Source of the DNA: Promethearchaeia archaeon | Lineage (GTDB): Archaea; Asgardarchaeota; Lokiarchaeia; Sigyniarchaeales; SOKP01 | Reading direction: 5' to 3' | Assembly (NCBI GenBank): GCA_029856105.1 | Contig: JAHQWH010000189.1 | Coordinates: 32,001-96,000 of the forward strand | DNA length: 64,000 bases | In this document: one piece after another, positions 1 through 64,000 of the stretch | Numbering within the stretch: position 1 is the first letter of the stretch | Layout of the letters: the number at the start of each line of letters is the position of its first letter | Made by a program: the position numbers and the translations under genes | The notes under the pieces: model-generated | What the model was told of the DNA's origin: nothing | The model's database searches: none | The model's input: the letters and a program-made list of their open reading frames with translations, nothing else

Positions 1-88
1 TTTAAAATTGCAAAATCACATAATTCATCTCTAATGAATGTCTAATTCTATGAAATACATTTTTAATCAATCTTTAATTTAAAATCAT

Positions 89-775
89 ATGGAAACGGAT
101 AAGTTAGAACAACTTCGAAAAACGGTTGTAAGAGGTGCTCAAGAGATATATAATAAAGGGTTAGTTGAGGATGGAGAAGGTAATGTTAGTGTAAGAATTA
201 ATAAAAATGAAATACTAGTTACGCCCACTTCAACAAAATATAACTTACTAAGTCCTGAGCTGATTGTCCATATGGATTTAGATGGAAATGTATTAGGTTC
301 AGGTAAAATTCCATCCACGGAAGTTAAAATGCATCTTGCTGTTTATAAGGATAGACCTAAAGTTAAATGTGTTATCCACACTCATTCTCCTTATATTACT
401 ATGCTTTCAGTTCTAAGAAGAGGCATTCCAATTATAATGGAACAACAATTAATTTTCCTTGGTGGAGAAATTAGATGTACTGAAATTACCGAAGCCCACA
501 CAGAAGAAATGGGACTAAGTGCGTTGAAAGCGCTAAGTAGAAATAACGGAGCGATACTCGCAAATCATGGGGCTATCATATGCGGAAAATCTGTTGATCA
601 TGCAGTTCGGTTTGCTATAATATTAGAAAAGTTGGCAAAAGTGTATTGGGGTGCACTACAAATTGGAGATCCATTATCTATCCCTAAGGAAAACCTTGAA
701 GAACACGAGAAGATGTTTAACGGATTATTTGCTTGTTATCCACGAAAAATGAGGAGTAAAAACCCAAATAGTTGA
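89..775 (+). CDS. Class II aldolase/adducin family protein (L-fuculose-phosphate aldolase-like)
   Basis: GNVS, TP(T)S, PSTE..MH, HTHS and NHG metal-binding motifs. Confidence 0.9.
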   Translation: METDKLEQLRKTVVRGAQEIYNKGLVEDGEGNVSVRINKNEILVTPTSTKYNLLSPELIVHMDLDGNVLGSGKIPSTEVKMHLAVYKDRPKVKCVIHTHSPYITMLSVLRRGIPIIMEQQLIFLGGEIRCTEITEAHTEEMGLSALKALSRNNGAILANHGAIICGKSVDHAVRFAIILEKLAKVYWGALQIGDPLSIPKENLEEHEKMFNGLFACYPRKMRSKNPNS

Positions 776-780
776 TTTTT

Positions 781-1611
781 ATGGAATTAGGTATCAGTTC
801 TTTAGGAGATATTATCGACTTTGGACTTAGTAACAAGTGGAAGAATGTTGATGATTTTTTGTTTAAATCCACAGAAGCATGTCTTAATTTTGCCGAAGAA
901 CAAGACATTGCTGTGGTAGAAATAGTTATAGATCCACAAAATATATTTATAAACGAGATAAAACAAAAATTCGTTGACTTGATGAGTTCTTATTCTATGA
1001 AAAAGCAAGTCCATGGTCCTTTTATCGATGTAAATTTATGTTCACACAATAATTCGATTTCTCAAGCTTCAGTAGAAGCCTATATTGAAACATCTAAACT
1101 TTGTGAAGAAGTAAATGTTAATATGATGACAATACATCCCGGTTTAGCGAACTTTATGATAGAATCAATTAGAGAATATAACAAAATTCAGTTAACCAAG
1201 GCGATTGAGACTTTATTAGATTTCACAAAAAACCTTAATTTAACGATTTGCTTAGAAAATATGCCCAAAAATACTAATATCATGTTAGATGAAAATAATA
1301 TTTACGAAATATTAAGGAAAATTAATAGAACTGATCTTTTTCTTACCTACGATACGAGTCATTTTTATACTAACAACGGAAATGTAGAGGATTTATGGGA
1401 AACATCCCATAACATTATCAAGAATGTACACTTAGTTGATAATTTCACTAAAGAAACCGATACACACCCGCCTCTAGGCAGTGGAAAGGTCAAATTTAAA
1501 GAAATCTTAGAAATTATCAACAGTTACAACTATAAAGGAGCTCTAATTATAGAACTATCCTCTAATAAGAAATTACAAGAGAGTATCGATTATATTAACC
1601 GGTTTTTGTAA
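781..1611 (+). CDS. Sugar phosphate isomerase/epimerase (xylose-isomerase-like TIM barrel)
   Basis: HGPF.DVNL, IHPG, LENMP, DTSH, VHL.D, DTH.PLG.G motifs; ATG at 781 preferred over TTG at 772. Confidence 0.85.
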   Translation: MELGISSLGDIIDFGLSNKWKNVDDFLFKSTEACLNFAEEQDIAVVEIVIDPQNIFINEIKQKFVDLMSSYSMKKQVHGPFIDVNLCSHNNSISQASVEAYIETSKLCEEVNVNMMTIHPGLANFMIESIREYNKIQLTKAIETLLDFTKNLNLTICLENMPKNTNIMLDENNIYEILRKINRTDLFLTYDTSHFYTNNGNVEDLWETSHNIIKNVHLVDNFTKETDTHPPLGSGKVKFKEILEIINSYNYKGALIIELSSNKKLQESIDYINRFL

Positions 1612-1823
1612 ACAAATGCGAATATTCCATGATACGAAACTATTATTTTTAGAACAGCATTAATTTTTTTTACATTCTATTCTGCGTAATTTTTAAGGCC
1701 CATACTCTATCAATAATCTACAATCTAAATTCGCAATATAGTCTTGGAGAAAATTCTTAAATATTTATTAATAATTAAAATACTTAGTTTACTTTTTTAA
1801 AGACAAAATTGTCGTGTTTGATT

Positions 1824-3032
1824 ATGAAATTTTCTGCGTTTGGAGAAAGATTTTTATTTTTAGCACATCGTATAGACAAACACAATAAGGGATATGTAGA
1901 TTTTTATATTGGTCCAAAAAAAATACACGAAATCGTTGACAATGAGGTTATAACTTCACCAAACAAACTATTAACCGATTGCAAAGCTCTACAAAAAGAT
2001 TTGTCTAAACAAGGTTACGATAAAAAACGCGAGCGATACATAGAGAAATTACTCAGAGCAATGGAGTCTTCCATCGAAATTCTAAACGGTAGCGAGATTT
2101 CTATTAAGGAACAATTTTTAAGGCAGTATGATGTAGTCTTACAACCAGTTAAAGAATCTGAATTAGATAACTTAAAAGAAGAGTTTAACGCAGCATATGG
2201 TGGTCCTGGGAGCTTAGAAAAACGAATGAACAATTTAAGAGTACGACGAACTGTTCCGGAGGGTAAAGTATTTGAACTATTTAAAAAGGCTCTCAACATC
2301 ACGAGAGAGCGAACTAAAGATTTATTTGTCGATCTCTTACCTGAAAATGAGCATGTAAATTTAGAGTTAGTAAAAAATAACAATAAAAATAAAGCAAAAT
2401 GGTCTTATTACAATTGGTACTTGGGTAATTTTAGCTCCCGAATAGAGGTTAACCCGAATTATAACATGTATTGGACTGCATTTTTGTCTGCTGCCGCTCA
2501 CGAAGGGTACCCTGGCCATCATACAGAATTTACTGTTAAAGAACAGAGGTTATATCGCGAGTTAAATCAATTTGAACACTCAATTCTGCTACTAAATTCG
2601 CCCAAGTTAATAATTAGCGAAGGTATAGCGAATACAGCAGTTAATGTGCTTTTTTCTTATCGAAACCAAGCAGAAATTAGTTTACGAGAATTTTGTCTAA
2701 ATTCTTCAAAGGAAGATCCTCTTGATATTTTAATGAAACAAAATAAAGTGAAAGTAAAAACTCATCTTTTTTTGTATAATCTTGCATATTACGCGCTTAT
2801 TGACGGGTGGAGCGAGGAGAGATTAATTCGGTACGCAACCAGTTTTGAAATCTTTAGTCAAGAAAACATTAAAAATCAATTAAAATTAATATTTAATCCA
2901 GTATATTCAACTACTGTTTTCTCGTATAATCTAGGAACAAATCTCATAATAGATAAATACGGAGACCTTCTGAAAGTTAAGGACTTTCAAAACCTATTAG
3001 TAACCGCAATCTTTCCCTCAGATCTGGTGTAA
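1824..3032 (+). CDS. DUF885-like putative zinc metallopeptidase (paralog 1)
   Basis: HEGYPGHH and downstream EG motif; start set at ATG 1824 by alignment with the paralog at 30880-32082. Confidence 0.7.
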   Translation: MKFSAFGERFLFLAHRIDKHNKGYVDFYIGPKKIHEIVDNEVITSPNKLLTDCKALQKDLSKQGYDKKRERYIEKLLRAMESSIEILNGSEISIKEQFLRQYDVVLQPVKESELDNLKEEFNAAYGGPGSLEKRMNNLRVRRTVPEGKVFELFKKALNITRERTKDLFVDLLPENEHVNLELVKNNNKNKAKWSYYNWYLGNFSSRIEVNPNYNMYWTAFLSAAAHEGYPGHHTEFTVKEQRLYRELNQFEHSILLLNSPKLIISEGIANTAVNVLFSYRNQAEISLREFCLNSSKEDPLDILMKQNKVKVKTHLFLYNLAYYALIDGWSEERLIRYATSFEIFSQENIKNQLKLIFNPVYSTTVFSYNLGTNLIIDKYGDLLKVKDFQNLLVTAIFPSDLV

Positions 3033-3672
3033 GGCTACAATAATTGCATATATTGATTTTAATATAATATTTTATGCTAAATCATAGATTTATGTTTAAG
3101 ATTTTCTCAATTCCTTTTAATAATTTATCTTCTGAAAACTTGCATTATCTTCTTAAAGAATTTTTAATGAAAATATTAATTTAGAATAGATTTATTCTAC
3201 ATTGAAATAAATGTTTATTTAATAATCCTCAAATACGATTTGAGAGTTCGATAATTAATGTTATTCGCTTTTTATTTTTTAGGGGTTTAAATAAATATTA
3301 TCAATTAATTAATTAGTTTTGAAGAAACTAAGTATAAACATTTATATTCGGTTTCAAATTTTAAAGAAGAAGATATTAATTTCATTTCATTTAACAAATA
3401 GAGTGAAGAAAATGCCTGGTCAACCATATATCATACCATAAATGGATGTTTTATATAAAAACATCATATATTTTCCTTTCTTTTTTATACTTATTGTCGG
3501 TATTCCGATAATCATCCACCGCTGAGATCGGGGAAAGTTGCCTTTAAAGGGATTTTAGAAACTATAAGGTATTATCAATATAAAGGGGTTTAACCCAAAA
3601 ATTTCTCTAAAATTAATTTGTTTAATAGAAATTTTATACACTTATTTATGAAATAGTCTTATAAAATATATA

Positions 3673-4065
3673 ATGAAAATCATATCTCTTCAAATTAGCG
3701 ATGACTTGTTAGATAGGTTTGAAAAAGTTCGAAATCAGAGTGGATTTAGTTCAAAAAGCGAAGCGTTAAGAGATTCGATAATAAAATTCATTGAAATTCA
3801 TGAAAGTTTCGAAAACTTAGAAGGATATCGAATTATGACGATAAATCTTGTCTATCCATTTAAAGAACCTATTGCTGATGAAATTTCTGAACTTTATCAC
3901 AAATTTCACACCATAATCAAGGCCGTTACCGATTGGAGAATTGCAGAAAAAAAAATTGAAATAGTTTTAGCCGTGGGTGAAATTGGTGTTATAAAAGATC
4001 TTTATCAAGCTATATCTAAGATCAAAGACGTAATAAGCTCAATCCACGAAGTCATAATCGATTAA
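3673..4065 (+). CDS. CopG/NikR-family ribbon-helix-helix transcriptional regulator
   Basis: N-terminal IISLQISDDLL...FSSKSEALRD RHH followed by an ACT-like domain; the NikR nickel-ligand His pattern is not evident. Confidence 0.8.
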   Translation: MKIISLQISDDLLDRFEKVRNQSGFSSKSEALRDSIIKFIEIHESFENLEGYRIMTINLVYPFKEPIADEISELYHKFHTIIKAVTDWRIAEKKIEIVLAVGEIGVIKDLYQAISKIKDVISSIHEVIID

Positions 4066-4076
4066 TTAATTCACAT

Positions 4077-4931
4077 TTAATCAAATCGAAGTGAAAAATC
4101 TACAAATTCGGTAGGTTTTTGCGTGAGCACACTTGTACTTATTATATCGGGCTCGGATATTAAATAATCAACTATATTATCTTGCGTGATATTTCCCGAA
4201 ACTTCAATAGTGACATTTTCGCGTAAATTATGCTTTTTTAATAAGTTAATCGCATCTTGTACGCTATCAGGATTCATATTATCTAACATTATTATATCTG
4301 CTCCGTTTTGTACAGCAATTAGAACATCCTCAACTTTTTCCACTTCAACTTCTATCTTTTTTGTGAAACTAACGTTGTTTTTCACATCTATGAGAAGTTC
4401 TGCGACATTTCCGTTATAAAATTTTAAGTGTGTTGACTTTAAAAGCACCATATCATCTAAGTTAAAACGATGTGTATCTCCTTTTCCAAAATCTACGGCT
4501 TTTTTTTCAAATAATCGTAAACCAGGAAGGGTTTTTCGAGTACATGCTATTTTAACTATTTTCCCGGATTTTTCAATTATCTTAACAAATTTACGCGTTG
4601 TTGAGGTAATTGCGCTCATATGGCTCATAAGATTTAAACCCACTCTTTCGCCTAACAAGATATCTTTAGTTTTTCCACGTAATTCTACTATTACATCTCC
4701 ATTTTGGATTTGATCGCCATCTTCTTTCCTGAGAGTAACATCAACTTCTAAAATATGAAATAATATCTCAATTTCTTCTATACCCGATAAATACCCGTCA
4801 CTTTTAGCAATAATCTTAGCGGACGAAATTGAATCCGAAGGGATTGATTTTGAACTAATATCAATAAACATACAATCTTCGTGCAAAAACTCTCTTATTT
4901 TTTTTTCAATTAAAATGCGATTAAAACTCAT
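4077..4931 (-). CDS. nadC: Nicotinate-nucleotide pyrophosphorylase (carboxylating)
   Basis: TRKTLPG, HRFNL.D, IEVEV, IIMLDN, EVSGNI motifs. Confidence 0.95.
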   Translation of the reverse strand: MSFNRILIEKKIREFLHEDCMFIDISSKSIPSDSISSAKIIAKSDGYLSGIEEIEILFHILEVDVTLRKEDGDQIQNGDVIVELRGKTKDILLGERVGLNLMSHMSAITSTTRKFVKIIEKSGKIVKIACTRKTLPGLRLFEKKAVDFGKGDTHRFNLDDMVLLKSTHLKFYNGNVAELLIDVKNNVSFTKKIEVEVEKVEDVLIAVQNGADIIMLDNMNPDSVQDAINLLKKHNLRENVTIEVSGNITQDNIVDYLISEPDIISTSVLTQKPTEFVDFSLRFD

Positions 4932-4987
4932 TTTTACCAGATTCTTTAAGCAGTATTATTATTATAGATTAAACACTAATTAAAATT

Positions 4988-5650
4988 ATGCATGGCATTG
5001 ATAAAATATTTATTGAAACTAATGAAATTAGGCTTGAAGCCGAGTTTTTTCAGTTGAAAAACTCGGTTGTTTTAATTTGTCACCCACATCCTCAATTTTT
5101 CTGGGTTTGAAACCCTAAAAAGGGAAAATATGGGGGCAATATGTACAACAATGTCGTATCTGGCGTTTTTAATATGTGTGTTCAAAATAAAATTTCATGT
5201 TTACGGTTTAATTTCAGGGGAGTAGGAAGTTCAACAGGAAGTCATACTAGTGGAAAGGGCGAGTTAAGCGATGTGGAAGCTTGTATTGATTTTTTAATAA
5301 CCGAGAAAAATATTGAAAAAATAATAATTTGTGGTTATTCCTACGGCGCTGCTATCGGGTGTTCTGTTGTAAATTTTTCTAAGAAAATAATTGGTTATTG
5401 TGCAATTTCTTTTCCTTGGGATTTTATGGGCTCAAAATATAAAAAACTTTCTCAAACTAAAAAACCAAAATTGTTTATTCAAGGGAATCGAGATACTATA
5501 GCACTCTATGAAAATTTTGAAAACCATTATAATTTCTATTTCGAACCAAAAAAGTATAATATTATTAATGGAGCCGACCACTTTTACTCGGGATTTGAAG
5601 AAAATGTCGCACAAGAAGTAAGCGAATTCTACAATTCGATTACAAAATAA
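4988..5650 (+). CDS. Alpha/beta hydrolase, spliced: join(4988..5094,5128..5650), 209 aa
   Basis: ATG 4988 gives MHGIDKIFIETNEIRLEAEFFQLKNSVVLICHPHPQ; removing 5095-5127 yields the family motif HPHPQYGGNMYNNVV; downstream RFNFRGVG.S.G, GYSYGA nucleophile, QG..D and GADHF. Confidence 0.88.
5095..5127 (+). other. Candidate 33-nt bulge-helix-bulge mRNA intron
   Basis: Central helix UCCU(5089-92):GGGA(5122-25), bulges CAA(5093-95) and AAA(5126-28), inner helix UUUUU:AAAAA capped by a GGGUU/AACCC hairpin, outer helix CCCA.A:U.UGGG; contains in-frame TGA at 5108-5110. Confidence 0.85.
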
Positions 5651-5704
5651 GATATTATGAGATTTTTAATAAGAAAAGAGAAGTATCAGAAAAACTGATG
5701 TTCC

Positions 5705-6103
5705 TTAAATGGAAGATAACTTTTCTAAATCTGGTCTAGCATTTTCAACCGCCCAATCGAGGAGTTGGTCGTAATAAGATTCAATTTCATTAGATTCCGG
5801 ATTTTTTGATAGTACCGCTAAAATGAATTGCGTTTTTTTATCTGACATAATTATATTTCGACAAATAATAAAATCTTCTGAATATTTAATCTTTATACTA
5901 GAAAGTAAAGATAAATTCATCTCCTCAGACGCGTTTGATGCAGCATCACTTAATAATGAGCCCATGGCTGCAACAACCCGCTCATCAATGTCTTCTGATT
6001 TTTGCGATGCTAAAACTAATCCTGCATTTGTAGCAAGAAGAGAAGCCCTAAAATTACCATTATCATTTAATTCTTTGAGAACTTGGTCAAGTCTGCTTAC
6101 CAT
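5705..6103 (-). CDS. Roadblock/LC7 domain protein
   Basis: ASLLAT..GLVLAS....DE..VAAM roadblock pattern, 132 aa. Confidence 0.8.
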   Translation of the reverse strand: MVSRLDQVLKELNDNGNFRASLLATNAGLVLASQKSEDIDERVVAAMGSLLSDAASNASEEMNLSLLSSIKIKYSEDFIICRNIIMSDKKTQFILAVLSKNPESNEIESYYDQLLDWAVENARPDLEKLSSI

Positions 6104-6204
6104 AAGAAATATTCACTCATTAAGTATTATAAACAATTTTATAAAAATTCTCTCTTAACTTTGATATTATAAATATTATGAACAATTTAGTATTAAATTT
6201 TACC

Positions 6205-6729
6205 TTATGTCTTTTTTATGTTTATTACAAATGTGGATAAAATATTATCTTCGTCAATCTTTAACGTTATTACGCTTGGCCTCGCTATAGGTTTTTCAAA
6301 GCCTCTTTTTGGAATAGGTGCTTTAGGTTTTGTAGGACTTCCCGGATTAATTAATAAAGTATTGTAAGGTGTACCTGCTATGAGTGGCTGATGTGTATGT
6401 CCAAAAATAAGGATGTGGAGGTTATTTCGCTTAAAAAAGTCTTCTAAATTATCAGGTTTCTTGTGAATTACACCAATGTTATAATTTTCAACATGGAATT
6501 TAATAAATGTCTCTAATCCCGTTATTTCATCTAAATCGCTTTTTACGCATCTAACTGGAGCGATATTTTTCAAATCTTCTAAAAAAAAAGGTTCACATAC
6601 ATCTCCAGCATGTATGATTTCGTCAACATCTTCGAAGGCTTCTTTTAATTGATTAATTAAAGTTTCAACTAGATTAGGTTCGTCGTTCTTTGTTATGTGA
6701 GTATCTGAAATTATCCCTAATTTTACCAT
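6205..6729 (-). CDS. YfcE/Vps29-like metallophosphoesterase
   Basis: ISDTH, HAGD, GHTH.P, INPGS motifs; the usual GN motif is replaced by SD. Confidence 0.85.
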   Translation of the reverse strand: MVKLGIISDTHITKNDEPNLVETLINQLKEAFEDVDEIIHAGDVCEPFFLEDLKNIAPVRCVKSDLDEITGLETFIKFHVENYNIGVIHKKPDNLEDFFKRNNLHILIFGHTHQPLIAGTPYNTLLINPGSPTKPKAPIPKRGFEKPIARPSVITLKIDEDNILSTFVINIKKT

Positions 6730-6741
6730 TTTTTTTCTTTG

Positions 6742-7812
6742 CTATAATATAATTACTCCAATAGTAAAAATAATCAAACCGAATAAAAAATCCATCATTA
6801 TCCTAACAATTTTTTTAAACCAATTCTCTCCGATCTCATTATCATTTTTGAAATATGAAAAAAATTCTTTAAAACCTATTGATAAAATTTCTTTGATTCG
6901 AGAGAATTGCCAAACAAACAAAAATATACTAATAACTAATAATGGAACATAAACAATGAAGCTCATTAATGAAAAATCGTTACCGTGTATAAAATTCCAA
7001 ATTGAATGGGCAGAAATAATATTATTTACTGCATGAGCAAAAATTACTGGAAATATCCAACGTCGTCTTAAAACCAGCATCGCAAGAATAATTCCTACTA
7101 AAAAAGTCTGTAAAAACCAAATAATAGGAAAAATTATTGGTAACCCGATACCAGGTATCGCAAAAATATAATTAAAATGTCCTAAACCAAAAAAAAAGGA
7201 AGTAACAATTACGGCAGACATTTTTTTAAAGTAAACACTTCCTCTATTAGCTAAAAAACCTCTAACTAATGTTTCCTCATATATAGCGACAGAAATTTGT
7301 ATTATAATAACAGATAGAAGAAACACGTAATAACTCTCCATAAAGTAAGAGTTGTAAGATAATTCATCCGTAGGGTTTATAACTATGGACGAATAAGATA
7401 GCATTTCAGGTAAAAATAAATACCCAAAAAAATCTAACGGTATAAAAATTAAAAAAAGTAATAATATCCCATATAAAAGCTGATATTTAAAATTCTTTTT
7501 TGTAATATTAAATAAAGATAAAAAGTTCTTTGAAGGGCTGACATCCTCTTCTAAAATTAATTTTTTTCTTTGAGGCACCATTATAAAATTGGATAAATAT
7601 AGAAATAAAGGAATCGCAACGATAATAATTGCCGCTCTCACTATAAAAAAAAGAGGTTCAAAAATTATAGATTCAAAATCAATAAAGAAAGGTAGTAGAA
7701 AAGTAGGAATTAACATAAAAATAAAGATTCCAAGAAAAATAATTAGAACTTCGAAGAAATAATATATTCGTTGATTAAATATTGTTTTTAAAGGGTTTTT
7801 AGGTCTTCTCAT
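6742..7812 (-). CDS. CPBP (CAAX/Abi) intramembrane metalloprotease
   Basis: Multiple TM segments; EE...RG, FG..H and H...N motifs. Confidence 0.88.
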   Translation of the reverse strand: MRRPKNPLKTIFNQRIYYFFEVLIIFLGIFIFMLIPTFLLPFFIDFESIIFEPLFFIVRAAIIIVAIPLFLYLSNFIMVPQRKKLILEEDVSPSKNFLSLFNITKKNFKYQLLYGILLLFLIFIPLDFFGYLFLPEMLSYSSIVINPTDELSYNSYFMESYYVFLLSVIIIQISVAIYEETLVRGFLANRGSVYFKKMSAVIVTSFFFGLGHFNYIFAIPGIGLPIIFPIIWFLQTFLVGIILAMLVLRRRWIFPVIFAHAVNNIISAHSIWNFIHGNDFSLMSFIVYVPLLVISIFLFVWQFSRIKEILSIGFKEFFSYFKNDNEIGENWFKKIVRIMMDFLFGLIIFTIGVIIL

Positions 7813-7870
7813 AATTTATCTATCTCTAACAACAAGTTCTATGAATAACAAATAATTAAATCGAAATATA

Positions 7871-8845
7871 TTAAATTTTTTTATTTGAAGCATTCAAAAA
7901 AAAATTTATTTCCTTTCTACTTGGAATCCCATTTCTTGCCCCTAATTCTTGTATACAGTTCCCAGCTACAAAATTTCCGATTTTTACATTATTTTTAAGG
8001 TGTTCAAATTTTAAGTTTATATCACGAACAAAACCATAAATGAATCCCGCTGAAAATGCGTCACCCGCTCCAGTAGTGTCAATTAAACTACTTACTTTTA
8101 TTGGATGTAGAAGTTCTGCTCTACTGTTGGTTAGTAATAATGCTCCTTTTTTGCCTAATGTAGTAATAATAACTTGTATACCTAAATTAAATAGGGTACT
8201 CGATTTTTCTTGGATTAAATCTTCGTTTAAATCACATTGTTCTATATCAAAAAGAGTTGCATATTCATTTTGAGAAAGAATTAATATATCAATTTTCTCC
8301 AGCAATTTTTTAATGTTCTTTAAACCTTGTTCGCTGATTAACATACCAGGATTTAAAATAACAGGTATTTTGTTGTTTCTACAAATAATAGCGGCTTCAA
8401 TAAATGGTTCTAAATTTTTTAAGCTACTTAAGAAAATTACTTTTGTATTTATCAATTCTTTTTCTAAAAGATCTTCCTTTGAAAGATAATTTGCGGCACC
8501 ACTATGAGCATATATTCTTCGGTCTCCTTTTTCATTTAAAGCAATATAGGCAGAACCAGTTCCATGGTGCTCAGAATATTTAATAAACTTAGTAGCAACA
8601 TTTACTCTCTTGAAATCGTTAAGTATTTTTTCGCCAAAAGTATCGTGTCTCCCTAACTTTCCAATGAACGCTGTTGATAATCCCATTTTCGCACAAGCAT
8701 AAGCAGTATTAGCGGCTGCTCCACCAGATAATAAAGTTAAGTCTGATACGAATACTTCATCATCATCAGCAGGATGTCTTATTACTTGAGCTACCATATC
8801 AACAAGGGCGGCCCCTATACAAATTACGTCAAAAATCTCAATCAC
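7871..8845 (-). CDS. PfkB-family carbohydrate/nucleoside kinase
   Basis: GGAAAN.A and DTTGAGDAF signatures. Confidence 0.92.
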   Translation of the reverse strand: MIEIFDVICIGAALVDMVAQVIRHPADDDEVFVSDLTLLSGGAAANTAYACAKMGLSTAFIGKLGRHDTFGEKILNDFKRVNVATKFIKYSEHHGTGSAYIALNEKGDRRIYAHSGAANYLSKEDLLEKELINTKVIFLSSLKNLEPFIEAAIICRNNKIPVILNPGMLISEQGLKNIKKLLEKIDILILSQNEYATLFDIEQCDLNEDLIQEKSSTLFNLGIQVIITTLGKKGALLLTNSRAELLHPIKVSSLIDTTGAGDAFSAGFIYGFVRDINLKFEHLKNNVKIGNFVAGNCIQELGARNGIPSRKEINFFLNASNKKI

Positions 8846-8867
8846 ATTATATATTTTTTAAATGAAT

Positions 8868-10049
8868 TTAATAGTAATTAAAAGATCCAAATTCTGATTT
8901 TATTTCTAGTTGGTTTTTGTTCTTATGAGACGATTTTTCACATTGCCCGATGATTTTTGATTCGATGTTGTATTTTTTAGCAATATCCATAATTTCTTTA
9001 GCAATTGACTCATCACAACAAATTTCCATTCTATGACCCATATTAAACACTTGATACATTTCTTTCCATAAAGTTTCTGAAGATTTTTTTATAATTTCAA
9101 ATATTTTGGGAATTTTAAAAAGATTATTTTTAAGATAAGTCATACCTTTACCAAAATTGAGAATTTTCGTCTGGCCCCCTCCCGTGTTATGTATTATTCC
9201 GTGAATTTCCTCTCGATATTTTTTTAGTACATCCAACAATAATGGAGCATAAGTTCTAGTCGGAGACAATAAAGCTTCTCCTACAGTCAAACTCAATCCT
9301 TTGATCTTATCGGTAAGTTGATAATTCCCAAAAAAGATAAATTGTTCATCAAGGTTTTGATCATAACATTCAGGGAATTTGTTATAATATGCATGAGATA
9401 GAACTCCATGTCTGGCTAAAGTCAATCCGTTACTTCCTATTCCGCTATTAAATTCGTCTTCATACGATGCTTTTCCATCACTAGCGAATCCAACTATCAC
9501 ATCTCCTGCCTTGATGTTTTCAGCATTAATAATATCTTCTCTTTTCATACTGGCAAAAACTGAGGCATCAATTAGTAGAGTTTTTACAATATCTCCTACA
9601 TCAGCAGTTTCGCCTCCGCACATTACGACATTTAGACCAAATTCAGACAGCTTTTCGCTATATGTAAAATATTCTTTAATTATTGTACTAATAACTTCGC
9701 CCGAGATAAACCGTTTATTTCGACCGATATTATTAGATATAAAAAAATTACCAGTAGCTCCAACGCACAACATATCATCAATATTCATAACAATAGCGTC
9801 TCTTACAATCCCCCTAAAAACAGATATTTTGTCCGTTTCTTTATAATACATATAAGCTAGGCTTGCTTTTGTTCCTGCTCCATCTGAATGAAATATTGAA
9901 CAATAATCATCCCTCATACCTACATCTTGTACTATTTTACAAAATGCTCCGGGGAATAATCCTTTATCAATCGATTGGATTGCTTTATGAACATCTTCCT
10001 TTTTTGAGGAAACCCCTAATTGAGAATATATATCTTTTTCGTCAGACAT
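8868..10049 (-). CDS. purM: Phosphoribosylformylglycinamidine cyclo-ligase (AIR synthase)
   Basis: DGAGTK, GGETADV, GSNG.TLAR, LSPTRTY, MYQVFNMG motifs. Confidence 0.9.
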   Translation of the reverse strand: MSDEKDIYSQLGVSSKKEDVHKAIQSIDKGLFPGAFCKIVQDVGMRDDYCSIFHSDGAGTKASLAYMYYKETDKISVFRGIVRDAIVMNIDDMLCVGATGNFFISNNIGRNKRFISGEVISTIIKEYFTYSEKLSEFGLNVVMCGGETADVGDIVKTLLIDASVFASMKREDIINAENIKAGDVIVGFASDGKASYEDEFNSGIGSNGLTLARHGVLSHAYYNKFPECYDQNLDEQFIFFGNYQLTDKIKGLSLTVGEALLSPTRTYAPLLLDVLKKYREEIHGIIHNTGGGQTKILNFGKGMTYLKNNLFKIPKIFEIIKKSSETLWKEMYQVFNMGHRMEICCDESIAKEIMDIAKKYNIESKIIGQCEKSSHKNKNQLEIKSEFGSFNYY

Positions 10050-10051
10050 TT

Positions 10052-11410
10052 TTACAAATTATGTTTATTTTTCAGAAATTTTAATAAATTTTCTAAAAGC
10101 TCAAGAGATTTTCCTATGTAGTTATGTGGATTTAATAAATCATCAATTTCATCTTTTGTAAAACTTTCCGTTATATTTCCATTTTCTAATAAGATTTCTT
10201 TAATAAAACGATTTTCTTTTTTTGCTTTTATTGCTGCTTTTCTTAAAATTTCATGCCCTTCTTGTCTTCCGATACCTTTTTCAACTAAATTCAACATGAT
10301 TTTTTCAGATAAACAAGCTCCCTTGGTAAGATTTAAATTTTCTTCTATTCTTTCCTCATCAAATTCAACTTCTTGGATAATACTTGTTAATTGTATTATC
10401 ATAAAATCTAACAGTATGAAATTTTCAGCAAAAATTATCCTTTCGTTAGCAGAATTCGTTAAATCTCTTTCATCTTCTAATATAATATTATCTAAAGCGG
10501 GTATAATATTGGATTTTAAAACCCTAGCTAAACTACAAATTCGTTCAGATTTATGGGGATTTCTCTTATGAGGCATCGTCGAGCTTCCTACTTGGGTCTT
10601 TTTGAAAGGTTCAAACATCTCAGCGATTTCATTTCTTTGGAGCACTCGAAATTGCCTTGCGACTTTAGCTAGTGATTGTCCGATCAACGCTGTTAAAAAG
10701 AGAACTTCAGCGTGACGATCTCTCTGAATTATTTGGTTCGCGATTAAAGCTGGATATAATCCAAGCTCTTTCGTTATGAAATTCTGAATTTCAATACCTT
10801 TCTCTCCGAAACTCGCCATATTTCCTACGGCACCCGACATTTTACCATATGATATCCGATTTAGAGTTTCTTTTAACCTATCTAAATGTCTATCTATTTC
10901 ATATGCCCACACGCCGAATCTCATCCCATATGTAGTTGGAATAGCGTGTTGTCCGTGAGTTCTTCCTATACAAACAAGCGATTTCTTATCTTGTATAACT
11001 TTTATTAGTTCTATTAATAGCTTTTTTAAAGAATTAGTGATATATGTTATAGCTTCTTTTAACTGTAATCCTGTTGCTGTATCTTCAATATCGTAACTTG
11101 TTGCCCCCAAATGGATGTATTTTCCAGCATTTCCTTCACATTGTTCTGATAAAGCCTTAACCATAGCCATTAAATCGTGATGAATTTCATTATCAATCTC
11201 TTTTACCCGATTTAATTTAACATAATTCAAATTAGCTTTCTTACATATCTCTTCTGCGGACTCTTGAGGAATATTGCCCCATTTAGCATGTGCTTTTGCT
11301 AATACTGCCTCAACTTTTAACCAATTCTCTAATTTTTTTTCTTCTGTAAAAATTTCAGCTATTTTAGTTCGATAACGAGTTTCAACTGGATTAATAAATT
11401 TATGATCCAT
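10052..11410 (-). CDS. purB: Adenylosuccinate lyase
   Basis: H.GATS.D, GRTHGQHA.P, GSSTMPHKRNP signature. Confidence 0.97.
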   Translation of the reverse strand: MDHKFINPVETRYRTKIAEIFTEEKKLENWLKVEAVLAKAHAKWGNIPQESAEEICKKANLNYVKLNRVKEIDNEIHHDLMAMVKALSEQCEGNAGKYIHLGATSYDIEDTATGLQLKEAITYITNSLKKLLIELIKVIQDKKSLVCIGRTHGQHAIPTTYGMRFGVWAYEIDRHLDRLKETLNRISYGKMSGAVGNMASFGEKGIEIQNFITKELGLYPALIANQIIQRDRHAEVLFLTALIGQSLAKVARQFRVLQRNEIAEMFEPFKKTQVGSSTMPHKRNPHKSERICSLARVLKSNIIPALDNIILEDERDLTNSANERIIFAENFILLDFMIIQLTSIIQEVEFDEERIEENLNLTKGACLSEKIMLNLVEKGIGRQEGHEILRKAAIKAKKENRFIKEILLENGNITESFTKDEIDDLLNPHNYIGKSLELLENLLKFLKNKHNL

Positions 11411-11538
11411 GGCTAACTAACTTATTGATCTTTTATTTCTATAATAGAAATAATCTATGATCAATTATTATTCTTTTTTTAAATTTCTATTAAAAAGCGA
11501 ATATCTACGAAAATTTAAAAAGTTTTAAAAATAAGATT

Positions 11539-12267
11539 TTAGTTCTGATGACCTGTTCTCCTAGCGGCTATTTGTCCCACCTTTCTACCCGGAGGGGCAT
11601 TTCTCGAGGTTGTTGTTGGTTTATGAGGACTTTGTTTTGCGCCACCTCCGTAGGGGTGACTTGCTGCGTTCATCGTGACTCCGCGAACAACCGGCCATTT
11701 TATAGCTTTAGATCGTACATAATGGTGTTTATTACCGGCTTTTAAAAAAGGTTTATCGGTTCTTCCGCCACCAGCAACAACTCCAACTGTACAAAGGCAA
11801 TTTTCATTAAACCATTTAGTTTTTTTTGATCGAAATAGCACTTCAATGTTTTTACCCGATTTATTTCTTACAATGGCGCCTACTCCAGATGCTCGCGCAA
11901 ATTTCCCACCATCTTGCGGAGTTCCCTCAATATTAAATACAAGAGTCCCTAAAGGGATTTTTTTCACGGGTAAGATATTTCCTACTTTCACTTCTTGGCC
12001 ATATCCCGTTTTAGACTGAATAAATTCTTGTCCTTCATAAATTCCTTCTGGAGGTAACCATAAACTTTTTTCCCCATCTTCGTAACTAATTCTAGCTACT
12101 GGGGCCCCTCTACCTGGAGCGTGAACGAATTCAATCACTTTAAATTTTAATAATTTTTCATTCTTTTTGAAGGGACGATACTTTACCATTCCTACATGTC
12201 GGTGACTTGGAGATCGAGCCCATAAATGGCCGTATCCTTTTCTTTGAGCTAAAATTCGCTTTCCCAT
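11539..12267 (-). CDS. rpl2: 50S ribosomal protein uL2
   Basis: MGKRILAQRKG start, GGKFARASG, VRGVTMNAASHPYGGG, PPGRKVG. Confidence 0.96.
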   Translation of the reverse strand: MGKRILAQRKGYGHLWARSPSHRHVGMVKYRPFKKNEKLLKFKVIEFVHAPGRGAPVARISYEDGEKSLWLPPEGIYEGQEFIQSKTGYGQEVKVGNILPVKKIPLGTLVFNIEGTPQDGGKFARASGVGAIVRNKSGKNIEVLFRSKKTKWFNENCLCTVGVVAGGGRTDKPFLKAGNKHHYVRSKAIKWPVVRGVTMNAASHPYGGGAKQSPHKPTTTSRNAPPGRKVGQIAARRTGHQN

Positions 12268-12374
12268 AAAGATCACTTACTATCGAATTAGTAATATCTA
12301 ATTAATAAAAGTTTAAATTTTTTATTATTTTAGTTAGAATTTATTTAATTTTAAGATAAAACAAGAGAAACAAA

Positions 12375-13733
12375 TTATAATTTTTTATTTTTTAATAACT
12401 CGTCTATATTATAATTGAAAGCGATTGGAACTTCTCTATCGATAAACTCTCCAGCAATGTTAGTTAACAACAGTTCTTTGATTTCTCTTAGATCGTTTGT
12501 TTGGCCTAGTACCCAACCTAATTTAACGTACCCAACTTCTGGTAAGAGGTTCCTACCTGGAATAACGCCTAAATGTTGTAATTCTCTCCCAGTGGAATAC
12601 ACATTCATCCCCACAAAACCATGTAAAGTTTGCGTGGTCATAAGAATAGTAATTCCTTCTTGAATAGCTCTTTCAATAGCTTTATAAACATAAGTGCTGA
12701 CATGTCCAAGCCCTGTTCCAGCAAATACTATACCTTTATAACCTTTATCTATATAAAATTCAATTTGTTCATTTTCCATTCCGGGATAAGAATAAATGAG
12801 AGCTACTTTCTTCTCAAAATTCGTATTGATAGTAGTTTCAGATTGACTTCGTTTTCTGTAATTATTTTTAAATGTTTTAATCTTCCTGTCCCTTACCATT
12901 CCTAATGGAATATCATCAATAGTACGAAAAGTATCTCTTACTGAGGAATGCATTTTTCTTACTATTGTTCCTCTATGAATTAATCCATAATCATGTGAAG
13001 GAGAACCTAGCATAGTTACTACAACCTCAGCTATATCAGAAGTAGCTACAATAGCAGCGTTTATCAGGTTTAAAGCAGCATCAGAAGAAGGGCGATCGGA
13101 GCTTCTTTGACTCCCTGTTAACACAACTGGAATAGCCAAATCTTTTAACATGAATGATAAAGCGGCGCTAGTGAATGTCATTGTATCTGTTCCATGGCCT
13201 ATAATTACTCCATCAAAACCAGAATCTACGGCTTGTTTAACTTTTTCTGCTAATTTTTGCCAATATTCAAATTTCATATTTTCTGATAATATCTCAAAAA
13301 CAATTTCGCAATCAAGATTACAAATTTCGGCCAATTCAGGAACGGAACTAAATAACTCACTTGGGGTAAAAGAAGGTATAACCGCCCCAGTCGTATAATC
13401 TAATCTTGAAGCAACCGTTCCTCCAGTTCCTAATAATTGAAGCTTAGGCAAATCTTTATTGTAAGGAAATTCTTTTTCTGGAAATTTGTAATTAGCTTCT
13501 CTTTTTCCAATTTTTTTTATATTTTGTATCTCAGAGACATTTATTCCAACATTATAGTTGTTTTCTAACTTGATTTCTATAAAATCAGGAGCAGAATATT
13601 CGCTTCTTGGCATTACTATTCCTTCCAATTGTGTTTTATTTGTAGTGATTTGAATGATATCCCAGATCTCAATTGTATACTTCTTTAAAATATCTATAGA
13701 TTTGCCTTTATATCCTTTTAATTTATCTTCCAC
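12375..13733 (-). CDS. gatD: Glu-tRNA(Gln) amidotransferase subunit D
   Basis: TGGTVASRLDY.TG, HGTDTM, SQRSSDRPSSD; adjacent to gatE. Confidence 0.96.
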   Translation of the reverse strand: MEDKLKGYKGKSIDILKKYTIEIWDIIQITTNKTQLEGIVMPRSEYSAPDFIEIKLENNYNVGINVSEIQNIKKIGKREANYKFPEKEFPYNKDLPKLQLLGTGGTVASRLDYTTGAVIPSFTPSELFSSVPELAEICNLDCEIVFEILSENMKFEYWQKLAEKVKQAVDSGFDGVIIGHGTDTMTFTSAALSFMLKDLAIPVVLTGSQRSSDRPSSDAALNLINAAIVATSDIAEVVVTMLGSPSHDYGLIHRGTIVRKMHSSVRDTFRTIDDIPLGMVRDRKIKTFKNNYRKRSQSETTINTNFEKKVALIYSYPGMENEQIEFYIDKGYKGIVFAGTGLGHVSTYVYKAIERAIQEGITILMTTQTLHGFVGMNVYSTGRELQHLGVIPGRNLLPEVGYVKLGWVLGQTNDLREIKELLLTNIAGEFIDREVPIAFNYNIDELLKNKKL

Positions 13734-15653
13734 TTATTTCATCTCCTTTAATTTGTTTGATATCTGTATCTTCAATTCTTTAGAAACGATCTCACCATCT
13801 ATTTTTCCCCGTACTTTTTTCATCACTTCTCCCATTAGTGGTCCCATGGATCTCATTCCTCTTTCTTTAATGATTTTTAAGTTTTTATTTACTATTTCAT
13901 TAATTATTATTTTTAAATCTTCAAATGAAAGAGCTTCAAGATGTAGTTTCTCGATTGATTGTTCGATAGTGAGGTTTGGAGAATCTGCTTTTAATCTCAT
14001 TATATCTTCGATAGCTTCCTTTCCAATTTTTTTATTTTTCAATTCTAGGAAAATTTTTTTATAATCGTCATTAGTTATATTTTCTATTATTTTTCCTTCC
14101 CGCTTAATTGCTTTTGCTGTGTTTAATAATGTTGTTATGATTATTGAAGGTTTCGCAGGGTAAATATCTATTAAGCTGTCAAATAGAGATAACTTCCCTT
14201 TAAAAATTAATTTTTTAATGGAACTCTGTTCAACTTTGTACATTTTAGCATAATCTTCAATTATATCCCAAGGATAATTAGGTAAAGTCTTTTGAATTTG
14301 TTCAGTTACTTCTATTGTATTCATTATTGCTTGTGAATCTGTATCAGGATATAACCGTGCTCCACCATGTAATTCTCTCAAGAATTCAGTATTTCCATTG
14401 TCAAGCGCTTTTCTTGTTTCAGGCGGAACACCTTTAAAAACATACTTTATCCGATTAATGATTATATCTGCTGCTTTTTTAAGTTCTTTAGTAGTTCCCA
14501 AAACTAAAACAAAGCAATCTTTTTCTTTTGAATTCAATTTATTTTGGATTTTTTTTATTTCGGCTTGTGAAAAATTATAATTCTCTAATTTTTCATCAGA
14601 ATGAATGATCCCCTTTAGGCCTGAAATAACTTTTACCTTACTACTTACTTCGGTACCGAATCTATAATCTTCCATTAGCACCTTTCCAAAAATACCTTTG
14701 AAACCTTTAAAATTTAAACCATAGAGTTTTTTTCCCGATTTTATACCAGTTGCAATGGACTTTGATCCAGTTTTTCCCAATAAACTAGTTAAATCTACGG
14801 GCTCCTGAGAGATGTCATTTTCACTTACTTTTCGATTTTTTAATTCTTCTCTAATCTCTATTAGGTTTAGTTGACGTGAAATTTCATGATTAACCAATAA
14901 GGGTATCCAACTCAATTTTTGAACTCCTTTAATTTCAATCCTGGTTCCAGATTTAATGCTTACATTAATATCTTGCCTGATCGAGCCAAGAACTTTTTTT
15001 ACATTAGTCATCCATAGTAACAATCCAATCCTTTCAGCACATTCTCTACATTCTTCAGGTGTGTTTATATCCGGTTGTGTTGTTACTTCTACTAATGGAA
15101 TTCCTTGGCGATCTAACCTGTAAAAATTAGTTTTATTTTCAGTTTTTATTTTCCTAGCGGCTTCTTCTTCTAAACTTAATATACCAATTCTGATTTTTTT
15201 ACCCTTCTTCAAAGTTATATATCCATCTGTTCCCAAAATCATTGTGCGCTGAAACCCAGAAGGGACGCTTCCATCAAGATAATTTTTCCTACTTACATGC
15301 ATCTCTTCAATAATATTTGCTTTAAGAAGTAAAGCTAATTTTAAGGCAATTTTTCTAGCTTCCTCATTACAGGAAAACGGTGGGGTATCGTCTAACTCGT
15401 AAGTACAAATTACGTCGTTGTAACCTTCATAAATGATAGTCTTACCCTTTTTATATTCTGTCAGCATGGCTTTATCAAATGTGCCCATTTCTCCCAAAAC
15501 GGGTCTCATATACCTCTTTGTGTAAAAATCGGGTACCCTAGTTCCTTGAAGTTTACTTGGGCATCTACAAAACAGTTTAGTTTCTGTATCAAGTTGTTGA
15601 TGAATTTCTAAGCCACATTTTAATCCTAATTCTTCATAATCGAAATTGTACAT
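13734..15653 (-). CDS. gatE: Glu-tRNA(Gln) amidotransferase subunit E
   Basis: GLEIHQQL, DGS..SGFQRT, LDR.GIPLVE, IRQDINVSI, R.YP.TD. Confidence 0.96.
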   Translation of the reverse strand: MYNFDYEELGLKCGLEIHQQLDTETKLFCRCPSKLQGTRVPDFYTKRYMRPVLGEMGTFDKAMLTEYKKGKTIIYEGYNDVICTYELDDTPPFSCNEEARKIALKLALLLKANIIEEMHVSRKNYLDGSVPSGFQRTMILGTDGYITLKKGKKIRIGILSLEEEAARKIKTENKTNFYRLDRQGIPLVEVTTQPDINTPEECRECAERIGLLLWMTNVKKVLGSIRQDINVSIKSGTRIEIKGVQKLSWIPLLVNHEISRQLNLIEIREELKNRKVSENDISQEPVDLTSLLGKTGSKSIATGIKSGKKLYGLNFKGFKGIFGKVLMEDYRFGTEVSSKVKVISGLKGIIHSDEKLENYNFSQAEIKKIQNKLNSKEKDCFVLVLGTTKELKKAADIIINRIKYVFKGVPPETRKALDNGNTEFLRELHGGARLYPDTDSQAIMNTIEVTEQIQKTLPNYPWDIIEDYAKMYKVEQSSIKKLIFKGKLSLFDSLIDIYPAKPSIIITTLLNTAKAIKREGKIIENITNDDYKKIFLELKNKKIGKEAIEDIMRLKADSPNLTIEQSIEKLHLEALSFEDLKIIINEIVNKNLKIIKERGMRSMGPLMGEVMKKVRGKIDGEIVSKELKIQISNKLKEMK

Positions 15654-15825
15654 ATTAAATCATTTTAGAATAATATACTACTACTATAAACTGTTTAATT
15701 CATTTTATAATTTTAATATATTGTATGTAAATACATTAAGATAGGAAATCAAACTTATTTTTATTGCCCTTATGCAGCTGATAAAATGCTTATTTGTTAT
15801 AGTAAGACTTTAGTAGTGCAATTCT

Positions 15826-16050
15826 TTAGAATTTAGAATAGCAATATCGTGCTTTGATGTCATCTTGAACGGCTCTTGGTAGTTCTGTATACCTAGCACT
15901 GTAACCTGATACTCTAACCATCAAATCTTTGAATATATCTGGATATTTTTAAGCGTTTCTAGAGAAATTGAGTTAAATTGTAAATGAGAACCATTTAATT
16001 TTACATATGTTCTTAATATTGATTCGAAAATCTTTCCATGGTTTAATAAA
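15826..16050 (-). pseudogene. Remnant of a glycyl-radical enzyme C-terminal domain (PFL/GRE family)
   Basis: Reverse strand reads ...GKIFESILRTYVKLNGSHLQFNSISLETLK, then frameshift, then KYPDIFKDLMVRVSGYSARYTELPRAVQDDIKARYCYSKF*; RVSGY at 15901-15915; no upstream catalytic domain. Confidence 0.8.
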
Positions 16051-16237
16051 TCACAGATAATTACGATAATAATTTGATAAATTAATTAAGATTTAATTTT
16101 ATTTCTTTTAAATCTTTAATTATTATATTAAATAACTCGAATTAATGCTATTACAAAATAAATTAAGCGCAAATGTAAAAGAAAAACCAAATTATGATAA
16201 ACGAATAAAAAGGAATTTAGTTAATCACGATGTATAA

Positions 16238-17311
16238 TTATTCTAAATAAAATTTTTCATCAATGTTTGAAATTGTTGAATGTTGCGATAGGAAATTTAA
16301 TAAAAACTCTCTATCTTCGTTATTTTTTTGTTTTGAGAGTCTAATAACGAAACTTAATTCTTCTTCACTTTCTATATCTATCCAATGTAATCTCTCAAAA
16401 TATTTCAGAATGTTTAAAATAAAGTTAGAATCTTTTGAATGGTTTTCCACTTCTTTTATAATTAGGTTAAACCATTTGTTTTTAACTTTATTATCTTTAA
16501 AGCCAATAAAAACGCCCTTATCCTTCGCCATTTTCATCCACAGGTAAAAATCCTCATTGTTAATTATTTTATAATAATTTGTCAAAAATGATAAGTTATG
16601 TTCTATAAGCTTAAATCGTTCCCTTCGAGCTATATCTTTTTGAAAAAGTAAATCTGTTGCTATCATATCGAATCTGCAATATAAATCTGTTTCAGAAAAG
16701 GTCATATCTGTTATTTTGACGCCTAAAATAGCTAGTAAAGCCGCGTTAAATTTGCAATTCTCGAAAAACAAATTTCTATAGGCTCCAATATATTCAAAAA
16801 CACCTTTAGCGTATTTAGAATTTTCCTCTGAAAAAATATCTATTCTTATTTCTTTTGTTAATTTATTCTTTAAATAGAATTTTTTAGCTCTCTCGAACCT
16901 TTCCTTTAACTCTCGATAGTCAAATGGTTTTAAACCACCTGTAAAATACTTTCTAATTCCGAACAAAAATCGAGGAAATTCATGAAAAGTAAAGTTTGTG
17001 TATCTATTCGATTTTAAAATGAACTCGTAAAATGGAATGATTCCCTTGAATGTAAACTGATCGAAAAAATCTTTAGTTTCCTCGTCAATAAATCTTTTAA
17101 AATCATCTAAAGATTTTCCACTTTTAAAACTTTCCATGGTTTGTTCCATAACATAGTTATAAAAAGCCGATACGCTTTTAAATCTCTTGTCATCGGGATT
17201 TTTTCTTTGATTCACTTTAACGTATCTTTCTATCCACTCCTTAAGCGCAGGGGATAAAGATATCGTTTGTTGAGCTGTTTTTTTATTAGATAGATATTTT
17301 TTATTAGTCAT
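16238..17311 (-). CDS. Hypothetical protein with N-terminal RHH-like DNA-binding segment
   Basis: 357-aa ORF; QTISLSPALKEWIERYV...SVSAF looks like an RHH beta-helix-helix. Confidence 0.55.
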   Translation of the reverse strand: MTNKKYLSNKKTAQQTISLSPALKEWIERYVKVNQRKNPDDKRFKSVSAFYNYVMEQTMESFKSGKSLDDFKRFIDEETKDFFDQFTFKGIIPFYEFILKSNRYTNFTFHEFPRFLFGIRKYFTGGLKPFDYRELKERFERAKKFYLKNKLTKEIRIDIFSEENSKYAKGVFEYIGAYRNLFFENCKFNAALLAILGVKITDMTFSETDLYCRFDMIATDLLFQKDIARRERFKLIEHNLSFLTNYYKIINNEDFYLWMKMAKDKGVFIGFKDNKVKNKWFNLIIKEVENHSKDSNFILNILKYFERLHWIDIESEEELSFVIRLSKQKNNEDREFLLNFLSQHSTISNIDEKFYLE

Positions 17312-17829
17312 TTATCTAACCCTTTTTAGATAATATTATGCATAAATTTCATTATATATTAATTTATAAAAATGTCAAAGTATTTAAAATTTAAGTAGAA
17401 ATTATTGTTTGATTTAATTTTTTTGAAGGTACATTTCTGCCACATATAGAGCAAAAATCTGAATTTTCAACTTAATAGATATAAAATTACAAAAACGAAA
17501 GTTCTTTTTAAATTTATATTTAAAATATTAATCAGTTTTATTTATAATACAATACATCTAAGTTATTAATAGGTTTAAATCATTGATTTTTTCAACAAGA
17601 CCAATTTCAATCAATATTTTTGAATTTTTGATCAAAAAATTTTAAGTAGTACCTTTTATAAAGAGAAAAGCAATAATCTAAATGAACATAACTCTGAAAA
17701 AAAAAAGCTTTTAATTTATTAAAAGGGAGACTCCTGTCAAAAAGACCAAACATAGGGTTAGGAGGATTATTAGGATTTAGCTTATCCAGGGCGAAATCTT
17801 AACACTCTTAAGTATAGTTAAATTTATTA

Positions 17830-19458
17830 TTATAATTTCTTTGAGACATAGTATCCATCAAGCTTATAACCCATTTTATAAAACCAATCCCTCGCTCCAA
17901 TACCACTTATTACGGCTAACTTTTTAGAGTAATAATCTTCAACAGCAATTTTTTCAGCGTTTTCCATTAACAATTTCCCATAACCTCGATGCTGAAGCTG
18001 GGTGTTATTACGTGGTTTTGCATCTTTAGCAACTAATTCACCTACTACTCTAACTTCTCTTATAATCATTGTTTTGCCATCCCTCAACTCAGGTCTATGA
18101 GCAAATTCAGAAGGTTTTCTCAATCTCAAATAACCTACCAAATAACCTTCCTCTTTGTTTTCATAAGAAAGAAAGGTTTCTTGTCCTAGAGATGCCTTAT
18201 AATCTAAACGATTTAATTTTATATTATTAAAAAAACCTTCTTCGACATTTTTTTCTCTTTTTATTATCCCATATTCTCGGCATCTAATACAATTACAATG
18301 GATATCAAGCTCTTTTAATCTCTTATTAACAAGTTGCCTTAAATTACTTTTATTACATCCAGCCTCAATTAAAAACGCTGGTATATCCCTCATGATTCGC
18401 TGGATTCTAACATAAGGAGGAAGATGTTGTTTTATTTTTGCGATTAAATTAATCAACTCATCTAATGAGTACGGTGTATATCTACCATCCTTCCACCAAT
18501 CATACAATTTAGTTCCTTTAATTACCAAACAGGGGTAGATTTTTAACATATCAGGACGATATTCTGGATGAGAAAATAGAATATCAAATGATTCAAGATC
18601 TTTAGCAAAGTTAGATCCTGGTAAATTAGGCATCATATGGGCATTTATTTTTAAACCTGCATCCTTAGCAATCCTAATAGCATCTATACTATCTTGAGTT
18701 GTATGACCTCGGTTATTTTTTTTATAAATTTCATCAAATACTGTCTGAATTCCAATTTCTACTCTAGTAGCCCCATAATTTAGCATCCTATCAACATATG
18801 GCTCTGTGCAATAATCAGGTCGGGTTTCAATTGTTAAACCTATTAATCTTCTTTTTGATTTTTCTGACAATCTTTTTACTTCTTCTAATGTTTTAACTCT
18901 CTTTTCAAGAATTCCTTCATATGCCCCTTTAATGAACTCTTCTTGATAAATAATAGCAGAGGATAAGAATGTTCCCCCCATTACGATTAATTCGATTTTA
19001 TCAACCGTATGACCTATCGCTTCTAAATCCTCAATTCTACTTTTAACTTGTCTGTAAGCATCATAATTATTGTGAATAGATCTCATCGCAGCCGGTTCTT
19101 GACCAGTATACGATTGAGCTACTTTTTGACCTGGTTGGGAATCTTGACCAGGGCAATAAATACATGTTCCAGGACATGGGAGCGGTTTCGTCATAATAGC
19201 TATAACGGATATCCCCGATAGTGTTCGTGTAGTTCGTCTTCTTAATAATTGAGTTAAAATTTGTTTTTCTTCTTCTGTTGAATAGCTTAGTATTGTTGCA
19301 TTCTTTAATACTTCATTAAAATTAAATTCTTTAGCATATTTTCCCTTAATATTAGTAATCTTTTCGCGAGGTGTATTTGGATGCTTCAGGAGATAATTAA
19401 TTATAGCAAGAGCGATCTTTTTAATTTTCTCATTATTAATAGATTCAGATGATTCCAT
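17830..19458 (-). CDS. elp3: Elongator tRNA U34 acetyltransferase Elp3 (radical SAM + KAT)
   Basis: CPGTCIYCP, QSYTG.EP, TIETRPD, KIYP, QHRGYG..L, SGIG.R..Y. Confidence 0.96.
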   Translation of the reverse strand: MESSESINNEKIKKIALAIINYLLKHPNTPREKITNIKGKYAKEFNFNEVLKNATILSYSTEEEKQILTQLLRRRTTRTLSGISVIAIMTKPLPCPGTCIYCPGQDSQPGQKVAQSYTGQEPAAMRSIHNNYDAYRQVKSRIEDLEAIGHTVDKIELIVMGGTFLSSAIIYQEEFIKGAYEGILEKRVKTLEEVKRLSEKSKRRLIGLTIETRPDYCTEPYVDRMLNYGATRVEIGIQTVFDEIYKKNNRGHTTQDSIDAIRIAKDAGLKINAHMMPNLPGSNFAKDLESFDILFSHPEYRPDMLKIYPCLVIKGTKLYDWWKDGRYTPYSLDELINLIAKIKQHLPPYVRIQRIMRDIPAFLIEAGCNKSNLRQLVNKRLKELDIHCNCIRCREYGIIKREKNVEEGFFNNIKLNRLDYKASLGQETFLSYENKEEGYLVGYLRLRKPSEFAHRPELRDGKTMIIREVRVVGELVAKDAKPRNNTQLQHRGYGKLLMENAEKIAVEDYYSKKLAVISGIGARDWFYKMGYKLDGYYVSKKL

Positions 19459-19498
19459 TCACATCAAATTTGTATAAAATAATAAGGATATCTATATG

Positions 19499-20353
19499 TT
19501 AATCTAAAGGGATTTTCTTACCAGAAAAATCTCTTTTATATTTACCAAAATCACCCATTTGTCTTAAATTTTTCGAATCGAATACGGGTCCATCCTTACA
19601 CACTAATAACCCTAAAGGATCAACAGCGCATAATCCGCATAAACCACATCCGCATCTCATAATTCGTTCTAGACTAGCCTGTAGCTTAATACTATATTTT
19701 TCGCATATTTGAAATACTTTAAAAATCATTTTTTCAGGTCCACAAGTATATGCGATAAGGTTAGGAATTTCAGATTTAGAATAATTTTTAACTAAACTTT
19801 CAAAAGTTTCAGAAGCGAATCCTTTTAATCCATAACTTCCATCGTCAGTACTATAAATAACCTCTGAATATTCATGATCAAAAGATTGGAAATCATTAAT
19901 AAACATTATTTCTTCACTAAATTTAGCACCTTCAATAATAGTGAATTCTAAGTTTTTTTTCATTATTTCTAATGAAAGACATTTAAGAGGTGCCATTCCA
20001 ATTCCACCTCCAATTAAAATGAGTTTTTTCGAAGAATCATTTGGAAGTATGAAATTATTACCTAATGGACCTCTGATACCAATAAAATCACCAATTTTTA
20101 AATTATGAATTGCATTTGTACATTCTCCAACATCTTTTACAGTGATCGCCCAATTACCTTTGTCATCATAGCTAGATAATGACATTGGAACCTCATCAAC
20201 ACCAGGAACCCAAACCATCACAAATTGCCCAGCTTTAGGAATAATATATCCTCCATGATTTCCTTCTATCATATTAAAAAAAATAGTCTTAACTCCCTTA
20301 CATTCATTTGTAATATCTTTAATTTTCATCGTCTTGATTGTGTTTTCAGTCAA
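19499..20353 (-). CDS. pyrK: Dihydroorotate dehydrogenase electron transfer subunit
   Basis: GQFVMVW, RGPLG, GGGIG.APL, CGP, MRCGCGLCGLC...VC.DGPVF. Confidence 0.93.
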   Translation of the reverse strand: MTENTIKTMKIKDITNECKGVKTIFFNMIEGNHGGYIIPKAGQFVMVWVPGVDEVPMSLSSYDDKGNWAITVKDVGECTNAIHNLKIGDFIGIRGPLGNNFILPNDSSKKLILIGGGIGMAPLKCLSLEIMKKNLEFTIIEGAKFSEEIMFINDFQSFDHEYSEVIYSTDDGSYGLKGFASETFESLVKNYSKSEIPNLIAYTCGPEKMIFKVFQICEKYSIKLQASLERIMRCGCGLCGLCAVDPLGLLVCKDGPVFDSKNLRQMGDFGKYKRDFSGKKIPLD

Positions 20354-21272
20354 ATTCAGGCACCTCTTGAGTTTTAAATTGATGAGCTAACCCTTTTATA
20401 TCATTGAGAGAGTTTAAGTTATTTTTATTTAAATAATTCCGTAATCCATTGTTGATTTCTTGAATAATTTCAAGTCCGTTGTATAAAGCTGTACCTATTT
20501 GGACTGCTGAGGCTCCTGCTAGGAAAAGTTCAATCACATCTTCCCATGAGTCAATTCCTCCACATCCAATTATAGGAATGTTCAAAACCTTATATAAGTC
20601 ATATACTTTTTTCACAGCAATAGGATGAATTGCTTTTCCCGATAGTCCTCCACTTCCGTGAGACAAAATTGGCCTCTTGGTGTTAATATCGATCTTAATT
20701 GCGGTTAGGGTATTTATTGCAACAACTCCATCAGCACCCCCATTTTCTGCAGCTAAAGCAATTTCACTAAGGTTTGTAACGTTAGGGTTTAATTTAACAA
20801 AGAGTGGGACTGATAATTTTTTCTTTAATAATTTTGTTATTTTAAAGGTAAGGTCTTTATCAATACCAATAGAAGAAATTTCAGCATGAGGACAAGAAAT
20901 ATTTATTTCAATTGCATCTGCTCCTGCATTCTGAGCTTTTAGTGCTACATCTAAATATGTTTCATTACTATCTCCAAAGACACTAACAATCAAAGGTATT
21001 TTATGTGATTTTATTTCTTTAATTTCAGAGATAAAGTTATCAATCCCCGGATTACCAAGCCCTACACTATTGAGAAAAGTCCCTGGATATAATTCAATAA
21101 TTGAAGGATTTTTAAATCCCTTTCTAGGTTTAGGCCCAATAGATTTAGTTGTTATAGCACCTATTCCGATATTAATCAATCTTAACATCGTAGAATAAGA
21201 CACTCCTAAAATGCCAGAAGCTAAAATCAAAGGAGAGTTTAACTTTAAACCAGAAATATTTACTTCAAGCAT
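20346..21272 (-). CDS. pyrD: Dihydroorotate dehydrogenase (NAD+), catalytic subunit
   Basis: NISCPH, VKLNPN, AINT, GGLSG, IIGCGGI, AVQIGT. Confidence 0.95.
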   Translation of the reverse strand: MLEVNISGLKLNSPLILASGILGVSYSTMLRLINIGIGAITTKSIGPKPRKGFKNPSIIELYPGTFLNSVGLGNPGIDNFISEIKEIKSHKIPLIVSVFGDSNETYLDVALKAQNAGADAIEINISCPHAEISSIGIDKDLTFKITKLLKKKLSVPLFVKLNPNVTNLSEIALAAENGGADGVVAINTLTAIKIDINTKRPILSHGSGGLSGKAIHPIAVKKVYDLYKVLNIPIIGCGGIDSWEDVIELFLAGASAVQIGTALYNGLEIIQEINNGLRNYLNKNNLNSLNDIKGLAHQFKTQEVPEFD

Positions 21273-21342
21273 TACTATTATAATATAAGAAATTATTATT
21301 ATTATTATTTGAGAAATTTTATTTACGCGTAGATTTAGAAAA

Positions 21343-22566
21343 ATGAAATGTTATATCATTGATTCTTTAATAGGGATTTATGCTATTGATGATGGAGGAA
21401 ATTTCCTTAATTATATAGATTTTTTAGACGACATTCAAAAATCAGTAAATTTTTATAATTCATTAAATAGCGATACTCTCTCAGAAGAGTATTCAGATTT
21501 TATCAATGAGTTGAGAAATTCGGGTTCTGACGAGTTTATATTTGATAATAAAAAGCTACAGATTTTAACATCAAAAGAATTAGGAAGTAACACTTCTTTT
21601 GAAAGTCACTCTCTCGAGTTTAAAAATTTTCGCTTTAATTTAGAAGATCAACTGAAAGGAGTAGGGATTCATAAAACTCGAAAAGAAATTCTCTCTATTT
21701 TTAAGAAAGTTGAAGTTCAATTAATTAAGAAGAGAATAAGTCAGGCTGGAGCTCAGGGAGATGTAGAAATCATTCAAATCATAGAAACACTTGATATTCT
21801 TAAAAAATCAATAAGCCTATTCTCAAGTCGTCTTAGAGAATGGTATGGTTTGCATTTTCCGGAACTAGTTGATAAATTAATCGAAGAAAATGTCCTTATT
21901 GCAAAAATGGTTTCAATTTTAGGGCGCCGAGATAACTTTACTTACGATAAGATTACTCAAAATTTTAGTTTTAAGGAAGGAAGAATTAAAACATTGCAGA
22001 ATTTGGCTTCCCAATCAATGGGAGCAGATATTAATCTTAATATTATTAAAAACTACGCTAATCAAATTTTATCATTGGACGAGTTCAGGCAAGAATTAGA
22101 AGAATATTTAGATTCATTAATGGAACAAGTTGCTCCAAATCTCTATGCTTTAGTCGGAGGTTTGGTTGGGGCGAAATTAATAGCAAAAGCGGGAAGTTTA
22201 AAAGATTTAGCTTATATGCCAGCTTCGAGGGTTCAACTACTAGGTGCTGAAAAAGCTTTGTATAGGTTCCTTAAAACCGGTGAAAAACGCCCAAAACATG
22301 GGTTAATTTTTCAGTGGAATTTGATTAGAGGAAGTAAAGCGTATAACCGTGGAAAAATCTCTAGAGTGATTTCAGGGAAAATAGGAATTGCAACTAAAGT
22401 AGATTTTTTTAAAGGCGAGTTCATAGGAGATACTTTAGCAAAAGAAATTGAAGAAAAAATAAAAGAGATTGAAAAAAAATATCCAAAACCTCCAACAAAA
22501 AAAAGTGAGCCCAAAACCAAAATAAAATCAAATAAAAAGCAAACAAATAAGAAAAGAAGGAGGTAA
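21343..22566 (+). CDS. nop5: C/D box sRNP scaffold Nop5 (Nop56/58)
   Basis: RLREWYGLHFPEL, APNL..LVG, QLLGAEKAL.R, PKHG.IF; basic tail. Confidence 0.95.
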   Translation: MKCYIIDSLIGIYAIDDGGNFLNYIDFLDDIQKSVNFYNSLNSDTLSEEYSDFINELRNSGSDEFIFDNKKLQILTSKELGSNTSFESHSLEFKNFRFNLEDQLKGVGIHKTRKEILSIFKKVEVQLIKKRISQAGAQGDVEIIQIIETLDILKKSISLFSSRLREWYGLHFPELVDKLIEENVLIAKMVSILGRRDNFTYDKITQNFSFKEGRIKTLQNLASQSMGADINLNIIKNYANQILSLDEFRQELEEYLDSLMEQVAPNLYALVGGLVGAKLIAKAGSLKDLAYMPASRVQLLGAEKALYRFLKTGEKRPKHGLIFQWNLIRGSKAYNRGKISRVISGKIGIATKVDFFKGEFIGDTLAKEIEEKIKEIEKKYPKPPTKKSEPKTKIKSNKKQTNKKRRR

Positions 22567-22573
22567 AGTTAAT

Positions 22574-23263
22574 TTGAGCAATTTTAATATCAGAACACAT
22601 CCAAAATACTCTAACGTTTATATATCTGGACCTCCACATAACCTAAAACTTTATTCTAAAAACCTAGTTCCGGGTAATAGAGTGTACGGTGAGAAGCTAA
22701 ATACATTTAAAGGAGAAGAATATCGAGAATGGGACCCTCATAGAAGTAAATTAGCTGCAATGATATTGGAAAAACCTTCAGTGGATTTCTTATCTAGCGA
22801 ATTAAAATGTTTGTATTTAGGAGCGTCATCCGGTACTACAATATCTCATCTTTCAGACATAGTTTACAATGGAATTATTTATGGAGTAGAATTTGCTGAG
22901 CGTAGTATGCGACAATTAATTCAAAACACCAAAGATAGAAAAAATATTGTTCCAATATTAGGAGACGCTAATTTTCCGGAAAAATATGCTAATTCCGTTT
23001 TTACTAATATTGATTTAGTTTATCAAGATATTGCTCAACCAAACCAAGCACAAATTGCTATTGCGAACTGTAGTTATTATCTAAAGGATAAAGGAACTCT
23101 AATTCTTGCAATTAAATCTCAATCAATAGATAGTGTTCAAAAGCCTGAAAAAATATACATCCAAGAGAGAAAGATTTTAGAAAAAGCGGGTTATAAAATA
23201 AGCGAAAGCTTCAACATTCATAAATACGCAGCGAATCACATTATTTTAATTGTCCACAAATAA
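22574..23263 (+). CDS. flpA: Fibrillarin-like rRNA/tRNA 2'-O-methyltransferase
   Basis: VYGE, REWDP.RSKLAA, LYLGASSGTT.SH, YQDIAQP.Q. Confidence 0.96.
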   Translation: MSNFNIRTHPKYSNVYISGPPHNLKLYSKNLVPGNRVYGEKLNTFKGEEYREWDPHRSKLAAMILEKPSVDFLSSELKCLYLGASSGTTISHLSDIVYNGIIYGVEFAERSMRQLIQNTKDRKNIVPILGDANFPEKYANSVFTNIDLVYQDIAQPNQAQIAIANCSYYLKDKGTLILAIKSQSIDSVQKPEKIYIQERKILEKAGYKISESFNIHKYAANHIILIVHK

Positions 23264-23303
23264 TTTAGGCAATATTTTTGTTAATATTCATTTTAAAAAA
23301 AAT

Positions 23304-24020
23304 TTATACAAAATCAGTAATTTTTTTCGAATATAATTCTTCTCTGATAATTTTTTTCGTAGTTTCCCATGATTTTCTCGCGATAGGTGGAGCTTTCTTA
23401 TTCTTTCTTATCCATTCTCGAAGGAATGTAGTACTTCGTACATCTGAGGGATATCCTGAGCCAAAATCTCCATATTCTTTTTTTAATTCTTCAATGATTC
23501 TATCCCTCATATCTTTAGCGATAATTGAGCTCGCTGAAACTATTGGGTATAAATCGTCAGCCTTATGTTTAGAAATGATTTTTTTTGGTGAATAATTTAA
23601 TAATGTTTGAATAGATGTTTTAAATCTATCTTCAATAACATCTGCTGCGTCTATATAAATTACATCTGGTTTCAGTTCATTAATAATTTCTGCCATTTTC
23701 AGTTCTTCAAGTCTATTCAGTGTGATTTTCTTCTTTTCTCTTGCGTCTATTTCTTGAGCTCCAATAATTTTTGCTATATATGTTTTACAATTTCCTTTTA
23801 TAATTTTAGCTAATTCACTTCGTCTTTTAGTAGATAATTTTTTTGAATCTTTAACCCCGATTTCTGTTAGAAGCCCCAATTTTGATTTAAGGAAGCACAC
23901 ACCACAAATAACCATAGGGCCCAAGACAGGCCCTCTACCCGCCTCGTCAATGCCACAAATAACTTCTTGGTTAGTTCCCTGATTCTTGGATGAGCTCAAC
24001 GAATTCCTCTTCATCATCAA
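23304..24020 (-). CDS. rnhB: Ribonuclease HII (true start probably somewhat downstream of the ORF start)
   Basis: GIDEAGRGPVLGPMV, DSKKL, HKAD, SASSIIAK, GSGYPSD. Confidence 0.95.
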   Translation of the reverse strand: MMMKRNSLSSSKNQGTNQEVICGIDEAGRGPVLGPMVICGVCFLKSKLGLLTEIGVKDSKKLSTKRRSELAKIIKGNCKTYIAKIIGAQEIDAREKKKITLNRLEELKMAEIINELKPDVIYIDAADVIEDRFKTSIQTLLNYSPKKIISKHKADDLYPIVSASSIIAKDMRDRIIEELKKEYGDFGSGYPSDVRSTTFLREWIRKNKKAPPIARKSWETTKKIIREELYSKKITDFV

Positions 24021-24981
24021 TTTTTTCTAGATTTCTAATTCTAATGATGGGAATTTTAATTTTTTTAAGAGAATCGGGTATTTTAATCTCATTGTTTACT
24101 ATAAAAAGAGAATTTTTTTGAAACAGTTCAGTAAACATCTTCAAACATCTAAAACTAAGCTCGTTAATTTTTTTATCTTCTTCAGAAACTCCTGAAAAGA
24201 GAGGGTAAACGCTGCTTTCTTTATTCTCGTCAATATATTTAGAATATAACGATAGTTTGAAAGGAATTGAACCTTTCTTAGACCAATAAGAACAAATTCC
24301 AATGTCATTCAAAACTTCTTGAAGATGAGATTCAAAAGAGCTCAAATTGATATCTTCTTGCAGGTCTTTTCGATCCATACTAAAATTGAAATTCCAATCA
24401 AAAATGTTAATTCTTCTAAAAAGATCATTACATTCTAGTATTAATGAGATTTTATTAGCTATTTTTTCAGAAGGTCGCATGCTTTCATTTTCATACGCAC
24501 AGACAGTTCTTTTAGTAATTCCAAGTCTTCCAGATAGTTCTTTTCGTGAGATTGCTTGTTTTTCTCTCAAAGATTTCATTAAATTACCGTTTAAAAACAT
24601 CACACCCCCTCCTCTTCTCGCTAGAATGTATGGATATAACTCTTTACTGAGAATATTTTCTAATGTAGTTAAAGTTATAAACGGCAACCCCTCTCTAATG
24701 TAAATAGTGTTATCTTCTAATTTGTGATAACGATTTCTAATTCCTATTAACAAGGGTTTAGATTTTAACAATAGGGATAAAGATTTTATATCGTTTATTA
24801 TATCAGCGTTTAAATTATCAATATTGGAAAAAATTTTTACGCTAAAAACTAAATCATTTTTTTTTACTAATAAGTCAAAACAAAACTTGCTTTTTTTATT
24901 AGAAAAGGAATCTAAAATAAATGTCTCAAATTTAGCCCTTTTAAGCATATTATCTATTTTTTCAAGTACCGCTTCAATCAT
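23971..24981 (-). CDS. Archaeal HTH-type transcriptional regulator (XRE HTH with flanking domains)
   Basis: CFDL....., NID, ARRGG, LREKQAISRKELSGRLGITKRTVCAYE HTH. Confidence 0.85.
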   Translation of the reverse strand: MIEAVLEKIDNMLKRAKFETFILDSFSNKKSKFCFDLLVKKNDLVFSVKIFSNIDNLNADIINDIKSLSLLLKSKPLLIGIRNRYHKLEDNTIYIREGLPFITLTTLENILSKELYPYILARRGGGVMFLNGNLMKSLREKQAISRKELSGRLGITKRTVCAYENESMRPSEKIANKISLILECNDLFRRINIFDWNFNFSMDRKDLQEDINLSSFESHLQEVLNDIGICSYWSKKGSIPFKLSLYSKYIDENKESSVYPLFSGVSEEDKKINELSFRCLKMFTELFQKNSLFIVNNEIKIPDSLKKIKIPIIRIRNLEKIDDEEEFVELIQESGN

Positions 24982-25096
24982 ATATTCCCATTAATTAAAA
25001 GATAAATAGCTAATTAAATTTTTTTTTATTGTGATATTACCTTCAAACTAAATTAATTTAATTGTTATTTTAATTTCTCTAAATGAAGATTAACCT

Positions 25097-25663
25097 TTAA
25101 TTACTTGTGAGTTTAAGGAAATCAGCATCAGTTATAATTCCAATAAATACATTATTTTCTTTTACTAATACGGCAGAATATTTAATTAATAAATTTGATA
25201 TGTCTTTAGCGTTCCAATTTTTTTCAACTTCTGGAAAGGGCAATTCTATAATAGTTAAAATATCTGCGTTTATTAAATCTGGAGTTGTAGTAATATGTTT
25301 CTGAATTTTTTTGGCAGTTATACTTCCGAAATTATGGTTTTTTTCTAAAATCGGTATCTGTGAAAAATTGTATTTACTCATTAACGTAATAACATCCTTT
25401 ATGGTCGAATCTGGTGTTATAGATATTATATTTGGAGTCATAATATCTTCTGCGTGCTTTTTTGAACTTTTTTTCTTCATTCTTTCATTTTCTAGAAATT
25501 CGATAATTTTTTTCACTTTAGAATAAGGTGGGTCCATGTCTCCATTTTCTATTCTTGAGATTGTAGATTGCGAAATATCTAATTTCTCACCTAATTCTTT
25601 TTGGCTAATGTTTAATTTTTTTCTTAAATATTTGATTTGAGATAAATTTGGCAAAACTTCCAT
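25097..25663 (-). CDS. XRE-family HTH regulator with CBS-domain pair
   Basis: LRKKLNISQKELGEKLDISQSTISRIENG..DP; two CBS repeats (FSQIP, GIIT.AD). Confidence 0.9.
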   Translation of the reverse strand: MEVLPNLSQIKYLRKKLNISQKELGEKLDISQSTISRIENGDMDPPYSKVKKIIEFLENERMKKKSSKKHAEDIMTPNIISITPDSTIKDVITLMSKYNFSQIPILEKNHNFGSITAKKIQKHITTTPDLINADILTIIELPFPEVEKNWNAKDISNLLIKYSAVLVKENNVFIGIITDADFLKLTSN

Positions 25664-25815
25664 TTTAGAATGCGTAAAACTTATTTAGTATAATTTAAGT
25701 GCATATTTCATGCAATATATGCATATTATTATCAATAATTATTAATAATTATTATTAATTTAAAAAAAACATAATAAAATAATTATTTCTATAAATAAGA
25801 AAGAGTTTAATCAAA

Positions 25816-27057
25816 ATGTTGAAAATCACACAGGCTGACTTTTTACCTATTGAAAAAAGTAAATTTCCTGAAATTTGCGAAAGAAAAGGAATAGGACATC
25901 CAGATAGCGTTTGCGATGCCGTTGCTGATGCTTGTTCGAGAGCGTTATGTGTTTACTATTTGGAACATTTCGATAGAGTGTATCATCACAACGTTGATAA
26001 GGCCGCTTTGGTTGGTGGTGTTGCCAAACCTGAATTCGGAGGAGGTATGATCATTCAACCACAATATTTTTTAATAGTAGGAAGAGCTATACATCAAATT
26101 CTTACAGAATGTGGAACTGAGCATAAATTGGAATATGTACCTGTTGCTACTATTTGTCTTGATACACAACGCCAAATACTCGCAAAAATATTTAGAAACC
26201 TTGATTTAGCTAGAGATATACAATTCGATTATGCAGTTCGACCAGGGTCTATAGATTTAACCGGAGTTTTTGACGAGTCTCATCATTCGGAAGAAATTCC
26301 CCTCTCAAATGATACAAGTTTTGGAGTAGGATACGCTCCATATTCAGATGTAGAAAAAATAACGTTAGAAGCAGAATACCTTATTAATTCTCCGAGTTTC
26401 AAGGATAAATGTAAGGGATCGGGTGAAGATGTTAAGGTAATGGTTGAAAGAATTGATAACAAGGTTGGAATCACCATTGCGGCTGCAATGGTCAGCAAGT
26501 ACATCAACGATGTTGATGAGTATATTAATTATACAAATCAAATTAAAGACGCTGTATTAGATTTAGCGGCTAAAATCATCCCAGAACGCGAAGTCACTTG
26601 CCAAGTAAATGTAGCAGATATTCTAAAGAAAGAACTTTTGTTTCTTACCATAACGGGCACATCGGCTGAGGCAGGCGATGACGGCGAAGTAGGACGTGGA
26701 AACCGGTCTAACGGTCTAATAACACCTTGCAGAACTATGAGTTTAGAGGCTGTTTGTGGAAAAAATCCAATTAATCATGTAGGTAAAATCTACAACATTT
26801 TAGGAACGGAGATCGCCAGAGAAATTTATAAGAGAGGAGAAGGTGACATTTTAGAGGCACATGTGAAGCTTTTATCCCAAATCGGGCGCCCAATTACGGA
26901 TCCATGGGTAAATTCGATAGAGTTAATTCCTGCTGAAAATGTTAATTTTGCTAGTATTGAAAAAATCGCGAAAGAAGTCTCTGAAGAAAAATTGAGCAAG
27001 GAGTCCATGATTGATCTAAGGAAGCGATTGATTGCAGGGAAAATACAAGTATTTTAA
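25816..27057 (+). CDS. mat: S-adenosylmethionine synthetase, archaeal type
   Basis: ERKGIGHPD, HHNVDK, NDTSFGVGYAP, GEDVKVM, GTSAE.GDDG.VGRGNR, GKNP.NHVGKIYN. Confidence 0.96.
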   Translation: MLKITQADFLPIEKSKFPEICERKGIGHPDSVCDAVADACSRALCVYYLEHFDRVYHHNVDKAALVGGVAKPEFGGGMIIQPQYFLIVGRAIHQILTECGTEHKLEYVPVATICLDTQRQILAKIFRNLDLARDIQFDYAVRPGSIDLTGVFDESHHSEEIPLSNDTSFGVGYAPYSDVEKITLEAEYLINSPSFKDKCKGSGEDVKVMVERIDNKVGITIAAAMVSKYINDVDEYINYTNQIKDAVLDLAAKIIPEREVTCQVNVADILKKELLFLTITGTSAEAGDDGEVGRGNRSNGLITPCRTMSLEAVCGKNPINHVGKIYNILGTEIAREIYKRGEGDILEAHVKLLSQIGRPITDPWVNSIELIPAENVNFASIEKIAKEVSEEKLSKESMIDLRKRLIAGKIQVF

Positions 27058-27183
27058 TTTTTAAGTTTAGAATAGTAAAATTTTTTTATTCTTTTTTTAT
27101 TAAATAATAGATCTGAATAGTAAAAAATAACTAGAAATTTTTGTGTAAGAAATTAAATAAATTAAAATTGATGTGAGTTAAGT

Positions 27184-27438
27184 CTGGGATTAGAGAAGTG
27201 GATAAATCCAGAAGAAACTAAAAAAAAGCCAAAGATAAAAGATGGTACTAAAAAACCTAAAAAGACTGAATCTAAGTCTAAAGAAATAAAAGGTACAATA
27301 GGACCAAAAAATTTATTGAAATTCTACTTAGTGTGTCCAAAGGCAAAATGTAAATATCAAAAGACGATAAGAAAGAAAGAGTTAACAGATAAAGATAAAA
27401 TCTGCCCTAGATGTAAAAGTATAATGAAAATCAAGTAA
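27184..27438 (+). CDS. Small basic zinc-ribbon protein (84 aa, CTG start; not in ORF track)
   Basis: (M)GLEKWINPEETKKKP...LVCPKAKCKY...ICPRCKSIMKIK*; in-frame TGA at 27169 forces a non-ATG start; GTGAG SD-like sequence upstream. Confidence 0.7.
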   Translation: MGLEKWINPEETKKKPKIKDGTKKPKKTESKSKEIKGTIGPKNLLKFYLVCPKAKCKYQKTIRKKELTDKDKICPRCKSIMKIK

Positions 27439-27441
27439 ATT

Positions 27442-27693
27442 TTAATTAGAAATATCTTGTTCTAAAATGTCTTTATCTGGAAGGTTCTCTAGATCAAATT
27501 GAGAATCACAATTAGGGCATCGGTCTTTCTTTTTACTATATTTCAAGATGAGATAAATGAAAATCCCTAACCCGCAAGTTAGGATAACCATGAATGCCAA
27601 TATCTCATGATAAATGTGTTCAAAATTCTTGCGTCTTAGTACGATTTTTTGTTCACATGTAGGACAATAAACAATTTTTTTCCCCGTAATAAT
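27442..27693 (-). CDS. LITAF-like zinc-ribbon membrane protein (about 83 aa, non-ATG start; not in ORF track)
   Basis: IITGKKIVYCPTC...EILAFMVILTCGLGIFIYLILKYSKKKDRCPNC...: CxxC, hydrophobic helix, CxxC. Confidence 0.7.
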   Translation of the reverse strand: MITGKKIVYCPTCEQKIVLRRKNFEHIYHEILAFMVILTCGLGIFIYLILKYSKKKDRCPNCDSQFDLENLPDKDILEQDISN

Positions 27694-27942
27694 CGACCGT
27701 TTTTTGTTATTTTATATAATTAGATAGGTAAATTGTTAATTTAATTATTTTGTGTTATAATTGAAAAATTCAAAATTAAAGCTAAAAAGCTATTTATTCT
27801 TCATTTTTTCAATTTGTAATTTTATATTGAAATAAAAAAAAAATGTAATAAACATAGGCTAAATATTATTAATGTTGAATTTTATATCATTAATAATATT
27901 TTTCAAATTAAAAATTAAAACAAATTAGAAAAGGTTTTAACA

Positions 27943-28890
27943 ATGCCAATTTGTTATCATTGTGGAGTGGAAGTCCCTGAAACATTCAACTGTACTAAAT
28001 GTGGTCAAAATTATTGTTCTTTACATAAAAATCCTATTGATCACGAATGTAATATTGTAATCGAAAGTCAACATTTACAACAATATCAACAATCACCTCC
28101 TACTTATGTTGAAAGCTCTCAAATTCCGTTTTCTCAACAAGAGCATATGTATCAGCAACAATTAACTCCAAGCGAAGTGCGTGGAACGACAGATGGGACT
28201 TATACGTGGTATCGGCAAGAACAAACAGTTCCAGAAAACGCTTTCGATCCAGACTCTGGAATCTCGTTCAAGGGTATATTTCTGGCTCATAAATCTGAAT
28301 TAACTCATTTCTTAATTGCAGGGATAATGATATATGCCATAGGATTGTTGAGCTTTTATAACAGTTTAGGCCCTACATATTTTTGGACTTTATTTGTACT
28401 TGCTGCTTTTTATGTGACTGCTTTTCTCTTTCACGAATTAGGGCACCGCCAAGTAGCTGTTCATTTTAAATTGCAAACAAAATTTAGATTACTTACATAT
28501 GGTTTGCTGATGACATTAATCTCTCTTGGAAGGTTTGCTTTACCTGGAGCGGTTGTCGTTTTAGGTCTTGACAAGATTAGTAGAAAAACGGGATTATGTA
28601 AAGCAGCAGGTCCTTTCGTAAATTTGGTGTATGGCACACTATTGTTTCTAATTTCATTTATAGTTCCAAGGTCATTATATCCACTGAATTATATCTTTTG
28701 TATAGGAGCTTATTTAAATTTCATGTTAGGATCATTCAATATGATCCCTTTTGGAATTTTGGATGGGCAAAATATATGGAAATGGAAAAAGAAAGTATAT
28801 TTTGGATTGATTGGGTCATTAGTACCATTGCTTATTATAACAATGGTTATTACAAATACTTCCTTAAGTCTAAATCTCTATCATCCATAA
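27943..28890 (+). CDS. AN1-type zinc finger + M50 (site-2) intramembrane metalloprotease
   Basis: C..C...F.C..C...YC..H....H.C, Q/P-rich linker, HELGH, AAGP..N, NMIP...LDG. Confidence 0.88.
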   Translation: MPICYHCGVEVPETFNCTKCGQNYCSLHKNPIDHECNIVIESQHLQQYQQSPPTYVESSQIPFSQQEHMYQQQLTPSEVRGTTDGTYTWYRQEQTVPENAFDPDSGISFKGIFLAHKSELTHFLIAGIMIYAIGLLSFYNSLGPTYFWTLFVLAAFYVTAFLFHELGHRQVAVHFKLQTKFRLLTYGLLMTLISLGRFALPGAVVVLGLDKISRKTGLCKAAGPFVNLVYGTLLFLISFIVPRSLYPLNYIFCIGAYLNFMLGSFNMIPFGILDGQNIWKWKKKVYFGLIGSLVPLLIITMVITNTSLSLNLYHP

Positions 28891-29036
28891 CCTAAACGAT
28901 AAAACCATAACTAGTTTAATTTCTTTAAAGTTCAATATTCTCTTGAAAGTCATAAAAAATTTTAAAAAAAATTATGTATGATGATAGTTTTAAAACATTA
29001 AATTAGATAAAATAAAGCGATTTTAAAAAAAAATTT

Positions 29037-29936
29037 ATGACATTTTGCGAACATTGTGGCGAAAAGATCACTTATTTACCTTTTAATTGTAAGTATTGTG
29101 GCGGAGTTTATTGTAAAAAACATAGACTACCAGAAAATCATCAATGTACTTTTGAAATCAAACATGGACCTATTGTCCCTTTAAATTTGAGAGAAAGCCC
29201 TTCAAAAAGTGTTAATTCGCAAAAAACTCCAAGAGAATTTAAGAAATATATGAAAAGACAAGAAAAACAAAATCAAAGAACAATAAAATATTACGAAAGT
29301 TATGATAAAAAAACAACAAAAACCAACGGTACAACATTCTTAATTATCGCGATTTTTATCATGTCTATAGCTGCTATGGGAGTCCCTTTATATTTAACTT
29401 TGAGTAGTTATAGCTTTATAGAATTATATTTGTGGACATTATTTACATCTCTTTTTGTTAGTTATACTTCTGACTTATTTGGATTGTTTTTTCTATTTAT
29501 CTTAATAATATTTTTTAATATGATAATTAAAAATATAGAACGTGTGTTTGGAACTAAATTTTTATTGCAATTGTATTTTATTTGCGCTATTTTTACGGGA
29601 TTAGTTTATATTTTATTATTACTCCTGTTACAATTGATTTACATACCATATGGAAGCTTGATTTTTGTTCCATACGGTTTAGCCTCAGGTGCTCTATTAG
29701 GAGTCATATGCTTCATGATTTTTATGAACTGGGACCGAGAAATGACATTTTTATTATTCTTTTTTCCAATAAGGATGCGGGGAAAAACTATAATTACTTT
29801 CTTAGTTTTATTAAAAGTTGTTCCAGGTCTATTATTTGCAATTGGTGAACCACTTTATTTACTTATTTATCTTCCTGATTTAGGAGGTATATTAGCGTCA
29901 TACCTTGTTCATTACTATAAATTTAAGTATCGATAA
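29037..29936 (+). CDS. AN1-type zinc finger + rhomboid-like membrane protein (probably inactive)
   Basis: CEHC..LPF.C.YC...YC..HRLPE.H.C; W..FTS.F, ER.FG, LASGA, PDLGG in place of AHLGG. Confidence 0.8.
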   Translation: MTFCEHCGEKITYLPFNCKYCGGVYCKKHRLPENHQCTFEIKHGPIVPLNLRESPSKSVNSQKTPREFKKYMKRQEKQNQRTIKYYESYDKKTTKTNGTTFLIIAIFIMSIAAMGVPLYLTLSSYSFIELYLWTLFTSLFVSYTSDLFGLFFLFILIIFFNMIIKNIERVFGTKFLLQLYFICAIFTGLVYILLLLLLQLIYIPYGSLIFVPYGLASGALLGVICFMIFMNWDREMTFLLFFFPIRMRGKTIITFLVLLKVVPGLLFAIGEPLYLLIYLPDLGGILASYLVHYYKFKYR

Positions 29937-29952
29937 GAATAAACGAGTTAAA

Positions 29953-30609
29953 ATGCCAGAAGAAGGATTGTCAAAAATAATAGAATTAAACGAGGATTTA
30001 ATCGAAAACAACGAGCGGTTAGCAGCCAAAAATAAAAAAGATTTTAGCAAATATAATATTCGCTCGTTTGATATTGTTGGAGCTATAGGAGCTGGAAAAA
30101 CAGCCCTTTTAGAATCGATATCAGAGATGATTTCTAAAGAAAAAAGGGTTTTAGTAATAAATGGAGATGTAGCTACAAGAATTGACGCTGATCGCATAGA
30201 GAAACATGGTGTAAAAACCATCCAAATTAATACAGGTCGAGAATGCGCTCTAAATTCTTATCACATCTCTCAAGTAATAAAAAATCACGATTTAAGCAAT
30301 TACGACGTCGTTTTTATAGAAAACGTGGGAAATCTTATTTGTCCCTCAGATTTTATCTTAGGAACCAATAAGCGTATTGTAGTAGTTTCCATTACCGAAG
30401 GTCCATGGGTAATTCGGAAGCATCCTTTATTGTTTAAATTTTCAGATATTGCAATTATTAATAAAATTGATTTAATTGATGTGATTGACGTAAAAGTTGA
30501 AGAAATGATCAACGATGCCAAGGAAATAAATCCAAACATCAAAATAATTACAACAAGTGCAATTACAGGAGAAAACATTCCTAACCTTATTCAATCCTTA
30601 GAAATATAG
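29953..30609 (+). CDS. hypB: Hydrogenase nickel incorporation GTPase
   Basis: GAGKT.LLE, QINTG.EC.L, IENVGNLICP..F.LG, NKID; ATG 29953. Confidence 0.93.
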   Translation: MPEEGLSKIIELNEDLIENNERLAAKNKKDFSKYNIRSFDIVGAIGAGKTALLESISEMISKEKRVLVINGDVATRIDADRIEKHGVKTIQINTGRECALNSYHISQVIKNHDLSNYDVVFIENVGNLICPSDFILGTNKRIVVVSITEGPWVIRKHPLLFKFSDIAIINKIDLIDVIDVKVEEMINDAKEINPNIKIITTSAITGENIPNLIQSLEI

Positions 30610-30879
30610 GAGTTTAAGATTTTTTCTATACTTGTTAAATACAATGAAAGAGTATAAAACATTTTAAAAAAGAAAGGAAAATAAGTTATACTCTTTATAA
30701 TAAAAGAGCATAAAAAAATTATGGAACTACTTCTCCACTATGAAACATTTTTACTCACTCATTTCGTTAATCTATTTTTTTCAATTTATTTTACAATATT
30801 ATTTAAACCTAAAGTGAAACAACTGAAATTATAGATCAAAATATTTAAACTCCTAAAATTTCAACATATATTAATAATT

Positions 30880-32082
30880 TTACACCAAATCTGAGGGTAA
30901 AATCGGGTTAACGAGCAGATTTCGAAAGTCCTTAACTGAAGGGAATTCACCATATTTATTTATTATGAGTTTTGCTCCAGAATTATAGGAAAAAACAGTT
31001 GTTGAGTATATAGGGTTAGAAAGTGAATTTATTTGATTTTTTATGTTTTCTTCGTTAAAAATTTCAAAGTTTGTTGCATATTGAATTAAGTCCTCATTGT
31101 TCCACTCGTCAATAAGAGCATGATAAGCGAAATTATACCAAAAAAGCGATAATTTTCCTTTTACTTTGCTTTGTGCTATTAATGCTTCAATAGAAGATTC
31201 TATTGACGGGTCTGGACATAATTCTTGTAAACTAACTTCAGCTTGTTCTTGATAGGAAGTAAAGAGCGCATTCGCGGCTAAATCTGCAATTCCTTCACTA
31301 ATTATTAATTTAGGTGAATGTAGCAGCAATATTGAGTGTTCGAACTGATTTAACTCGCGATATAACCTCTGTTCTTTGACCACAAATTCCGTGTGGTGTC
31401 CAGGATATCCTTCGTGAGTGGCAAAAAACAAAAACGCCGTCCAATACATACTATAATTCGGATTGACTTCTAATCGTGAGCGAAAATTACCCAAGTACCA
31501 TTCATAGCATGGGAATTTTATTTTTTGATTTTTTACTAACTCTACAATGATGTGTTCTTTTTTAGGTAGAAGATCGACAAACAATTCTTTAGTTTTCTTT
31601 TCTGCGATGTTAAGCGCTTTTTTAAACAATACAAAAACATTCGCTTCAGGAACCGTTCGTTGCACTCTTATTTCATTCATTCGCTCTTTTAAGCTTCCAG
31701 ATCCCTTATAAGCCTCGTTAAACTCTTCTTTTAAGTTATCTAATTCAGATTCTTTAACGGGCCGTAAGGCTACATCGTATAACCTTAAAGCTTGTTCCTT
31801 AATAGTAATCTCGATACCGTTTAAAATCTCGATCGAAGTCCTCATCGCCGTTAACATCTTTTCTAAGTATCGCTCGCGATTTTTGTCGTAACCTTGTTTA
31901 AACAAATCTTTTTGTAAAGCTTTGCAATCGGTTAAAAGCTTGTTTGGTGAAATTATTACCTCATTGTCAACGATTTTACGTAATTTTTTAGGACCAATAT
32001 AAAAATCTACATATCCCTTATTGTGTTTGTCTATGTGAAGTGTTAAACACAGAAATCTTTTTCCATATTCAGATAATTTCAT
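30880..32082 (-). CDS. DUF885-like putative zinc metallopeptidase (paralog 2)
   Basis: HEGYPGHHTEF; end-to-end similarity to 1824-3032. Confidence 0.7.
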   Translation of the reverse strand: MKLSEYGKRFLCLTLHIDKHNKGYVDFYIGPKKLRKIVDNEVIISPNKLLTDCKALQKDLFKQGYDKNRERYLEKMLTAMRTSIEILNGIEITIKEQALRLYDVALRPVKESELDNLKEEFNEAYKGSGSLKERMNEIRVQRTVPEANVFVLFKKALNIAEKKTKELFVDLLPKKEHIIVELVKNQKIKFPCYEWYLGNFRSRLEVNPNYSMYWTAFLFFATHEGYPGHHTEFVVKEQRLYRELNQFEHSILLLHSPKLIISEGIADLAANALFTSYQEQAEVSLQELCPDPSIESSIEALIAQSKVKGKLSLFWYNFAYHALIDEWNNEDLIQYATNFEIFNEENIKNQINSLSNPIYSTTVFSYNSGAKLIINKYGEFPSVKDFRNLLVNPILPSDLV

Positions 32083-32432
32083 AGTTACACCCGGTAATTT
32101 TGTCTTTGTAAAAGTAAGTATTTTAATTATTAATAAATATTTAAGTTTTTAAATAAATATCTTATCTAATTACTTTTTTAAATTTCTCTTCATTAGCTTT
32201 CAAAGTTAATTAGAATTTTCTCCAAAACCTAATTGTGAACCATCTATTTTATTCTTAATTATATCGATTGCTTTTTCGAGCGCAATAACAAGGGAAAACA
32301 TTCCAAAATTAGTAGAAATATTGTTCTCTAATTAATTAGAGTAAAGTTGAAATGTAATATTTAAATTAAAAATAAAAGGAAAAGACTATAATATTAATAA
32401 TAATAATAAAAATTTATTGAAGGTGTTGATAT

Positions 32433-32852
32433 ATCAGTCTAAGACAATACAATACGGAATTAGGATTGCTCATAGATAAGATTGTTAAAGTATATCTAGA
32501 AAAAGACAAATTCTTTGTTGGACAATTAAAAGGCGTTTCGGAAGATAGTAACCTGATTTTAAATAATGTGAAAAATGAAAAAGGTAAAACATTCCCAAAA
32601 ATGTTGATAAGAAGTAGTTACTATCATTTTGTAACGGTAGAAGAGGAGCCGTTCCCAATGCAAGCTTTGGCAAATAGAATTGCTACAATTTTTTCAAAAG
32701 GACATGTGAACTATATTGACGATCAAAATATTATATCCATTTTGAATGGTAAAATCATTGTAGATGAGAACGGAGTGAGAGGGACTGGTCCTTCTGCTGA
32801 TCGCGTAAAGAAGATATACGATCAATTTAATCTTGATTTAGAAAAGGACTAA
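32433..32852 (+). CDS. Lsm/Sm-like RNA-binding protein with C-terminal extension (SmAP3-like)
   Basis: Sm1 (G.L.G.....NLIL.NV) and Sm2 (MLIRS) motifs plus C-terminal domain; frame open to ATC 32433, 7 nt after AGGTG. Confidence 0.75.
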   Translation: MSLRQYNTELGLLIDKIVKVYLEKDKFFVGQLKGVSEDSNLILNNVKNEKGKTFPKMLIRSSYYHFVTVEEEPFPMQALANRIATIFSKGHVNYIDDQNIISILNGKIIVDENGVRGTGPSADRVKKIYDQFNLDLEKD

Positions 32853-32879
32853 TTAATATCCTTATTTTTTTAAATTTTT

Positions 32880-33401
32880 TTAAGTAGATTCTTTTCCTTT
32901 GAACGCGTTTAATAAGTTTTTTAGGTTTAAGTCTTGAATTATATTTTTCAAGATTGCTTTTCCTAATGGGGTAATTTTTATTATATCTAGATCTTCTATT
33001 TTTCTTAAATAATCATTTTCAATTAGGAACTCAACATCAGTTGCCCAGACTTCCTTAAAAATATCTTTTAGATCACTAATCTTTATGTTTTCATCTACTT
33101 CCTTGCTGAGGGCAAGTATCAAAGCCAAAGTACCATATTGAGAAGGTGTAATGCTGTCATCTTTACCCTCAGAGGTTAAAACGTAGAACTTTTGATCTAA
33201 AAAATTAGATTTTATAAATTCAAAACCAATTTTCTTTAAATTTAAATAAACTGTGCTTATAATTTGTTCAAAATCGAAATTTATACTTAAATTCTGGAGA
33301 TCTTCTTCTCTAATCATTTTTTGGGGGCTTGTTAAAATAATTTTAGTAATATTTTTTACTGCTTCTTCAAAATTTGTAATTTCCATATTTTTTCTTATCA
33401 A
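32880..33401 (-). CDS. Hypothetical protein, tandem winged-helix-like (KITE/ScpB-like?)
   Basis: 173 aa; C-terminal L..LIE..YL......KITPLGK wHTH-type pattern. Confidence 0.5.
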   Translation of the reverse strand: MIRKNMEITNFEEAVKNITKIILTSPQKMIREEDLQNLSINFDFEQIISTVYLNLKKIGFEFIKSNFLDQKFYVLTSEGKDDSITPSQYGTLALILALSKEVDENIKISDLKDIFKEVWATDVEFLIENDYLRKIEDLDIIKITPLGKAILKNIIQDLNLKNLLNAFKGKEST

Positions 33402-35047
33402 CTCTCTTCAACTTTTAAAACTTTTAAATTCTCAATTTCTTTTTTTAATTCTAAATTTGACATAAGAAAGATTAGTTTAAAATTAGTTAGATTATCATTA
33501 TTTTCTAATATTGGTAATATTTTTCTAATAGTTCTGTAAATGGAACCACCTTTATTATAAACATTAGGAATGAATAAATTTGAAAACAAGATATTTTCAG
33601 ATTTCATAAGGATTTTGATAGAGATGAAAAAAGCAATTATGAAATAAATTTTTTCGGGAGTTGTTAATCCTTCAAAATTGACTTTCTCTTTGTAATTTCG
33701 TTTAAATTTTGTTTGGATAAGAAAAGCCATGTTATCGTTGCTAACTACGAGCTGATATATAATTTCTAGATGAATTTCTTTTAAGAAGCTATTCAATAAA
33801 ATTTCAAGATCGTTAATAATAATCTCAAAATTCTTAAAATTTTCAAAGCTTTTAGCAACTTCTTTTTCATTAGTAGAAATAATGATTTTATCACTACCAA
33901 TTTTCAAAATATTATCAAACTCTCTCAATTTTTCAATTATTAGAGTTAAGTCGCTCAAATTATGAACATTAAATGAATCTTCTGGAATCGAAATTTTATC
34001 TAACTCCGAGGTCGTTTTTCCAATCTCATCTTCAATCTCCACGGATGGTCGTACGGGTTTTAACATTAAATTTTCAGGTTCTTCCTCTGGAGAGTCTGTA
34101 TTTGTTTTTTTGTTTTTTTCGTAATTAGATTTTACTTCCTTTATTCTTTTTTCGTCCTTTTTTATTGTTTCTAAGAGTTCCTCATAATCATTTTTATATA
34201 TTTCATAATGAGGAGTAAGATTTTCTTGTTTCACTTTAGTTTCATTTGTTCTTGATCGAATTTGTTTAATTTCGTATTGAGCTTCTTTCGCTTTTTTCTG
34301 AAGAGCTCGTATCTTTTCGGCGTTAGTAAGATTTACATTAATTCCTAATTTCGCAATTGAGTCGTTGTTTTTTTCATTTAAAGAACCCTCGATTTGTCGC
34401 GTAATTCTATTAATTTGATTAAAGCATTCTTTTTTAGTTTCGTTTAGATCTCGAATCTGTAGATCATAATTTCTTAATTCTTTTTTTATTTGATCGATCT
34501 GGTTTTTTTGCTGAAAGTAATCCTCTTCTAAATAATTCAATTCTTTCCTATTTTTTATTATAGCCTCATTTAATTTTTTAATTAAGTCAATAATTGATGC
34601 TAGATCGCTTGATTTTTTGTAAAGTTTTGATAATTCTAATTCTTCAGATAACTGATTCTTTTTTTGCGTTAAGAAGATATATCTGAAAATTTTCAATAAT
34701 ATTTCAGTAAGCGAGTTAAAGTCAGAAAAAGTTTCTAAATTATATTCCATAATTTTGCGATAGTTAGATAAATAATCCAATATATTTAGAGATTTATCTA
34801 AGTTAGAAAAATTAATGTTTTGGTTTTGAAAAAGATTAATAAATTTTTTAACAGGGATTAACTCTAAATTTTCGATAATTTCTAAGAAATCTTTATTCTT
34901 ATATTGATTTAGAGCATCTTTTTTGAATTTACCAAGAATTAATGTAAATCTATCTTCTATTAATATTTCTTTCGTTCCAACTGAAAGCTTAAAATTATTT
35001 AGACTAATAGGTAAATTCACTCCTGATTCTTTTTTAATCAGATTCAA
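33398..35047 (-). CDS. Degenerate SMC/Rad50-like coiled-coil protein
   Basis: N-terminal LNNFK...FTLILGK with eroded Walker A, long coiled coil, C-terminal LTTPEK..FIIAF where LSGGEK is expected, no Walker B DE. Confidence 0.6.
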   Translation of the reverse strand: MNLIKKESGVNLPISLNNFKLSVGTKEILIEDRFTLILGKFKKDALNQYKNKDFLEIIENLELIPVKKFINLFQNQNINFSNLDKSLNILDYLSNYRKIMEYNLETFSDFNSLTEILLKIFRYIFLTQKKNQLSEELELSKLYKKSSDLASIIDLIKKLNEAIIKNRKELNYLEEDYFQQKNQIDQIKKELRNYDLQIRDLNETKKECFNQINRITRQIEGSLNEKNNDSIAKLGINVNLTNAEKIRALQKKAKEAQYEIKQIRSRTNETKVKQENLTPHYEIYKNDYEELLETIKKDEKRIKEVKSNYEKNKKTNTDSPEEEPENLMLKPVRPSVEIEDEIGKTTSELDKISIPEDSFNVHNLSDLTLIIEKLREFDNILKIGSDKIIISTNEKEVAKSFENFKNFEIIINDLEILLNSFLKEIHLEIIYQLVVSNDNMAFLIQTKFKRNYKEKVNFEGLTTPEKIYFIIAFFISIKILMKSENILFSNLFIPNVYNKGGSIYRTIRKILPILENNDNLTNFKLIFLMSNLELKKEIENLKVLKVEES

Positions 35048-36071
35048 AATGATTTTTGAATTCTTTGTATTCTTTTTCTTTTTTTTTCTTTCTTTCTCTG
35101 ATTAATTCGATAGGGTCTTTATCATTATCTTTTTGATTCAAATAATTTTCCTTAAAATTTTTATCAAATTGCAATTTAAACTTTTGAATTTTCTCTGAAA
35201 CTTCTTCTGAAAGTTCTAATTTCTTTTGATTTCCATTTACGATCACATCAGTTAATTTTTCACGCTTTTTTTTTCGTTCTCTTCTTTCAAATTCTTTATC
35301 TGAGAATTTCAAGTAGTTTGTATAGGTTTCTGTTTGTTCTTCTTGTTTTTTTTTTAATTCTTCAATTTCACGTTTTTCTTTTCTTTTATTTACAAATTTT
35401 TTTTTTGCTAATAATTCTTCTTCCGTTAGTTTATTCTCAACAGTTTGTAAGAAATCTTCATAAGTTAACTCATGATTTAAATAGAATTGTTGTTCAAATT
35501 CTTTAATTAAAGAAGAATCTATACTGTCAGGAAATCTACTTAATTCGTCTTTTAATCTTTTATCTATTAAATTACTATAATATTTTTTTAATTGTTCGAC
35601 AGAACTTAAAAAGAGAGAATTTCGGTTTAGAGCATCTATTAATTCTAACCATTGATTTATTCCAATGGAAGAAATATAAGATGTTTGACTAATAATTTTA
35701 CTAATTTTTCTATTTTCAATTAAATCTAAACCAATAATTCTAGTATTAATTTCATTTAAACTAATTAGCTTTAGATGCTCTTTAAAGTCATTTTTGTATT
35801 TATTAAGAAGTTTGTTTTGTAGGTCTAGAAATCTATTTATGTTATTGTTTGAGATCTTTTCTAAGTTTTGGTAGATATTACTTAGAAAATTTGTTAATTC
35901 GTTTAATTGATTACTAAACGATTCATCGTCGAAATATTGGGATATTAATCGTTTTTCTTCTTCTAATTTCTCAGCGATATTAGTTATTTGGTTAACTTTT
36001 CCTTGAAGATTTTCTATGGGAGATGTATAATCTCTAATTTTTTCGAGGTTAAATAATTGATTTTTCATCAT
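35034..36071 (-). CDS. Hypothetical coiled-coil protein
   Basis: 345 aa, E/K-rich heptads; overlaps the downstream gene. Confidence 0.7.
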   Translation of the reverse strand: MMKNQLFNLEKIRDYTSPIENLQGKVNQITNIAEKLEEEKRLISQYFDDESFSNQLNELTNFLSNIYQNLEKISNNNINRFLDLQNKLLNKYKNDFKEHLKLISLNEINTRIIGLDLIENRKISKIISQTSYISSIGINQWLELIDALNRNSLFLSSVEQLKKYYSNLIDKRLKDELSRFPDSIDSSLIKEFEQQFYLNHELTYEDFLQTVENKLTEEELLAKKKFVNKRKEKREIEELKKKQEEQTETYTNYLKFSDKEFERRERKKKREKLTDVIVNGNQKKLELSEEVSEKIQKFKLQFDKNFKENYLNQKDNDKDPIELIRERKKKKEKEYKEFKNHFESD

Positions 36072-36118
36072 TTTTAGCTAAAAATTATATTTCGAAATTA
36101 GTATCTTCTAATACGTTA

Positions 36119-37237
36119 TTATATCTCTGGAGGACTAAATAATTTTTTATTATTATTTTCAGTTCTTTTCGTTCCTGTATAACTTTTATTCGGATTGCTT
36201 AAAACATCTTGTCTCTCAACATGAATTGCAGTGCCTCCAACTAATTTTAATGAATTGTAAAAATGTTCATAAGTTAAACGTTCTGAATCAATAGCCTTCA
36301 ATAAAGATACTTTCGTACCCCTTTCGATATCTGAGCCAGAATATCCAATAGTTAATTCGAGGAAGCCCTTTGCTTTGCTCTTTTTGTTGAGTTCATCCCA
36401 TAATATATCATCTTTGAACTCAGTGATGGTATAACCTAATTTACTTTCTAAACTTATTGTAATTGCCTTAAGTCTTTCGTATTCGTCATTTAAATTAGCT
36501 AAAATCGATTTATCAACCCCAATTTTTGCATTTTCTACCTTATTAAGGAAAGATTCAATGATCTGCTTTCTTACATGAAAATCGGGGAATTCAAAGCTAA
36601 AATGAAAGGTAAATCGTCTCCAAATAGCTGAATCTAATTGGTTTTGATGATTTGTTGCCCCAAATATAGCTAAAGGTACGCCTTGATAATTTATTCTATC
36701 GATTGCTTGTAAAAATGATATAACCGCGCGTTTAATTTCACCAACTTCGTGAATGTTAGATCTTTCAGAACCAATAGAATCAATTTCATCGAAAAATAAT
36801 ATAAAAGCACCTCTTTCTTTCGCGATTTCAGCTGCTAAATCCACAACATTTCTAATTTGTTTAATTGTATCTCCTAATAATGGTGATACCAATCTATCAG
36901 TTTCTACTACACATATTGGAATTTCATAATGCTTTGCAAATCCTCTCGTAAGGGAAGTTTTACCTGTGCCTGGAGGGCCATATAAAAGAACTGTTAAGCT
37001 GGGATTAAGTTTTGCTCCTTTTAACTGTTCCGTAAATTCATTATATTTTTTTAAAGCTTTGAAAAAATCATGTAATATTTCTTTTTTAACCTCGTTTCCT
37101 AAAATAGCGTCAATATTATCTTGAATGTCGAAAGGAAAATACACTGCTCCATATTTACCCATCCTGTTTTTAATTACCTCGTCGGTATATGTTTTTATTT
37201 CTTCCACTTCTTCATTTGAATTGCTAATTTTTCTCAT
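36119..37237 (-). CDS. AAA+ ATPase (classical AAA clade)
   Basis: GPPGTGKT, FFDEID, ATNH...LD.A..RRF, GYSGSDI. Confidence 0.92.
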   Translation of the reverse strand: MRKISNSNEEVEEIKTYTDEVIKNRMGKYGAVYFPFDIQDNIDAILGNEVKKEILHDFFKALKKYNEFTEQLKGAKLNPSLTVLLYGPPGTGKTSLTRGFAKHYEIPICVVETDRLVSPLLGDTIKQIRNVVDLAAEIAKERGAFILFFDEIDSIGSERSNIHEVGEIKRAVISFLQAIDRINYQGVPLAIFGATNHQNQLDSAIWRRFTFHFSFEFPDFHVRKQIIESFLNKVENAKIGVDKSILANLNDEYERLKAITISLESKLGYTITEFKDDILWDELNKKSKAKGFLELTIGYSGSDIERGTKVSLLKAIDSERLTYEHFYNSLKLVGGTAIHVERQDVLSNPNKSYTGTKRTENNNKKLFSPPEI

Positions 37238-37253
37238 CTCATTTTATTGTAAT

Positions 37254-38570
37254 TTAATTATTTTTTCTTTCTTTATCAAATTTTTCACAATAATCTGCTA
37301 TTTCATTAATAAATTCTTTAAGATTATCAATTTGAGAACCAATAAAGTTAAAAATTTCTTTTCTATATTGAGGGGAATCTCTTATCTTTAGTTTATCTAA
37401 ACCTAAATAATTAGGAAAACATACGAGTTTCATTAAATAAGGTAGAACTTTCTCATTTGTTTGTAAATCTTTGAATATTGGATAAAAAATATTTTGATCA
37501 GATAATTTCCATTTTAAAATTCCCATGTAAATTAGAAAGGCAAAATTCATTGAAATCCAATTTATCAATTCTTTTGATAAAAATCCTCTCCTTTGTGAAG
37601 CTAACGCTAAATAATACAAAATTAAAGTTTCATTGCTCAATTTTGGTAATAATCTTATTTTTTCATCGGATTGTTTATTCTCACGTATGAAATTATTTTC
37701 TAGCATTATATCTACTAAATCTTCTTTTGGTGCAATGAAGATTTCGTCAATAACACGGAGTCCAATGCGCTCGGCAATTTGGTTTATAGCTTCTTCCTCA
37801 GCATTAGCGATTGAATCAATATATGGGTTAAAAACTTCAGTTTTTAATATCATAGGAAGTTCTTGATTACCTCTTTCAGGGAATTCTCCAAAATTTGGAT
37901 CTAAATTGTAAAGAGAAGTTATATTGTTGATTAATTGATAAACTTTTGGAGACATACCAGGAATTTCAAAAAAATCTGATCGTTCTAATTTTTCCCGATA
38001 ATAAGTATGGGGTTGGAGTATATGTCGTTGGCACTCATATAAATCCGAAGAGTATTTTAGTAATTTGTTATAAATAATCATTATATTTCTTCCTCGGGAA
38101 AATAATCTTTCTTCTATGAACTTCGTTAAAACATATAAAAATGTTTTTTCTAAACTTGATTCGTCTGGATTGGTAATATGCCGTAAAACATTCAATGCAC
38201 CAATGGATTCGTACAAAAATTCAATGATATAATCTTTTATATCAATTATTGGAATGGTTTCCCTATACTTCAATATAAAATCTTTAATTATATCATAAAC
38301 ATTTGATCTATACATCGTATAAAATTCTGATAACGCTCTTACTTTTCGGATATTTCTTTTTTCTTCTTCTTGGCGAATTTTATCCAGGATTTCAATATCT
38401 AGTAGTAAGTCAGCGTCTAATTCGATAATTTTTCTCCTTGTTTCTCTAAGAATTGGGCGCATATGACTTATAAAAGTTAAATATCTAGGTAGAATATCAG
38501 TCCACTTCTCCCTTTTTCTACCTGATTTTACCATTCTAGTAGATTTTTTTTTGTAACTCATAGTTTTCAC
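37254..38570 (-). CDS. Hypothetical protein
   Basis: 438-aa ORF within a co-directional cluster. Confidence 0.7.
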   Translation of the reverse strand: MKTMSYKKKSTRMVKSGRKREKWTDILPRYLTFISHMRPILRETRRKIIELDADLLLDIEILDKIRQEEEKRNIRKVRALSEFYTMYRSNVYDIIKDFILKYRETIPIIDIKDYIIEFLYESIGALNVLRHITNPDESSLEKTFLYVLTKFIEERLFSRGRNIMIIYNKLLKYSSDLYECQRHILQPHTYYREKLERSDFFEIPGMSPKVYQLINNITSLYNLDPNFGEFPERGNQELPMILKTEVFNPYIDSIANAEEEAINQIAERIGLRVIDEIFIAPKEDLVDIMLENNFIRENKQSDEKIRLLPKLSNETLILYYLALASQRRGFLSKELINWISMNFAFLIYMGILKWKLSDQNIFYPIFKDLQTNEKVLPYLMKLVCFPNYLGLDKLKIRDSPQYRKEIFNFIGSQIDNLKEFINEIADYCEKFDKERKNN

Positions 38571-38588
38571 TCTTTTTTTTTAACTATA

Positions 38589-39737
38589 TTAACTTTCATC
38601 GTATCCTACTACTATTTCCGTGAATATATTAGCGATCTCCACGAAAATTGGTATTTCTACACGCACCAACTCTCCGAGAATCCACTTGTTTACATCTTTC
38701 AACAAGAAACGTATCTGATTCATTATTTTTTTATTAATTTCTGAGTCTATTATTTTGGTTAACCATAAACCTCCTCCTAACCTATAAGCAATAATTTTTA
38801 TTAATGGTTCAAAAAGAGGGTCTAAGACTTGTCTCATCATCCACGATTTTGGAATAACACTCATATTATCTTCGTTAAAATTAGGATCGTTGAGAATGGG
38901 GTTCGTCTCATCAACAGATAATTTTGGCATAAAGCTTAATAATAGAATTAAAGCAAATATAGCAGAGATGCCGTTTATTGTATAAGAGCCCCCAATCTTC
39001 TTAATATCGTCTCTATTTATTGAAACATTAGCTAAAAACATACAAATAAAAACATTTCTGTCGAAGGCATCAGACACATAAGCATAACCTAATTCCTCAT
39101 CAATTATTAAATATTTTTCTTCAAGGATTTCAATAATATCATCTGGAAATGTGTAAAAAGTGTAAACTTTCTCTTCACTTCTTCTAACATCCTTTTTTAC
39201 AACTAACTCTTTTGAAACCAAACCAAACATTTTAACAAGTTCTTCAAGTTGGTTTTTTATGTAATGACGAGGTTTATTTGGATCACCAAACATAGCATAA
39301 AATTGATGATCTATAATATTAAAATCATTTCTTTTACTAAAGGCTTCTACCATCCTATTTATTATGGGGCCTTGTGTTCCTGAAGCGATTGCTTTCGCTT
39401 TTGATGTTACAAATCCATTTAATAACTCGTTTATAATAAAATCTTGTTCATGACTTCTAGATTTTAATATTTTATCAAAAGCTTCAGAAAAAATTTTTGT
39501 ATTTGGAAAAAATGCGTTTTGAATTTTATCATTTATTGATTTTATAAAAATATCTCCATTATTCTTTGGAAAGTGGAGCTTCATATTATTCAGTCTTTGT
39601 ACTAGAGCCTCTTTTGCCCCTGGAATGTTTTCCGCATCTCTTTTTTCCAATTCATCGATTGCTTTTTCTAACCCTTTATTAAATTGCTGAAGTAATTCTT
39701 TCCAAGTAGGATTTTGAATTTCTGCCATTTTTTTCAC
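38589..39737 (-). CDS. Hypothetical protein
   Basis: 382-aa ORF within a co-directional cluster. Confidence 0.7.
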   Translation of the reverse strand: MKKMAEIQNPTWKELLQQFNKGLEKAIDELEKRDAENIPGAKEALVQRLNNMKLHFPKNNGDIFIKSINDKIQNAFFPNTKIFSEAFDKILKSRSHEQDFIINELLNGFVTSKAKAIASGTQGPIINRMVEAFSKRNDFNIIDHQFYAMFGDPNKPRHYIKNQLEELVKMFGLVSKELVVKKDVRRSEEKVYTFYTFPDDIIEILEEKYLIIDEELGYAYVSDAFDRNVFICMFLANVSINRDDIKKIGGSYTINGISAIFALILLLSFMPKLSVDETNPILNDPNFNEDNMSVIPKSWMMRQVLDPLFEPLIKIIAYRLGGGLWLTKIIDSEINKKIMNQIRFLLKDVNKWILGELVRVEIPIFVEIANIFTEIVVGYDES

Positions 39738-39761
39738 TATAGATTATAATTATTTTAAAAT

Positions 39762-40715
39762 TTACCATTTTAATTCTGCTACAATTTTCTTTAAGGCATC
39801 AATTAATGGATTTAAAAGTTTTTTATCATAAAGGTTCGGAGAACTTACGCCTCTTTGGGCTTTCCAACCCATTTGTGTTCCCCCTCCCATTTCTCTTTTT
39901 CCATATTTTAGAATATTGCTTAGGTCTCGCATCCACCAATAAAATCTTAACCATTTTTTATTTGGATTATCTTTAGAATGAATAACTGCCAAAGCTTTCC
40001 ATTCTCCCATTAACCACTTTACTGTAATACCGCTTACAGGTAAATAATAATTAATAGGAAAATTAGTTTGAAAACTTAAATCGAGATCTTTAGAAATTAT
40101 ATTAAAGATTGGCTGGTTAAACCCTTCTAATATGACAATTTCTCCACAATGTTGACATTCATAATGAGATTTCATTTTTTTCATTTTTTTTTGACATTTT
40201 GGGCATGTCCTGTTTTCAATAATTCTATATTTAATAATGTCTAAGTTTTTTTCTTTTTCTAAGGTTTCTTTTGTTTTAGGTTCTCGCTTTCCGTACTTTC
40301 CTTTCCAAGTCCATATCTCGTCGAAAGAGTCATCAATTTTTTCTAATGCGGAAATAAAGTTTTTCAGAACATCCTTATCATAAATTTTAAACATCCCCGC
40401 ATGTTGATAACTTTTCCACCAAGAAAGTCTTACGTATTTCTCATTCTTTAAGTAAGCACTATGACAAATCAAGACGGCGAATAAACGAGTATCACCCTTA
40501 TTTATCACAATCCCTTTTTCTGCTATTTCATATTGTTTGTTTAAACTTACATTTTTATGAAACCACTCTCCATCTAGAAAAGTTCCTATAGGGGATTCTT
40601 CTTTTATTTTTTCTACATCTATACTTTTTTCCTTAATGATTTTCTTACATTGTGGGCATTGAAAAATTCCCGTAATTAAGGGTTCCATTTCAACATTGCA
40701 TGCAGAACATTTCAT
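39762..40715 (-). CDS. Protein with duplicated zinc-ribbon + PC4-like module
   Basis: CSAC..CPQC and CPKC..CQHC, each followed by a similar domain (YVRLSWWK...IYDK.VL..FISALEKI / WLRFYWW...LYDK.LL..LIDALKKI). Confidence 0.65.
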   Translation of the reverse strand: MKCSACNVEMEPLITGIFQCPQCKKIIKEKSIDVEKIKEESPIGTFLDGEWFHKNVSLNKQYEIAEKGIVINKGDTRLFAVLICHSAYLKNEKYVRLSWWKSYQHAGMFKIYDKDVLKNFISALEKIDDSFDEIWTWKGKYGKREPKTKETLEKEKNLDIIKYRIIENRTCPKCQKKMKKMKSHYECQHCGEIVILEGFNQPIFNIISKDLDLSFQTNFPINYYLPVSGITVKWLMGEWKALAVIHSKDNPNKKWLRFYWWMRDLSNILKYGKREMGGGTQMGWKAQRGVSSPNLYDKKLLNPLIDALKKIVAELKW

Positions 40716-40717
40716 AT

Positions 40718-41818
40718 TTAGTCATCATTACTGGTTATAATATATCTTTCGTAATCTAAATTTAATAATTTTAATTCTTTCTTTGTAAATCTTGTAATCT
40801 TACTATTAATTTTTACCACATCTTCTCTAAGATCAATTAAAGCATTTTGAATATTATTTACAATATTTTCTTCGTTAAAAGAAACTTTCTCGATGAATTC
40901 AAGATAATTGTACTTTTTTCCTTTTCCTGAATAATATAATTTAATTTCTGATAATTCAGTTTCAATTTGTTTCAATTGATATCTATATTTTAATAAAGAT
41001 AATAAATTAGAATTCCAATTTTTAAAGATTGGATTTTCTTTATCAATTCCATCGTAATTAAATTTCTCTGGAAGCTCTACTTTTTCATCTTTAAGAAATT
41101 GGATAATATCTTTATTTTCTTCAATAGCTTTATTTATTTTTCTAAAAACGATTTTATTTTTCAATTTAGGCTCAAAAATTTCAATAAATTCATCAATTTT
41201 GTCCTTAATCTCCAAAAATCTTTGGTAAAACCCTTCGACTGTAATCTCAATTTTAATAGCTTGAAAAATATTTCCATACTGGTCTAAAATATAATAAAGA
41301 TCATCTGATATTTTAAAATCATGATCACCTATTTCAAAAACAAATGGGTGGATAATGTTACCTTTTTCGCATCTAACTCCTTTTAATTTATTTAAAGCCA
41401 GATTAAAATTCCGCTTGGTTAGAAACTTAAATTTTTTATTTATTAGTAAAAATAGTGTATGATCTGGTACTGAAATTGTATTATTTTCTATCGTTACTGT
41501 CTCTTCTCCTAACCGGATTATAAAATCACCGTCTTTTTGTTCAAATTCTCTTATACTTCGTATATTTTTAATTAAACCTAAATCAATCGCAATTTCAATA
41601 AATTCTTTACTCCAAAAGCTTATAATATTATCTTTATATATCTCATCTAATATTAGGACTCTCTCATATGATTTTATGAGTTCTTGATTACTAAAATCCT
41701 TGAATAAATCATTTCTGATGACATATAAAAACAAAATGATATATCTCATATCAATGTCGTCAAGAACTGTCTCTATCAAGTTCTTATCGTGATCCATCGA
41801 CAAACCCGTATGTTCCAT
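40718..41818 (-). CDS. Hypothetical protein (C-terminal coiled coil)
   Basis: 366-aa ORF, first gene of the cluster. Confidence 0.7.
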   Translation of the reverse strand: MEHTGLSMDHDKNLIETVLDDIDMRYIILFLYVIRNDLFKDFSNQELIKSYERVLILDEIYKDNIISFWSKEFIEIAIDLGLIKNIRSIREFEQKDGDFIIRLGEETVTIENNTISVPDHTLFLLINKKFKFLTKRNFNLALNKLKGVRCEKGNIIHPFVFEIGDHDFKISDDLYYILDQYGNIFQAIKIEITVEGFYQRFLEIKDKIDEFIEIFEPKLKNKIVFRKINKAIEENKDIIQFLKDEKVELPEKFNYDGIDKENPIFKNWNSNLLSLLKYRYQLKQIETELSEIKLYYSGKGKKYNYLEFIEKVSFNEENIVNNIQNALIDLREDVVKINSKITRFTKKELKLLNLDYERYIITSNDD

Positions 41819-42013
41819 GCCTAAAATCCACTTGCTATATTTAAAATGAATAATTTATATCAGTTAAAAAGAGTAATTAAATAAATTAAACATCCCTAAA
41901 AAATTTTTCGATTTCCGTCATTCTACGCATTGAAAAAGCTAAAATTTTTTAGTTTTAATCTCTTTTTACTTAATAATTAAGAAACTTAGTATTTATTAAT
42001 CAGATGATTTTTT

Positions 42014-42627
42014 ATGGGAAGGAGAAAAAGAAAGCAACAATCTTATAAAAGAGTCAAAACAGTCCCCAAAATTTTTACTTGCCCAAACAGGTAATTATGG
42101 TTTTCCCATTTACCTTGGATTGTGGGGAAAAGGCAATAAAAGTAGAAAATTTACGAAAAAGTGTTATAGCTACAGTGAAATGTGGTCATTGTGGTTTAAC
42201 AAAGGAAGTTCTGGTTAATTCCATATCAGAACCTGTTGATGCTTTTGGAGATTTTATTGATATTCATTATGCTGATCAAGAACTTCAGAGATTAGAAAAA
42301 CGCATTGAGAAATTAATAAAACAAAACGAATGGGGGGAACTTGCATTATCCTACTCAATTTTATCGGATATTTGTAAACTTAAAGTTGTTCAAGCTTTAG
42401 AAGACGAAGATAAAGTAGATCTTGATGAGGTTAATAAATGGAAAATTAAAGTTGAAGAATATAAAAGGCTTGAAAAAGATGCTCTACTTCAATTAGACAC
42501 GCTTGAATTGGAAAAGGGTATTAGAACAGACGACGAATCTTTATTTTCAGAGCACGATGAGAGTGATATGAAAAAAGAAAAGAAAATTGAAGATATCTTT
42601 GACGATCCTGGTTTTCTTGAATTTTAA
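42014..42627 (+). CDS. elf1: Transcription elongation factor Elf1, spliced: join(42014..42088,42121..42627), 193 aa
   Basis: Exon 1 MGRRKRKQQSYKRVKTVPKIFTCPN + exon 2 CGEKAIKV...VKCGHCGL...EPVDAFGDFID gives the Elf1 basic N-terminus, Zn ribbon and helix; unspliced exon 1 stops at TAA 42092-42094. Confidence 0.9.
42089..42120 (+). other. Candidate 32-nt bulge-helix-bulge mRNA intron
   Basis: Central helix CCAA(42083-86):UUGG(42115-18), bulges ACA(42087-89) and AUU(42119-21), inner helices GGUAA:UUACC and AUGG:CCAU, outer helix CUUGC:GUGGG. Confidence 0.88.
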
Positions 42628-42641
42628 ATAAATTGATTTCT

Positions 42642-44381
42642 TTAATTAAGCACTTTGTGTTCAATTCTCTTTTTAACGGTAAGCGGAATATGTTTCCAAA
42701 TCGGAAGTTTTAAGATTAAATTGAAAAAGCGAGTTCGATTCAATTTTTTTTTTAAAATAAAGTAACTCCAGTTGTAAAATGCTAATTTATTAAAGAGATT
42801 CATTAAGTTCACACCAAATAGATTATATCTTGAAGTTAGAAAACTTGCTAAATATGCACCTAATCGCTTATTTCGTGGGATTGATTCAGGATATACTGAT
42901 TCTGATAGAGGTCTATTGAAAATTTCATAAATTGAAAAAATGGGTATAAGATCATCTAAATATTCATTTACAATTATATTATAATTTGAGTTCTCTAACG
43001 ATAAAGCAGAAAGCTCATTTAATTTTTTTAAGGCAAGATTAAATTGTTGTTCCTTAAAATAAAGCCACATAGTTCCCATTGTATCTCTCAATTTCACTAA
43101 CTCATCGATAATTTCCTTTTCTTTAAAAGAAAATGAGTTTTTTTTCTCGAAATGTGTTATATAAAGTAAAAATATTGAATAAATAGAGGTATTATCAAAT
43201 TCAGTTAAAATATTATTTTCCTTAGCCTTTTGGAGATCAATTTCATTATTTGATTTATTATGGATAGAATGAGTATATAATGGTATTGTCCATAACATTT
43301 TCAAAATTTTTTCCATCAGTCGAATATGGAGCGTATATTCTTCAATTTTTGAAAATTTTTGAGATCGCTTCAAACTAGGAACTGAAAAGGTTTTAGATTG
43401 ATCGATTCTAAATTTAAATCTATTAATTCTCTTTAATTTATTAATCAATTCTTTTCTTTGTTTTTTATTTATTAAAATCTTTTCAATTAGCAACTTCTTT
43501 ATTGATATTAACTTCTTTATGTAGATATAGAAATCTACATTGTATTTTTTTACAATATAATCGTGCGTTATTAAAGGAATGCTTATTGTTTGTTTTTGGG
43601 TTTTAGTCTCAATACTCATTGCATGGTCCCCTATAGTATATGAAAATGTAATTGTTTCAAGAGCTTCTTCTAAACGGGAATATACACCTAACTTTTTTGG
43701 ATCGTGTGTGAAATAACCGTGCAAGAGAGTATCGATTCCTTTAAACATATTATTTTCATATTTTGAAATTATAACAGATTCAAATTCACCAGGATGATGC
43801 CTTTTAATGCCGTACCGTTTACCCACAAGAAAGATTGCTTGATTAGCTCTATGACATATGGTATGAGACCACCTAAACAATGGTTCTAATATTTTTCCAA
43901 TTGTTAATAAATATCCATAAAATTCTGGTCCAAAATAGATAGGGAATCCAAAACCTCGAGATGTTGAAAATGTAAATTGGAAAACATTCCTTGTTTTCTC
44001 ACCTTTTAGAAATCCGGGAAATTTATAGTGTAAAGCTAATCTGGGATAAAGTGCTCCCAAACCCAAATTCATCCACATCTCAAATAGAATTATGCTGTCA
44101 GGAAATTTGAATGAATCTTTTTTGATTAAGAAATCATCTCTCGATGTGTTTAACGCAGTTGGAATAGCGTAGAGCCAATCTTTATTGCTTTCTAAAGGAT
44201 TTAGGCGGTTTTTAAACTTTTTTACCAACAATCGTTTTTTCTGGTTTTGTACTATAGCTTTTTTATAATAATAGTTATTCAGAACTCTAAAAAGAGAAGG
44301 AATTTCTAGGATTTGTCTTTGAAGATCATGAACTACTTTTACTTTAATAACTCCTGAATTCTTATTTGAGGATTGCTGCAC
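42642..44381 (-). CDS. Hypothetical protein
   Basis: 579-aa ORF, no recognised motif. Confidence 0.7.
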   Translation of the reverse strand: MQQSSNKNSGVIKVKVVHDLQRQILEIPSLFRVLNNYYYKKAIVQNQKKRLLVKKFKNRLNPLESNKDWLYAIPTALNTSRDDFLIKKDSFKFPDSIILFEMWMNLGLGALYPRLALHYKFPGFLKGEKTRNVFQFTFSTSRGFGFPIYFGPEFYGYLLTIGKILEPLFRWSHTICHRANQAIFLVGKRYGIKRHHPGEFESVIISKYENNMFKGIDTLLHGYFTHDPKKLGVYSRLEEALETITFSYTIGDHAMSIETKTQKQTISIPLITHDYIVKKYNVDFYIYIKKLISIKKLLIEKILINKKQRKELINKLKRINRFKFRIDQSKTFSVPSLKRSQKFSKIEEYTLHIRLMEKILKMLWTIPLYTHSIHNKSNNEIDLQKAKENNILTEFDNTSIYSIFLLYITHFEKKNSFSFKEKEIIDELVKLRDTMGTMWLYFKEQQFNLALKKLNELSALSLENSNYNIIVNEYLDDLIPIFSIYEIFNRPLSESVYPESIPRNKRLGAYLASFLTSRYNLFGVNLMNLFNKLAFYNWSYFILKKKLNRTRFFNLILKLPIWKHIPLTVKKRIEHKVLN

Positions 44382-44555
44382 TGAATTAACCGAATTAAAA
44401 ACAAATAATTTCTTACTTTGATATATTTGTTTATCAATTTTAATTTTAATTGATTTGAACTATTCCTAAATTAAATTATTAAAAAGTGAAAATGAGTTGT
44501 TTTTCTAATCCCTATTTCCAAGTAAACTAAATGGATTTAAAGTTAAAATTGATTT

Positions 44556-45014
44556 TCATTGGGTGTTTCTTTTAGCGAATAAGGATTTTAACTCACCCAT
44601 AATAGCCCCTCTTAAACTTACAGGGCTGGCTGGACGAGCTCCGCCAGGACCTCCGGGCGGTGGTGGACCTCCAGGTGGGCCTCCAGGTGGACCTCCAGGT
44701 GGACCTCCAGGTGGACCTCCAGGTGGGCCAGCTGGGGGCGGTGGGGCACTACTTGGGGCTGTAGGCGCAGCAATGACTGGAGCTGCCCCCGTACCTCTCG
44801 TTCTAAGTGCCGAAACATCATTATTTATAGAATTGATTCGCGATTCTAATGTTGACATTCTTTGACCAACAACCGCTAAAGATTGATCTACTAAATCTGG
44901 TATCCTTAGAATCATTGACATCATTTTTTCAACAATATCGCCAAACGTATTCAATTTTTCTTCAAGAGGGGCTTTTTTTGTTTCTTGCATGAAATTTGCG
45001 AATTCTTCGGCCAT
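44556..45014 (-). CDS. Coiled-coil / poly-proline (GPPG)n / amphipathic-helix protein
   Basis: Heptad region, APPPPAGPPGGPPGG... tract, C-terminal SLRGAIMGELKSLFAKR. Confidence 0.8.
   Translation of the reverse strand: MAEEFANFMQETKKAPLEEKLNTFGDIVEKMMSMILRIPDLVDQSLAVVGQRMSTLESRINSINNDVSALRTRGTGAAPVIAAPTAPSSAPPPPAGPPGGPPGGPPGGPPGGPPGGPPPPGGPGGARPASPVSLRGAIMGELKSLFAKRNTQ
44662..44730. repeat. 12-bp tandem repeat GGTGG(A/G)CCTCCA, five full copies plus a partial, encoding GPPG repeats
   Basis: Directly visible; GC-rich island in an AT-rich background. Confidence 0.95.
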
Positions 45015-45156
45015 TTTACTCTCTCTAGTTTTATTAATAACGAACTTTCTTGTTAATTTTCTATTAATTATATATTTGAACTATTTAATAAATTTAAGCT
45101 CATACAAATTACAACTTAATTTAAAAAAAAATTATAAAAAAATATAAGGTATTTAC

Positions 45157-45780
45157 TTAACTAGTTTTATTGACGGCATTTTTTAAATTAACCCAGAGAT
45201 CATCAACTTCATTCTTAACTTGTAAAAATTGATTAATTTTTTTTAATAATACATCCCTTGCGCGATCAAAATCTCTTTGGGAGTCGTTCAATTCAGCCTC
45301 TAATATGTTTATCTTTTCTCCTTCGATTAAATCGTTTTTCCTTTTTTCGACAGATAACGCTTTTTTAATAACAACGCTTCTTTTACTGGCTACATCGCCT
45401 AAGGCTGCAGCAAACTCATATTTTTTTTCAATTAAATATTCTTTTTTTACTGCGAGATCCTTTATTGAATCTATGTATTTTTTATTTACTTCGATATATT
45501 CGTCATTTTTATGGATGATTTCTTGAAAATATTTGACCTCCTCGTCTTTGATATTTGATCTTCTCTCTCTTACTAGAGTTTGCATTTGCTTTAATACATC
45601 TCTAAAAGTCCTATTAACCATATCTCGTGTAAGATTTACTTTTCTCAGGTTATCAGCGTATTTTTTTTGAGAATCGATTAATGTAGTCTGGGTTTTCGCT
45701 AATTTTTTTATTTGGCTTACTAGCGCCTTCTCCATGTTGGCAAGTTCTAGTTCGTCTTCATGCGTAATTATGGGGCTCAT
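45157..45780 (-). CDS. All-helical coiled-coil protein, possibly BAR-like
   Basis: 207 aa of long amphipathic helices; EKINILEAELNDSQRDFD...LLKKINQF resembles SNX/Vps5 BAR helix 3. Confidence 0.55.
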   Translation of the reverse strand: MSPIITHEDELELANMEKALVSQIKKLAKTQTTLIDSQKKYADNLRKVNLTRDMVNRTFRDVLKQMQTLVRERRSNIKDEEVKYFQEIIHKNDEYIEVNKKYIDSIKDLAVKKEYLIEKKYEFAAALGDVASKRSVVIKKALSVEKRKNDLIEGEKINILEAELNDSQRDFDRARDVLLKKINQFLQVKNEVDDLWVNLKNAVNKTS

Positions 45781-46043
45781 AAATTTATAAATCTCCTATG
45801 TTTTGAAAAAAAATTTTTATTCTATAGTATAATATAAATCCTTCTGATAAATATATCTTTTTTGTGCATTATTGCTGATTCAAGTTATAAGTAATCATCC
45901 ATATCTTTCTGATTATCTTGAGTGTTAAAAAATTTATTATAATCTATTTTCGGGATTATAGGCAATCTTTTTATTTGACAAGTGATCATATTTAGTAGTT
46001 ATATACTGTTGTATATATTGTATAATTCCATAATATTTACTTA

Positions 46044-47087
46044 CTATCTATAAGGAAAAATGGCAGTAAGAATATTATTTTTATAATTTGCTTTTATCAC
46101 TTTAGCCTTAATATATTTTCCTATCAATACTTCGGAGAAAACGAGTGGTTTTTTCAATAATATTTTAATTCCCAGAGAATCGTTGATTTTCCCTATGCAC
46201 TCGTTTTTCCATCTTCCCCCGGAAACGATTTTTACTTTAATAAGGTCATCCTTCTTAAATTCTAACATGGATGTTTTCGTTCTTTTATGAATACCAAAGT
46301 CTCTAGGCCCAAGTTTTAGTTTTATTTCGTACTTTTTTTCTAGTTTGGATAATTGTAAATAAAAATAACCCCATGATTTTGGTCGAATTTTTTTTAATTT
46401 TCTACCTGTTTTGTAAATTAAATATTTTTGGATGCCAATTTGAATTTGTTTCTCAGAATAACCTTCGCTTCTTAAATTAATGATCAACTTAATAATATCT
46501 TCTATATCTTTGTCGTTCTCTCCTGGAAACCAAACGGGTGCAATTAAAACATTAATGTTAGAATCCAAGAGGGAATAAATATTTTTTAAAAGGCTACCAA
46601 CATCATATTTTGCACAATTGCATAAATAACAAGCAGTTTCCTCCTTTAGGCTATTTAAACTTATGTTAATTCGCGTTAAGTTGCTCTTTTTCAATTTATC
46701 AATAATATTTTTCGATAGTAATAATCCATTGCTTTGCATTGAAATAGTTGTTACTCCTTCGATATCAGAAAGATTTTTTACCAAATTAAAGAGTTCCCTA
46801 TATAACAACATTTCACCGTAAGGTGCCAGATGAATCTCGATGTTATAATTTCCTTTCATTGTTATGGCTTCTTTAACTTTATCTATTAAATAATTTGAAT
46901 CTATCACGAAATTAGTGTCGTAATCACCAGAACTTACGAAACAATACCTACAACGCAAGTTACACTGTGTTAAGGGTTTAAGTTCAAGAATGTTGGTCCC
47001 TCTGTCAATTATTCCTAGAAAATCAACGCCTGCTAGTGGAATTTCCGAAGTTCTATCGACATAATTTATGTTTTCATTCATAATCAA
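46044..47087 (-). CDS. Radical SAM protein with C-terminal TRAM-like domain
   Basis: G.IDRGTN..E, CNLRCRYC, SMQSNG. Confidence 0.88.
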   Translation of the reverse strand: MIMNENINYVDRTSEIPLAGVDFLGIIDRGTNILELKPLTQCNLRCRYCFVSSGDYDTNFVIDSNYLIDKVKEAITMKGNYNIEIHLAPYGEMLLYRELFNLVKNLSDIEGVTTISMQSNGLLLSKNIIDKLKKSNLTRINISLNSLKEETACYLCNCAKYDVGSLLKNIYSLLDSNINVLIAPVWFPGENDKDIEDIIKLIINLRSEGYSEKQIQIGIQKYLIYKTGRKLKKIRPKSWGYFYLQLSKLEKKYEIKLKLGPRDFGIHKRTKTSMLEFKKDDLIKVKIVSGGRWKNECIGKINDSLGIKILLKKPLVFSEVLIGKYIKAKVIKANYKNNILTAIFPYR

Positions 47088-47099
47088 AATTTTTCTTAT

Positions 47100-48173
47100 T
47101 TACATTTTATACCTTAAAATAGCAATCAGAGATCCTAAATTAATAATCTGTTGTCCTGTCGGGTGTTCACTACTTAAAATATGAACTTTACCGCCAATTT
47201 TTTCGACACCATTAATGATACTTTCGATTTTTAATTTTTGTTCTTTTGATGCCCCTCTAATTAAAATATCGGCGCAAAATAATTCCTTTACAGCACCTTT
47301 TTCTGTGGCATTAGAAATCTCGTCAAAACCAATGGCAATAATATCTGAGTTTGTACTAAACAAATTTAATATTTCTTCAATTTTTTCGGTTTCTTGTAAT
47401 ATTTTTACATTTTTTTTTATAATTTTTAATTCTTTTGATTTTAAAGTCTCTAATATGGCACTTTCAGTTCCGGAGCTGGCTTGAATGCTATAGATTTTTG
47501 GTAGATATGTAGATTGTGTTTTTTCTTTAAGAAATTGATTGAAATGATCCTTTGTACTTCCAGGGCCACATATAAGGATTGTGTTTATTTTTATATTCTT
47601 TATATTTTCGTCGATAAGTTTAAGAATCTCACCATAAAATTCTTCGTACGCTTTATTTCTATAAGATTGTTCATATCTTTTACCAGGAATATTTTTTTTT
47701 ATAGTGGCTAATCTATTATGACTGAAATTTGTTATTATAGCTATAGTAGCTAAACCTGTCTCAATTGCAATTATTAACATTATAAAATCAGTTTCGAATT
47801 TGGACGATTCATTAAGACGTTTTATTTCGCTCTTTAACCATTTTTCTTTAATTATTGTTAGTTTTTGGTTAGGTTCAATATTAAAAGTGTGATATTTTCC
47901 AAAAGTGATAAAATCCTCCGGGCCTTCTAAGATAGTACCTTTTACTCTTAATCTATTTGAAAATTCATGAAAAGCGACTGATTCAACTTTTAATTTCAAG
48001 TACATTGGTTTTCTTTCTCCTTTAGAACCTTCCTTTAAAACAATTTTTCTGTACGTTCGTGCTGAAATTTTATCGTTTTTAGCTATTATGTTATAGAGCG
48101 TCCATAGATCGTTTAAGTCCTCTGTTTTAACAGTAATTACTTCTTTCTTTTTATCTATTTCCAGAATTTTCAA
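47100..48173 (-). CDS. pelA: Pelota (Dom34) ribosome rescue factor
   Basis: DLW.LYN, RLRV.G.I, G.YHT, PGKR, GPG..K, SSEH..G.Q...LG...AILRY. Confidence 0.95.
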   Translation of the reverse strand: MKILEIDKKKEVITVKTEDLNDLWTLYNIIAKNDKISARTYRKIVLKEGSKGERKPMYLKLKVESVAFHEFSNRLRVKGTILEGPEDFITFGKYHTFNIEPNQKLTIIKEKWLKSEIKRLNESSKFETDFIMLIIAIETGLATIAIITNFSHNRLATIKKNIPGKRYEQSYRNKAYEEFYGEILKLIDENIKNIKINTILICGPGSTKDHFNQFLKEKTQSTYLPKIYSIQASSGTESAILETLKSKELKIIKKNVKILQETEKIEEILNLFSTNSDIIAIGFDEISNATEKGAVKELFCADILIRGASKEQKLKIESIINGVEKIGGKVHILSSEHPTGQQIINLGSLIAILRYKM

Positions 48174-48325
48174 ATAGATTATCTAACTCCAAATTTTAAA
48201 TTTATATAATTAATGTATATATAATTAAGTATAGCATAAATCAAAAGACTAACTGTCTAAGGTTCTAATATCTTGGATAAAATAAAGAAAAAAAATAATA
48301 AAATACAACAAAAACAAAAAATTTG

Positions 48326-48478
48326 TTATTCTGCTCCTAAGGCTTTTTTGACCTTTTCTAATTCTTCCATTCGTTTCTTTTTCTCTTCTTCGCGTTTTTT
48401 TAGTTCTTCATCGTCAACTTTTTGGAGCGAAACACCTTTTTTAATTTCTTCTTTTAATTCATTACCTAATGGCGTCAT
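48326..48478 (-). CDS. 50-aa WH2-like micro-protein (not in ORF track)
   Basis: MTPLGNELKEEIKKGVSLQKVDDEELKKREEEKKKRMEELEKVKKALGAE*; ATG start with GGTG upstream, T-rich tract after the stop. Confidence 0.75.
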   Translation of the reverse strand: MTPLGNELKEEIKKGVSLQKVDDEELKKREEEKKKRMEELEKVKKALGAE

Positions 48479-48586
48479 TGTTATTCAACACCTTTTATTT
48501 TAATTACTTTTTTGGGTACAATTTTAATACTTTTTATACACAAATTATAATAGAATTTATTTATAAGTCTTGGTTTTTAGATAATA

Positions 48587-49033
48587 TTAAATATTCAAAA
48601 TCATTAAATAAGCGCTTTTCTTTTGCCGGTAATAGTTCTCTATTTTCTGTACAATCCGGAAGCCAAATTTTTGATACAACCAAATGGCAACTTTATTTTT
48701 AGAGTTCACATTTAAAACTATTTCTTCAATATTGTTCATTTCTTTTATTTTATTTAAAGTATATTTTAATAGATATGATCCATAACCTTTATTCTGATAT
48801 TGTTTTCTAATAAGTAAATTAATTAAATTTATTCGATCTTCTCGATCTTGAATAACAATAATGAATCCAACAATTTTATTTGAAATATCATCTTCTATCA
48901 ACTTTAAAAAGAAAGTGTTATTTATGATAAGATTGAGGATTGAATTTTTAGAAAAAGCATCTTTCTCGAAAGTATTATTTTCCAATCTGAATATTTCATC
49001 TAAATCCTTTATACTAACAGTGTTAATTCTCAT
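48587..49033 (-). CDS. RimI/Ard1-like GNAT N-acetyltransferase
   Basis: YQNKGYG..L, L.V...N..AI.LY.KFGF......NYY. Confidence 0.9.
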   Translation of the reverse strand: MRINTVSIKDLDEIFRLENNTFEKDAFSKNSILNLIINNTFFLKLIEDDISNKIVGFIIVIQDREDRINLINLLIRKQYQNKGYGSYLLKYTLNKIKEMNNIEEIVLNVNSKNKVAIWLYQKFGFRIVQKIENYYRQKKSAYLMILNI

Positions 49034-50175
49034 TAAACTCCCAACTCTTCCTTAAATACCTTGATTGGTGTTTTTTCGGTTATTTGTTGGTATTCCTCTT
49101 CTCGAAATGGTGTTATTTCTACGATATATCCTTTTAAATTATTTTGATCAATTAACTTTACCAAATCTTTCTCGATCGCGAATGATAATGGTAATTTTAT
49201 ATTTAACCCATCATAAGATAGAAACTTACGAGGGACTTTTAATTGATTTAATAATATATTCTTAAACTCTTTTATTTTTATTTTATCACCTTCTATTTGA
49301 GCGAATATTAACAAACCATCCTCATTTATTTCCTCATAAGGTAATTTTATAGTTTTTGCTCGCCTTAAGTACCTTTCCCTCAATTGCCAATAATCCTTGG
49401 CAATAATCGTACAAAAATGAATTTTTATCTTAACTTTTGGAGCGATTTTTTTTATTAAAGTAATTGCAGTTTCATTACTATACTCTACAGAAGCTATTGT
49501 ACCTTCTTTCAATTTAAAACCGCGTTCTTTTAAGCTTTGACTATTTGGTGAACAATACTCAAATTCGTTCAAATTGATAAATTCTGCACCTATTTCATCT
49601 AAATAAAATATCAATTCTTCAAGATTTTCAACATATTCCTTTTCTGGAATTACCGGAACCTCAGCGCCTACAGACATACCCTTATCCAATGCGTATTTTA
49701 TAACGTTCCAATTTTCTTTTGGTGGGTTGAATCTAATTTCGTCTAATCCTGCTCGAGCAAGACTAATTGCTTTTGATTCGTTAAAATTAAGACCATTTGT
49801 ATAAATGTGAACATGAAATTTTTTCCCCTTTTTCGCTTTAACATATTTAATAAATTCTATAGTGTTTTCGAAGTTGGGCTCAAATAAGGGATCCCCTCCA
49901 GTGATGCTCATACCTTTTGCTTTAATTTTATTAAGCTCGTCTAATAATTGCTCTTTAGAACTAATTTGAATTTCGTTAGCATAAGTTAAATTTTTATTTT
50001 TTCTCTTTTCAGATATCGGACAATACCACCAACAATGTTTTGGATTCTGACAGATTCCGTTTAGGAATAACACGGCTTTTGTGCCATTTAAACAGTACTG
50101 ACACCCTTTGGGAATTCCCCTACTCTTTACGAAAAATGTATTTGATTTAGATTCTACTAGATTAGGCTCGCTCAT
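49033..50175 (-). CDS. Radical SAM protein (archaeal)
   Basis: PKGC..C..G.K, CQNPKHCWWYCP, ITGGDP, HIYT, LDEIRF. Confidence 0.88.
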   Translation of the reverse strand: MSEPNLVESKSNTFFVKSRGIPKGCQYCLNGTKAVLFLNGICQNPKHCWWYCPISEKRKNKNLTYANEIQISSKEQLLDELNKIKAKGMSITGGDPLFEPNFENTIEFIKYVKAKKGKKFHVHIYTNGLNFNESKAISLARAGLDEIRFNPPKENWNVIKYALDKGMSVGAEVPVIPEKEYVENLEELIFYLDEIGAEFINLNEFEYCSPNSQSLKERGFKLKEGTIASVEYSNETAITLIKKIAPKVKIKIHFCTIIAKDYWQLRERYLRRAKTIKLPYEEINEDGLLIFAQIEGDKIKIKEFKNILLNQLKVPRKFLSYDGLNIKLPLSFAIEKDLVKLIDQNNLKGYIVEITPFREEEYQQITEKTPIKVFKEELGV

Positions 50176-50879
50176 TTTTGAAATAACTTCTTTCTCACAA
50201 AGGATTTTTTGTTTGCAAGTTTTTTTAGTACCACTTCGGTAGATTCGTTAAGATCAAGTAATCTTTTTAGAAATACCCCCGTTCTACCGTGTTTTTCTCT
50301 TTTTAAAAGAACTCTTTTTCGTTCATTAATTAAATCAATACTTACATTTACTTGTTTTGCTGCCAAATGTTCGTTTCCAATTATTGAATACTCTTCATGA
50401 CCTTCTAAGGTAGGTTTAATTAATACTAATCTCTTGTCTATTCCAGGGACTCTGAGATTATCTTCTAATTGGTTTAGATTGACCTTTCCTCCAAAATCAT
50501 AAAATTCCTCTGATTTTTTATCAAACTTAGATAATGGAATAGTAATACTCTCTAACTCGTTTAAATATATGTACAATTTTAATGTATCCGTTGGTGTTGC
50601 CATTATAATTTCTCTAAAGTAATTGTTGATACCATATTTTTCAAGAATAATTTCTATTTGATAAGGTGGTATTAATTGTAAAAAGATAATATCGATATCA
50701 CTATCCTTATGAACATCTCCACGAGCAACACTTCCGTAGATAAACGGGTTTAAACCTTCTTTTGTAAACATCTCCAGTAATTCTCTAGACCGTTTTCTTT
50801 TTTGATTTAAGAGATTCAAATGATCTCTAGAGTATGCTACGGTATTATAATAATCTCTTAAAATTGTATCTTTTTTCAT
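50172..50879 (-). CDS. Pol-beta-superfamily nucleotidyltransferase (archaeal)
   Basis: YGSVARGDV...SDIDI, EFY.FGG, RVPG.DKRL, GRTGVF. Confidence 0.88.
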   Translation of the reverse strand: MKKDTILRDYYNTVAYSRDHLNLLNQKRKRSRELLEMFTKEGLNPFIYGSVARGDVHKDSDIDIIFLQLIPPYQIEIILEKYGINNYFREIIMATPTDTLKLYIYLNELESITIPLSKFDKKSEEFYDFGGKVNLNQLEDNLRVPGIDKRLVLIKPTLEGHEEYSIIGNEHLAAKQVNVSIDLINERKRVLLKREKHGRTGVFLKRLLDLNESTEVVLKKLANKKSFVRKKLFQK

Positions 50880-50885
50880 CAGAAA

Positions 50886-51740
50886 TTATTCTTTTTTCTC
50901 TAATTTACTTATATTATCTATGTTTTTTATTAATATGCTTAAAAGTACCGTTTCGTAATATTTGAATGTGCTTTTTGCTTTTTGAATGGTACGATATTTG
51001 AATTTATTTGAATTTTTCAGGGTTTTATCGCTTAAAATCTTCTTATTTGAATTCCTATTTTTTAAAAATGGATTTAAACGCTCACTGAAAATAATAAATA
51101 ATTGGAACTGTGGATTTGAAACAGTTTCTAAAGTTTGCATAATTATATGATTAGCCAAATTTAACCGTGGATTAATTAAAATTAGTTTAATGTTGTTTGA
51201 ATCTTTTGTAATAAAATTATAGGGAAAGCTTTTTTTATCAAAATTCACGACAACATATTTCTGACTCAATAATTGAAATTCTTGGTTATAAATCGAGAAA
51301 AATGAAGGTATAATTTGTTGAGATTCTCTTTTAATATCTCTAATCGCTTTATTTTTTCCTTTATCAGCTTTTATTTTAAGCCAGATGTTAACTACATTAA
51401 AACCATAAGTGCTTAAACCTTCCGTCAATATTTTCAATAACATTTGTTTTCTATGCGTTCTTATTATAAAAATTGTAGGTTTAGACGAGATTTCTTCTTG
51501 AATTACTTTGGATTTAGTCAAATTCCACTTTTTTATGTAAATTGAGGGGCGATTTAAGTTAAAACTAAGAGCCTTAACCGTTGTTCGCGTCAAAAACTCG
51601 TTTGACAAAGAAAACCTCCATCTATACGCTTCTTTAAATATTTTTACGCTGATTAGAAGTAAAACTAACAAAAATATTATGATGGTATCAACTAAAATCC
51701 AATCCACTCGAAAGATATCAAAGGCCATAAGATTATCCAA
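50886..51740 (-). CDS. Hypothetical protein with N-terminal TM helix
   Basis: 284-aa ORF. Confidence 0.6.
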   Translation of the reverse strand: MDNLMAFDIFRVDWILVDTIIIFLLVLLLISVKIFKEAYRWRFSLSNEFLTRTTVKALSFNLNRPSIYIKKWNLTKSKVIQEEISSKPTIFIIRTHRKQMLLKILTEGLSTYGFNVVNIWLKIKADKGKNKAIRDIKRESQQIIPSFFSIYNQEFQLLSQKYVVVNFDKKSFPYNFITKDSNNIKLILINPRLNLANHIIMQTLETVSNPQFQLFIIFSERLNPFLKNRNSNKKILSDKTLKNSNKFKYRTIQKAKSTFKYYETVLLSILIKNIDNISKLEKKE

Positions 51741-51750
51741 CTTTTATTAA

Positions 51751-52065
51751 TTAATCTACAACTTCACTAATCCAATTTAAATACGTTTCGGAACCCTTAT
51801 TAATCTTCAAACCAATGCATTCCGGTTCAGAATAGGAATGAAGTTCTTTAACTTTCTGAATTATTAATTCTCCCTTGCTTTCCTTAGTTTTAATTATTAA
51901 TAGATGTTCGTTGTCCTCTTCAATATTTCCTTTCCACGAATAAATTGATAGTATATTTTGAATTATGTTTACGCATGCGGCTAGCTTACTTTTAACCAAA
52001 ACTCTTGCTATTTTTTTACCTTCTTCAATATTTGGAACTGTAACTAAAAAAACATAAAAATCCAT
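51751..52065 (-). CDS. cutA: Divalent-cation tolerance protein CutA
   Basis: LAACVNI, SIY.W.G.I, IKT, HSY..PE, YL.WI. Confidence 0.95.
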   Translation of the reverse strand: MDFYVFLVTVPNIEEGKKIARVLVKSKLAACVNIIQNILSIYSWKGNIEEDNEHLLIIKTKESKGELIIQKVKELHSYSEPECIGLKINKGSETYLNWISEVVD

Positions 52066-52197
52066 TTTAATCCCTTAGTCGTTATATCTAATATTTTATA
52101 ATGTACATCTTAATTTCAATTTATTTAAGAAATTAGCGCCATTAGAAAATTGATTTATTCTGTAGTATTTAAATACATTATTTTGAATACATTATAA

Positions 52198-52830
52198 ATG
52201 ATAATCTCTTTTTTTTTAATCACAATCAATCAACCTATAAATAATTTAGAAGAATGGCTAAAAGTGATTGATAATTCTTTTATTGCATTTAATTCCTTTG
52301 TAGAATTGTTATTTGGGTATTTTAAATACATTTTTTTTGGAATTTTATTAATTATTGGAATTTTAACTCTGTTAAGTTTAAGAGGTACTTACTTTTTAGA
52401 AAGAATCAGATATAGTAAGGAAGAAAAGTTAGAAGATAATCCTATGACTAAACCACGATTAATCTTAGGCACAAGTTATATTATAATATCTTTTGGAATT
52501 CTATTCGATTGGTTCACATACTTTTTGATTGTTGTTTTAGATCCCTTGCCAGATCGTCTAATTTTCAATTTTATCCAATTATCGGATACAATTAACCTGT
52601 TTGATCTCAACAGAATTTCTGATATTAGTCAAGTAATTTACCCATACGAGAAAACAATATATTACATCGTTGCTTTATTCTCACTTGGTGCCATAATAGA
52701 TATAACAATAAACATTTGTCAGATAATTAACGCTCGAAAAAGCGTAAGGAAATATTTTTTTTTTTTAATCGGTGGAATCGTAGACGGGATATTAACTGGC
52801 TTTACAACTTGCCTTCCATTATTCCTTTAA
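52198..52830 (+). CDS. Hypothetical membrane protein
   Basis: About 4 TM segments. Confidence 0.65.
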   Translation: MIISFFLITINQPINNLEEWLKVIDNSFIAFNSFVELLFGYFKYIFFGILLIIGILTLLSLRGTYFLERIRYSKEEKLEDNPMTKPRLILGTSYIIISFGILFDWFTYFLIVVLDPLPDRLIFNFIQLSDTINLFDLNRISDISQVIYPYEKTIYYIVALFSLGAIIDITINICQIINARKSVRKYFFFLIGGIVDGILTGFTTCLPLFL

Positions 52831-52950
52831 TTAAAATTTCCCTTTTTCTTATTTTTTTTTGATTTTAAAACCGGTTTTAACAAAAAATGAAGATATAAAT
52901 TATTAAAATTTATATAAATAATAAAAAAAAAATTATTATACTTTGAGGAG

Positions 52951-53682
52951 TTGATTGTAATCCTTCACAACGTTTACCTAATATCAAATTTTACGGGCAT
53001 TTGTTTAGTTCATAGGAAGTATGGGACTATAGAGTTTAACCAAGATTTAGTATCTGGTTTTTTAACAGCATTAAAAGATTTTTCAGTAGAGTTCTCGAAA
53101 GGATCGGGCGAATTGAAAATCATTGATATGCAAATATTTTATCTCCTTCTTGTTTTTAAGGAAGGAATCCTGTGCACAGCAGCAGCTGATAAAAATGATG
53201 ATGCAAAAATAACCCATAAAGTTCTTAGTGAGATTATAGATAACTTCCTGGAAAAGTTTGGAAACCTAATGGACTGGTCAGGAGATGTCAGGATGTTCAA
53301 GGGTTTTGAAAATGTTATGGATGTTATGCTAAAGGACGGTCATGTGTCAGAAGTCCCCTTAAAGATTCCCATCCTGAAGATATTTGAGAAAGATTTTGTA
53401 AAATCACGGAAGCAGATCGCTAAAAAAGGACTGGTATTGTCAGAAGAGGATTTAAGGGACGCTCAGAACCAGAAACCGATGTGGACATCAAAGCGACTTC
53501 CCTCCCAAGTAATTACACAAGGATTCTTGAATAAGGAACAATTTAAAATTGCTCATTTAGCGGATGGATTTCACACTATTTCGGATATCGCGGAGGAAGC
53601 AGGGGTGCCACGATCAGAGATAGATGTAATGATCGATGATCTGGATGACTTAGGGCTTTTAAAGTTTATCGATATTAAATAA
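52951..53682 (+). CDS. Longin-like domain protein with C-terminal winged helix
   Basis: VYLI...G.CL..R.Y.....DLVSGFLTAL..F longin pattern; DG.HTISDIA...G......MI..L...GLL wHTH. Confidence 0.7.
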   Translation: MIVILHNVYLISNFTGICLVHRKYGTIEFNQDLVSGFLTALKDFSVEFSKGSGELKIIDMQIFYLLLVFKEGILCTAAADKNDDAKITHKVLSEIIDNFLEKFGNLMDWSGDVRMFKGFENVMDVMLKDGHVSEVPLKIPILKIFEKDFVKSRKQIAKKGLVLSEEDLRDAQNQKPMWTSKRLPSQVITQGFLNKEQFKIAHLADGFHTISDIAEEAGVPRSEIDVMIDDLDDLGLLKFIDIK

Positions 53683-53854
53683 GCAGTAATGGTTTTCTTT
53701 TTATCTAATTTCGGGAAATAAGAAATTGGGTTTAATTTTAAATTCCTCATTATATTTTAAAAAAAAATCTTCGATAAGATTTTTTAAATTATTTCTTGGT
53801 TTTAAAAGTCGTAAACATAAAATTTATGAAAATAATTTCACTTATTTAGTTAGT

Positions 53855-55327
53855 ATGAATGTAATTAAGATTGATGAGAACATTTACGAAATACCGCCAA
53901 AAACTTTAATGGCGCGTGTAGAAGGCAAAATCGCGAAGTTTCAAATGAAAGTGCCGGTACATATTTATGCGAACGAGTACATATTGGAAAAGATCAAGAA
54001 CGACAGAACGCTTGATCAGATTAGCAACGTTGCTTGTCTTCCAGGAATACAGAAGCATGCAATTGCGCTCTCCGATGCTCATCAAGGATATGGATTTTGT
54101 ATAGGGGGTGTTGCTGGAACTGACGCCGAATCGGGTATGATTTCGCCGGGGGGTGTAGGATACGATATTAATTGTGGTGTAAGGTTATTAAGGACAAACC
54201 TTCACCTTAAAGACATCAATAGCTCAATTCCCAGTTTATTAAATGTTATTTTTAAGAATATACCATCAGGTTTAGGAAGTAAAGGTAAATTAAATATAAG
54301 TTATTCAGATTTAGATAATGTATTAGATAATGGTTTGAATTGGGCTTTAGAAAATGGTTATGCGATTGAAGAGGATATATTGCACTGTGAAGAAAACGGT
54401 TTTTTAAAGGATGCTAATTCAAAAGTGGTTTCCCAGAAAGCTAAGCAGAGGGGGTTAAAGCAACTTGGTTCTTTAGGAAGTGGCAATCATTTTATAGAAA
54501 TCCAGAAGGTTGATAAAATCTACAATGATTCTATCGCAAAAAAATTAGGAATTTTTGATAAGGATCAAATAACAGTTATGGTTCATACAGGGTCGCGAGC
54601 TCTTGGTCATCAAGTATGCACCGATTCTTTACGAAATGTCGAACAGGCAATGAAAAAATACGATATCAAAGTTCCTGATCGCGAATTAGCTTGTGTACCA
54701 GCTGATACTCCCGAAGCAAAAAATTATTTAAGTAGCATGGCGTCTGCTGCAAATTTTGGGTTCAACAACCGTCAATTAATTACCCATTGGTTAAGACAAT
54801 CTTTTCAAGATTATTTTAGAAAGAGTTTAGACGAGCTAGACTTTAAATTAATTTATGGTGTATGTCATAATATTTTAAAAATAGAGGAACACGAAGTTAA
54901 TGGTAAAAAAATGAAATTAAATGTTCATAGAAAAGGAGCAACCAGAGCTTTTCCACCAGGACACCGAGATCTACCGCAAGATTATAAAAATATTGGTCAA
55001 CCAGCTTTGATTCCTGGTACTATGGGATCAGCTTCCTACTTATGCGTTGGAAGGCCAAAAGCGATGGATCTTTCTTTTGGATCCACCGCTCATGGATCTG
55101 GTAGAGTAATGTCAAGATCCAAAGCTAAAAAAATATATTGGGGTTCTAAAGTTAAAGAAGATTTAAAAAATAGAGGAATAATTGTTAAAGCTGCTTCACC
55201 TAAAATAATTGCTGAGGAAGCTCCAGGGGCATACAAAGATATAGATCAAGTAGTACAAGTAAGTCAAGACCTTGGAATCATAGAAAAAATTGTAAGGTTA
55301 ATCCCAATAGGGGTTGTAAAAGGTTAA
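53855..55327 (+). CDS. rtcB: RNA-splicing ligase RtcB
   Basis: DAHQGYGF.IGG, GVGYDINCG, LGSGNHF.E, HTGSR, HN, HRKGATR, PG.MG..S, HG.GR, EEAP.AYK; ATG 53855. Confidence 0.97.
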   Translation: MNVIKIDENIYEIPPKTLMARVEGKIAKFQMKVPVHIYANEYILEKIKNDRTLDQISNVACLPGIQKHAIALSDAHQGYGFCIGGVAGTDAESGMISPGGVGYDINCGVRLLRTNLHLKDINSSIPSLLNVIFKNIPSGLGSKGKLNISYSDLDNVLDNGLNWALENGYAIEEDILHCEENGFLKDANSKVVSQKAKQRGLKQLGSLGSGNHFIEIQKVDKIYNDSIAKKLGIFDKDQITVMVHTGSRALGHQVCTDSLRNVEQAMKKYDIKVPDRELACVPADTPEAKNYLSSMASAANFGFNNRQLITHWLRQSFQDYFRKSLDELDFKLIYGVCHNILKIEEHEVNGKKMKLNVHRKGATRAFPPGHRDLPQDYKNIGQPALIPGTMGSASYLCVGRPKAMDLSFGSTAHGSGRVMSRSKAKKIYWGSKVKEDLKNRGIIVKAASPKIIAEEAPGAYKDIDQVVQVSQDLGIIEKIVRLIPIGVVKG

Positions 55328-55372
55328 ATTTTTATTTTATTTATTTTCCTATATGAAAAAATTATTTTAAAG

Positions 55373-55810
55373 TTAAATATCAAATACTATATCAATTATG
55401 GTGCTTGCGTGTTTTTCTACTATATTCATAAAGGAATAAGTTATAGCCTTAACTTCAATTCCTATTTCGTGTTTATCCAAATCGAATTTTTCACCTTTTA
55501 GAGTAGCTTGCAACTTGTAATTATCGTTGAATTTTTCAATTTTACTTACATAGATTTGACTAAAAACAAGCTCATCTACATCAAAAATATACAAAAATTC
55601 CGAGAGAAAATCAAATAATAGGGCTTCTTTATCCTCAGCCTTAATTGTTATTTTTTTTTCGATTTTAGGAGTTATTTTTTTTAAGTCTGGCGTTATAGTC
55701 GCCATTAAACTATAAGCGGTTTGCGAAAAGGCTTCTTCTAATGATGAGCCCCAACTTCTTACCTGAACATCTGCAGTATGCTCTCTAAACTCAAATCCGG
55801 CTTTTTTCAT
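55373..55810 (-). CDS. Archease (RtcB cofactor)
   Basis: EHTADV, LEEAF, GE.FD...H...EVKA.TY, VFDI; convergent with rtcB. Confidence 0.95.
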   Translation of the reverse strand: MKKAGFEFREHTADVQVRSWGSSLEEAFSQTAYSLMATITPDLKKITPKIEKKITIKAEDKEALLFDFLSEFLYIFDVDELVFSQIYVSKIEKFNDNYKLQATLKGEKFDLDKHEIGIEVKAITYSFMNIVEKHASTIIDIVFDI

Positions 55811-55930
55811 ACGAATCGTATTATTTTTAGTATAGATTTACTATAAATAGTCTCGTTTAAAATTAAATCTTTTGTTGTTTAATTTAATTTTCCTAGGAGT
55901 TTAAAATAATAGGTCTGAAATTGTAATTAT

Positions 55931-56446
55931 ATGTTGAGTACAATTCAAAGTATGTTTATTGATAACTTGCTTCTTTATCAAAAATTGGATATGAGAAAAA
56001 TATTTTCTAACAATGAACTTTTACTTTTTCACTTCTTCCATGATATAACCAACATTTTTCCCCATAACATTATTATCGTTAAAGATATTGTGTTTTTCTT
56101 CCTTGATAACGAAAATTATTTTGAAGCGAAAATGAAATTGCCATACCTTCGAAAGAAATTTCAGCACAGAAGAATTGTCCTTGTTCGGGAAGAAAATATA
56201 TTAGTTAATTTGATTTTTGGTTTTTTTCCTGATCCATATATTCATAAATTAAGAATAGAAAGAAATATTTATACTGGAAAAATAGAAATTATTGTGGGAT
56301 TTCTCTCTTACGAAGAACGAGGAATTGCAGTAGGTTGTAATGGCGATTATATTAAAGCTGTGAACGAAATCTTCGATACTCAGATTAAGTTTGCGGAATA
56401 TCAAGGATTTCCGGTAAGAATAAAATGTGAAGTAGTTAAGTTATAA
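55931..56446 (+). CDS. NusA-like KH-domain protein
   Basis: RGIAVGCNG.YIK...EI KH GxxG loop; FFP. Confidence 0.55.
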   Translation: MLSTIQSMFIDNLLLYQKLDMRKIFSNNELLLFHFFHDITNIFPHNIIIVKDIVFFFLDNENYFEAKMKLPYLRKKFQHRRIVLVREENILVNLIFGFFPDPYIHKLRIERNIYTGKIEIIVGFLSYEERGIAVGCNGDYIKAVNEIFDTQIKFAEYQGFPVRIKCEVVKL

Positions 56447-56452
56447 ATGAAA

Positions 56453-57232
56453 TTACCAAGGAACATCTTTTAATTTTATTAGATAAGCAATTGTGTTAGC
56501 AATAAGGCTAACAGACGGAGTTAGAATTAGTAGAAAAATTATAATATTGATATCTGGGATAACATAAAAACCCGGAAAAAATAAAGCAGGTATTGAGGCA
56601 AAAACAATAGCCCCTACAGCAAAATCTAATTGATCTACAACCCAAAAAGGTGCGCCACTTTTTATATTAAACCTTCTCTTGAGAAAAGATCCTGCTAAGT
56701 CTCCAAATGCAGCACCGTACGAGCAAAAAATTATTCTAAAGCCCAGCATCAATATCCCTATTGGAAAAGGTCCACCTATAAAATAATACTGATAATAGGA
56801 AATGTCAGAGTACAATTTATAAATCCCTAATGTTGCTCCCGTTATTGGGATCTGTTGTATAGCGGGCCAAAGCACTATAAATAGCAAAAACAATGCGCAA
56901 CTTAATGGAATACCAATGAATAACGGTCCTTTAATAAGTCCAGAAACGGTTTTATGATCTCCTAACATTCTTCTTCCATCACGCCAATTTTTTCCACGAT
57001 CTAAAGGTTTTCCGCCGCCAACGATGACCATTCCAGCATTCGAGAAATATGCGGGAACGATAAAAAGCATGCTAAATATAAGGGTCGCCACCCAATCGGA
57101 CCAAGTAAATAATACGGAAACAATTAAAAAGTTTAAAAATAGTAAGCACATAAAAATTACAGTTAAAAGTATTGCAAATTTTATATTTCTTCTCTTGTTA
57201 TCTCTCTTATCACTATGTGTCGACATTATCAT
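56453..57232 (-). CDS. carS: CDP-archaeol synthase
   Basis: PAY..N, P.D.G....DGRR.LGD.KT, GD..GSF.KRR, DQLDF, K.VPW. Confidence 0.92.
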   Translation of the reverse strand: MIMSTHSDKRDNKRRNIKFAILLTVIFMCLLFLNFLIVSVLFTWSDWVATLIFSMLFIVPAYFSNAGMVIVGGGKPLDRGKNWRDGRRMLGDHKTVSGLIKGPLFIGIPLSCALFLLFIVLWPAIQQIPITGATLGIYKLYSDISYYQYYFIGGPFPIGILMLGFRIIFCSYGAAFGDLAGSFLKRRFNIKSGAPFWVVDQLDFAVGAIVFASIPALFFPGFYVIPDINIIIFLLILTPSVSLIANTIAYLIKLKDVPW

Positions 57233-57465
57233 TCCTATAAATAAAAAATTAGATTGAATAATTTTTAATTAAAATTAAATTTTGGTAAATATAACTGAAT
57301 ATACTAAACCCTTAATAATATTGCTCCTTAAATAATTATCTTTTAATATTCCGACAATAATAATATAAATTATTGCTTAGATTGTTGCAAATCGAATAAA
57401 ACGAGAAAAATGTATTAAAGCTTTAACATTTTATCAATAATTTTTCGATTAATAATTAAGTTTAA

Positions 57466-57513
57466 ATAGAGTGGAATCGAAATATTTTATTATGCGATAT
57501 TTCGAGTGGAAAC
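57466..57513 (+). promoter_or_regulatory. Two mini-ORB-like boxes upstream of cdc6 (possible Orc1/Cdc6 binding site or origin)
   Basis: ATAGAGTGGAATC (57466-78) and TTCGAGTGGAAAC (57501-13) versus ORB core TTCCAGTGGAAAC; 9-bp inverted repeat TCGAAATAT/ATATTTCGA between them. Confidence 0.5.
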
Positions 57514-57533
57514 TATATTCATGGTGTGATTAA

Positions 57534-58856
57534 ATGTTGACGAATCAAAACGGTAATAACACATATTCTTTTAATATCGATAAGTTTTACCGAAATTACT
57601 TAAAAGGTCCAAATCTTTTTAGGAAGCGCGAAGCTCTCGAACCTTCATTCATTCCTGATGAATTACCACATCGAAACTCTGAGATTGAAAAGATTGCGGG
57701 TATAACTGCGTGTGCTTTAAAAGGGGATGTTCCACCCAATTTCTTATGTTATGGGATGACTGGAACGGGTAAAACTGCCACCGTCCGTTATGTTTCACAA
57801 AAATTAGCTCAACATTGCACTAATAATCCTCCATGGTGGATATATATCAATTGTACTGTAGTTTCAACGCCTTATAGAATTCTAGCTCATATCTATAACA
57901 CTATTGTCGGAAGAGAGAAAATCCCAGCGACGGGTTTGCCTAAAGATGTTATTCTCAAAAAATTACTTGGTTTATTGGATCAAAAAGTTAAAAATAGTGT
58001 ATGCTTTCTTGTTTTAGATGAAATCGATATCTTAATAGAAAAAAAAGGAGGAAATGAAATTCTTTATACTTTAACTAGACTTAATGAAAGCTTAGATTTA
58101 TGTAGAACAAGTGTTATTGGAATCTCTAACAAACTAAAGTTTATGGAATATTTAGATTCAAGAGTTACATCGAATTTAGATGAAGAAGAACCAATTGTTT
58201 TTCACCCTTATAATGCAAACGAATTGGCAGATATTCTAAAATTAAGAGCTAAGATTGCATTTCATGAAGGTATTATCGAAGAAGGGGTAATAAAGTTGTG
58301 TGCGGGGCTCGCTGCAAGGGAGCATGGAGATGCAAGAAAGGCACTACAATTACTAAGAAAAGCAGGAGAGATTGCGGAAAGAAATCAAAACAAAAAAATT
58401 TTTGAAAAACATGTAGAAAATGCCCAAAAAGATATTGATAAGGATCACATCGTCGAATATATGTTATCAATGCCACTTCAAGCTCAATTAACGTTAACAG
58501 CTATTTTTTTGTTATCTAAGTATACCCGAGAACACATAATAACTTCGGGAGATATTTACGATGTTCATTCAGAACTTACAAATAAAGTTCCGGGCGTGAA
58601 ACAATTAACTCATAGAAGAATAAGTGATTATATTAATGAGTTAGCATTATCAGGTTTAATTACTGCCAACACGAGGTCTATGGGACATTATGGGCGCACT
58701 AAAATAATAAATCTCGATATAGAAAGTGAGTTAGTAGAACGAGTTTTATCTCAAATTAAGAAAATACAGGATTATAAATTGTTAAATTACAAACCTATTT
58801 TGCTTCAAACTGATAAAGTTAAAGTAAAGAATATTGTTTTTAAAAAGTTAATTTAA
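57534..58856 (+). CDS. cdc6: Orc1/Cdc6 replication initiator
   Basis: P..LPHR, G.TGTGKT, YINC, VLDEID, F.PY...EL..IL..R, GDARKA, wHTH with G.YGRT. Confidence 0.96.
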   Translation: MLTNQNGNNTYSFNIDKFYRNYLKGPNLFRKREALEPSFIPDELPHRNSEIEKIAGITACALKGDVPPNFLCYGMTGTGKTATVRYVSQKLAQHCTNNPPWWIYINCTVVSTPYRILAHIYNTIVGREKIPATGLPKDVILKKLLGLLDQKVKNSVCFLVLDEIDILIEKKGGNEILYTLTRLNESLDLCRTSVIGISNKLKFMEYLDSRVTSNLDEEEPIVFHPYNANELADILKLRAKIAFHEGIIEEGVIKLCAGLAAREHGDARKALQLLRKAGEIAERNQNKKIFEKHVENAQKDIDKDHIVEYMLSMPLQAQLTLTAIFLLSKYTREHIITSGDIYDVHSELTNKVPGVKQLTHRRISDYINELALSGLITANTRSMGHYGRTKIINLDIESELVERVLSQIKKIQDYKLLNYKPILLQTDKVKVKNIVFKKLI

Positions 58857-59536
58857 CTTAAAAAATCCCAATTATTAATTTCATTAGTAATACTTTCAAG
58901 AAAAAATGAAGCCGATTTTTCATTTTTTTTCTTTAAAAGTAAAAATAACTTTGCTAAATGTTTACAGAATTTTTTGTTCTCAGCTCTATTAGTTTGGAAA
59001 TCATGGCAATTATGCTTAATGAATTTATCATTTATGGATATTTCAATATTATATGGAGCATCTTTAGAGCCTTTAACTTCAGCTTTAATGATCTTACCCT
59101 TAGGATCGAATTTAATTATATTAAATGCGCTATCTGATACGGTGACTGCTCTGTTTATAGTTCCTTTATCTAAAAACGCTTTTAATAGAGTATTAAACTT
59201 ATTTAAATTATTTTTATCAAAGTTATCTATTTCTTGTGTTTCCTTTTTGGAAGATTCGATTTTTTTTAAAATTTGAGCTTTTCTTTTTATGTGCCAATTC
59301 TTTAATTTTTGTTCTAAATTATTTGATAATTTAAACATATTGTTAGGGATTTCTATTAAAAAATTGTTGTCAATAACCTTTTGTATGAATTGATTTGCGC
59401 CGTTAGGTGAAAAAAGGAATAATTCAAACGATAATTCATACAGTAAGTCACTTAGAGATATAGATGGGAGCTCAATAATTTTCCAAATATATAAAACCAT
59501 CTCAGAATTGTTATTTCTTGGGATTGCAAAGTTCAC
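58853..59536 (-). CDS. SWIM zinc-finger-like protein
   Basis: V.GS...PY, HNCHDF.......FCKHL. Confidence 0.75.
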   Translation of the reverse strand: MNFAIPRNNNSEMVLYIWKIIELPSISLSDLLYELSFELFLFSPNGANQFIQKVIDNNFLIEIPNNMFKLSNNLEQKLKNWHIKRKAQILKKIESSKKETQEIDNFDKNNLNKFNTLLKAFLDKGTINRAVTVSDSAFNIIKFDPKGKIIKAEVKGSKDAPYNIEISINDKFIKHNCHDFQTNRAENKKFCKHLAKLFLLLKKKNEKSASFFLESITNEINNWDFLS

Positions 59537-59568
59537 TTAAAACTACCTATTTCATTTTATTTTAACAA

Positions 59569-61356
59569 CTAATCAATTTTTTTAAAATCTAATGTAAAGA
59601 AGTTTAACGTGTCTAATTCAACAATGGGTACTATTCCTGGAGTAGGTATTATTCCAAAACTTCTCATATAATCAGTTTGAGCTTGAAAGCATCCTGAATT
59701 AACCAAAGTCACATTCCTATATTTTCCAGTCCCGTTAATATGTACATGACCTGTATGAAAAATGTCGGGAATCTTATCTAATAAAAGCAGATCTTTGTTA
59801 ATAGGGGCCAATTGGGTTTTTTCTCCAAAGGTTGGCGCGAGATGTCTACAAATAAGAAATTCCTTCATGGTTTCAATGGGGTCGTTAATATCTAAATCGG
59901 GGATTAACATATTCATGTCATGCATACTCTCCCCATGATATATAAGAGTATTAACATTATGAGTTTTTATCAAAGAGGGGTTACCCAAACATTTTATTCC
60001 CAAATTAATTAAATCTTCACAATATTTTTTTGGTACCGCGGGTAGAGGTAATGCGTTTCTTACTGGTTCGTGGTTTCCAGACACATAAAAAATTTTAATG
60101 TAATCTGGAATTTCTGAAAGTAAATCTGAAGCTTTTTTAAACTGTTTATATATATCCGTTATAATCAAATCTTTTTGTTGGTTTGGATAAATTCCGATGC
60201 CATCAACTAAATCACCGTTAATAACGAGGTATTTTATTTTTCCCGCAATATCTCTTAAATTTTTATTATTACTTTTACCGTTTAAAAAATTTAGAAATTT
60301 TTTAAATAACCCTTCTTCAAATTCTTTACTACCAATATGAATATCCGAAATTAACGCGATAGATAAAGGATCTGGAGACATGTTTGGTTGAAAATTAGTC
60401 GGAATATCGATTTTTGAAATGGAATTGGCAAAAATAATCCCCCTTCTACCTTTTTCACCAGGATTAAAGGTTCCTTTGACAAACAACATCTGATCTTTGA
60501 TAGTTCTTTCAATAATTTTGATATAATCCAAGTTATCAGAGTTGTTTTGAATTAAAACACTAATTATGCCTGTTAAATCCTCCAAAGTTAATAAATAATT
60601 TCCCTTTTTTGTTATATAAATGTTATTTACTAAACCTATTGTAGAGATTTCAGCGCTATTCGACAACCTAAAAATATTGTTAATATTAGTCGCTGAATTT
60701 ACTTCTGGTCTTCTTCTAATAAGTTTTCGAAGTTGGTTAAATTTATCGAGCGTTAATTCGTAAAATTCATCGTACTTTCCATTCGTGTGCAATTTGCTCG
60801 TTGGATCTTTTAAAATTTCGAAAATGAAATCATAATCCTTTGCTACTGGTTTAAAAATAAAAGTTGATTTGGTAGATTCGTGTGTTTTGGTTTTAATTTT
60901 CTTCTTTGCGGGTATTTTTTCTAATTGAGTATATGTTGGAGTAGACTGAGTTCGATCTTCAGATTTCGAAGTTCTGATTTGGGTTTCAGAGGATATTGAT
61001 GTAACTTCGTTGTTAAACAATTTAGTAACTGGTTTGCTTGATGAATTGAGAACATCTTTTGTGTCTATGGATTTCACATCCATAGAGAGCGAATTAGATC
61101 TGGAAATTATTCGCTTTAATGCCCTTTGTATTTCTTCGTTTGAAATTTCTTTTAAGACGGTTTCTGTTAAATGATTTTTAAAAGTTGGGATGAAACTAGT
61201 TTCTTTAATAATAATATTTAAGTTTTTCATCGGATTCTCGAGATTTACTATCCAGTCTAACATTGTAGGAGTAATATTAATTCCTGAGTTTACCAACTTA
61301 TCTAAGATAACCCGTTTCTGCTCAGATTTTTCGTTTTTCAAATCCTTTTCTTCCAA
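59569..61356 (-). CDS. polB: DNA polymerase D small (exonuclease) subunit DP1
   Basis: OB fold (LEDLTG), SDIH.GS, GDLVDG.G.YP.Q, GNHE, YHG, RHLAP, HTGHVH. Confidence 0.95.
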   Translation of the reverse strand: MEEKDLKNEKSEQKRVILDKLVNSGINITPTMLDWIVNLENPMKNLNIIIKETSFIPTFKNHLTETVLKEISNEEIQRALKRIISRSNSLSMDVKSIDTKDVLNSSSKPVTKLFNNEVTSISSETQIRTSKSEDRTQSTPTYTQLEKIPAKKKIKTKTHESTKSTFIFKPVAKDYDFIFEILKDPTSKLHTNGKYDEFYELTLDKFNQLRKLIRRRPEVNSATNINNIFRLSNSAEISTIGLVNNIYITKKGNYLLTLEDLTGIISVLIQNNSDNLDYIKIIERTIKDQMLFVKGTFNPGEKGRRGIIFANSISKIDIPTNFQPNMSPDPLSIALISDIHIGSKEFEEGLFKKFLNFLNGKSNNKNLRDIAGKIKYLVINGDLVDGIGIYPNQQKDLIITDIYKQFKKASDLLSEIPDYIKIFYVSGNHEPVRNALPLPAVPKKYCEDLINLGIKCLGNPSLIKTHNVNTLIYHGESMHDMNMLIPDLDINDPIETMKEFLICRHLAPTFGEKTQLAPINKDLLLLDKIPDIFHTGHVHINGTGKYRNVTLVNSGCFQAQTDYMRSFGIIPTPGIVPIVELDTLNFFTLDFKKID

Positions 61357-61612
61357 AATAGAATTATTATAATTATAATGGGATTAAGTTAAAATGTTTG
61401 TTATTAAAGAAAAAACAAATTTTTTTTTAAATATTAGGGGCTGTATTAATTCTCATAACATCATTATAAATTGGAAATCTCTTCAAATTAAAATAACATA
61501 ATTCAATCAGCCTATTAATAAAATAATTTATTTTGAAAGTGAATATTTTGAATAATATATCCCTTTTTTCTGCATTGAGATTTTTATAGTAATTTTAAGG
61601 TGTATATATTTT

Positions 61613-64000
61613 ATGGTAGAAATGAGCAAGGAAATGGAAGCGTATTTTTCACAAATACAAAATGATGTAGATAAATGTTACGAGATCGCAGATAATGCTC
61701 GTCTAAAAGGATTGGATCCTGAAATTTTCGTAGAATCGCCCCAAGCTAAGGATTTGGCGGGAAGGGTTGAGAAGCTCGTAGGGCCAGAAGGTGTAGCTGA
61801 AGTAATAAGAAGTTTAAAAAAGCAAGGTAAAACTGACGATGAGATAGTGTTTCAAGTAGTTTCTGACATCCTTGACCAGAAAATAGTGAAGATTACATCA
61901 TTAGAGGCTAGGGTTGAGAGAGCCATTCGAGTTGGGCTCGCTATAAAAACGATGGGCGTCGTTAGTGCTCCACTTGAAGGAATTTCTAAAATTTTAATTC
62001 GAGAAGATCGCCAACATAACAAATATTTATCATTATATTTTTCTGGTCCTATTAGAGCCGCAGGAGGAACAACAGCTGCGTTATGTGTGTTAATCGCAGA
62101 TTATGTAAGAAAAAAATCAAATATTCCAAAGTATGAAGCGACTGAGGGGGAAATTGGGAGATATGTTGAAGAAGTCAAGTTGTATGATAGAAGAGTGCAT
62201 TTACAATATCCTTCCTCAAATGATGAAATACGATTTGCTGTAGATCATTTACCCGTGGAAATAAATGGAGATCCTACGGAAGATGAAGAGGTTTCTGCTT
62301 TTCGAAAATTGCCTAGAATAGAAACGAATAAAATACGGGGGGGTGCTTGTTTAGTTTTAAATGACGGGATACTTCTTAAGGCACCAAAACTCCTAAAAAT
62401 AGCAAAAAACATGAACTTAGAAGGTTGGGATTGGTTAGCAAAATTAAAAAAGATTTCTCAAAGGGATGAGAAAACAAGAAAGTTAGACATAAAAAATAAA
62501 GAAGAAAATTTCATAATTCCACCTAATTCAAAGTATGTTTCTGATATTATCGCTGGAAGAGCCGTATTTAGCCATCCTTCTAAAATTGGGGGGCATAGAA
62601 TTCGATATGGGAGATCTCGTAACACAGGGTTAGCTGCTGCTGGTTTACACCCCGCAACAATGGTTGTATTAGATAATTTTATAGCAATCGGAACGCAATT
62701 GAGAATTGAGAGACCGGGAAAAAGTGCCAGTATATGTCCTGTTAGTTCTATAGAACCCCCCATCGTGAAGCTTAAAAATGGAAACGTAATTAGGATTTCA
62801 AATGTAAAAATAGCAAAAGAAGCGTTTCCAAATATTGAAGAAATCTTGTTTTTAGGTGATATTCTCTTTGGCTTTGGTGAATTTGCTGAAAATAATCATA
62901 GATTGGTTCCATCTGGTTATGTAGAAGAATGGTGGGCGTTAGAGTTAGAGAATGCAATAGAAGTTGAAGGAAATTTTAATTCAGAGATATACGAGTTTGT
63001 AAAAAACCCTTTTAAAAAGATTCCCTCTGCCAAGGAAGCCTTAACTCTAGCAAAAAACTATAATATACCGTTGCATCCACTTTATACTGATTTTTGGGGA
63101 AATCTCTCAATAAGTGAGTTGCAAGTTCTAATGGAAGCTTTAATTAATGGATTTGATGAAGTCAATAAATCAATCGAATTAAAAAATGAAAAGGGATTGA
63201 AACAGATATTAGAAAAAGCATTTATTCTTCATACTATTAAAGAAAGTAACATCATTCTAAATAAGACTACAATTGAAGTTTTTAATACAATTTTCAATTT
63301 AGAAGATAAAAAAATCGTTGATATAGGTAAAGACGACGATGTTTTCTCCTATTTCTCTAAAATCTCTCCCATAATTATTAGAAATAAAGCCCCCTTTTTC
63401 ATGGGTACTCGTATGGGTCGACCCGAAAAGTCTGAAAGAAAAAGCATGAAAGGCGTCCATACGCTATTTCCTCTCAGCGATAAAGTTGGAAACACGAGGT
63501 TGGTCGAGAAAGCAATTGAAATTGGAAAAGTGAAAATTGACCTTTGTAGAAAAAAATGCCCCAATTGCGGAACAGTCACTCCCTTTAATCTTTGTCCTAA
63601 ATGTAGAACACATACAGAATTTCAGAAGATATGTCTCAACTGTAATAAAAAACTATTTCACAAAAACGAAGAAAAATGTCCTCAATGCGGTAGCGAATTA
63701 AAATTTTCTGCAGAAGCTGGTTTTAATATAAAAAATTATGTCAAATCTGTATTAAGTTCATTGAAAACAACATTACCAAATAAATTTAAGGGTATTTTTG
63801 GATTAACCAATAAATTTAAAGTTCCAGAACCCCTTGAAAAAGGAGTTCTTCGAGCTAAAAATGGTTTACTTGTGTATAAAACGGCTGAAATTCGCTACGA
63901 TGCTACTGATATTCCATTAACACATTTTAAACCAAAAGAAATAAAAATATCAATTAACCGGTTAAAAGAATTAGGATATAAAAAAGACTATAAAGGGAAA
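61613..64000 (+). CDS. polC: DNA polymerase D large subunit DP2 (partial, runs off window end)
   Basis: AR.KGLDP, GVVSAPLEGI, GPIRAAGGT, R.RYGRSRNTG, LRIERPGK, FAENNH.L.PSGY.EEWW, GTRMGRPEK, Zn-finger CxxC pairs, EPLEKG.LRA, RYDATD.PLTHF; absent from ORF track because no stop is reached. Confidence 0.97.
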   Translation, partial: MVEMSKEMEAYFSQIQNDVDKCYEIADNARLKGLDPEIFVESPQAKDLAGRVEKLVGPEGVAEVIRSLKKQGKTDDEIVFQVVSDILDQKIVKITSLEARVERAIRVGLAIKTMGVVSAPLEGISKILIREDRQHNKYLSLYFSGPIRAAGGTTAALCVLIADYVRKKSNIPKYEATEGEIGRYVEEVKLYDRRVHLQYPSSNDEIRFAVDHLPVEINGDPTEDEEVSAFRKLPRIETNKIRGGACLVLNDGILLKAPKLLKIAKNMNLEGWDWLAKLKKISQRDEKTRKLDIKNKEENFIIPPNSKYVSDIIAGRAVFSHPSKIGGHRIRYGRSRNTGLAAAGLHPATMVVLDNFIAIGTQLRIERPGKSASICPVSSIEPPIVKLKNGNVIRISNVKIAKEAFPNIEEILFLGDILFGFGEFAENNHRLVPSGYVEEWWALELENAIEVEGNFNSEIYEFVKNPFKKIPSAKEALTLAKNYNIPLHPLYTDFWGNLSISELQVLMEALINGFDEVNKSIELKNEKGLKQILEKAFILHTIKESNIILNKTTIEVFNTIFNLEDKKIVDIGKDDDVFSYFSKISPIIIRNKAPFFMGTRMGRPEKSERKSMKGVHTLFPLSDKVGNTRLVEKAIEIGKVKIDLCRKKCPNCGTVTPFNLCPKCRTHTEFQKICLNCNKKLFHKNEEKCPQCGSELKFSAEAGFNIKNYVKSVLSSLKTTLPNKFKGIFGLTNKFKVPEPLEKGVLRAKNGLLVYKTAEIRYDATDIPLTHFKPKEIKISINRLKELGYKKDYKGK

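What the first reader, a model, noticed from the sequence alone, without database searches (positions are those of the whole stretch)
4988..55810. Candidate system: protein-coding genes carrying tRNA-type (BHB) introns in an Asgard-like archaeon
Seen in sequence: two unrelated genes in 64 kb (alpha/beta hydrolase and Elf1) each carry a 32-33 nt hairpin insertion that blocks translation, forms a canonical 3-4-3 BHB at the exon junctions, and restores a conserved motif to the nucleotide when cut after the second base of each bulge. The two introns share structure but not sequence. rtcB (53855-55327) and archease (55373-55810) are in the same window. Established knowledge: BHB motifs are cut by the archaeal splicing endonuclease EndA and joined by RtcB/archease; the classic archaeal mRNA example is the cbf5 intron of some Crenarchaeota; metazoan XBP1 splicing also uses RtcB. 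Inference: two in 64 kb suggests mRNA introns may be numerous in this genome, missed by annotation as truncated or frameshifted genes, and could be a post-transcriptional control layer relevant to the origin of eukaryotic splicing. I cannot verify from the sequence whether this has been reported before.
Basis: partly seen in the sequence, partly recalled or inferred. Interest (0 to 1): 0.95.

Follow-up and report, generated by a model that had tools for sequence, protein, structure and literature searches.

The report
tRNA-type mini-introns in Asgard protein genes
Two protein genes of this Loki-type (Promethearchaeota) Asgard archaeon are each broken by a 32-33-base hairpin with the exact shape that the archaeal tRNA-splicing enzyme cuts. 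Relatives show it must be removed from the mRNA, a kind of splicing published so far inside only one archaeal coding sequence (cbf5).

Summary
Observation confirmed. An alpha/beta hydrolase (intron 5095-5127, 33 nt, in-frame TGA) and the only good Elf1 gene (intron 42089-42120, 32 nt, frameshifting) each carry an insert that folds into a canonical 3-4-3 bulge-helix-bulge. Cutting after the second base of each bulge gives HPHPQ-YGGNM and CPN-CGEK. Intronless orthologues in congeners have exactly these junctions.

The hydrolase insert is in 16 of 22 congeners and the Elf1 insert in 10 of 24. Both vary in sequence and length (28-33 nt) and show compensatory changes. Every copy blocks translation. 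Elf1 exon 1 stays under strong purifying selection.

RtcB and archease lie in the window, and two EndA paralogues lie elsewhere in the genome.

The inserts are very probably EndA/RtcB-spliced mRNA introns. No RNA evidence was found for these two genes.

"Numerous" needs tempering. A census without any motif, against 930 kb of a congener, points to about 10-20 such introns per genome, not hundreds. A BHB plus ORF-fusion scan cannot tell them from decoys.

I confirmed three further cases against relatives and three more by translation only.

Earlier notes of this scan report the same phenomenon on other DNA of this genome. The papers I could search hold no Asgard report.

The parts
4988..5094 (+). 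Alpha/beta hydrolase exon 1 (35 codons plus 2 nt, ending ...CHPHP-Q)
   Evidence: An ATG-initiated exon 1 ending in CHPHP is kept in all 16 intron-bearing orthologues.
5095..5127 (+). 33-nt BHB intron of the hydrolase gene, with an in-frame TGA at 5108-5110
   Evidence: The register and pairs hold in 16 orthologues. Covariation is shown. Intronless orthologues read cat cct caa tat gga.
5128..5650 (+). Alpha/beta hydrolase exon 2 (YGGNM... to the stop)
   Evidence: Pfam Abhydrolase_11, Abhydrolase_1 and Hydrolase_4. Public annotations call only a 168-169-aa truncated protein from the ATG at 5141.
42014..42088 (+). Elf1 exon 1 (MGRRKRKQQSYKRVKTVPKIFTCPN)
   Evidence: Pfam Zn_ribbon_Elf1 model positions 1-27. 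pN/pS is 0.069 among intron-bearing genomes.
42089..42120 (+). 32-nt frameshifting BHB intron of the Elf1 gene, with TAA at 42092-42094
   Evidence: Ten congeners carry it at 28-32 nt. Covariation is shown. Intronless orthologues read tgc cca aat tgt ggg.
42121..42627 (+). Elf1 exon 2 (CGEK..., the rest of the zinc ribbon plus a C-terminal helical extension)
   Evidence: Pfam Zn_ribbon_Elf1 model positions 28-76. Public gene calls are 176 aa (truncated) or 193 aa (intronless).
53855..55327 (+). rtcB (3'-phosphate RNA ligase). The frame is open from 53726; I did not verify the start at 53855.
   Evidence: Pfam RtcB, E 2e-167, full model.
55373..55810 (-). Archease (RtcB cofactor), tail-to-tail with rtcB
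   Evidence: Pfam Archease, E 5e-42, full model.

Best explanation
Both inserts are archaeal bulge-helix-bulge (tRNA-type) introns inside pre-mRNAs.

Proposed steps:
1. After transcription, the last bases of exon 1 pair with the 3' end of the intron to form the 4-bp central helix.
2. Exon 1 also pairs with the start of exon 2 to form the outer helix.
3. The intron's own hairpin supplies the inner helix.
4. This presents two 3-nt bulges to the splicing endonuclease. Here that is most likely an (alpha-beta)2 enzyme made from the two EndA paralogues.
5. The enzyme cuts after the second bulge base on each strand.
6. RtcB with archease joins the exons and probably circularises the intron.
7. Only the spliced mRNA encodes the full hydrolase (HPHPQYGGNM) or Elf1 (CPNCGEK zinc ribbon).

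Shown here: the motif, its register, its conservation and covariation, the exact junctions in intronless orthologues, and the presence of the enzyme genes.

Inferred, not shown: cleavage and ligation in the cell, the subunit make-up of the endonuclease, and the fate of the intron.

The introns are heritable and are gained and precisely lost within one genus. They sit at low density, about 0.3-0.5% of genes.
For: (1) Both sites form a canonical 3-4-3 BHB with the natural topology, each bulge lying 3' of the central helix on its strand.

(2) Intronless orthologues in the same genus and in other families have exactly the junction that the BHB cut predicts. Examples are G005, 94% identical in Elf1, and G012 for the hydrolase.

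(3) The hydrolase intron is in 16 congeners at 30, 31 or 33 nt, and the Elf1 intron in 10 at 28, 30 or 32 nt. Length ignores the reading frame.

(4) All 16 hydrolase copies block translation: 13 in-frame copies carry a stop and 3 are frameshifting.

(5) Covariation:
- Hydrolase: 89% of cells paired against at most 69% when partners are slid; 8 pairs with changes on both sides; 0 of 500 shuffles reach the observed score.
- The exon-exon outer helix also covaries through synonymous changes (Pro CCA to CCG with Tyr UAU to UAC).
- Elf1: 87% against at most 47.5%. The central helix shows a compensatory CCAA/AUGG to CCGA/ACGG change, in which the exon change is synonymous.

(6) Elf1 exon 1 has pN/pS 0.069 among intron-bearing genomes. 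All hydrolase exon 1 copies keep an ATG and an open frame.

(7) The machinery is present. RtcB and archease are in the window. Two ~200-aa EndA paralogues each have the N and C domains, one with and one without the catalytic-site His by eye. This matches the (alpha-beta)2 type reported for Asgard (PMC5829648).

(8) More cases exist in the same genome.
- C10:60290-60319 is absent from a 97%-identical orthologue.
- C74:8084-8114 and the FGGY kinase insert came from a motif-free census.
- uL11 (two inserts) and a radA paralogue were seen by translation only.

(9) The cut rule, between the 2nd and 3rd bulge bases, is the one verified by cDNA for cbf5 (PMC2738675).
Against: There is no RNA-level evidence for these two genes. 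The predicted spliced junction strings were not found in JGI metagenome or metatranscriptome contigs. Every full-length intronless form in the protein database sits in genomic context.

The minimum-free-energy folds do not return the BHB itself. Thermodynamic z-scores are weak, -0.2 to -2.1.

The Elf1 introns of the second clade have only 3 of 4 central pairs, so they are a relaxed motif.

Genome-wide, BHB-shaped motifs that fuse ORFs are no commoner than mirror-image decoys. The motif alone therefore carries little weight, and the case rests on the comparative data.
Confidence: 0.87

Rival explanations
1. The inserts are inactivating insertions and the genes are pseudogenes, or they survive only as truncated proteins started from internal start codons.
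For: Unspliced, both genes are broken. Annotation pipelines do-aa and 176-aa truncated products.
Against: The same insert persists at the same site in 10-16 species. Both exons stay intact, Elf1 exon 1 is under strong purifying selection (pN/pS 0.069), and compensatory changes keep the BHB. Elf1 is the only copy above the Pfam cut-off in the genome. A truncated Elf1 would lack half of its zinc ribbon, and the truncated hydrolase would lack its HPHPxxGG motif.
Confidence: 0.04
2. The ribosome skips the hairpin by translational bypassing, as in T4 gene 60 or the mitochondrial 'byp' elements, so no RNA cutting is needed.
For: The inserts are short hairpins. A stop codon lies early in the Elf1 insert (TAA, one codon after the junction) and in the apical part of every in-frame hydrolase insert.
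Against: The take-off and landing codons do not match: CAA against AAA in the hydrolase and AAC against GAU in Elf1. The conserved, covarying features are exactly those of the endonuclease substrate: two 3-nt bulges, a 4-bp helix and exon-intron pairing. Bypassing has no need for these. The same design interrupts tRNA genes of this genome.
Confidence: 0.03
3. The hydrolase insert is simply read through, either as an 11-residue insertion with TGA recoded (selenocysteine or readthrough) or as an assembly or sequencing artefact.
For: In G000 the hydrolase insert is 33 nt, in frame, with a single TGA.
Against: Three congeners have 31-nt frameshifting versions, and others use TAA or TAG. The Elf1 insert shifts the frame. 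The inserts recur in many independent assemblies, with divergence.
Confidence: 0.01

Closest known systems
BHB intron in the cbf5 (pseudouridine synthase) pre-mRNA of Desulfurococcales and Sulfolobales (Watanabe 2002; Yoshinari 2006; Yokobori 2009, PMC2738675)
   Same: It is an intron inside an archaeal coding sequence, flanked by a BHB. It is cut between the 2nd and 3rd bulge bases by a hetero-oligomeric splicing endonuclease. Its interior is variable and its borders conserved, and it shows lineage-specific loss.
   Different: The genes differ (alpha/beta hydrolase, Elf1 and several others, not cbf5). The phylum differs (Promethearchaeota, Asgard). There are several genes per genome. Both motifs here are strict BHB in G000, whereas most cbf5 introns are unconventional. 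Gains are recent, down to a single species (C10 intron). Splicing here is not shown experimentally.
Archaeal tRNA and rRNA BHB introns, including the heavily interrupted tRNA genes of Asgard archaea (PMC11291895; bioRxiv 10.64898/2026.10.13.758758)
   Same: The motif, the presumed enzymes (EndA, RtcB, archease) and the short size are the same. This genome also has many intron-bearing tRNA genes.
   Different: The host RNA is a translated message. The exon half of the motif is therefore built from codons and evolves through synonymous changes, and splicing has to precede or compete with translation. The papers I read on Asgard introns deal with tRNA genes only.
BHB intron in the 5' UTR of Haloferax volcanii HVO_1309 mRNA (Schwarz et al. 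2020, PMC7714728)
   Same: It is an mRNA substrate of the archaeal splicing endonuclease, confirmed in vitro.
   Different: It lies in the untranslated leader and does not interrupt a reading frame.
Unconventional cytoplasmic splicing of XBP1/HAC1 mRNA (IRE1 cut, RtcB or Trl1 ligation)
   Same: It is non-spliceosomal excision of a short intron from an mRNA. Ligation uses RtcB in metazoa, and the excision changes the reading frame or the product.
   Different: The nuclease (IRE1) and the RNA motif (twin stem-loops with 7-nt loops) are different, and the event is stress-regulated. No regulation is shown here.

Membership tests
Archaeal BHB (EndA-dependent) intron | [quoted passage not shown] | tested here: met
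   Hydrolase: UCCU/GGGA with bulges CA^A and AA^A. Elf1: CCAA/UUGG with bulges AC^A and AU^U. The central helix is 4/4 in all 16 hydrolase orthologues. It is 4/4 in four of the ten Elf1 orthologues and 3/4 in the other six.
Archaeal BHB (EndA-dependent) intron | Flanking outer (exon-exon) and inner (intron) helices | tested here: met
   The outer helix has 5 of 6 pairs and the inner helix 5 contiguous pairs in both genes. Both helices covary.
Archaeal BHB (EndA-dependent) intron | Cutting after the 2nd base of each bulge yields the functional mature RNA | tested here: met
   The predicted joins encode HPHPQ-YGGNM and CPN-CGEK, the same protein junctions as in the intronless orthologues. The nucleotides also match except for one synonymous base in Elf1. 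The same holds for C10, C74 and G012:C11.
Archaeal BHB (EndA-dependent) intron | The host encodes the splicing endonuclease and the RtcB ligase with archease | tested here: met
   Two EndA paralogues with N and C domains. RtcB and archease are in the window. I judged the catalytic residues only by eye.
Archaeal BHB (EndA-dependent) intron | Cleavage and ligation demonstrated (spliced RNA, circular intron, in vitro cut) | not testable with these tools
   The junction strings are absent from JGI contigs. No read-level RNA data are at hand for these genes.
cbf5-type pre-mRNA intron (orthologous intron) | Located in cbf5 at the conserved crenarchaeal site | tested here: not met
   The host genes are an alpha/beta hydrolase and Elf1. 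These are independent insertions, not orthologues of the cbf5 intron.
Translational bypass element (T4 gene 60 / byp) | Matching take-off and landing codons flanking the skipped stretch | tested here: not met
   CAA against AAA (hydrolase) and AAC against GAU (Elf1), read.
Self-splicing group I or group II intron | A ribozyme core of some hundreds of nucleotides | tested here: not met
   The inserts are 28-33 nt.
Repeat or MITE-like mobile insertion | Multiple similar copies in the genome, and target-site duplications | tested here: not met
   blastn-short of five introns with their flanks finds only themselves. The C10 intron also hits its copy on the duplicate contig C26. No direct repeat flanks the C10 insertion when compared with the empty site in G009.

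The most novel reading that the evidence does not exclude
The EndA/RtcB splicing of these mini-introns would be a regulated, obligatory step of gene expression in Asgard archaea. It would act as a gate between transcription and translation for genes including Elf1, uL11 and RadA. The genus would then be a living model of intron gain, precise loss and exon-encoded splice signals in the prokaryotic lineage closest to eukaryotes.
Probability: 0.12. Interest if true: 0.95.

Novelty: new member of a known kind. Interest (0 to 1): 0.78.

Why it matters
For more than twenty years cbf5 has been the only archaeal coding sequence known to need tRNA-type splicing (PMC7714728). This finding adds several unrelated genes in the archaeal lineage closest to eukaryotes. 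Some of them are core information-processing genes.

Practical points:
- Annotation pipelines truncate these genes: 169 aa instead of about 208-213, and 176 aa instead of 193. Asgard proteomes and marker sets are therefore slightly wrong.
- The genus offers dated gains and precise losses, for example an intron present in one species but absent from a 97%-identical orthologue. These make the mechanism of BHB-intron gain and loss testable.
- Messages that must be spliced before translation raise the question of how a cell without a nucleus avoids translating the unspliced form.

This mechanism is not the spliceosomal one, so any link to the origin of eukaryotic introns is indirect.

Tried and rejected
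(1) Genome-wide strict BHB scan (4/4 central pairs, at least 4 of 6 outer and inner pairs, lengths 14-120) with an ORF-fusion test, compared with a mirror-topology decoy. Counts were equal at every threshold, for example 90 against 89 for lengths 20-39 at E <= -5 kcal/mol.

(2) Relaxed scan (no outer-helix requirement), with and without a codon-usage score for both flanks. Again there was no excess over the decoy. The score thresholds also removed the two true introns, because their exons are short.

(3) Synteny comparison of the whole window with four congeners, to find further polymorphic inserts. None was found. The indel near 28504 is an ordinary in-frame 14-residue deletion.

(4) Search for spliced RNA.
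- Exact junction strings in JGI contigs: nothing.
- Full-length database proteins: all lie in genomic context.
- The spliced G000 proteins could not be looked up, because a joined sequence has no reference.

(5) Census candidates rejected on inspection:
- C10:33937, C155:23332 and C94:22555 are upstream or intergenic DNA inside stop-to-stop frames.
- C161:16634, C145:3211, C222:14113 and C59 are shadow frames or decayed sequence.

(6) Selenocysteine or readthrough, translational bypass and a repeat element were considered and rejected.
Full report
**What is there.** The window is G000:C191:32001-96000, from a 3.66-Mb, 32% G+C assembly in 238 contigs. Close homologues are named Promethearchaeota or Candidatus Lokiarchaeota MAGs.

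The frame from ATG 4988 reads ...LICHPHPQFFWV, stops at TGA 5108 and goes on in the same frame as NPKKGKYGGNMYNNVV.

The frame from ATG 42014 reads MGRRKRKQQSYKRVKTVPKIFTCPNR and stops at TAA 42092. The rest of Elf1 (CGEKAIKV...) continues in another frame from 42121. Pfam places Elf1 exon 1 on model positions 1-27 and exon 2 on 28-76 of Zn_ribbon_Elf1. It also confirms the hydrolase, RtcB and archease.

**The motif.** I first drew the BHB with the wrong handedness and found no fit. With the natural topology, outer helix, 4-bp helix, 3-nt bulge, inner helix on each strand, both sites are canonical.

| | Hydrolase | Elf1 |
|---|---|---|
| Outer helix | CCCACA/UAUGGG, one C.A mismatch | CUUGC/GUGGG |
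| Central helix | UCCU/GGGA | CCAA/UUGG |
| Bulges | CA^A, AA^A | AC^A, AU^U |
| Inner helix | UUUUU/AAAAA plus apical hairpin | GGUAA/UUACC plus apical hairpin |
| Intron | 5095-5127 | 42089-42120 |

Cutting after the second bulge base gives cat cct ca|a tat ggg (HPQYG) and cca aac|tgt ggg (PNCG). Energy minimisation alone does not return the BHB and its z-scores are weak. In my scan a motif of this quality in a fixed register has a frequency of about 2.4e-4.

**Comparative test.** I searched 40 relatives with each exon 2 and read the DNA upstream.

*Elf1.* Ten of 24 congeners carry an insert at this site. Three have 32 nt, as here. Seven have a diverged but recognisably homologous 28-30-nt version. 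Fourteen congeners and all 13 genomes of other families with a match have none. They read ...TG(C/T) CCN NNN TG(C/T) GGN..., for example tgc cca aat tgt ggg in G005, whose protein is 94% identical.

*Hydrolase.* Sixteen of 22 congeners carry the insert, at 30, 31 or 33 nt. Six congeners and the other families read cat cct caa tat gga or caa ttt gga.

Intron length thus ignores the reading frame. All 16 hydrolase copies block translation: 13 in-frame copies with TGA, TAA or TAG, and 3 frameshifting copies.

**Covariation.**
- *Hydrolase alignment:* 89% of cells pair in the proposed structure, against at most 69% with partners slid. Eight pairs change on both sides, and 0 of 500 shuffles reach the observed score.
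- *Inner helix:* it runs through UUUUU/AAAAA, UUUCUU/AAGAAA, UUCU/AGAA, UUUC/GAAA and UUUCUA/UAGAAA.
- *Outer helix:* this exon-exon helix covaries through synonymous changes (Pro CCA to CCG with Tyr UAU to UAC).
- *Elf1:* 87% paired against at most 47.5%. In G024 the central helix changes from CCAA/AUGG to CCGA/ACGG, and the exon change is a synonymous Pro codon.
- *Selection:* Elf1 exon 1 has pN/pS 0.069 among intron-bearing genomes. Every hydrolase exon 1 keeps its ATG and an open frame.

These results exclude artefact, pseudogene and readthrough. They point to selection on the endonuclease substrate itself.

**Machinery.** RtcB and archease are tail-to-tail neighbours in the window. The genome has two ~200-aa EndA paralogues, each with the N and C domains. 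One has, and one lacks, a His at the catalytic position by eye. This agrees with the (alpha-beta)2 enzyme with broad specificity reported for Asgard archaea (PMC5829648). Many tRNA genes of the genome carry introns.

**History.** A two-gene tree is a rough guide only, because it is built from the same genes.
- *Hydrolase intron:* it sits in the basal lineages of the genus and in most others, with several losses.
- *Elf1 intron:* it is confined to one clade, with losses in G005 and G012.
- *Metagenome contigs:* some hold intronless alleles about 95% identical, in ordinary genomic context.

The introns are unique sequences, not a repeat family.

BHB-shaped, ORF-fusing sites are as common for a mirror-image decoy as for the true topology. 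The top strict hit did turn out to be real. C10:60290-60319 is a 30-nt in-frame insert with a stop in a DUF2229 gene. It is absent from all relatives, including a 97%-identical orthologue, at exactly the predicted site.

I then ran a census without any motif. ORFs from 930 kb of congener G012, which lacks both window introns, were aligned to G000 by tblastn.
- *Contigs chosen because they hold the three known genes (348 matched ORFs):* only those three appeared.
- *The other 560 kb (616 matched ORFs):* two appeared. One is the FGGY-kinase insert at C191:~9158 (SITNQ|RETIV). The other is new, a 31-nt frameshifting insert at C74:8084-8114 in an epimerase/dehydratase-like gene (GHVN|PVGP).

Two in 616 scales to roughly 12 per genome (Poisson range about 1.5-43), counting only introns that G012 lacks. 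The reverse census found a 30-nt intron specific to G012 (G012:C11:66653-66682). uL11 (two inserts) and a radA paralogue are also split at conserved motifs on my own translation.

The phenomenon is therefore real and spans several genes, but at about 0.3-0.5% of genes. This window, with two, and this contig, with three, are locally rich.

**Known or new.** In the papers I could search, mRNA BHB introns are reported for cbf5 of Crenarchaeota and for the 5' UTR of Haloferax HVO_1309. Work on Asgard introns concerns tRNA genes. Searches combining Asgard or Lokiarchaeota with BHB, mRNA, EndA or RtcB gave nothing further. PNAS 2011 (PMC3064391) could not be read.

Earlier notes of this scan report the same kind of intron in other genes of this genome: uL11, radA, histone, thiolase, FGGY kinase, LMW phosphatase and mevalonate kinase. 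I used them as leads and checked uL11, radA and FGGY myself.

**Limits.** I found no spliced RNA for these two genes. Splicing, the endonuclease's subunit make-up and any regulatory role remain inferences.

Noticed in passing
G000:C10:60290-60319 (also C26:2515-2544): A 30-nt canonical BHB insert with a stop sits in a DUF2229 (CoA-enzyme-activase-like) gene. It is absent from every relative searched, including a 97%-identical orthologue in G009, so the gain looks very recent. C10 and C26 carry identical copies of this region, which suggests redundant contigs in the bin.
   Followed up: yes
G000:C74:8084-8114 (minus strand): A 31-nt frameshifting insert splits GHVN|PVGPRSCYDE of an epimerase/dehydratase-like gene. 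It is a relaxed BHB (3 of 4 central pairs) whose predicted cut restores the G012 sequence. The motif-free census found it.
   Followed up: partly
G012:C11:66653-66682 (minus strand; within locus L206): A 30-nt BHB insert with a stop (GFLFI|TWYTPW) is present in congener G012 but absent from G000. Different species of the genus therefore carry introns in different genes.
   Followed up: partly
window 5083-5088 with 5129-5134, and orthologues (alignment A1 columns 14-19 with 60-65): The exon-exon outer helix of the hydrolase BHB covaries through synonymous codon changes (Pro CCA to CCG with Tyr UAU to UAC). RNA structure here constrains synonymous sites in two exons.
   Followed up: partly
window 1809-3032 (+), 16238-17311 (-), 30880-32082 (-): Three ORFs of 357-407 aa have no Pfam family. 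They lie in stretches that do not align with the otherwise collinear regions of one or more of four congeners, so they are strain-variable islands of unknown nature.
   Followed up: partly
window 28504-28533: G000 lacks 14 residues of a hydrophobic segment that four congeners have in the AN1-finger membrane protease gene (27943-28890). It is an ordinary in-frame deletion, not an intron.
   Followed up: yes
L155 (ENA contig, 808 nt) against L163: This intronless Elf1 contig has an exon 1 resembling the G000 clade and an exon 2 nearly identical to the other intron-bearing clade. It is either a recombinant allele or a chimeric low-coverage assembly.
   Followed up: no
window 5141-5650 and 42079-42627: Public gene calls for intron-bearing orthologues are systematically truncated, 168-169 aa for the hydrolase and 176 aa for Elf1. 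In the protein database the length classes mark whether the intron is present.
   Followed up: partly

What the first reader, a model, noticed from the sequence alone, without database searches (positions are those of the whole stretch)
5083..5134. 33-nt BHB intron splitting the HPHPxxGGxM motif of an alpha/beta hydrolase
Unspliced, the frame from ATG 4988 reads ...CHPHPQ-FFWV*NPKKGK-YGGNMYNNVV: an 11-codon insertion with a TGA in the middle of the family motif. Pairing: U5089-A5125, C5090-G5124, C5091-G5123, U5092-G5122 (4-bp helix); 3-nt bulges CAA and AAA, each 3' of the helix; flanking helices UUUUU:AAAAA and CCCA.A:U.UGGG. Canonical cuts after 5094 and 5127 give CCU CA|A UAU GGG GGC AAU AUG = PQYGGNM. 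The ORF track only finds the truncated 169-aa product.
Basis: partly seen in the sequence, partly recalled or inferred. Interest (0 to 1): 0.9.

Follow-up and report, generated by a model that had tools for sequence, protein, structure and literature searches.

The report
tRNA-type intron inside an Asgard hydrolase gene
A 33-base insert that breaks an ordinary enzyme gene of a Loki-type Asgard archaeon has the RNA shape that archaeal tRNA-splicing enzymes cut out. Thirty related genomes keep it, vary it or have cleanly lost it, as expected if it is spliced from the messenger RNA, something the papers I could search report for only one other archaeal coding gene (cbf5).

Summary
The frame from ATG 4988 reads CHPHPQ, then 11 extra codons with a TGA, then YGGNM. 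Positions 5083-5134 fold into a canonical bulge-helix-bulge (BHB) motif. Cutting after the second base of each bulge removes 5095-5127 and restores HPHPQYGGNM, the motif that solved homologues (PDB 3TRD) show without a gap.

- 30 of 59 orthologs I read carry an insert at this codon, of 30, 31, 32 or 33 nt. Five are not multiples of three, and the stop codons differ (TGA, TAA, TAG).
- Both exons stay open and conserved in all 30.
- The central helix and bulges are invariant, and the intron stem covaries.
- Intronless orthologs nested among intron-bearing ones show exactly the predicted junction.
- The genome encodes two EndA paralogs and RtcB; RtcB lies in this window.

The organism is a Promethearchaeota (Lokiarchaeia-type) MAG. 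The papers I could search report coding-region BHB introns only for crenarchaeal cbf5, so this is a new member of a known kind.

A second mRNA BHB intron, in Elf1, lies in the same window. The scan had already found this hydrolase intron in a related genome (e1-5564855). No spliced transcript was found, so splicing is still inferred.

The parts
4952..4967 (+). Conserved promoter-like A/T block (AGTATTATTATTATAG), about 21-36 nt before the start codon
   Evidence: Nearly identical in intron-bearing and intronless orthologs of the family. Its role as a TATA/BRE element is inferred.
4988..5094 (+). Exon 1: ATG, 35 codons (M...CHPHP), plus the first two bases (CA) of the Gln codon
   Evidence: Translation. 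An intact ATG-started exon 1 is present in all 30 intron-bearing orthologs. pN/pS is about 0.4-0.55.
5095..5127 (+). 33-nt BHB intron, with in-frame TGA at 5108-5110
   Evidence: It is single-copy in the genome.
5128..5650 (+). Exon 2: third base of the Gln codon, 173 codons (YGGNM...ITK) and the stop. It carries GYSYG, the Asp of QGNRD and the His of GADHF
   Evidence: Pfam Abhydrolase_11/Abhydrolase_1. PDB 3TRD alignment of an intronless ortholog.
5077..5088 (+). 5' strand of the exon-exon outer helix (UUGUC, bulged A, CCCACA)
   Evidence: Folds. Pairs 5-61, 6-60, 9-58, 10-57 and 13-54 of alignment A1 form a standard pair in all 23 sequences.
5089..5092 (+). Central 4-bp helix, exon strand (UCCU)
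   Evidence: Invariant and paired in 23 of 23 distinct sequences.
5093..5095 (+). Bulge 1 (CAA); predicted 5' cut after A5094
   Evidence: Sequence. The cut rule comes from established BHB knowledge. The result is in frame in all orthologs.
5096..5121 (+). Intron hairpin: inner helix 5096-5100 with 5117-5121, and apical stem 5103-5107 with 5111-5115
   Evidence: Covariation, for example pair 24-43 is CG 9, UA 9, UG 5 with no mispairs. Folds.
5122..5125 (+). Central helix, intron strand (GGGA)
   Evidence: Invariant.
5126..5128 (+). Bulge 2 (AAA); predicted 3' cut after A5127. The third base becomes the wobble base of the Gln codon
   Evidence: This position is A or G in every g1-type ortholog, giving CAA or CAG (one ortholog, L041, has GAA = Glu because its bulge 1 starts with G).
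5129..5139 (+). 3' strand of the exon-exon outer helix (UAUGGG, GGCAA)
54017..55324 (+). RtcB RNA ligase gene, the presumed exon-joining enzyme
   Evidence: PF01139 match, 558.8 bits, at G000:C191:86017-87324.

Best explanation
Window 5095-5127 is an archaeal bulge-helix-bulge (BHB) intron inside the coding region of a COG2945-type alpha/beta hydrolase gene.

Proposed mechanism:
1. The gene is transcribed from a conserved A/T-rich promoter just upstream of ATG 4988.
2. In the pre-mRNA, the His/Pro codons of exon 1 pair with the Tyr/Gly codons of exon 2 to form the outer helix.
3. The last exon-1 bases, UCCU, pair with intron GGGA to form the 4-bp central helix.
4. The rest of the intron forms a hairpin, leaving two 3-nt bulges on opposite strands.
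5. The splicing endonuclease EndA (two paralogs here, so probably an alpha-beta heterotetramer) cuts after the second base of each bulge, after 5094 and after 5127.
6. RtcB, encoded in the same window, joins the exons to give CA|A UAU GGG. The result is a 209-aa enzyme with an intact HPHPQYGGNM loop. The 33-nt intron is released, probably as a circle.

Unspliced RNA can give only a 40-aa peptide.

What is shown: the motif, its conservation and covariation, restoration of the frame and motif, precise losses, and the presence of the enzymes.
What is inferred: the cleavage, the ligation and the promoter.
For: - Sequence and translation.
- The BHB fold is near-isoenergetic with the MFE here and in orthologs.
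- 30 of 59 orthologs examined carry an insert at the same codon. Lengths are 30, 31, 32 or 33 nt, and the stops are TGA, TAA or TAG.
- The BHB-defined cuts restore HPHP-Q-[Y/F]GG in all of them, including the five whose inserts shift the frame.
- Alignment A1: central helix and bulges are invariant. 89% of cells are paired against 68% or less when the partners are slid. 28 double-sided changes were seen against 9 expected. The covariation score was reached by 0 of 500 shuffles.
- Exon 1 is open and starts with ATG in all 30, behind a conserved promoter-like block.
- L003 has CTG where the annotated 169-aa ORF would need its ATG.
- Gene tree: at least 6 changes of state, at least 3 of them forced by well-supported branches. 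Intronless L011, L013 and L049 lie next to or inside intron-bearing groups (L011 is nested in a well-supported intron-bearing clade) and have exactly the predicted junction.
- PDB 3TRD aligns ICHPHPLHGGTM to the ortholog motif without a gap.
- Two EndA-domain genes and RtcB are present.
- A second BHB intron in the window splits Elf1 exactly between Pfam profile positions 27 and 28.
- Asgard tRNA genes are reported to be heavily interrupted by BHB introns, and most genomes have two EndA paralogs (preprint 10.64898/2026.10.13.758758).
Against: - There is no RNA evidence.
- The spliced junction of this clade was not found in JGI metagenome contigs, while 13 contigs carry the unspliced junction.
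- The members I could read of this protein's 90% cluster include no spliced-length product.
- The nearest-neighbour MFE is a slightly different symmetric-loop fold, not the BHB.
- One environmental variant has TGG instead of TGA, so its insert is an open 11-codon stretch (P0144).
- The central helix contains a U-G pair, and the outer helix has a C.A mismatch.
- pN/pS of the short exon 1 is only moderately below 1.
Confidence: 0.88

Rival explanations
1. Dead gene: the 33 nt is a disabling insertion and the hydrolase is a pseudogene in these lineages.
For: There is an in-frame stop. Annotation pipelines call only a truncated 168-179 aa product.
Against: In all 30 insert-bearing orthologs, down to about 60% protein identity, both exons remain open, start with ATG and are conserved. 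Exon 2 keeps 170-177 codons without a stop in the 29 complete genes (the thirtieth, L059, is cut by a contig end). The insert keeps an invariant BHB core and a covarying stem. The promoter-like block is conserved.
Confidence: 0.03
2. Split gene: a 40-aa peptide and a separately initiated 169-aa protein are made, and the spacer is never removed.
For: ORFs 4988-5110 and 5141-5650 exist. The Met of GGNM could serve as a start.
Against: That Met is part of the family motif in intronless and bacterial homologues, and it is CTG (Leu) in L003. The split would cut the conserved HPHPxxGG loop. A spacer would need neither a BHB with invariant bulges nor compensatory changes. The intronless relatives carry exactly the fused sequence.
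Confidence: 0.03
3. Translational recoding: ribosomes bypass (hop over) or read through the insert, as with phage T4 gene 60 or the mitochondrial byp elements.
For: It is a short hairpin insert with a stop codon, of a size similar to known bypass elements (my own knowledge). In one variant the insert is an open frame (P0144).
Against: The take-off and landing codons do not match: CAA against AAA or AAG. The bases around the landing site vary, whereas the BHB geometry is invariant. Read-through is impossible for the 31- and 32-nt inserts. The inserted residues are not conserved as protein.
Confidence: 0.03
4. EndA cleavage without productive ligation: the BHB is a processing or decay site that switches the mRNA off, not an intron.
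For: BHB sites outside tRNA and rRNA can sit in untranslated regions, for example the 5'UTR of HVO_1309 in Haloferax (PMC7714728).
Against: Exon 1 would then be useless, yet it is conserved together with its promoter-like block. The cuts fall exactly where joining restores the frame and motif, for four different intron lengths. Precise DNA-level losses equal to the ligated product point to a spliced RNA. RtcB is present.
Confidence: 0.03

Closest known systems
BHB intron of the cbf5 (pseudouridine synthase) pre-mRNA of Crenarchaeota (Watanabe 2002; Yokobori 2009, PMC2738675)
   Same: Both are short tRNA-type BHB introns inside a protein-coding region. Both are presumed substrates of a hetero-oligomeric EndA. 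Both are patchily distributed with lineage-specific loss. Both make gene finders miss or truncate the gene.
   Different: The gene here is a metabolic alpha/beta hydrolase, and the phylum is Promethearchaeota (Asgard). There is no sequence relationship to the cbf5 intron. Splicing here has not been shown experimentally. Two sequence types occupy the same codon, with the BHB register shifted by one base.
Non-canonical BHB introns of archaeal tRNA genes, including the heavily interrupted tRNA genes of Asgard archaea (preprint 10.64898/2026.10.13.758758)
   Same: The motif is the same (3-nt bulges, a 4-bp helix, flanking helices), the size is similar (about 30 nt), and the enzymes are the same. 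This genome also appears intron-rich: ARAGORN recognises only 23 tRNAs, 16 of them with an intron call.
   Different: The host RNA is an mRNA. The exon-exon helix is built from Pro/His and Tyr/Gly codons instead of tRNA stems. Splicing must restore a reading frame.
BHB intron in the 5'UTR of Haloferax volcanii HVO_1309 (PMC7714728)
   Same: It is an mRNA substrate of the splicing endonuclease.
   Different: It lies in the untranslated leader, not in the coding region. It is shown experimentally, and this one is not.
IRE1/RtcB unconventional splicing of HAC1/XBP1 mRNA in eukaryotes (my own knowledge)
   Same: Splicing of a coding mRNA by an endonuclease plus RtcB-type ligation, independent of the spliceosome, at paired stem-loop sites.
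   Different: The nuclease (IRE1) and the recognition motif are different, and that system is regulated by stress. No regulation is known here.

Membership tests
Archaeal BHB (EndA-type) intron | [quoted passage not shown] | tested here: met
   5093-5095 and 5126-5128 flank 5089-5092/5122-5125. All four central pairs form in all 27 g1-type orthologs at this register only, and they are invariant in A1.
Archaeal BHB (EndA-type) intron | Flanking outer (exon-exon) and inner (intron) helices, supported by covariation | tested here: met
   Outer 5 of 6 and inner 5 of 5 pairs form in the window. Eight pairs show double-sided changes, and the covariation score was reached by 0 of 500 shuffles.
Archaeal BHB (EndA-type) intron | Cuts at the symmetric bulge positions yield the functional mature sequence | tested here: met
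   Removing 5095-5127 gives HPHPQYGGNM. The same rule restores the frame for 30-, 31-, 32- and 33-nt versions. The junction equals that of intronless orthologs and of PDB homologues.
Archaeal BHB (EndA-type) intron | The host encodes the splicing endonuclease and the RtcB ligase | tested here: met
   PF01974 matches twice (98.5 and 72.3 bits) and PF01139 once (558.8 bits).
Archaeal BHB (EndA-type) intron | Excision and exon ligation observed in RNA | not testable with these tools
   No transcriptome is available. The spliced junction is absent from metagenome contigs and from the cluster members read.
cbf5 pre-mRNA intron lineage | Located in cbf5 and homologous to the crenarchaeal intron | tested here: not met
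   The host gene is an Abhydrolase_11/COG2945-type hydrolase in a Promethearchaeota MAG. It works like the cbf5 intron but is not a member of that lineage.
COG2945-type alpha/beta hydrolase (PDB 3TRD, 2I3D, 2FUK) | HPHPxxGGxM loop plus the GxSxG nucleophile, Asp and His | tested here: met
   After removal of the intron the loop is intact. GYSYG, the Asp of QGNRD and the His of GADHF are in exon 2. An ortholog aligns to 3TRD with E = 1.2e-29. Pfam PF20408 matches.
Translational bypass element (T4 gene 60 / byp type) | Matching take-off and landing codons flanking the skipped gap | tested here: not met
   The take-off codon is CAA and the landing codon AAA or AAG; they do not match and the landing codon varies among orthologs.
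Self-splicing group I/II intron, or intein | A ribozyme core of hundreds of nt, or an in-frame protein-splicing domain | tested here: not met
   The insert is only 30-33 nt. Rfam gives no match at E <= 1. The insert contains stops or shifts the frame.

The most novel reading that the evidence does not exclude
This intron is one of a population of EndA/RtcB-spliced micro-introns in ordinary protein-coding genes of Lokiarchaeia-type Asgard archaea. This window alone holds two (hydrolase and Elf1), and earlier unchecked scan notes list more. [quoted passage not shown]
Probability: 0.6. Interest if true: 0.9.

Novelty: new member of a known kind. Interest (0 to 1): 0.78.

Why it matters
- **Known cases.** Coding-region BHB introns were, in the papers I could search, known only from cbf5 of Crenarchaeota. 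PMC7714728 states that only this one example had been reported, apart from a 5'UTR case.
- **What this adds.** This is a well-supported case in an unrelated metabolic gene of an Asgard archaeon. It comes with a rich natural series: four lengths, two sequence types, and several precise losses. Archaeal mRNA intron gain and loss, and the substrate rules of EndA, can therefore be tested directly.
- **Annotation.** Public databases list these genes as 168-179 aa fragments, one of them starting inside the intron.
- **Eukaryote origins.** If such introns are common in Asgard genomes, the host lineage of eukaryotes already had to cope with interrupted mRNAs without a nucleus.

Tried and rejected
1. 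**Genome-wide scan for BHB motifs whose removal fuses two open frames.** 30,142 lax BHB hits gave 892 'restoring' cases. Shifted cuts gave 959-1027, and random pairs gave about 949 per equal number. Adjacent genes fused by chance swamp the signal, so the test does not discriminate and I draw no count of mRNA introns from it. Ranking by constrained folding energy recovered only this intron, Elf1 and one strong candidate on C10.
2. **Search for a spliced product.** The clade-specific spliced junction was not found in JGI metagenome contigs, while 13 contigs carry the unspliced junction. The cluster members of the window's protein are 169-aa or exon-1 44-aa ORFs, plus one 224-aa read-through variant with TGG in place of TGA.
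3. **Mobile-element reading.** The intron plus its flanks is single-copy in the genome. No endonuclease gene lies beside it: the neighbours are nadC, NikR-like, roadblock and a metallophosphatase.
4. **Known RNA families.** Rfam gives no match.
5. **Sec or Trp recoding of TGA.** Rejected, because orthologs have TAA, TAG or frameshifts at that place.

Full report
**Observation**

From ATG 4988 the frame reads ...VVLICHPHPQ, then FFWV, a TGA at 5108-5110, NPKKGK, and then YGGNMYNNVV... to the stop at 5648-5650. The ORF finder lists only a 40-aa ORF (4988-5110) and a 169-aa ORF (5141-5650).

The pairings claimed are all present:
- Central helix 5089-5092 with 5122-5125 (U-A, C-G, C-G, U-G).
- Bulges CAA (5093-5095) and AAA (5126-5128), each 3' of its central-helix strand.
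- Inner helix 5096-5100 with 5117-5121, topped by a 5-bp GGGUU/AACCC hairpin.
- Outer helix 5083-5088 with 5129-5134 (one C.A mismatch), continuing as 5077-5081 with 5135-5139.

The nearest-neighbour MFE (-20.3 kcal/mol, z = -2.1) draws symmetric 2x2 loops instead of the two bulges. The BHB-constrained fold is only 1.1 kcal/mol worse. Across the 30 orthologs the constrained fold lies 0-2.7 kcal/mol above the MFE, and at most 1.3 in 29 of them; one forced fold (L050) scored 0.4 below its MFE.

A lax BHB rule that this site passes is met by 6.2e-5 of all site/length combinations in the genome. A BHB in the very register that restores the motif is therefore not expected by chance.

**Gene and organism**

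Exon 2 matches Pfam Abhydrolase_11 and Abhydrolase_1. An intronless ortholog (P0008) aligns to PDB 3TRD, 2I3D and 2FUK. The loop ICHPHPQYGGNM lies against ICHPHPLHGGTM without a gap. The 33 nt therefore interrupts a loop conserved from bacteria to archaea. GYSYG, the Asp of QGNRD and the His of GADHF all lie in exon 2.

The window is part of a 3.66-Mb, 92%-complete MAG. Its closest public relatives are titled Promethearchaeota archaeon, for example Loki_b31.

**Comparative evidence**

I searched 41 relatives and then 135 genomes of the family with exon 2, and read the DNA of 59 loci.

*Distribution of the insert.* Thirty loci carry an insert at exactly this codon.
- 27 are of one sequence type ('g1-type'), with lengths of 33, 32, 31 and 30 nt.
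- 3 from another genus are of a different sequence ('g21-type', 30 nt).
- Five inserts are not multiples of three, so exons 1 and 2 are in different frames.
- The stops inside the insert are TGA, TAA or TAG.
- All eight orthologs from other families of the order are uninterrupted, as are many within the family. They read HPHP-Q/L-[Y/F]GG.

*Splice prediction.* Applying only the geometric rule (cut after the second base of each bulge) gives HPHP-Q-[Y/F]GG in every case (one has E).
- The register with four central pairs is the phase-2 register in all 27 g1-type introns.
- It is the phase-0 register in the g21-type. That BHB is slid by one base and has a mismatch in the central helix in two of the three sequences.
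- The third base of bulge 2, which becomes the wobble base of the Gln codon, is always A or G.

*Structure conservation.* On the MAFFT alignment A1 of 23 distinct g1-type sequences, I counted pairs for the BHB structure.
- The central helix and both bulges never vary.
- 89.2% of cells pair, against 68% or less when the 3' partners are slid by one to three columns.
- 28 cells have changes on both sides, against 9.2 expected.
- The covariation score was reached by 0 of 500 shuffles.
- The clearest pair is 24-43: CG 9, UA 9, UG 5, with no mispair.
- The shuffle control does not correct for relatedness, but the slide control does, and it agrees.

*Exon 1.* Exon 1 is alive.
- In all 30 intron-bearing genes it is an open, ATG-started stretch of 34-39 codons with the conserved LEAE...CHPHP pattern.
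- pN/pS is about 0.4-0.55. This is modest, because the exon is short and contains a variable linker.
- It is preceded by a block, AGTATTATTATTATAG plus TTAATTAAAATT, that is almost identical in intron-bearing and intronless orthologs.
- The Met that starts the annotated 169-aa ORF is the Met of the family motif. In L003 it is CTG.

*Gain and loss.* On a maximum-likelihood tree of the spliced proteins, intron presence needs at least 6 changes, at least 3 of them forced by well-supported branches.
- Intronless L011 sits inside a 97-98% supported intron-bearing clade.
- L013 is sister to L012/L014, and L049 is sister to L056.
- These intronless genes have exactly the junction predicted for the spliced RNA. 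This is what precise intron loss looks like.

**Machinery**

The genome has two separate genes with the tRNA_int_endo catalytic domain, with open frames of about 200 aa. This is consistent with the two-subunit, broad-specificity EndA. It also has one RtcB, which lies in this window at 54017-55324.

A 2026 preprint reports that Asgard tRNA genes are heavily interrupted by BHB introns, and that 44 of 60 genomes have two EndA paralogs. ARAGORN recognises only 23 tRNA genes in this genome, 16 of them with intron calls. That fits, although ARAGORN's intron calls are unreliable.

**Mechanism proposed**

1. Transcription from the conserved promoter-like block (inferred).
2. Folding of the BHB. The exon-exon helix is supplied by Pro/His and Tyr/Gly codons (shown computationally and by covariation).
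3. EndA cuts after 5094 and after 5127 (inferred from the family's known rule).
4. RtcB ligates the exons to give the CA|A Gln codon, and the intron is released as a circle (inferred).
5. Translation of a 209-aa hydrolase.

Unspliced RNA yields only a 40-aa peptide.

**Rivals**

- *Pseudogene.* Does not explain 30 intact two-exon genes or the covarying BHB.
- *Split gene.* Does not explain the loss of the start codon in L003, the BHB, or the fused intronless relatives.
- *Bypass or read-through.* Fails on non-matching take-off and landing codons, and on the 31- and 32-nt inserts.
- *Cleavage without ligation.* Does not explain the conservation of exon 1 or the frame-restoring cuts.

I give each about 3%.

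**What is missing**

RNA evidence is missing.
- The clade-specific spliced junction is absent from JGI metagenome contigs, while 13 contigs carry the unspliced form.
- The cluster of the window's protein holds 169-aa and 44-aa ORFs, plus one 224-aa variant in which TGA is TGG.
- That variant shows the insert can be an open frame by accident. It does not show that the insert is translated.

**Comparison with what is known**

The papers I could search describe coding-region BHB introns only for cbf5 of Crenarchaeota (PMC2738675). PMC7714728 states that only this example was known, and adds a 5'UTR case in Haloferax. Searches combining BHB, mRNA or protein-coding with Asgard or Loki found no report.

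This intron works like the cbf5 intron but is not homologous to it. I class it as a new member of a known kind.

The same scan had already found and followed up this hydrolase intron in a related genome (e1-5564855). My tests here were made independently and agree with it.

**Context in this genome**

- Elf1 at 42014-42297 is split by a 32-nt BHB intron (42089-42120). Exon 1 matches Pfam PF05129 positions 1-27 and exon 2 matches positions 28-76.
- My energy-ranked scan also turned up a very clean 30-nt BHB at G000:C10:60290-60319, in a DUF2229/HGD-D-like gene.
- The genome-wide ORF-restoration statistic itself was not informative.

Noticed in passing
window 42014-42297 (intron 42089-42120): The Elf1 gene is split by a 32-nt frame-shifting BHB insert: central helix CCAA/UUGG, bulges ACA and AUU. 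Exon 1 matches Pfam PF05129 positions 1-27 and exon 2 matches positions 28-76, so the junction is exact.
   Followed up: partly
G000:C10:60290-60319 (L082:1291-1320); identical copy at G000:C26:2515-2544: A very clean 30-nt BHB (GGTG/CATC central helix, bulges AAA and TTT, 6 of 6 outer pairs) carries an in-frame stop between a DUF2229-matching ORF and an ORF with a weak HGD-D C-terminal match. It is probably another mRNA intron. The same sequence sits on two contigs, which suggests a duplicated assembly.
   Followed up: partly
L050, L052, L053 (genus g21), at the same codon: A second intron type of unrelated sequence (30 nt, 8-9 bp hairpin) occupies the same site. Its BHB is slid by one base (central CCUC/GAGG, phase 0), and the central helix has a mismatch in two of the three. 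A congener (L054) has the ordinary type. This is either intron sliding with sequence turnover or a replacement.
   Followed up: partly
window 5038-5068: A 13-bp hairpin followed by a T-rich tail lies inside exon 1, just upstream of the BHB. It was flagged by the terminator scan. The window's exon 1 is 4 codons shorter here than in most relatives, and L003-L005 have different sequence at this place, so the hairpin is not general. Its meaning is unknown.
   Followed up: no
public protein records P0003, P0004, P0010, P0136, P0144: Databases annotate the intron-bearing genes as 168-169 aa fragments. One is a 179-aa protein starting inside the intron (MPRKGK...). A TGG variant is annotated as a 224-aa read-through, and exon 1 appears as a separate 44-aa ORF.
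   Followed up: yes
whole genome G000; window 1-64000: ARAGORN finds no tRNA in the window and only 23 in the 92%-complete genome, 16 of them with intron calls. This fits tRNA genes so interrupted that standard finders miss them.
   Followed up: no
window 4952-4987: A strongly conserved A/T block (AGTATTATTATTATAG ... TTAATTAAAATT) lies directly before the start codon across the family, in the 56-nt gap shared with the divergently transcribed nadC gene. It is a likely promoter and short leader.
   Followed up: partly
window 5705-7812, minus strand: Three genes lie in tandem downstream: a roadblock/LC7 gene, a calcineurin-like (Vps29-like) phosphoesterase and, per an earlier unchecked scan note, a CPBP-type protease (the protease ORF was not scanned here). 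An earlier scan note on a related genome describes the same trio.
   Followed up: no

What the first reader, a model, noticed from the sequence alone, without database searches (positions are those of the whole stretch)
42078..42126. 32-nt BHB intron inside the first CxxC of transcription elongation factor Elf1
Exon 1 (ATG 42014) encodes MGRRKRK...PKIFTCPN then hits R-stop. The rest of Elf1 (CGEKA...CGHC...EPVDAFGDFID) is in another frame 32 nt later. Pairing: C42083-G42118, C42084-G42117, A42085-U42116, A42086-U42115; bulges ACA and AUU; inner stems GGUAA:UUACC and AUGG:CCAU; outer stem CUUGC:GUGGG (with G-U pairs). Canonical cuts after 42088 and 42120 give TGC CCA AAC|TGT GGG = CPNCG, completing the zinc ribbon. 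Because the length is not a multiple of 3, readthrough cannot explain it. Both halves look intact, arguing against a pseudogene. Splicing control of a transcription factor would couple RNA processing capacity to transcription elongation (inference).
Basis: partly seen in the sequence, partly recalled or inferred. Interest (0 to 1): 0.93.

Follow-up and report, generated by a model that had tools for sequence, protein, structure and literature searches.

The report
Spliced tRNA-type intron in Asgard elf1
The only gene found for transcription factor Elf1 in this Asgard (Loki-type) archaeon is broken by a 32-base insert that is very probably cut out of the messenger RNA by the tRNA-splicing enzymes, with public transcript assemblies showing the exact predicted joint, a kind of coding-region intron that the papers I could search report for only one other archaeal gene (cbf5).

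Summary
Observation confirmed base for base. Removing 42089-42120 gives a 193-aa Elf1 with its first CxxC restored; it is the only elf1 found in the genome. An insert sits at exactly this site in 38 genomes of four genera of one Promethearchaeota family (28-32 nt; every 3n insert carries a stop); 49 relatives have a precise empty site. The intron strand of the central helix follows exon changes (18 of 24 variable positions Watson-Crick, shuffles 7), and both exons are under purifying selection. Transcript-labelled assemblies show the joint 42088|42121: one RNA-seq run, and one run of uncertain type identical to this genome over 249 nt; another RNA run retains the intron. Sample-matched DNA is lacking, so an intron-less strain is not excluded. 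The genome encodes a two-subunit EndA with the broad-specificity loop, and RtcB. A motif-free comparison found six more blocked genes, and uL11 has two such inserts. The regulatory idea is unsupported: the intron was lost repeatedly. This scan noted the elf1 intron before in other genomes; the RNA joint is what I add. Closest known: crenarchaeal cbf5 intron.

The parts
42014..42088 (+). elf1 exon 1 (25 codons: basic N-terminal run and first Cys of the first CxxC)
   Evidence: matches residues 1-25 of uninterrupted orthologs; pN/pS 0-0.09 among intron-bearing genes
42089..42120 (+). 32-nt BHB intron (hairpin core 42090-42114)
   Evidence: exact empty site in relatives; joint 42088|42121 in runs X4 and X1; present in 9 of 9 JGI contigs found by an unbiased pattern and in 8 further assemblies
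42121..42627 (+). elf1 exon 2 (second Cys onward, second CxxC, long charged C-terminal extension, stop)
   Evidence: PF05129 positions 28-76, E 6e-9
42078..42082 (+). outer (exon-exon) helix, 5' strand; pairs with 42122-42126
   Evidence: first Cys codon is TGC in 36 of 38 intron-bearing genes against 21 of 49 empty ones
42083..42086 (+). central 4-bp helix, exon strand; pairs with 42115-42118
   Evidence: covariation over 12 helix types
42087..42089 (+). first 3-nt bulge; cut after 42088
   Evidence: RNA joint begins here
42115..42118 (+). central helix, intron strand
42119..42121 (+). second 3-nt bulge; cut after 42120
   Evidence: RNA joint ends here
42092..42094 (+). in-frame TAA that ends unspliced translation after 26 aa
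42097..42099 (+). ATG inside the intron, in the exon-2 frame; databases start a truncated 176-aa Elf1 here
   Evidence: cluster of 31; 14 of the 15 listed are 176 aa
54017..55324 (+). RtcB RNA ligase (matched region), the likely ligase in trans; not part of the locus
   Evidence: PF01139, E 1e-167

Best explanation
A real tRNA-type intron in the elf1 mRNA. The transcript folds locally into a bulge-helix-bulge; the two-subunit splicing endonuclease EndA cuts after the second base of each bulge (after 42088 and 42120), RtcB joins the exons, and the 193-aa Elf1 with all four zinc cysteines is translated. Unspliced RNA yields a 26-aa peptide. The intron is old (probably gained once in this family), tolerated because it is spliced, and has been lost precisely many times. 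It is one of a set of about 30-nt mRNA introns in this genome. Shown: insert, exact empty sites, covariation, selection on both exons, enzymes encoded, joined form in transcript-labelled assemblies. Inferred: that EndA and RtcB do the job, that the joined contigs come from intron-bearing DNA, the single gain, and that the intron has no special function.
For: Only elf1 found in G000, 92% complete. Same-site insert in 38 genomes of 4 genera, lengths 28/30/31/32, all 13 of 30 nt with an in-frame stop: only excision explains all frames. Central helix paired in 78% of cells in register against at most 47% when slid; 18 of 24 Watson-Crick pairs at the two variable positions, shuffle mean 7.2 (related sequences, so not a probability); A-U, G-C, U-A and C-G all occur. 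pN/pS of exon 1 0-0.09. Intron identical in 5 genomes whose silent sites differ by 8-20%. Joint 42088|42121 with no ambiguity in RNA-seq run X4 (depth 22, 93 nt on the short side) and in run X1, whose 249-nt contig has 0 differences from G000 and 13 from the nearest intron-less gene G005. EndA alpha keeps Y125/H133/K164, R157, W183 and the loop Lys44 of the A. pernix enzyme; the second paralog lacks the His (residues from PMC3241643). Six more blocked genes with 29-33-nt BHB inserts among 1293 orthologs, plus two in uL11.
Against: No DNA from the samples of X1 or X4 was seen, and precise intron-less alleles do arise in this clade (G005), so a joined contig could be DNA or RNA of an intron-less strain; X1 is flagged 'probably DNA'. 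All runs are contigs, not reads; X1 depth is 2.6. RNA run X8 retains the intron at depth 66. Most lineages have one mismatch in the central helix (relaxed motif). The BHB is not the minimum-energy fold. No cleavage assay.
Confidence: 0.93

Rival explanations
1. No splicing: the cell makes an N-terminally truncated Elf1 from a start inside the insert (ATG 42097, as databases annotate), with or without the 26-aa peptide in trans.
For: An ATG in the exon-2 frame exists in 14 of 16 genus-g1 inserts, often right after the stop; the 176-aa product is what is annotated; RNA run X8 retains the insert.
Against: 18 of 22 inserts in the other three genera have no start codon in frame; the product lacks one of four zinc Cys and the basic N-terminus that define Elf1 (PMC2732611); it does not explain covariation with the exon or the RNA joint.
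Confidence: 0.03
2. Spliced, and the splicing is a regulated switch that sets Elf1 levels.
For: Intron kept across four genera; identical in five genomes including loop bases; spliced in X4 but retained in X8 of the same study; unspliced RNA stops at once.
Against: 18 state changes on the gene tree, 14 forced by well-supported branches; loop bases vary in other clades; like inserts lie in unrelated enzyme genes; X4 and X8 are different strains and X8 may be DNA carry-over.
Confidence: 0.1
3. Pseudogene or assembly error.
For: Frame broken in a draft genome with 6% contamination.
Against: Same insert in 17 further assemblies and 37 other genomes; both exons under purifying selection; no other elf1 found.
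Confidence: 0.01
4. Recoding: ribosomal frameshift, hop or stop readthrough.
For: The exon-2 frame is open back to 42079 in G000; frameshifting is known in some archaeal genes (PMC3119797).
Against: Lengths 28, 30, 31, 32 need three different shifts; a shift or readthrough would leave about 10 extra residues inside CxxC or lose the first Cys; it does not explain a joined RNA.
Confidence: 0.02

Closest known systems
BHB intron in cbf5 pre-mRNA of Desulfurococcales and Sulfolobales (Watanabe 2002; Yokobori 2009, PMC2738675)
   Same: Short intron in a coding region; exon-intron BHB, often unconventional; cuts between bases 2 and 3 of each bulge; hetero-oligomeric EndA; precise lineage-specific losses; missed by annotation.
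   Different: Different gene (elf1) and phylum (Asgard, Promethearchaeota); far more losses on a short tree; one of at least nine such inserts in eight genes of one genome rather than a single case; cleavage not yet shown in vitro.
[quoted passage not shown]
   Same: mRNA substrate of EndA.
   Different: Lies in the untranslated leader, not in the coding sequence; different enzyme type. That paper (2020) names cbf5 as the only other mRNA case.
Non-canonical tRNA introns of Asgard archaea (bioRxiv 10.64898/2026.10.13.758758)
   Same: Same motif, same clade, (alpha-beta)2 EndA, frequent turnover, relaxed motifs.
   Different: tRNA genes only ('mRNA' does not occur in its text); it states that none has yet been shown spliced in an Asgard cell.
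Elf1/ELOF1 family (PF05129; PMC2732611)
   Same: Basic N-terminal run and C4 zinc finger once spliced; single gene.
   Different: About 115-aa charged C-terminal extension in this lineage; gene interrupted.

Membership tests
archaeal BHB (EndA-type) mRNA intron, cbf5 kind | Insert in a coding region with a precise empty site in orthologs | tested here: met
   38 with, 49 without, in the family
archaeal BHB (EndA-type) mRNA intron, cbf5 kind | Two 3-nt bulges around a 4-bp helix, flanked by helices | tested here: met
   strict in G000; one mismatch in many relatives; covariation
archaeal BHB (EndA-type) mRNA intron, cbf5 kind | Cuts after the second base of each bulge restore the frame and conserved residues | tested here: met
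   (CPxCG in all 38)
archaeal BHB (EndA-type) mRNA intron, cbf5 kind | Spliced RNA with the predicted junction | tested here: inconclusive
   exact joint in X4 (RNA-seq) and X1 (alleles of G000); strongly suggestive, but no DNA of the same samples, contigs only
archaeal BHB (EndA-type) mRNA intron, cbf5 kind | Host encodes broad-specificity hetero-oligomeric EndA and an RNA ligase | tested here: met
archaeal BHB (EndA-type) mRNA intron, cbf5 kind | Cleavage by EndA in vitro | not testable with these tools
   needs an assay
Elf1 (PF05129) | C4 zinc finger and basic N-terminus | tested here: met
   only after excision (PMC2732611)
self-splicing group I/II intron or known RNA family | Ribozyme core of hundreds of bases; Rfam match | tested here: not met
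   32 nt; no Rfam match near a gathering score
spliceosomal intron | GT...AG ends | tested here: not met
   ends AG..AT; ends vary among relatives

The most novel reading that the evidence does not exclude
One family of Lokiarchaeia routinely splices mRNAs with its tRNA machinery: roughly ten to a few dozen protein genes per genome (Elf1, uL11, phosphofructokinase and others) carry about 30-nt BHB introns in conserved motifs that are gained and precisely lost, so that protein synthesis depends on splicing in the archaeal relatives of eukaryotes, with partial intron retention as a possible control point.
Probability: 0.7. Interest if true: 0.9.

Novelty: new member of a known kind. Interest (0 to 1): 0.82.

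Why it matters
Archaeal coding-region introns are documented, in the papers I could search, for cbf5 alone. This adds a second gene family in Asgard archaea, with transcript-level support, and shows it is one of many in the genome. It makes testable how introns enter and leave genes in a cell without a nucleus, where translation competes with splicing, a question central to ideas on the origin of eukaryotic gene structure (these are not spliceosomal introns). Practically, Lokiarchaeial proteomes are mis-annotated: databases hold a three-Cys, truncated Elf1, and other genes are split or truncated.

Tried and rejected
Folding z-score of the region: not significant. Genome-wide ab initio BHB+ORF scan: true hits equal antisense and length-shifted controls (first try timed out), so motif searches alone prove nothing here. 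Second PF05129 hit (C45, under cut-off) is not an elf1 ortholog. Run X2 covered only upstream DNA. No copy of the intron elsewhere in G000 (no shared 16-mer); no reverse transcriptase PF00078 found in G000, 92% complete, so the route of precise loss is open. The 66-nt census hit on C45 is a repeat unit, and the C191 minus-strand hit is the antisense of elf1: both rejected. The 156-nt extra stretch in genus g18 elf1 is an in-frame second zinc knuckle, not an intron. Bacterial promoter scan uninformative. Rfam: nothing. Literature searches found no report of Asgard mRNA introns; the library lacks most subscription journals.

Full report
Observation. From ATG 42014 the frame gives the basic Elf1 N-terminus up to CPN, then Arg and TAA (42092-42094). 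The rest of Elf1 is in another frame from 42121. Every listed pair is present: central helix 42083-86/42115-18 (four Watson-Crick pairs), bulges 42087-89 and 42119-21, inner and outer stems. Cutting after the second base of each bulge removes 42089-42120 and gives a 193-aa protein with CPNCG. The fold is not remarkable by energy (z = 0.10; BHB form -9.9 against a minimum of -12.2 kcal/mol), and an ab initio BHB+ORF scan of this 32% GC genome did not exceed its controls. The evidence therefore had to come from relatives and RNA.

Host. The nearest records are Promethearchaeota (Lokiarchaeia) MAGs. No second elf1 was found in the genome, which is 92% complete.

Relatives. In the genus, 16 of 37 elf1 genes carry an insert at exactly this site and 21 have a precise empty site, one of them (G005) 94% identical in protein. 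Widening to the family gave 17 inserts in genus g28, 4 in g22 and 1 in g27: 38 with and 49 without among those examined (loci outside the own genus were not drawn at random). Lengths are 28 (1), 30 (13), 31 (18) and 32 (6); all 13 of 30 nt have an in-frame stop. Fifteen elf1 loci from other families were uninterrupted, and in a 301-genome phylum sample the weakened Pfam scores typical of a split gene fell almost only in this family (the few weak hits elsewhere were not opened).

Covariation. The exon side of the central helix is the Pro codon plus the first base of the next codon, which varies with the protein (Asn, Glu, Gln, Asp). The intron side follows: A-U, G-C and U-A at position 3; A-U, G-C and C-G at position 4. 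Over 12 distinct helix types 18 of 24 such positions are Watson-Crick; shuffles average 7.2 and none of 100,000 reached 18 (the types are related, so this is not a probability). In register 78% of central-helix cells pair, against 5-47% when slid by 1-3 bases. The first Cys codon, whose last base closes the outer helix, is TGC in 36 of 38 intron-bearing and 21 of 49 empty genes. Many lineages have one mismatch in the central helix, as do cbf5 introns (PMC2738675). Both exons are under purifying selection in intron-bearing clades (exon 1 pN/pS 0-0.09; first 50 codons of exon 2 0.06-0.39), and the intron is identical in five genomes whose silent sites differ by 8-20%.

RNA. Four runs were laid, all as contigs. 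A joint 42088|42121, skipping 32 bases with no positional ambiguity, stands in X4 (metatranscriptomic RNA-Seq, depth 22, 93 nt on the short side) and X1 (labelled metatranscriptomic but WGS, 'probably DNA', depth 2.6). The X1 contig has no difference from G000 over 249 nt; the intron-less G005 differs at 13 of those places. The X4 contig lacks the G005 alleles and is nearest to intron-bearing sequences (9-15 differences), though it matches none exactly. RNA run X8 holds the unspliced form (depth 66) with alleles identical to an intron-bearing DNA contig (L261). A pattern that accepts both forms found 9 JGI metagenome contigs, all with the 32-nt insert; eight further assemblies carry the G000 protein allele with it (these were chosen by a protein that starts in the insert). 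The joint is exactly the BHB-predicted one and not either neighbouring excision that gives the same peptide. The limit: precise DNA loss gives the same joint, it has happened in this clade, and no DNA from these samples was seen.

Machinery. G000 has two EndA paralogs. One aligns best to A. pernix EndA alpha (E 3e-34) and keeps Y125, H133, K164, R157, W183 and the loop Lys44 that confers broad specificity (PMC3241643); the other lacks the catalytic His, as expected of a beta subunit. RtcB lies in this window at 54017-55324.

Not alone. A motif-free spliced alignment of 1293 orthologous proteins from two congeners (2.3 Mb) to G000 recovered the elf1 insert at its exact ends and showed translation-blocking inserts clustering at 29-33 nt. 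BHB scores of 18-25 for the six scored automatically are reached by 5.5% to under 0.1% of random coding positions. These others were each tested against one ortholog only.

History. On the elf1 gene tree the label changes 18 times, 14 forced by well-supported branches. Elf1 introns of different genera resemble each other more (mean score 4.3) than introns at other sites (0.9), which favours one old gain and many precise losses, though a single-gene tree cannot exclude repeated gains or gene conversion. No reverse transcriptase was found in G000.

Mechanism. Most likely (0.93) EndA cuts the pre-mRNA at both bulges and RtcB ligates it; unspliced RNA gives a 26-aa peptide. Internal initiation at ATG 42097, the database annotation, fails in 18 of 22 inserts of other genera, which have no start in frame, and would lose a zinc ligand. 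Recoding fails because three different frame shifts would be needed. Pseudogene and assembly error fail on selection and replication. Regulation of Elf1 by splicing is possible but unsupported (0.1).

Comparison and novelty. It works like, and meets the testable criteria of, the cbf5 mRNA intron of Crenarchaeota (PMC2738675); the RNA criterion is suggestive and cleavage untested. PMC7714728 names cbf5 as the only earlier mRNA case besides a 5' UTR site in Haloferax. An October 2026 preprint on Asgard introns covers tRNA genes only and says none has been shown spliced. My searches found no report of Asgard mRNA introns. This scan's earlier notes describe the same elf1 intron and similar ones in other genomes; they are not independent evidence. 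Verdict: new member of a known but nearly single-member kind; interest 0.82.

Noticed in passing
window 5095-5127 (+): 33-nt BHB insert with in-frame TGA splitting the HPHPQ-GG motif of an alpha/beta hydrolase; absent in the G018 ortholog.
   Followed up: partly
G000 C16:9747-9778 and 9829-9857 (+), L256: Ribosomal protein uL11 needs two BHB excisions (32, 29 nt), with a 50-nt middle exon, to give a 165-aa protein.
   Followed up: partly
G000 C83:234-264 (+); C74:8114-8084 (-); C39:31937-31908 (-); C161:49978-49950 (-); C191:9161-9190 (+): 29-31-nt BHB inserts in phosphofructokinase (GGG-D motif), an epimerase, a thiolase-like protein, CobA (P-loop) and an FGGY-like kinase.
   Followed up: partly
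window 54017-55324 (+): RtcB ligase gene 12 kb from elf1 on the same contig.
   Followed up: partly
window 42250-42627 (+): Elf1 here has a charged C-terminal extension of about 115 aa, shared with family f2 but not matched in more distant families.
   Followed up: no
L240-L244 (genus g18): elf1 carries an in-frame extra stretch of about 52 aa with additional CxxC pairs, i.e. a duplicated zinc knuckle.
   Followed up: partly
L008, L010-L012, L014-L018 (genus g1, 30-nt introns): The stop inside the intron is followed directly by a start codon in the exon-2 frame (TAA then ATG, GTG in one), so unspliced RNA could re-initiate a truncated Elf1.
   Followed up: partly
G000 genome: Many tRNA genes carry non-canonical or multiple introns that ARAGORN mis-calls.
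   Followed up: no
window 44556-45014 (-): 152-aa protein with a PPGG-repeat proline-rich stretch followed by a short helix-like C-terminus, resembling WH2-type actin regulators (by eye).
   Followed up: no
L114 and L107: Records titled Nanopelagicaceae bacterium and Hermodarchaeota carry this Lokiarchaeial elf1 at 85-88% identity with its intron; probably mislabelled records.
   Followed up: no
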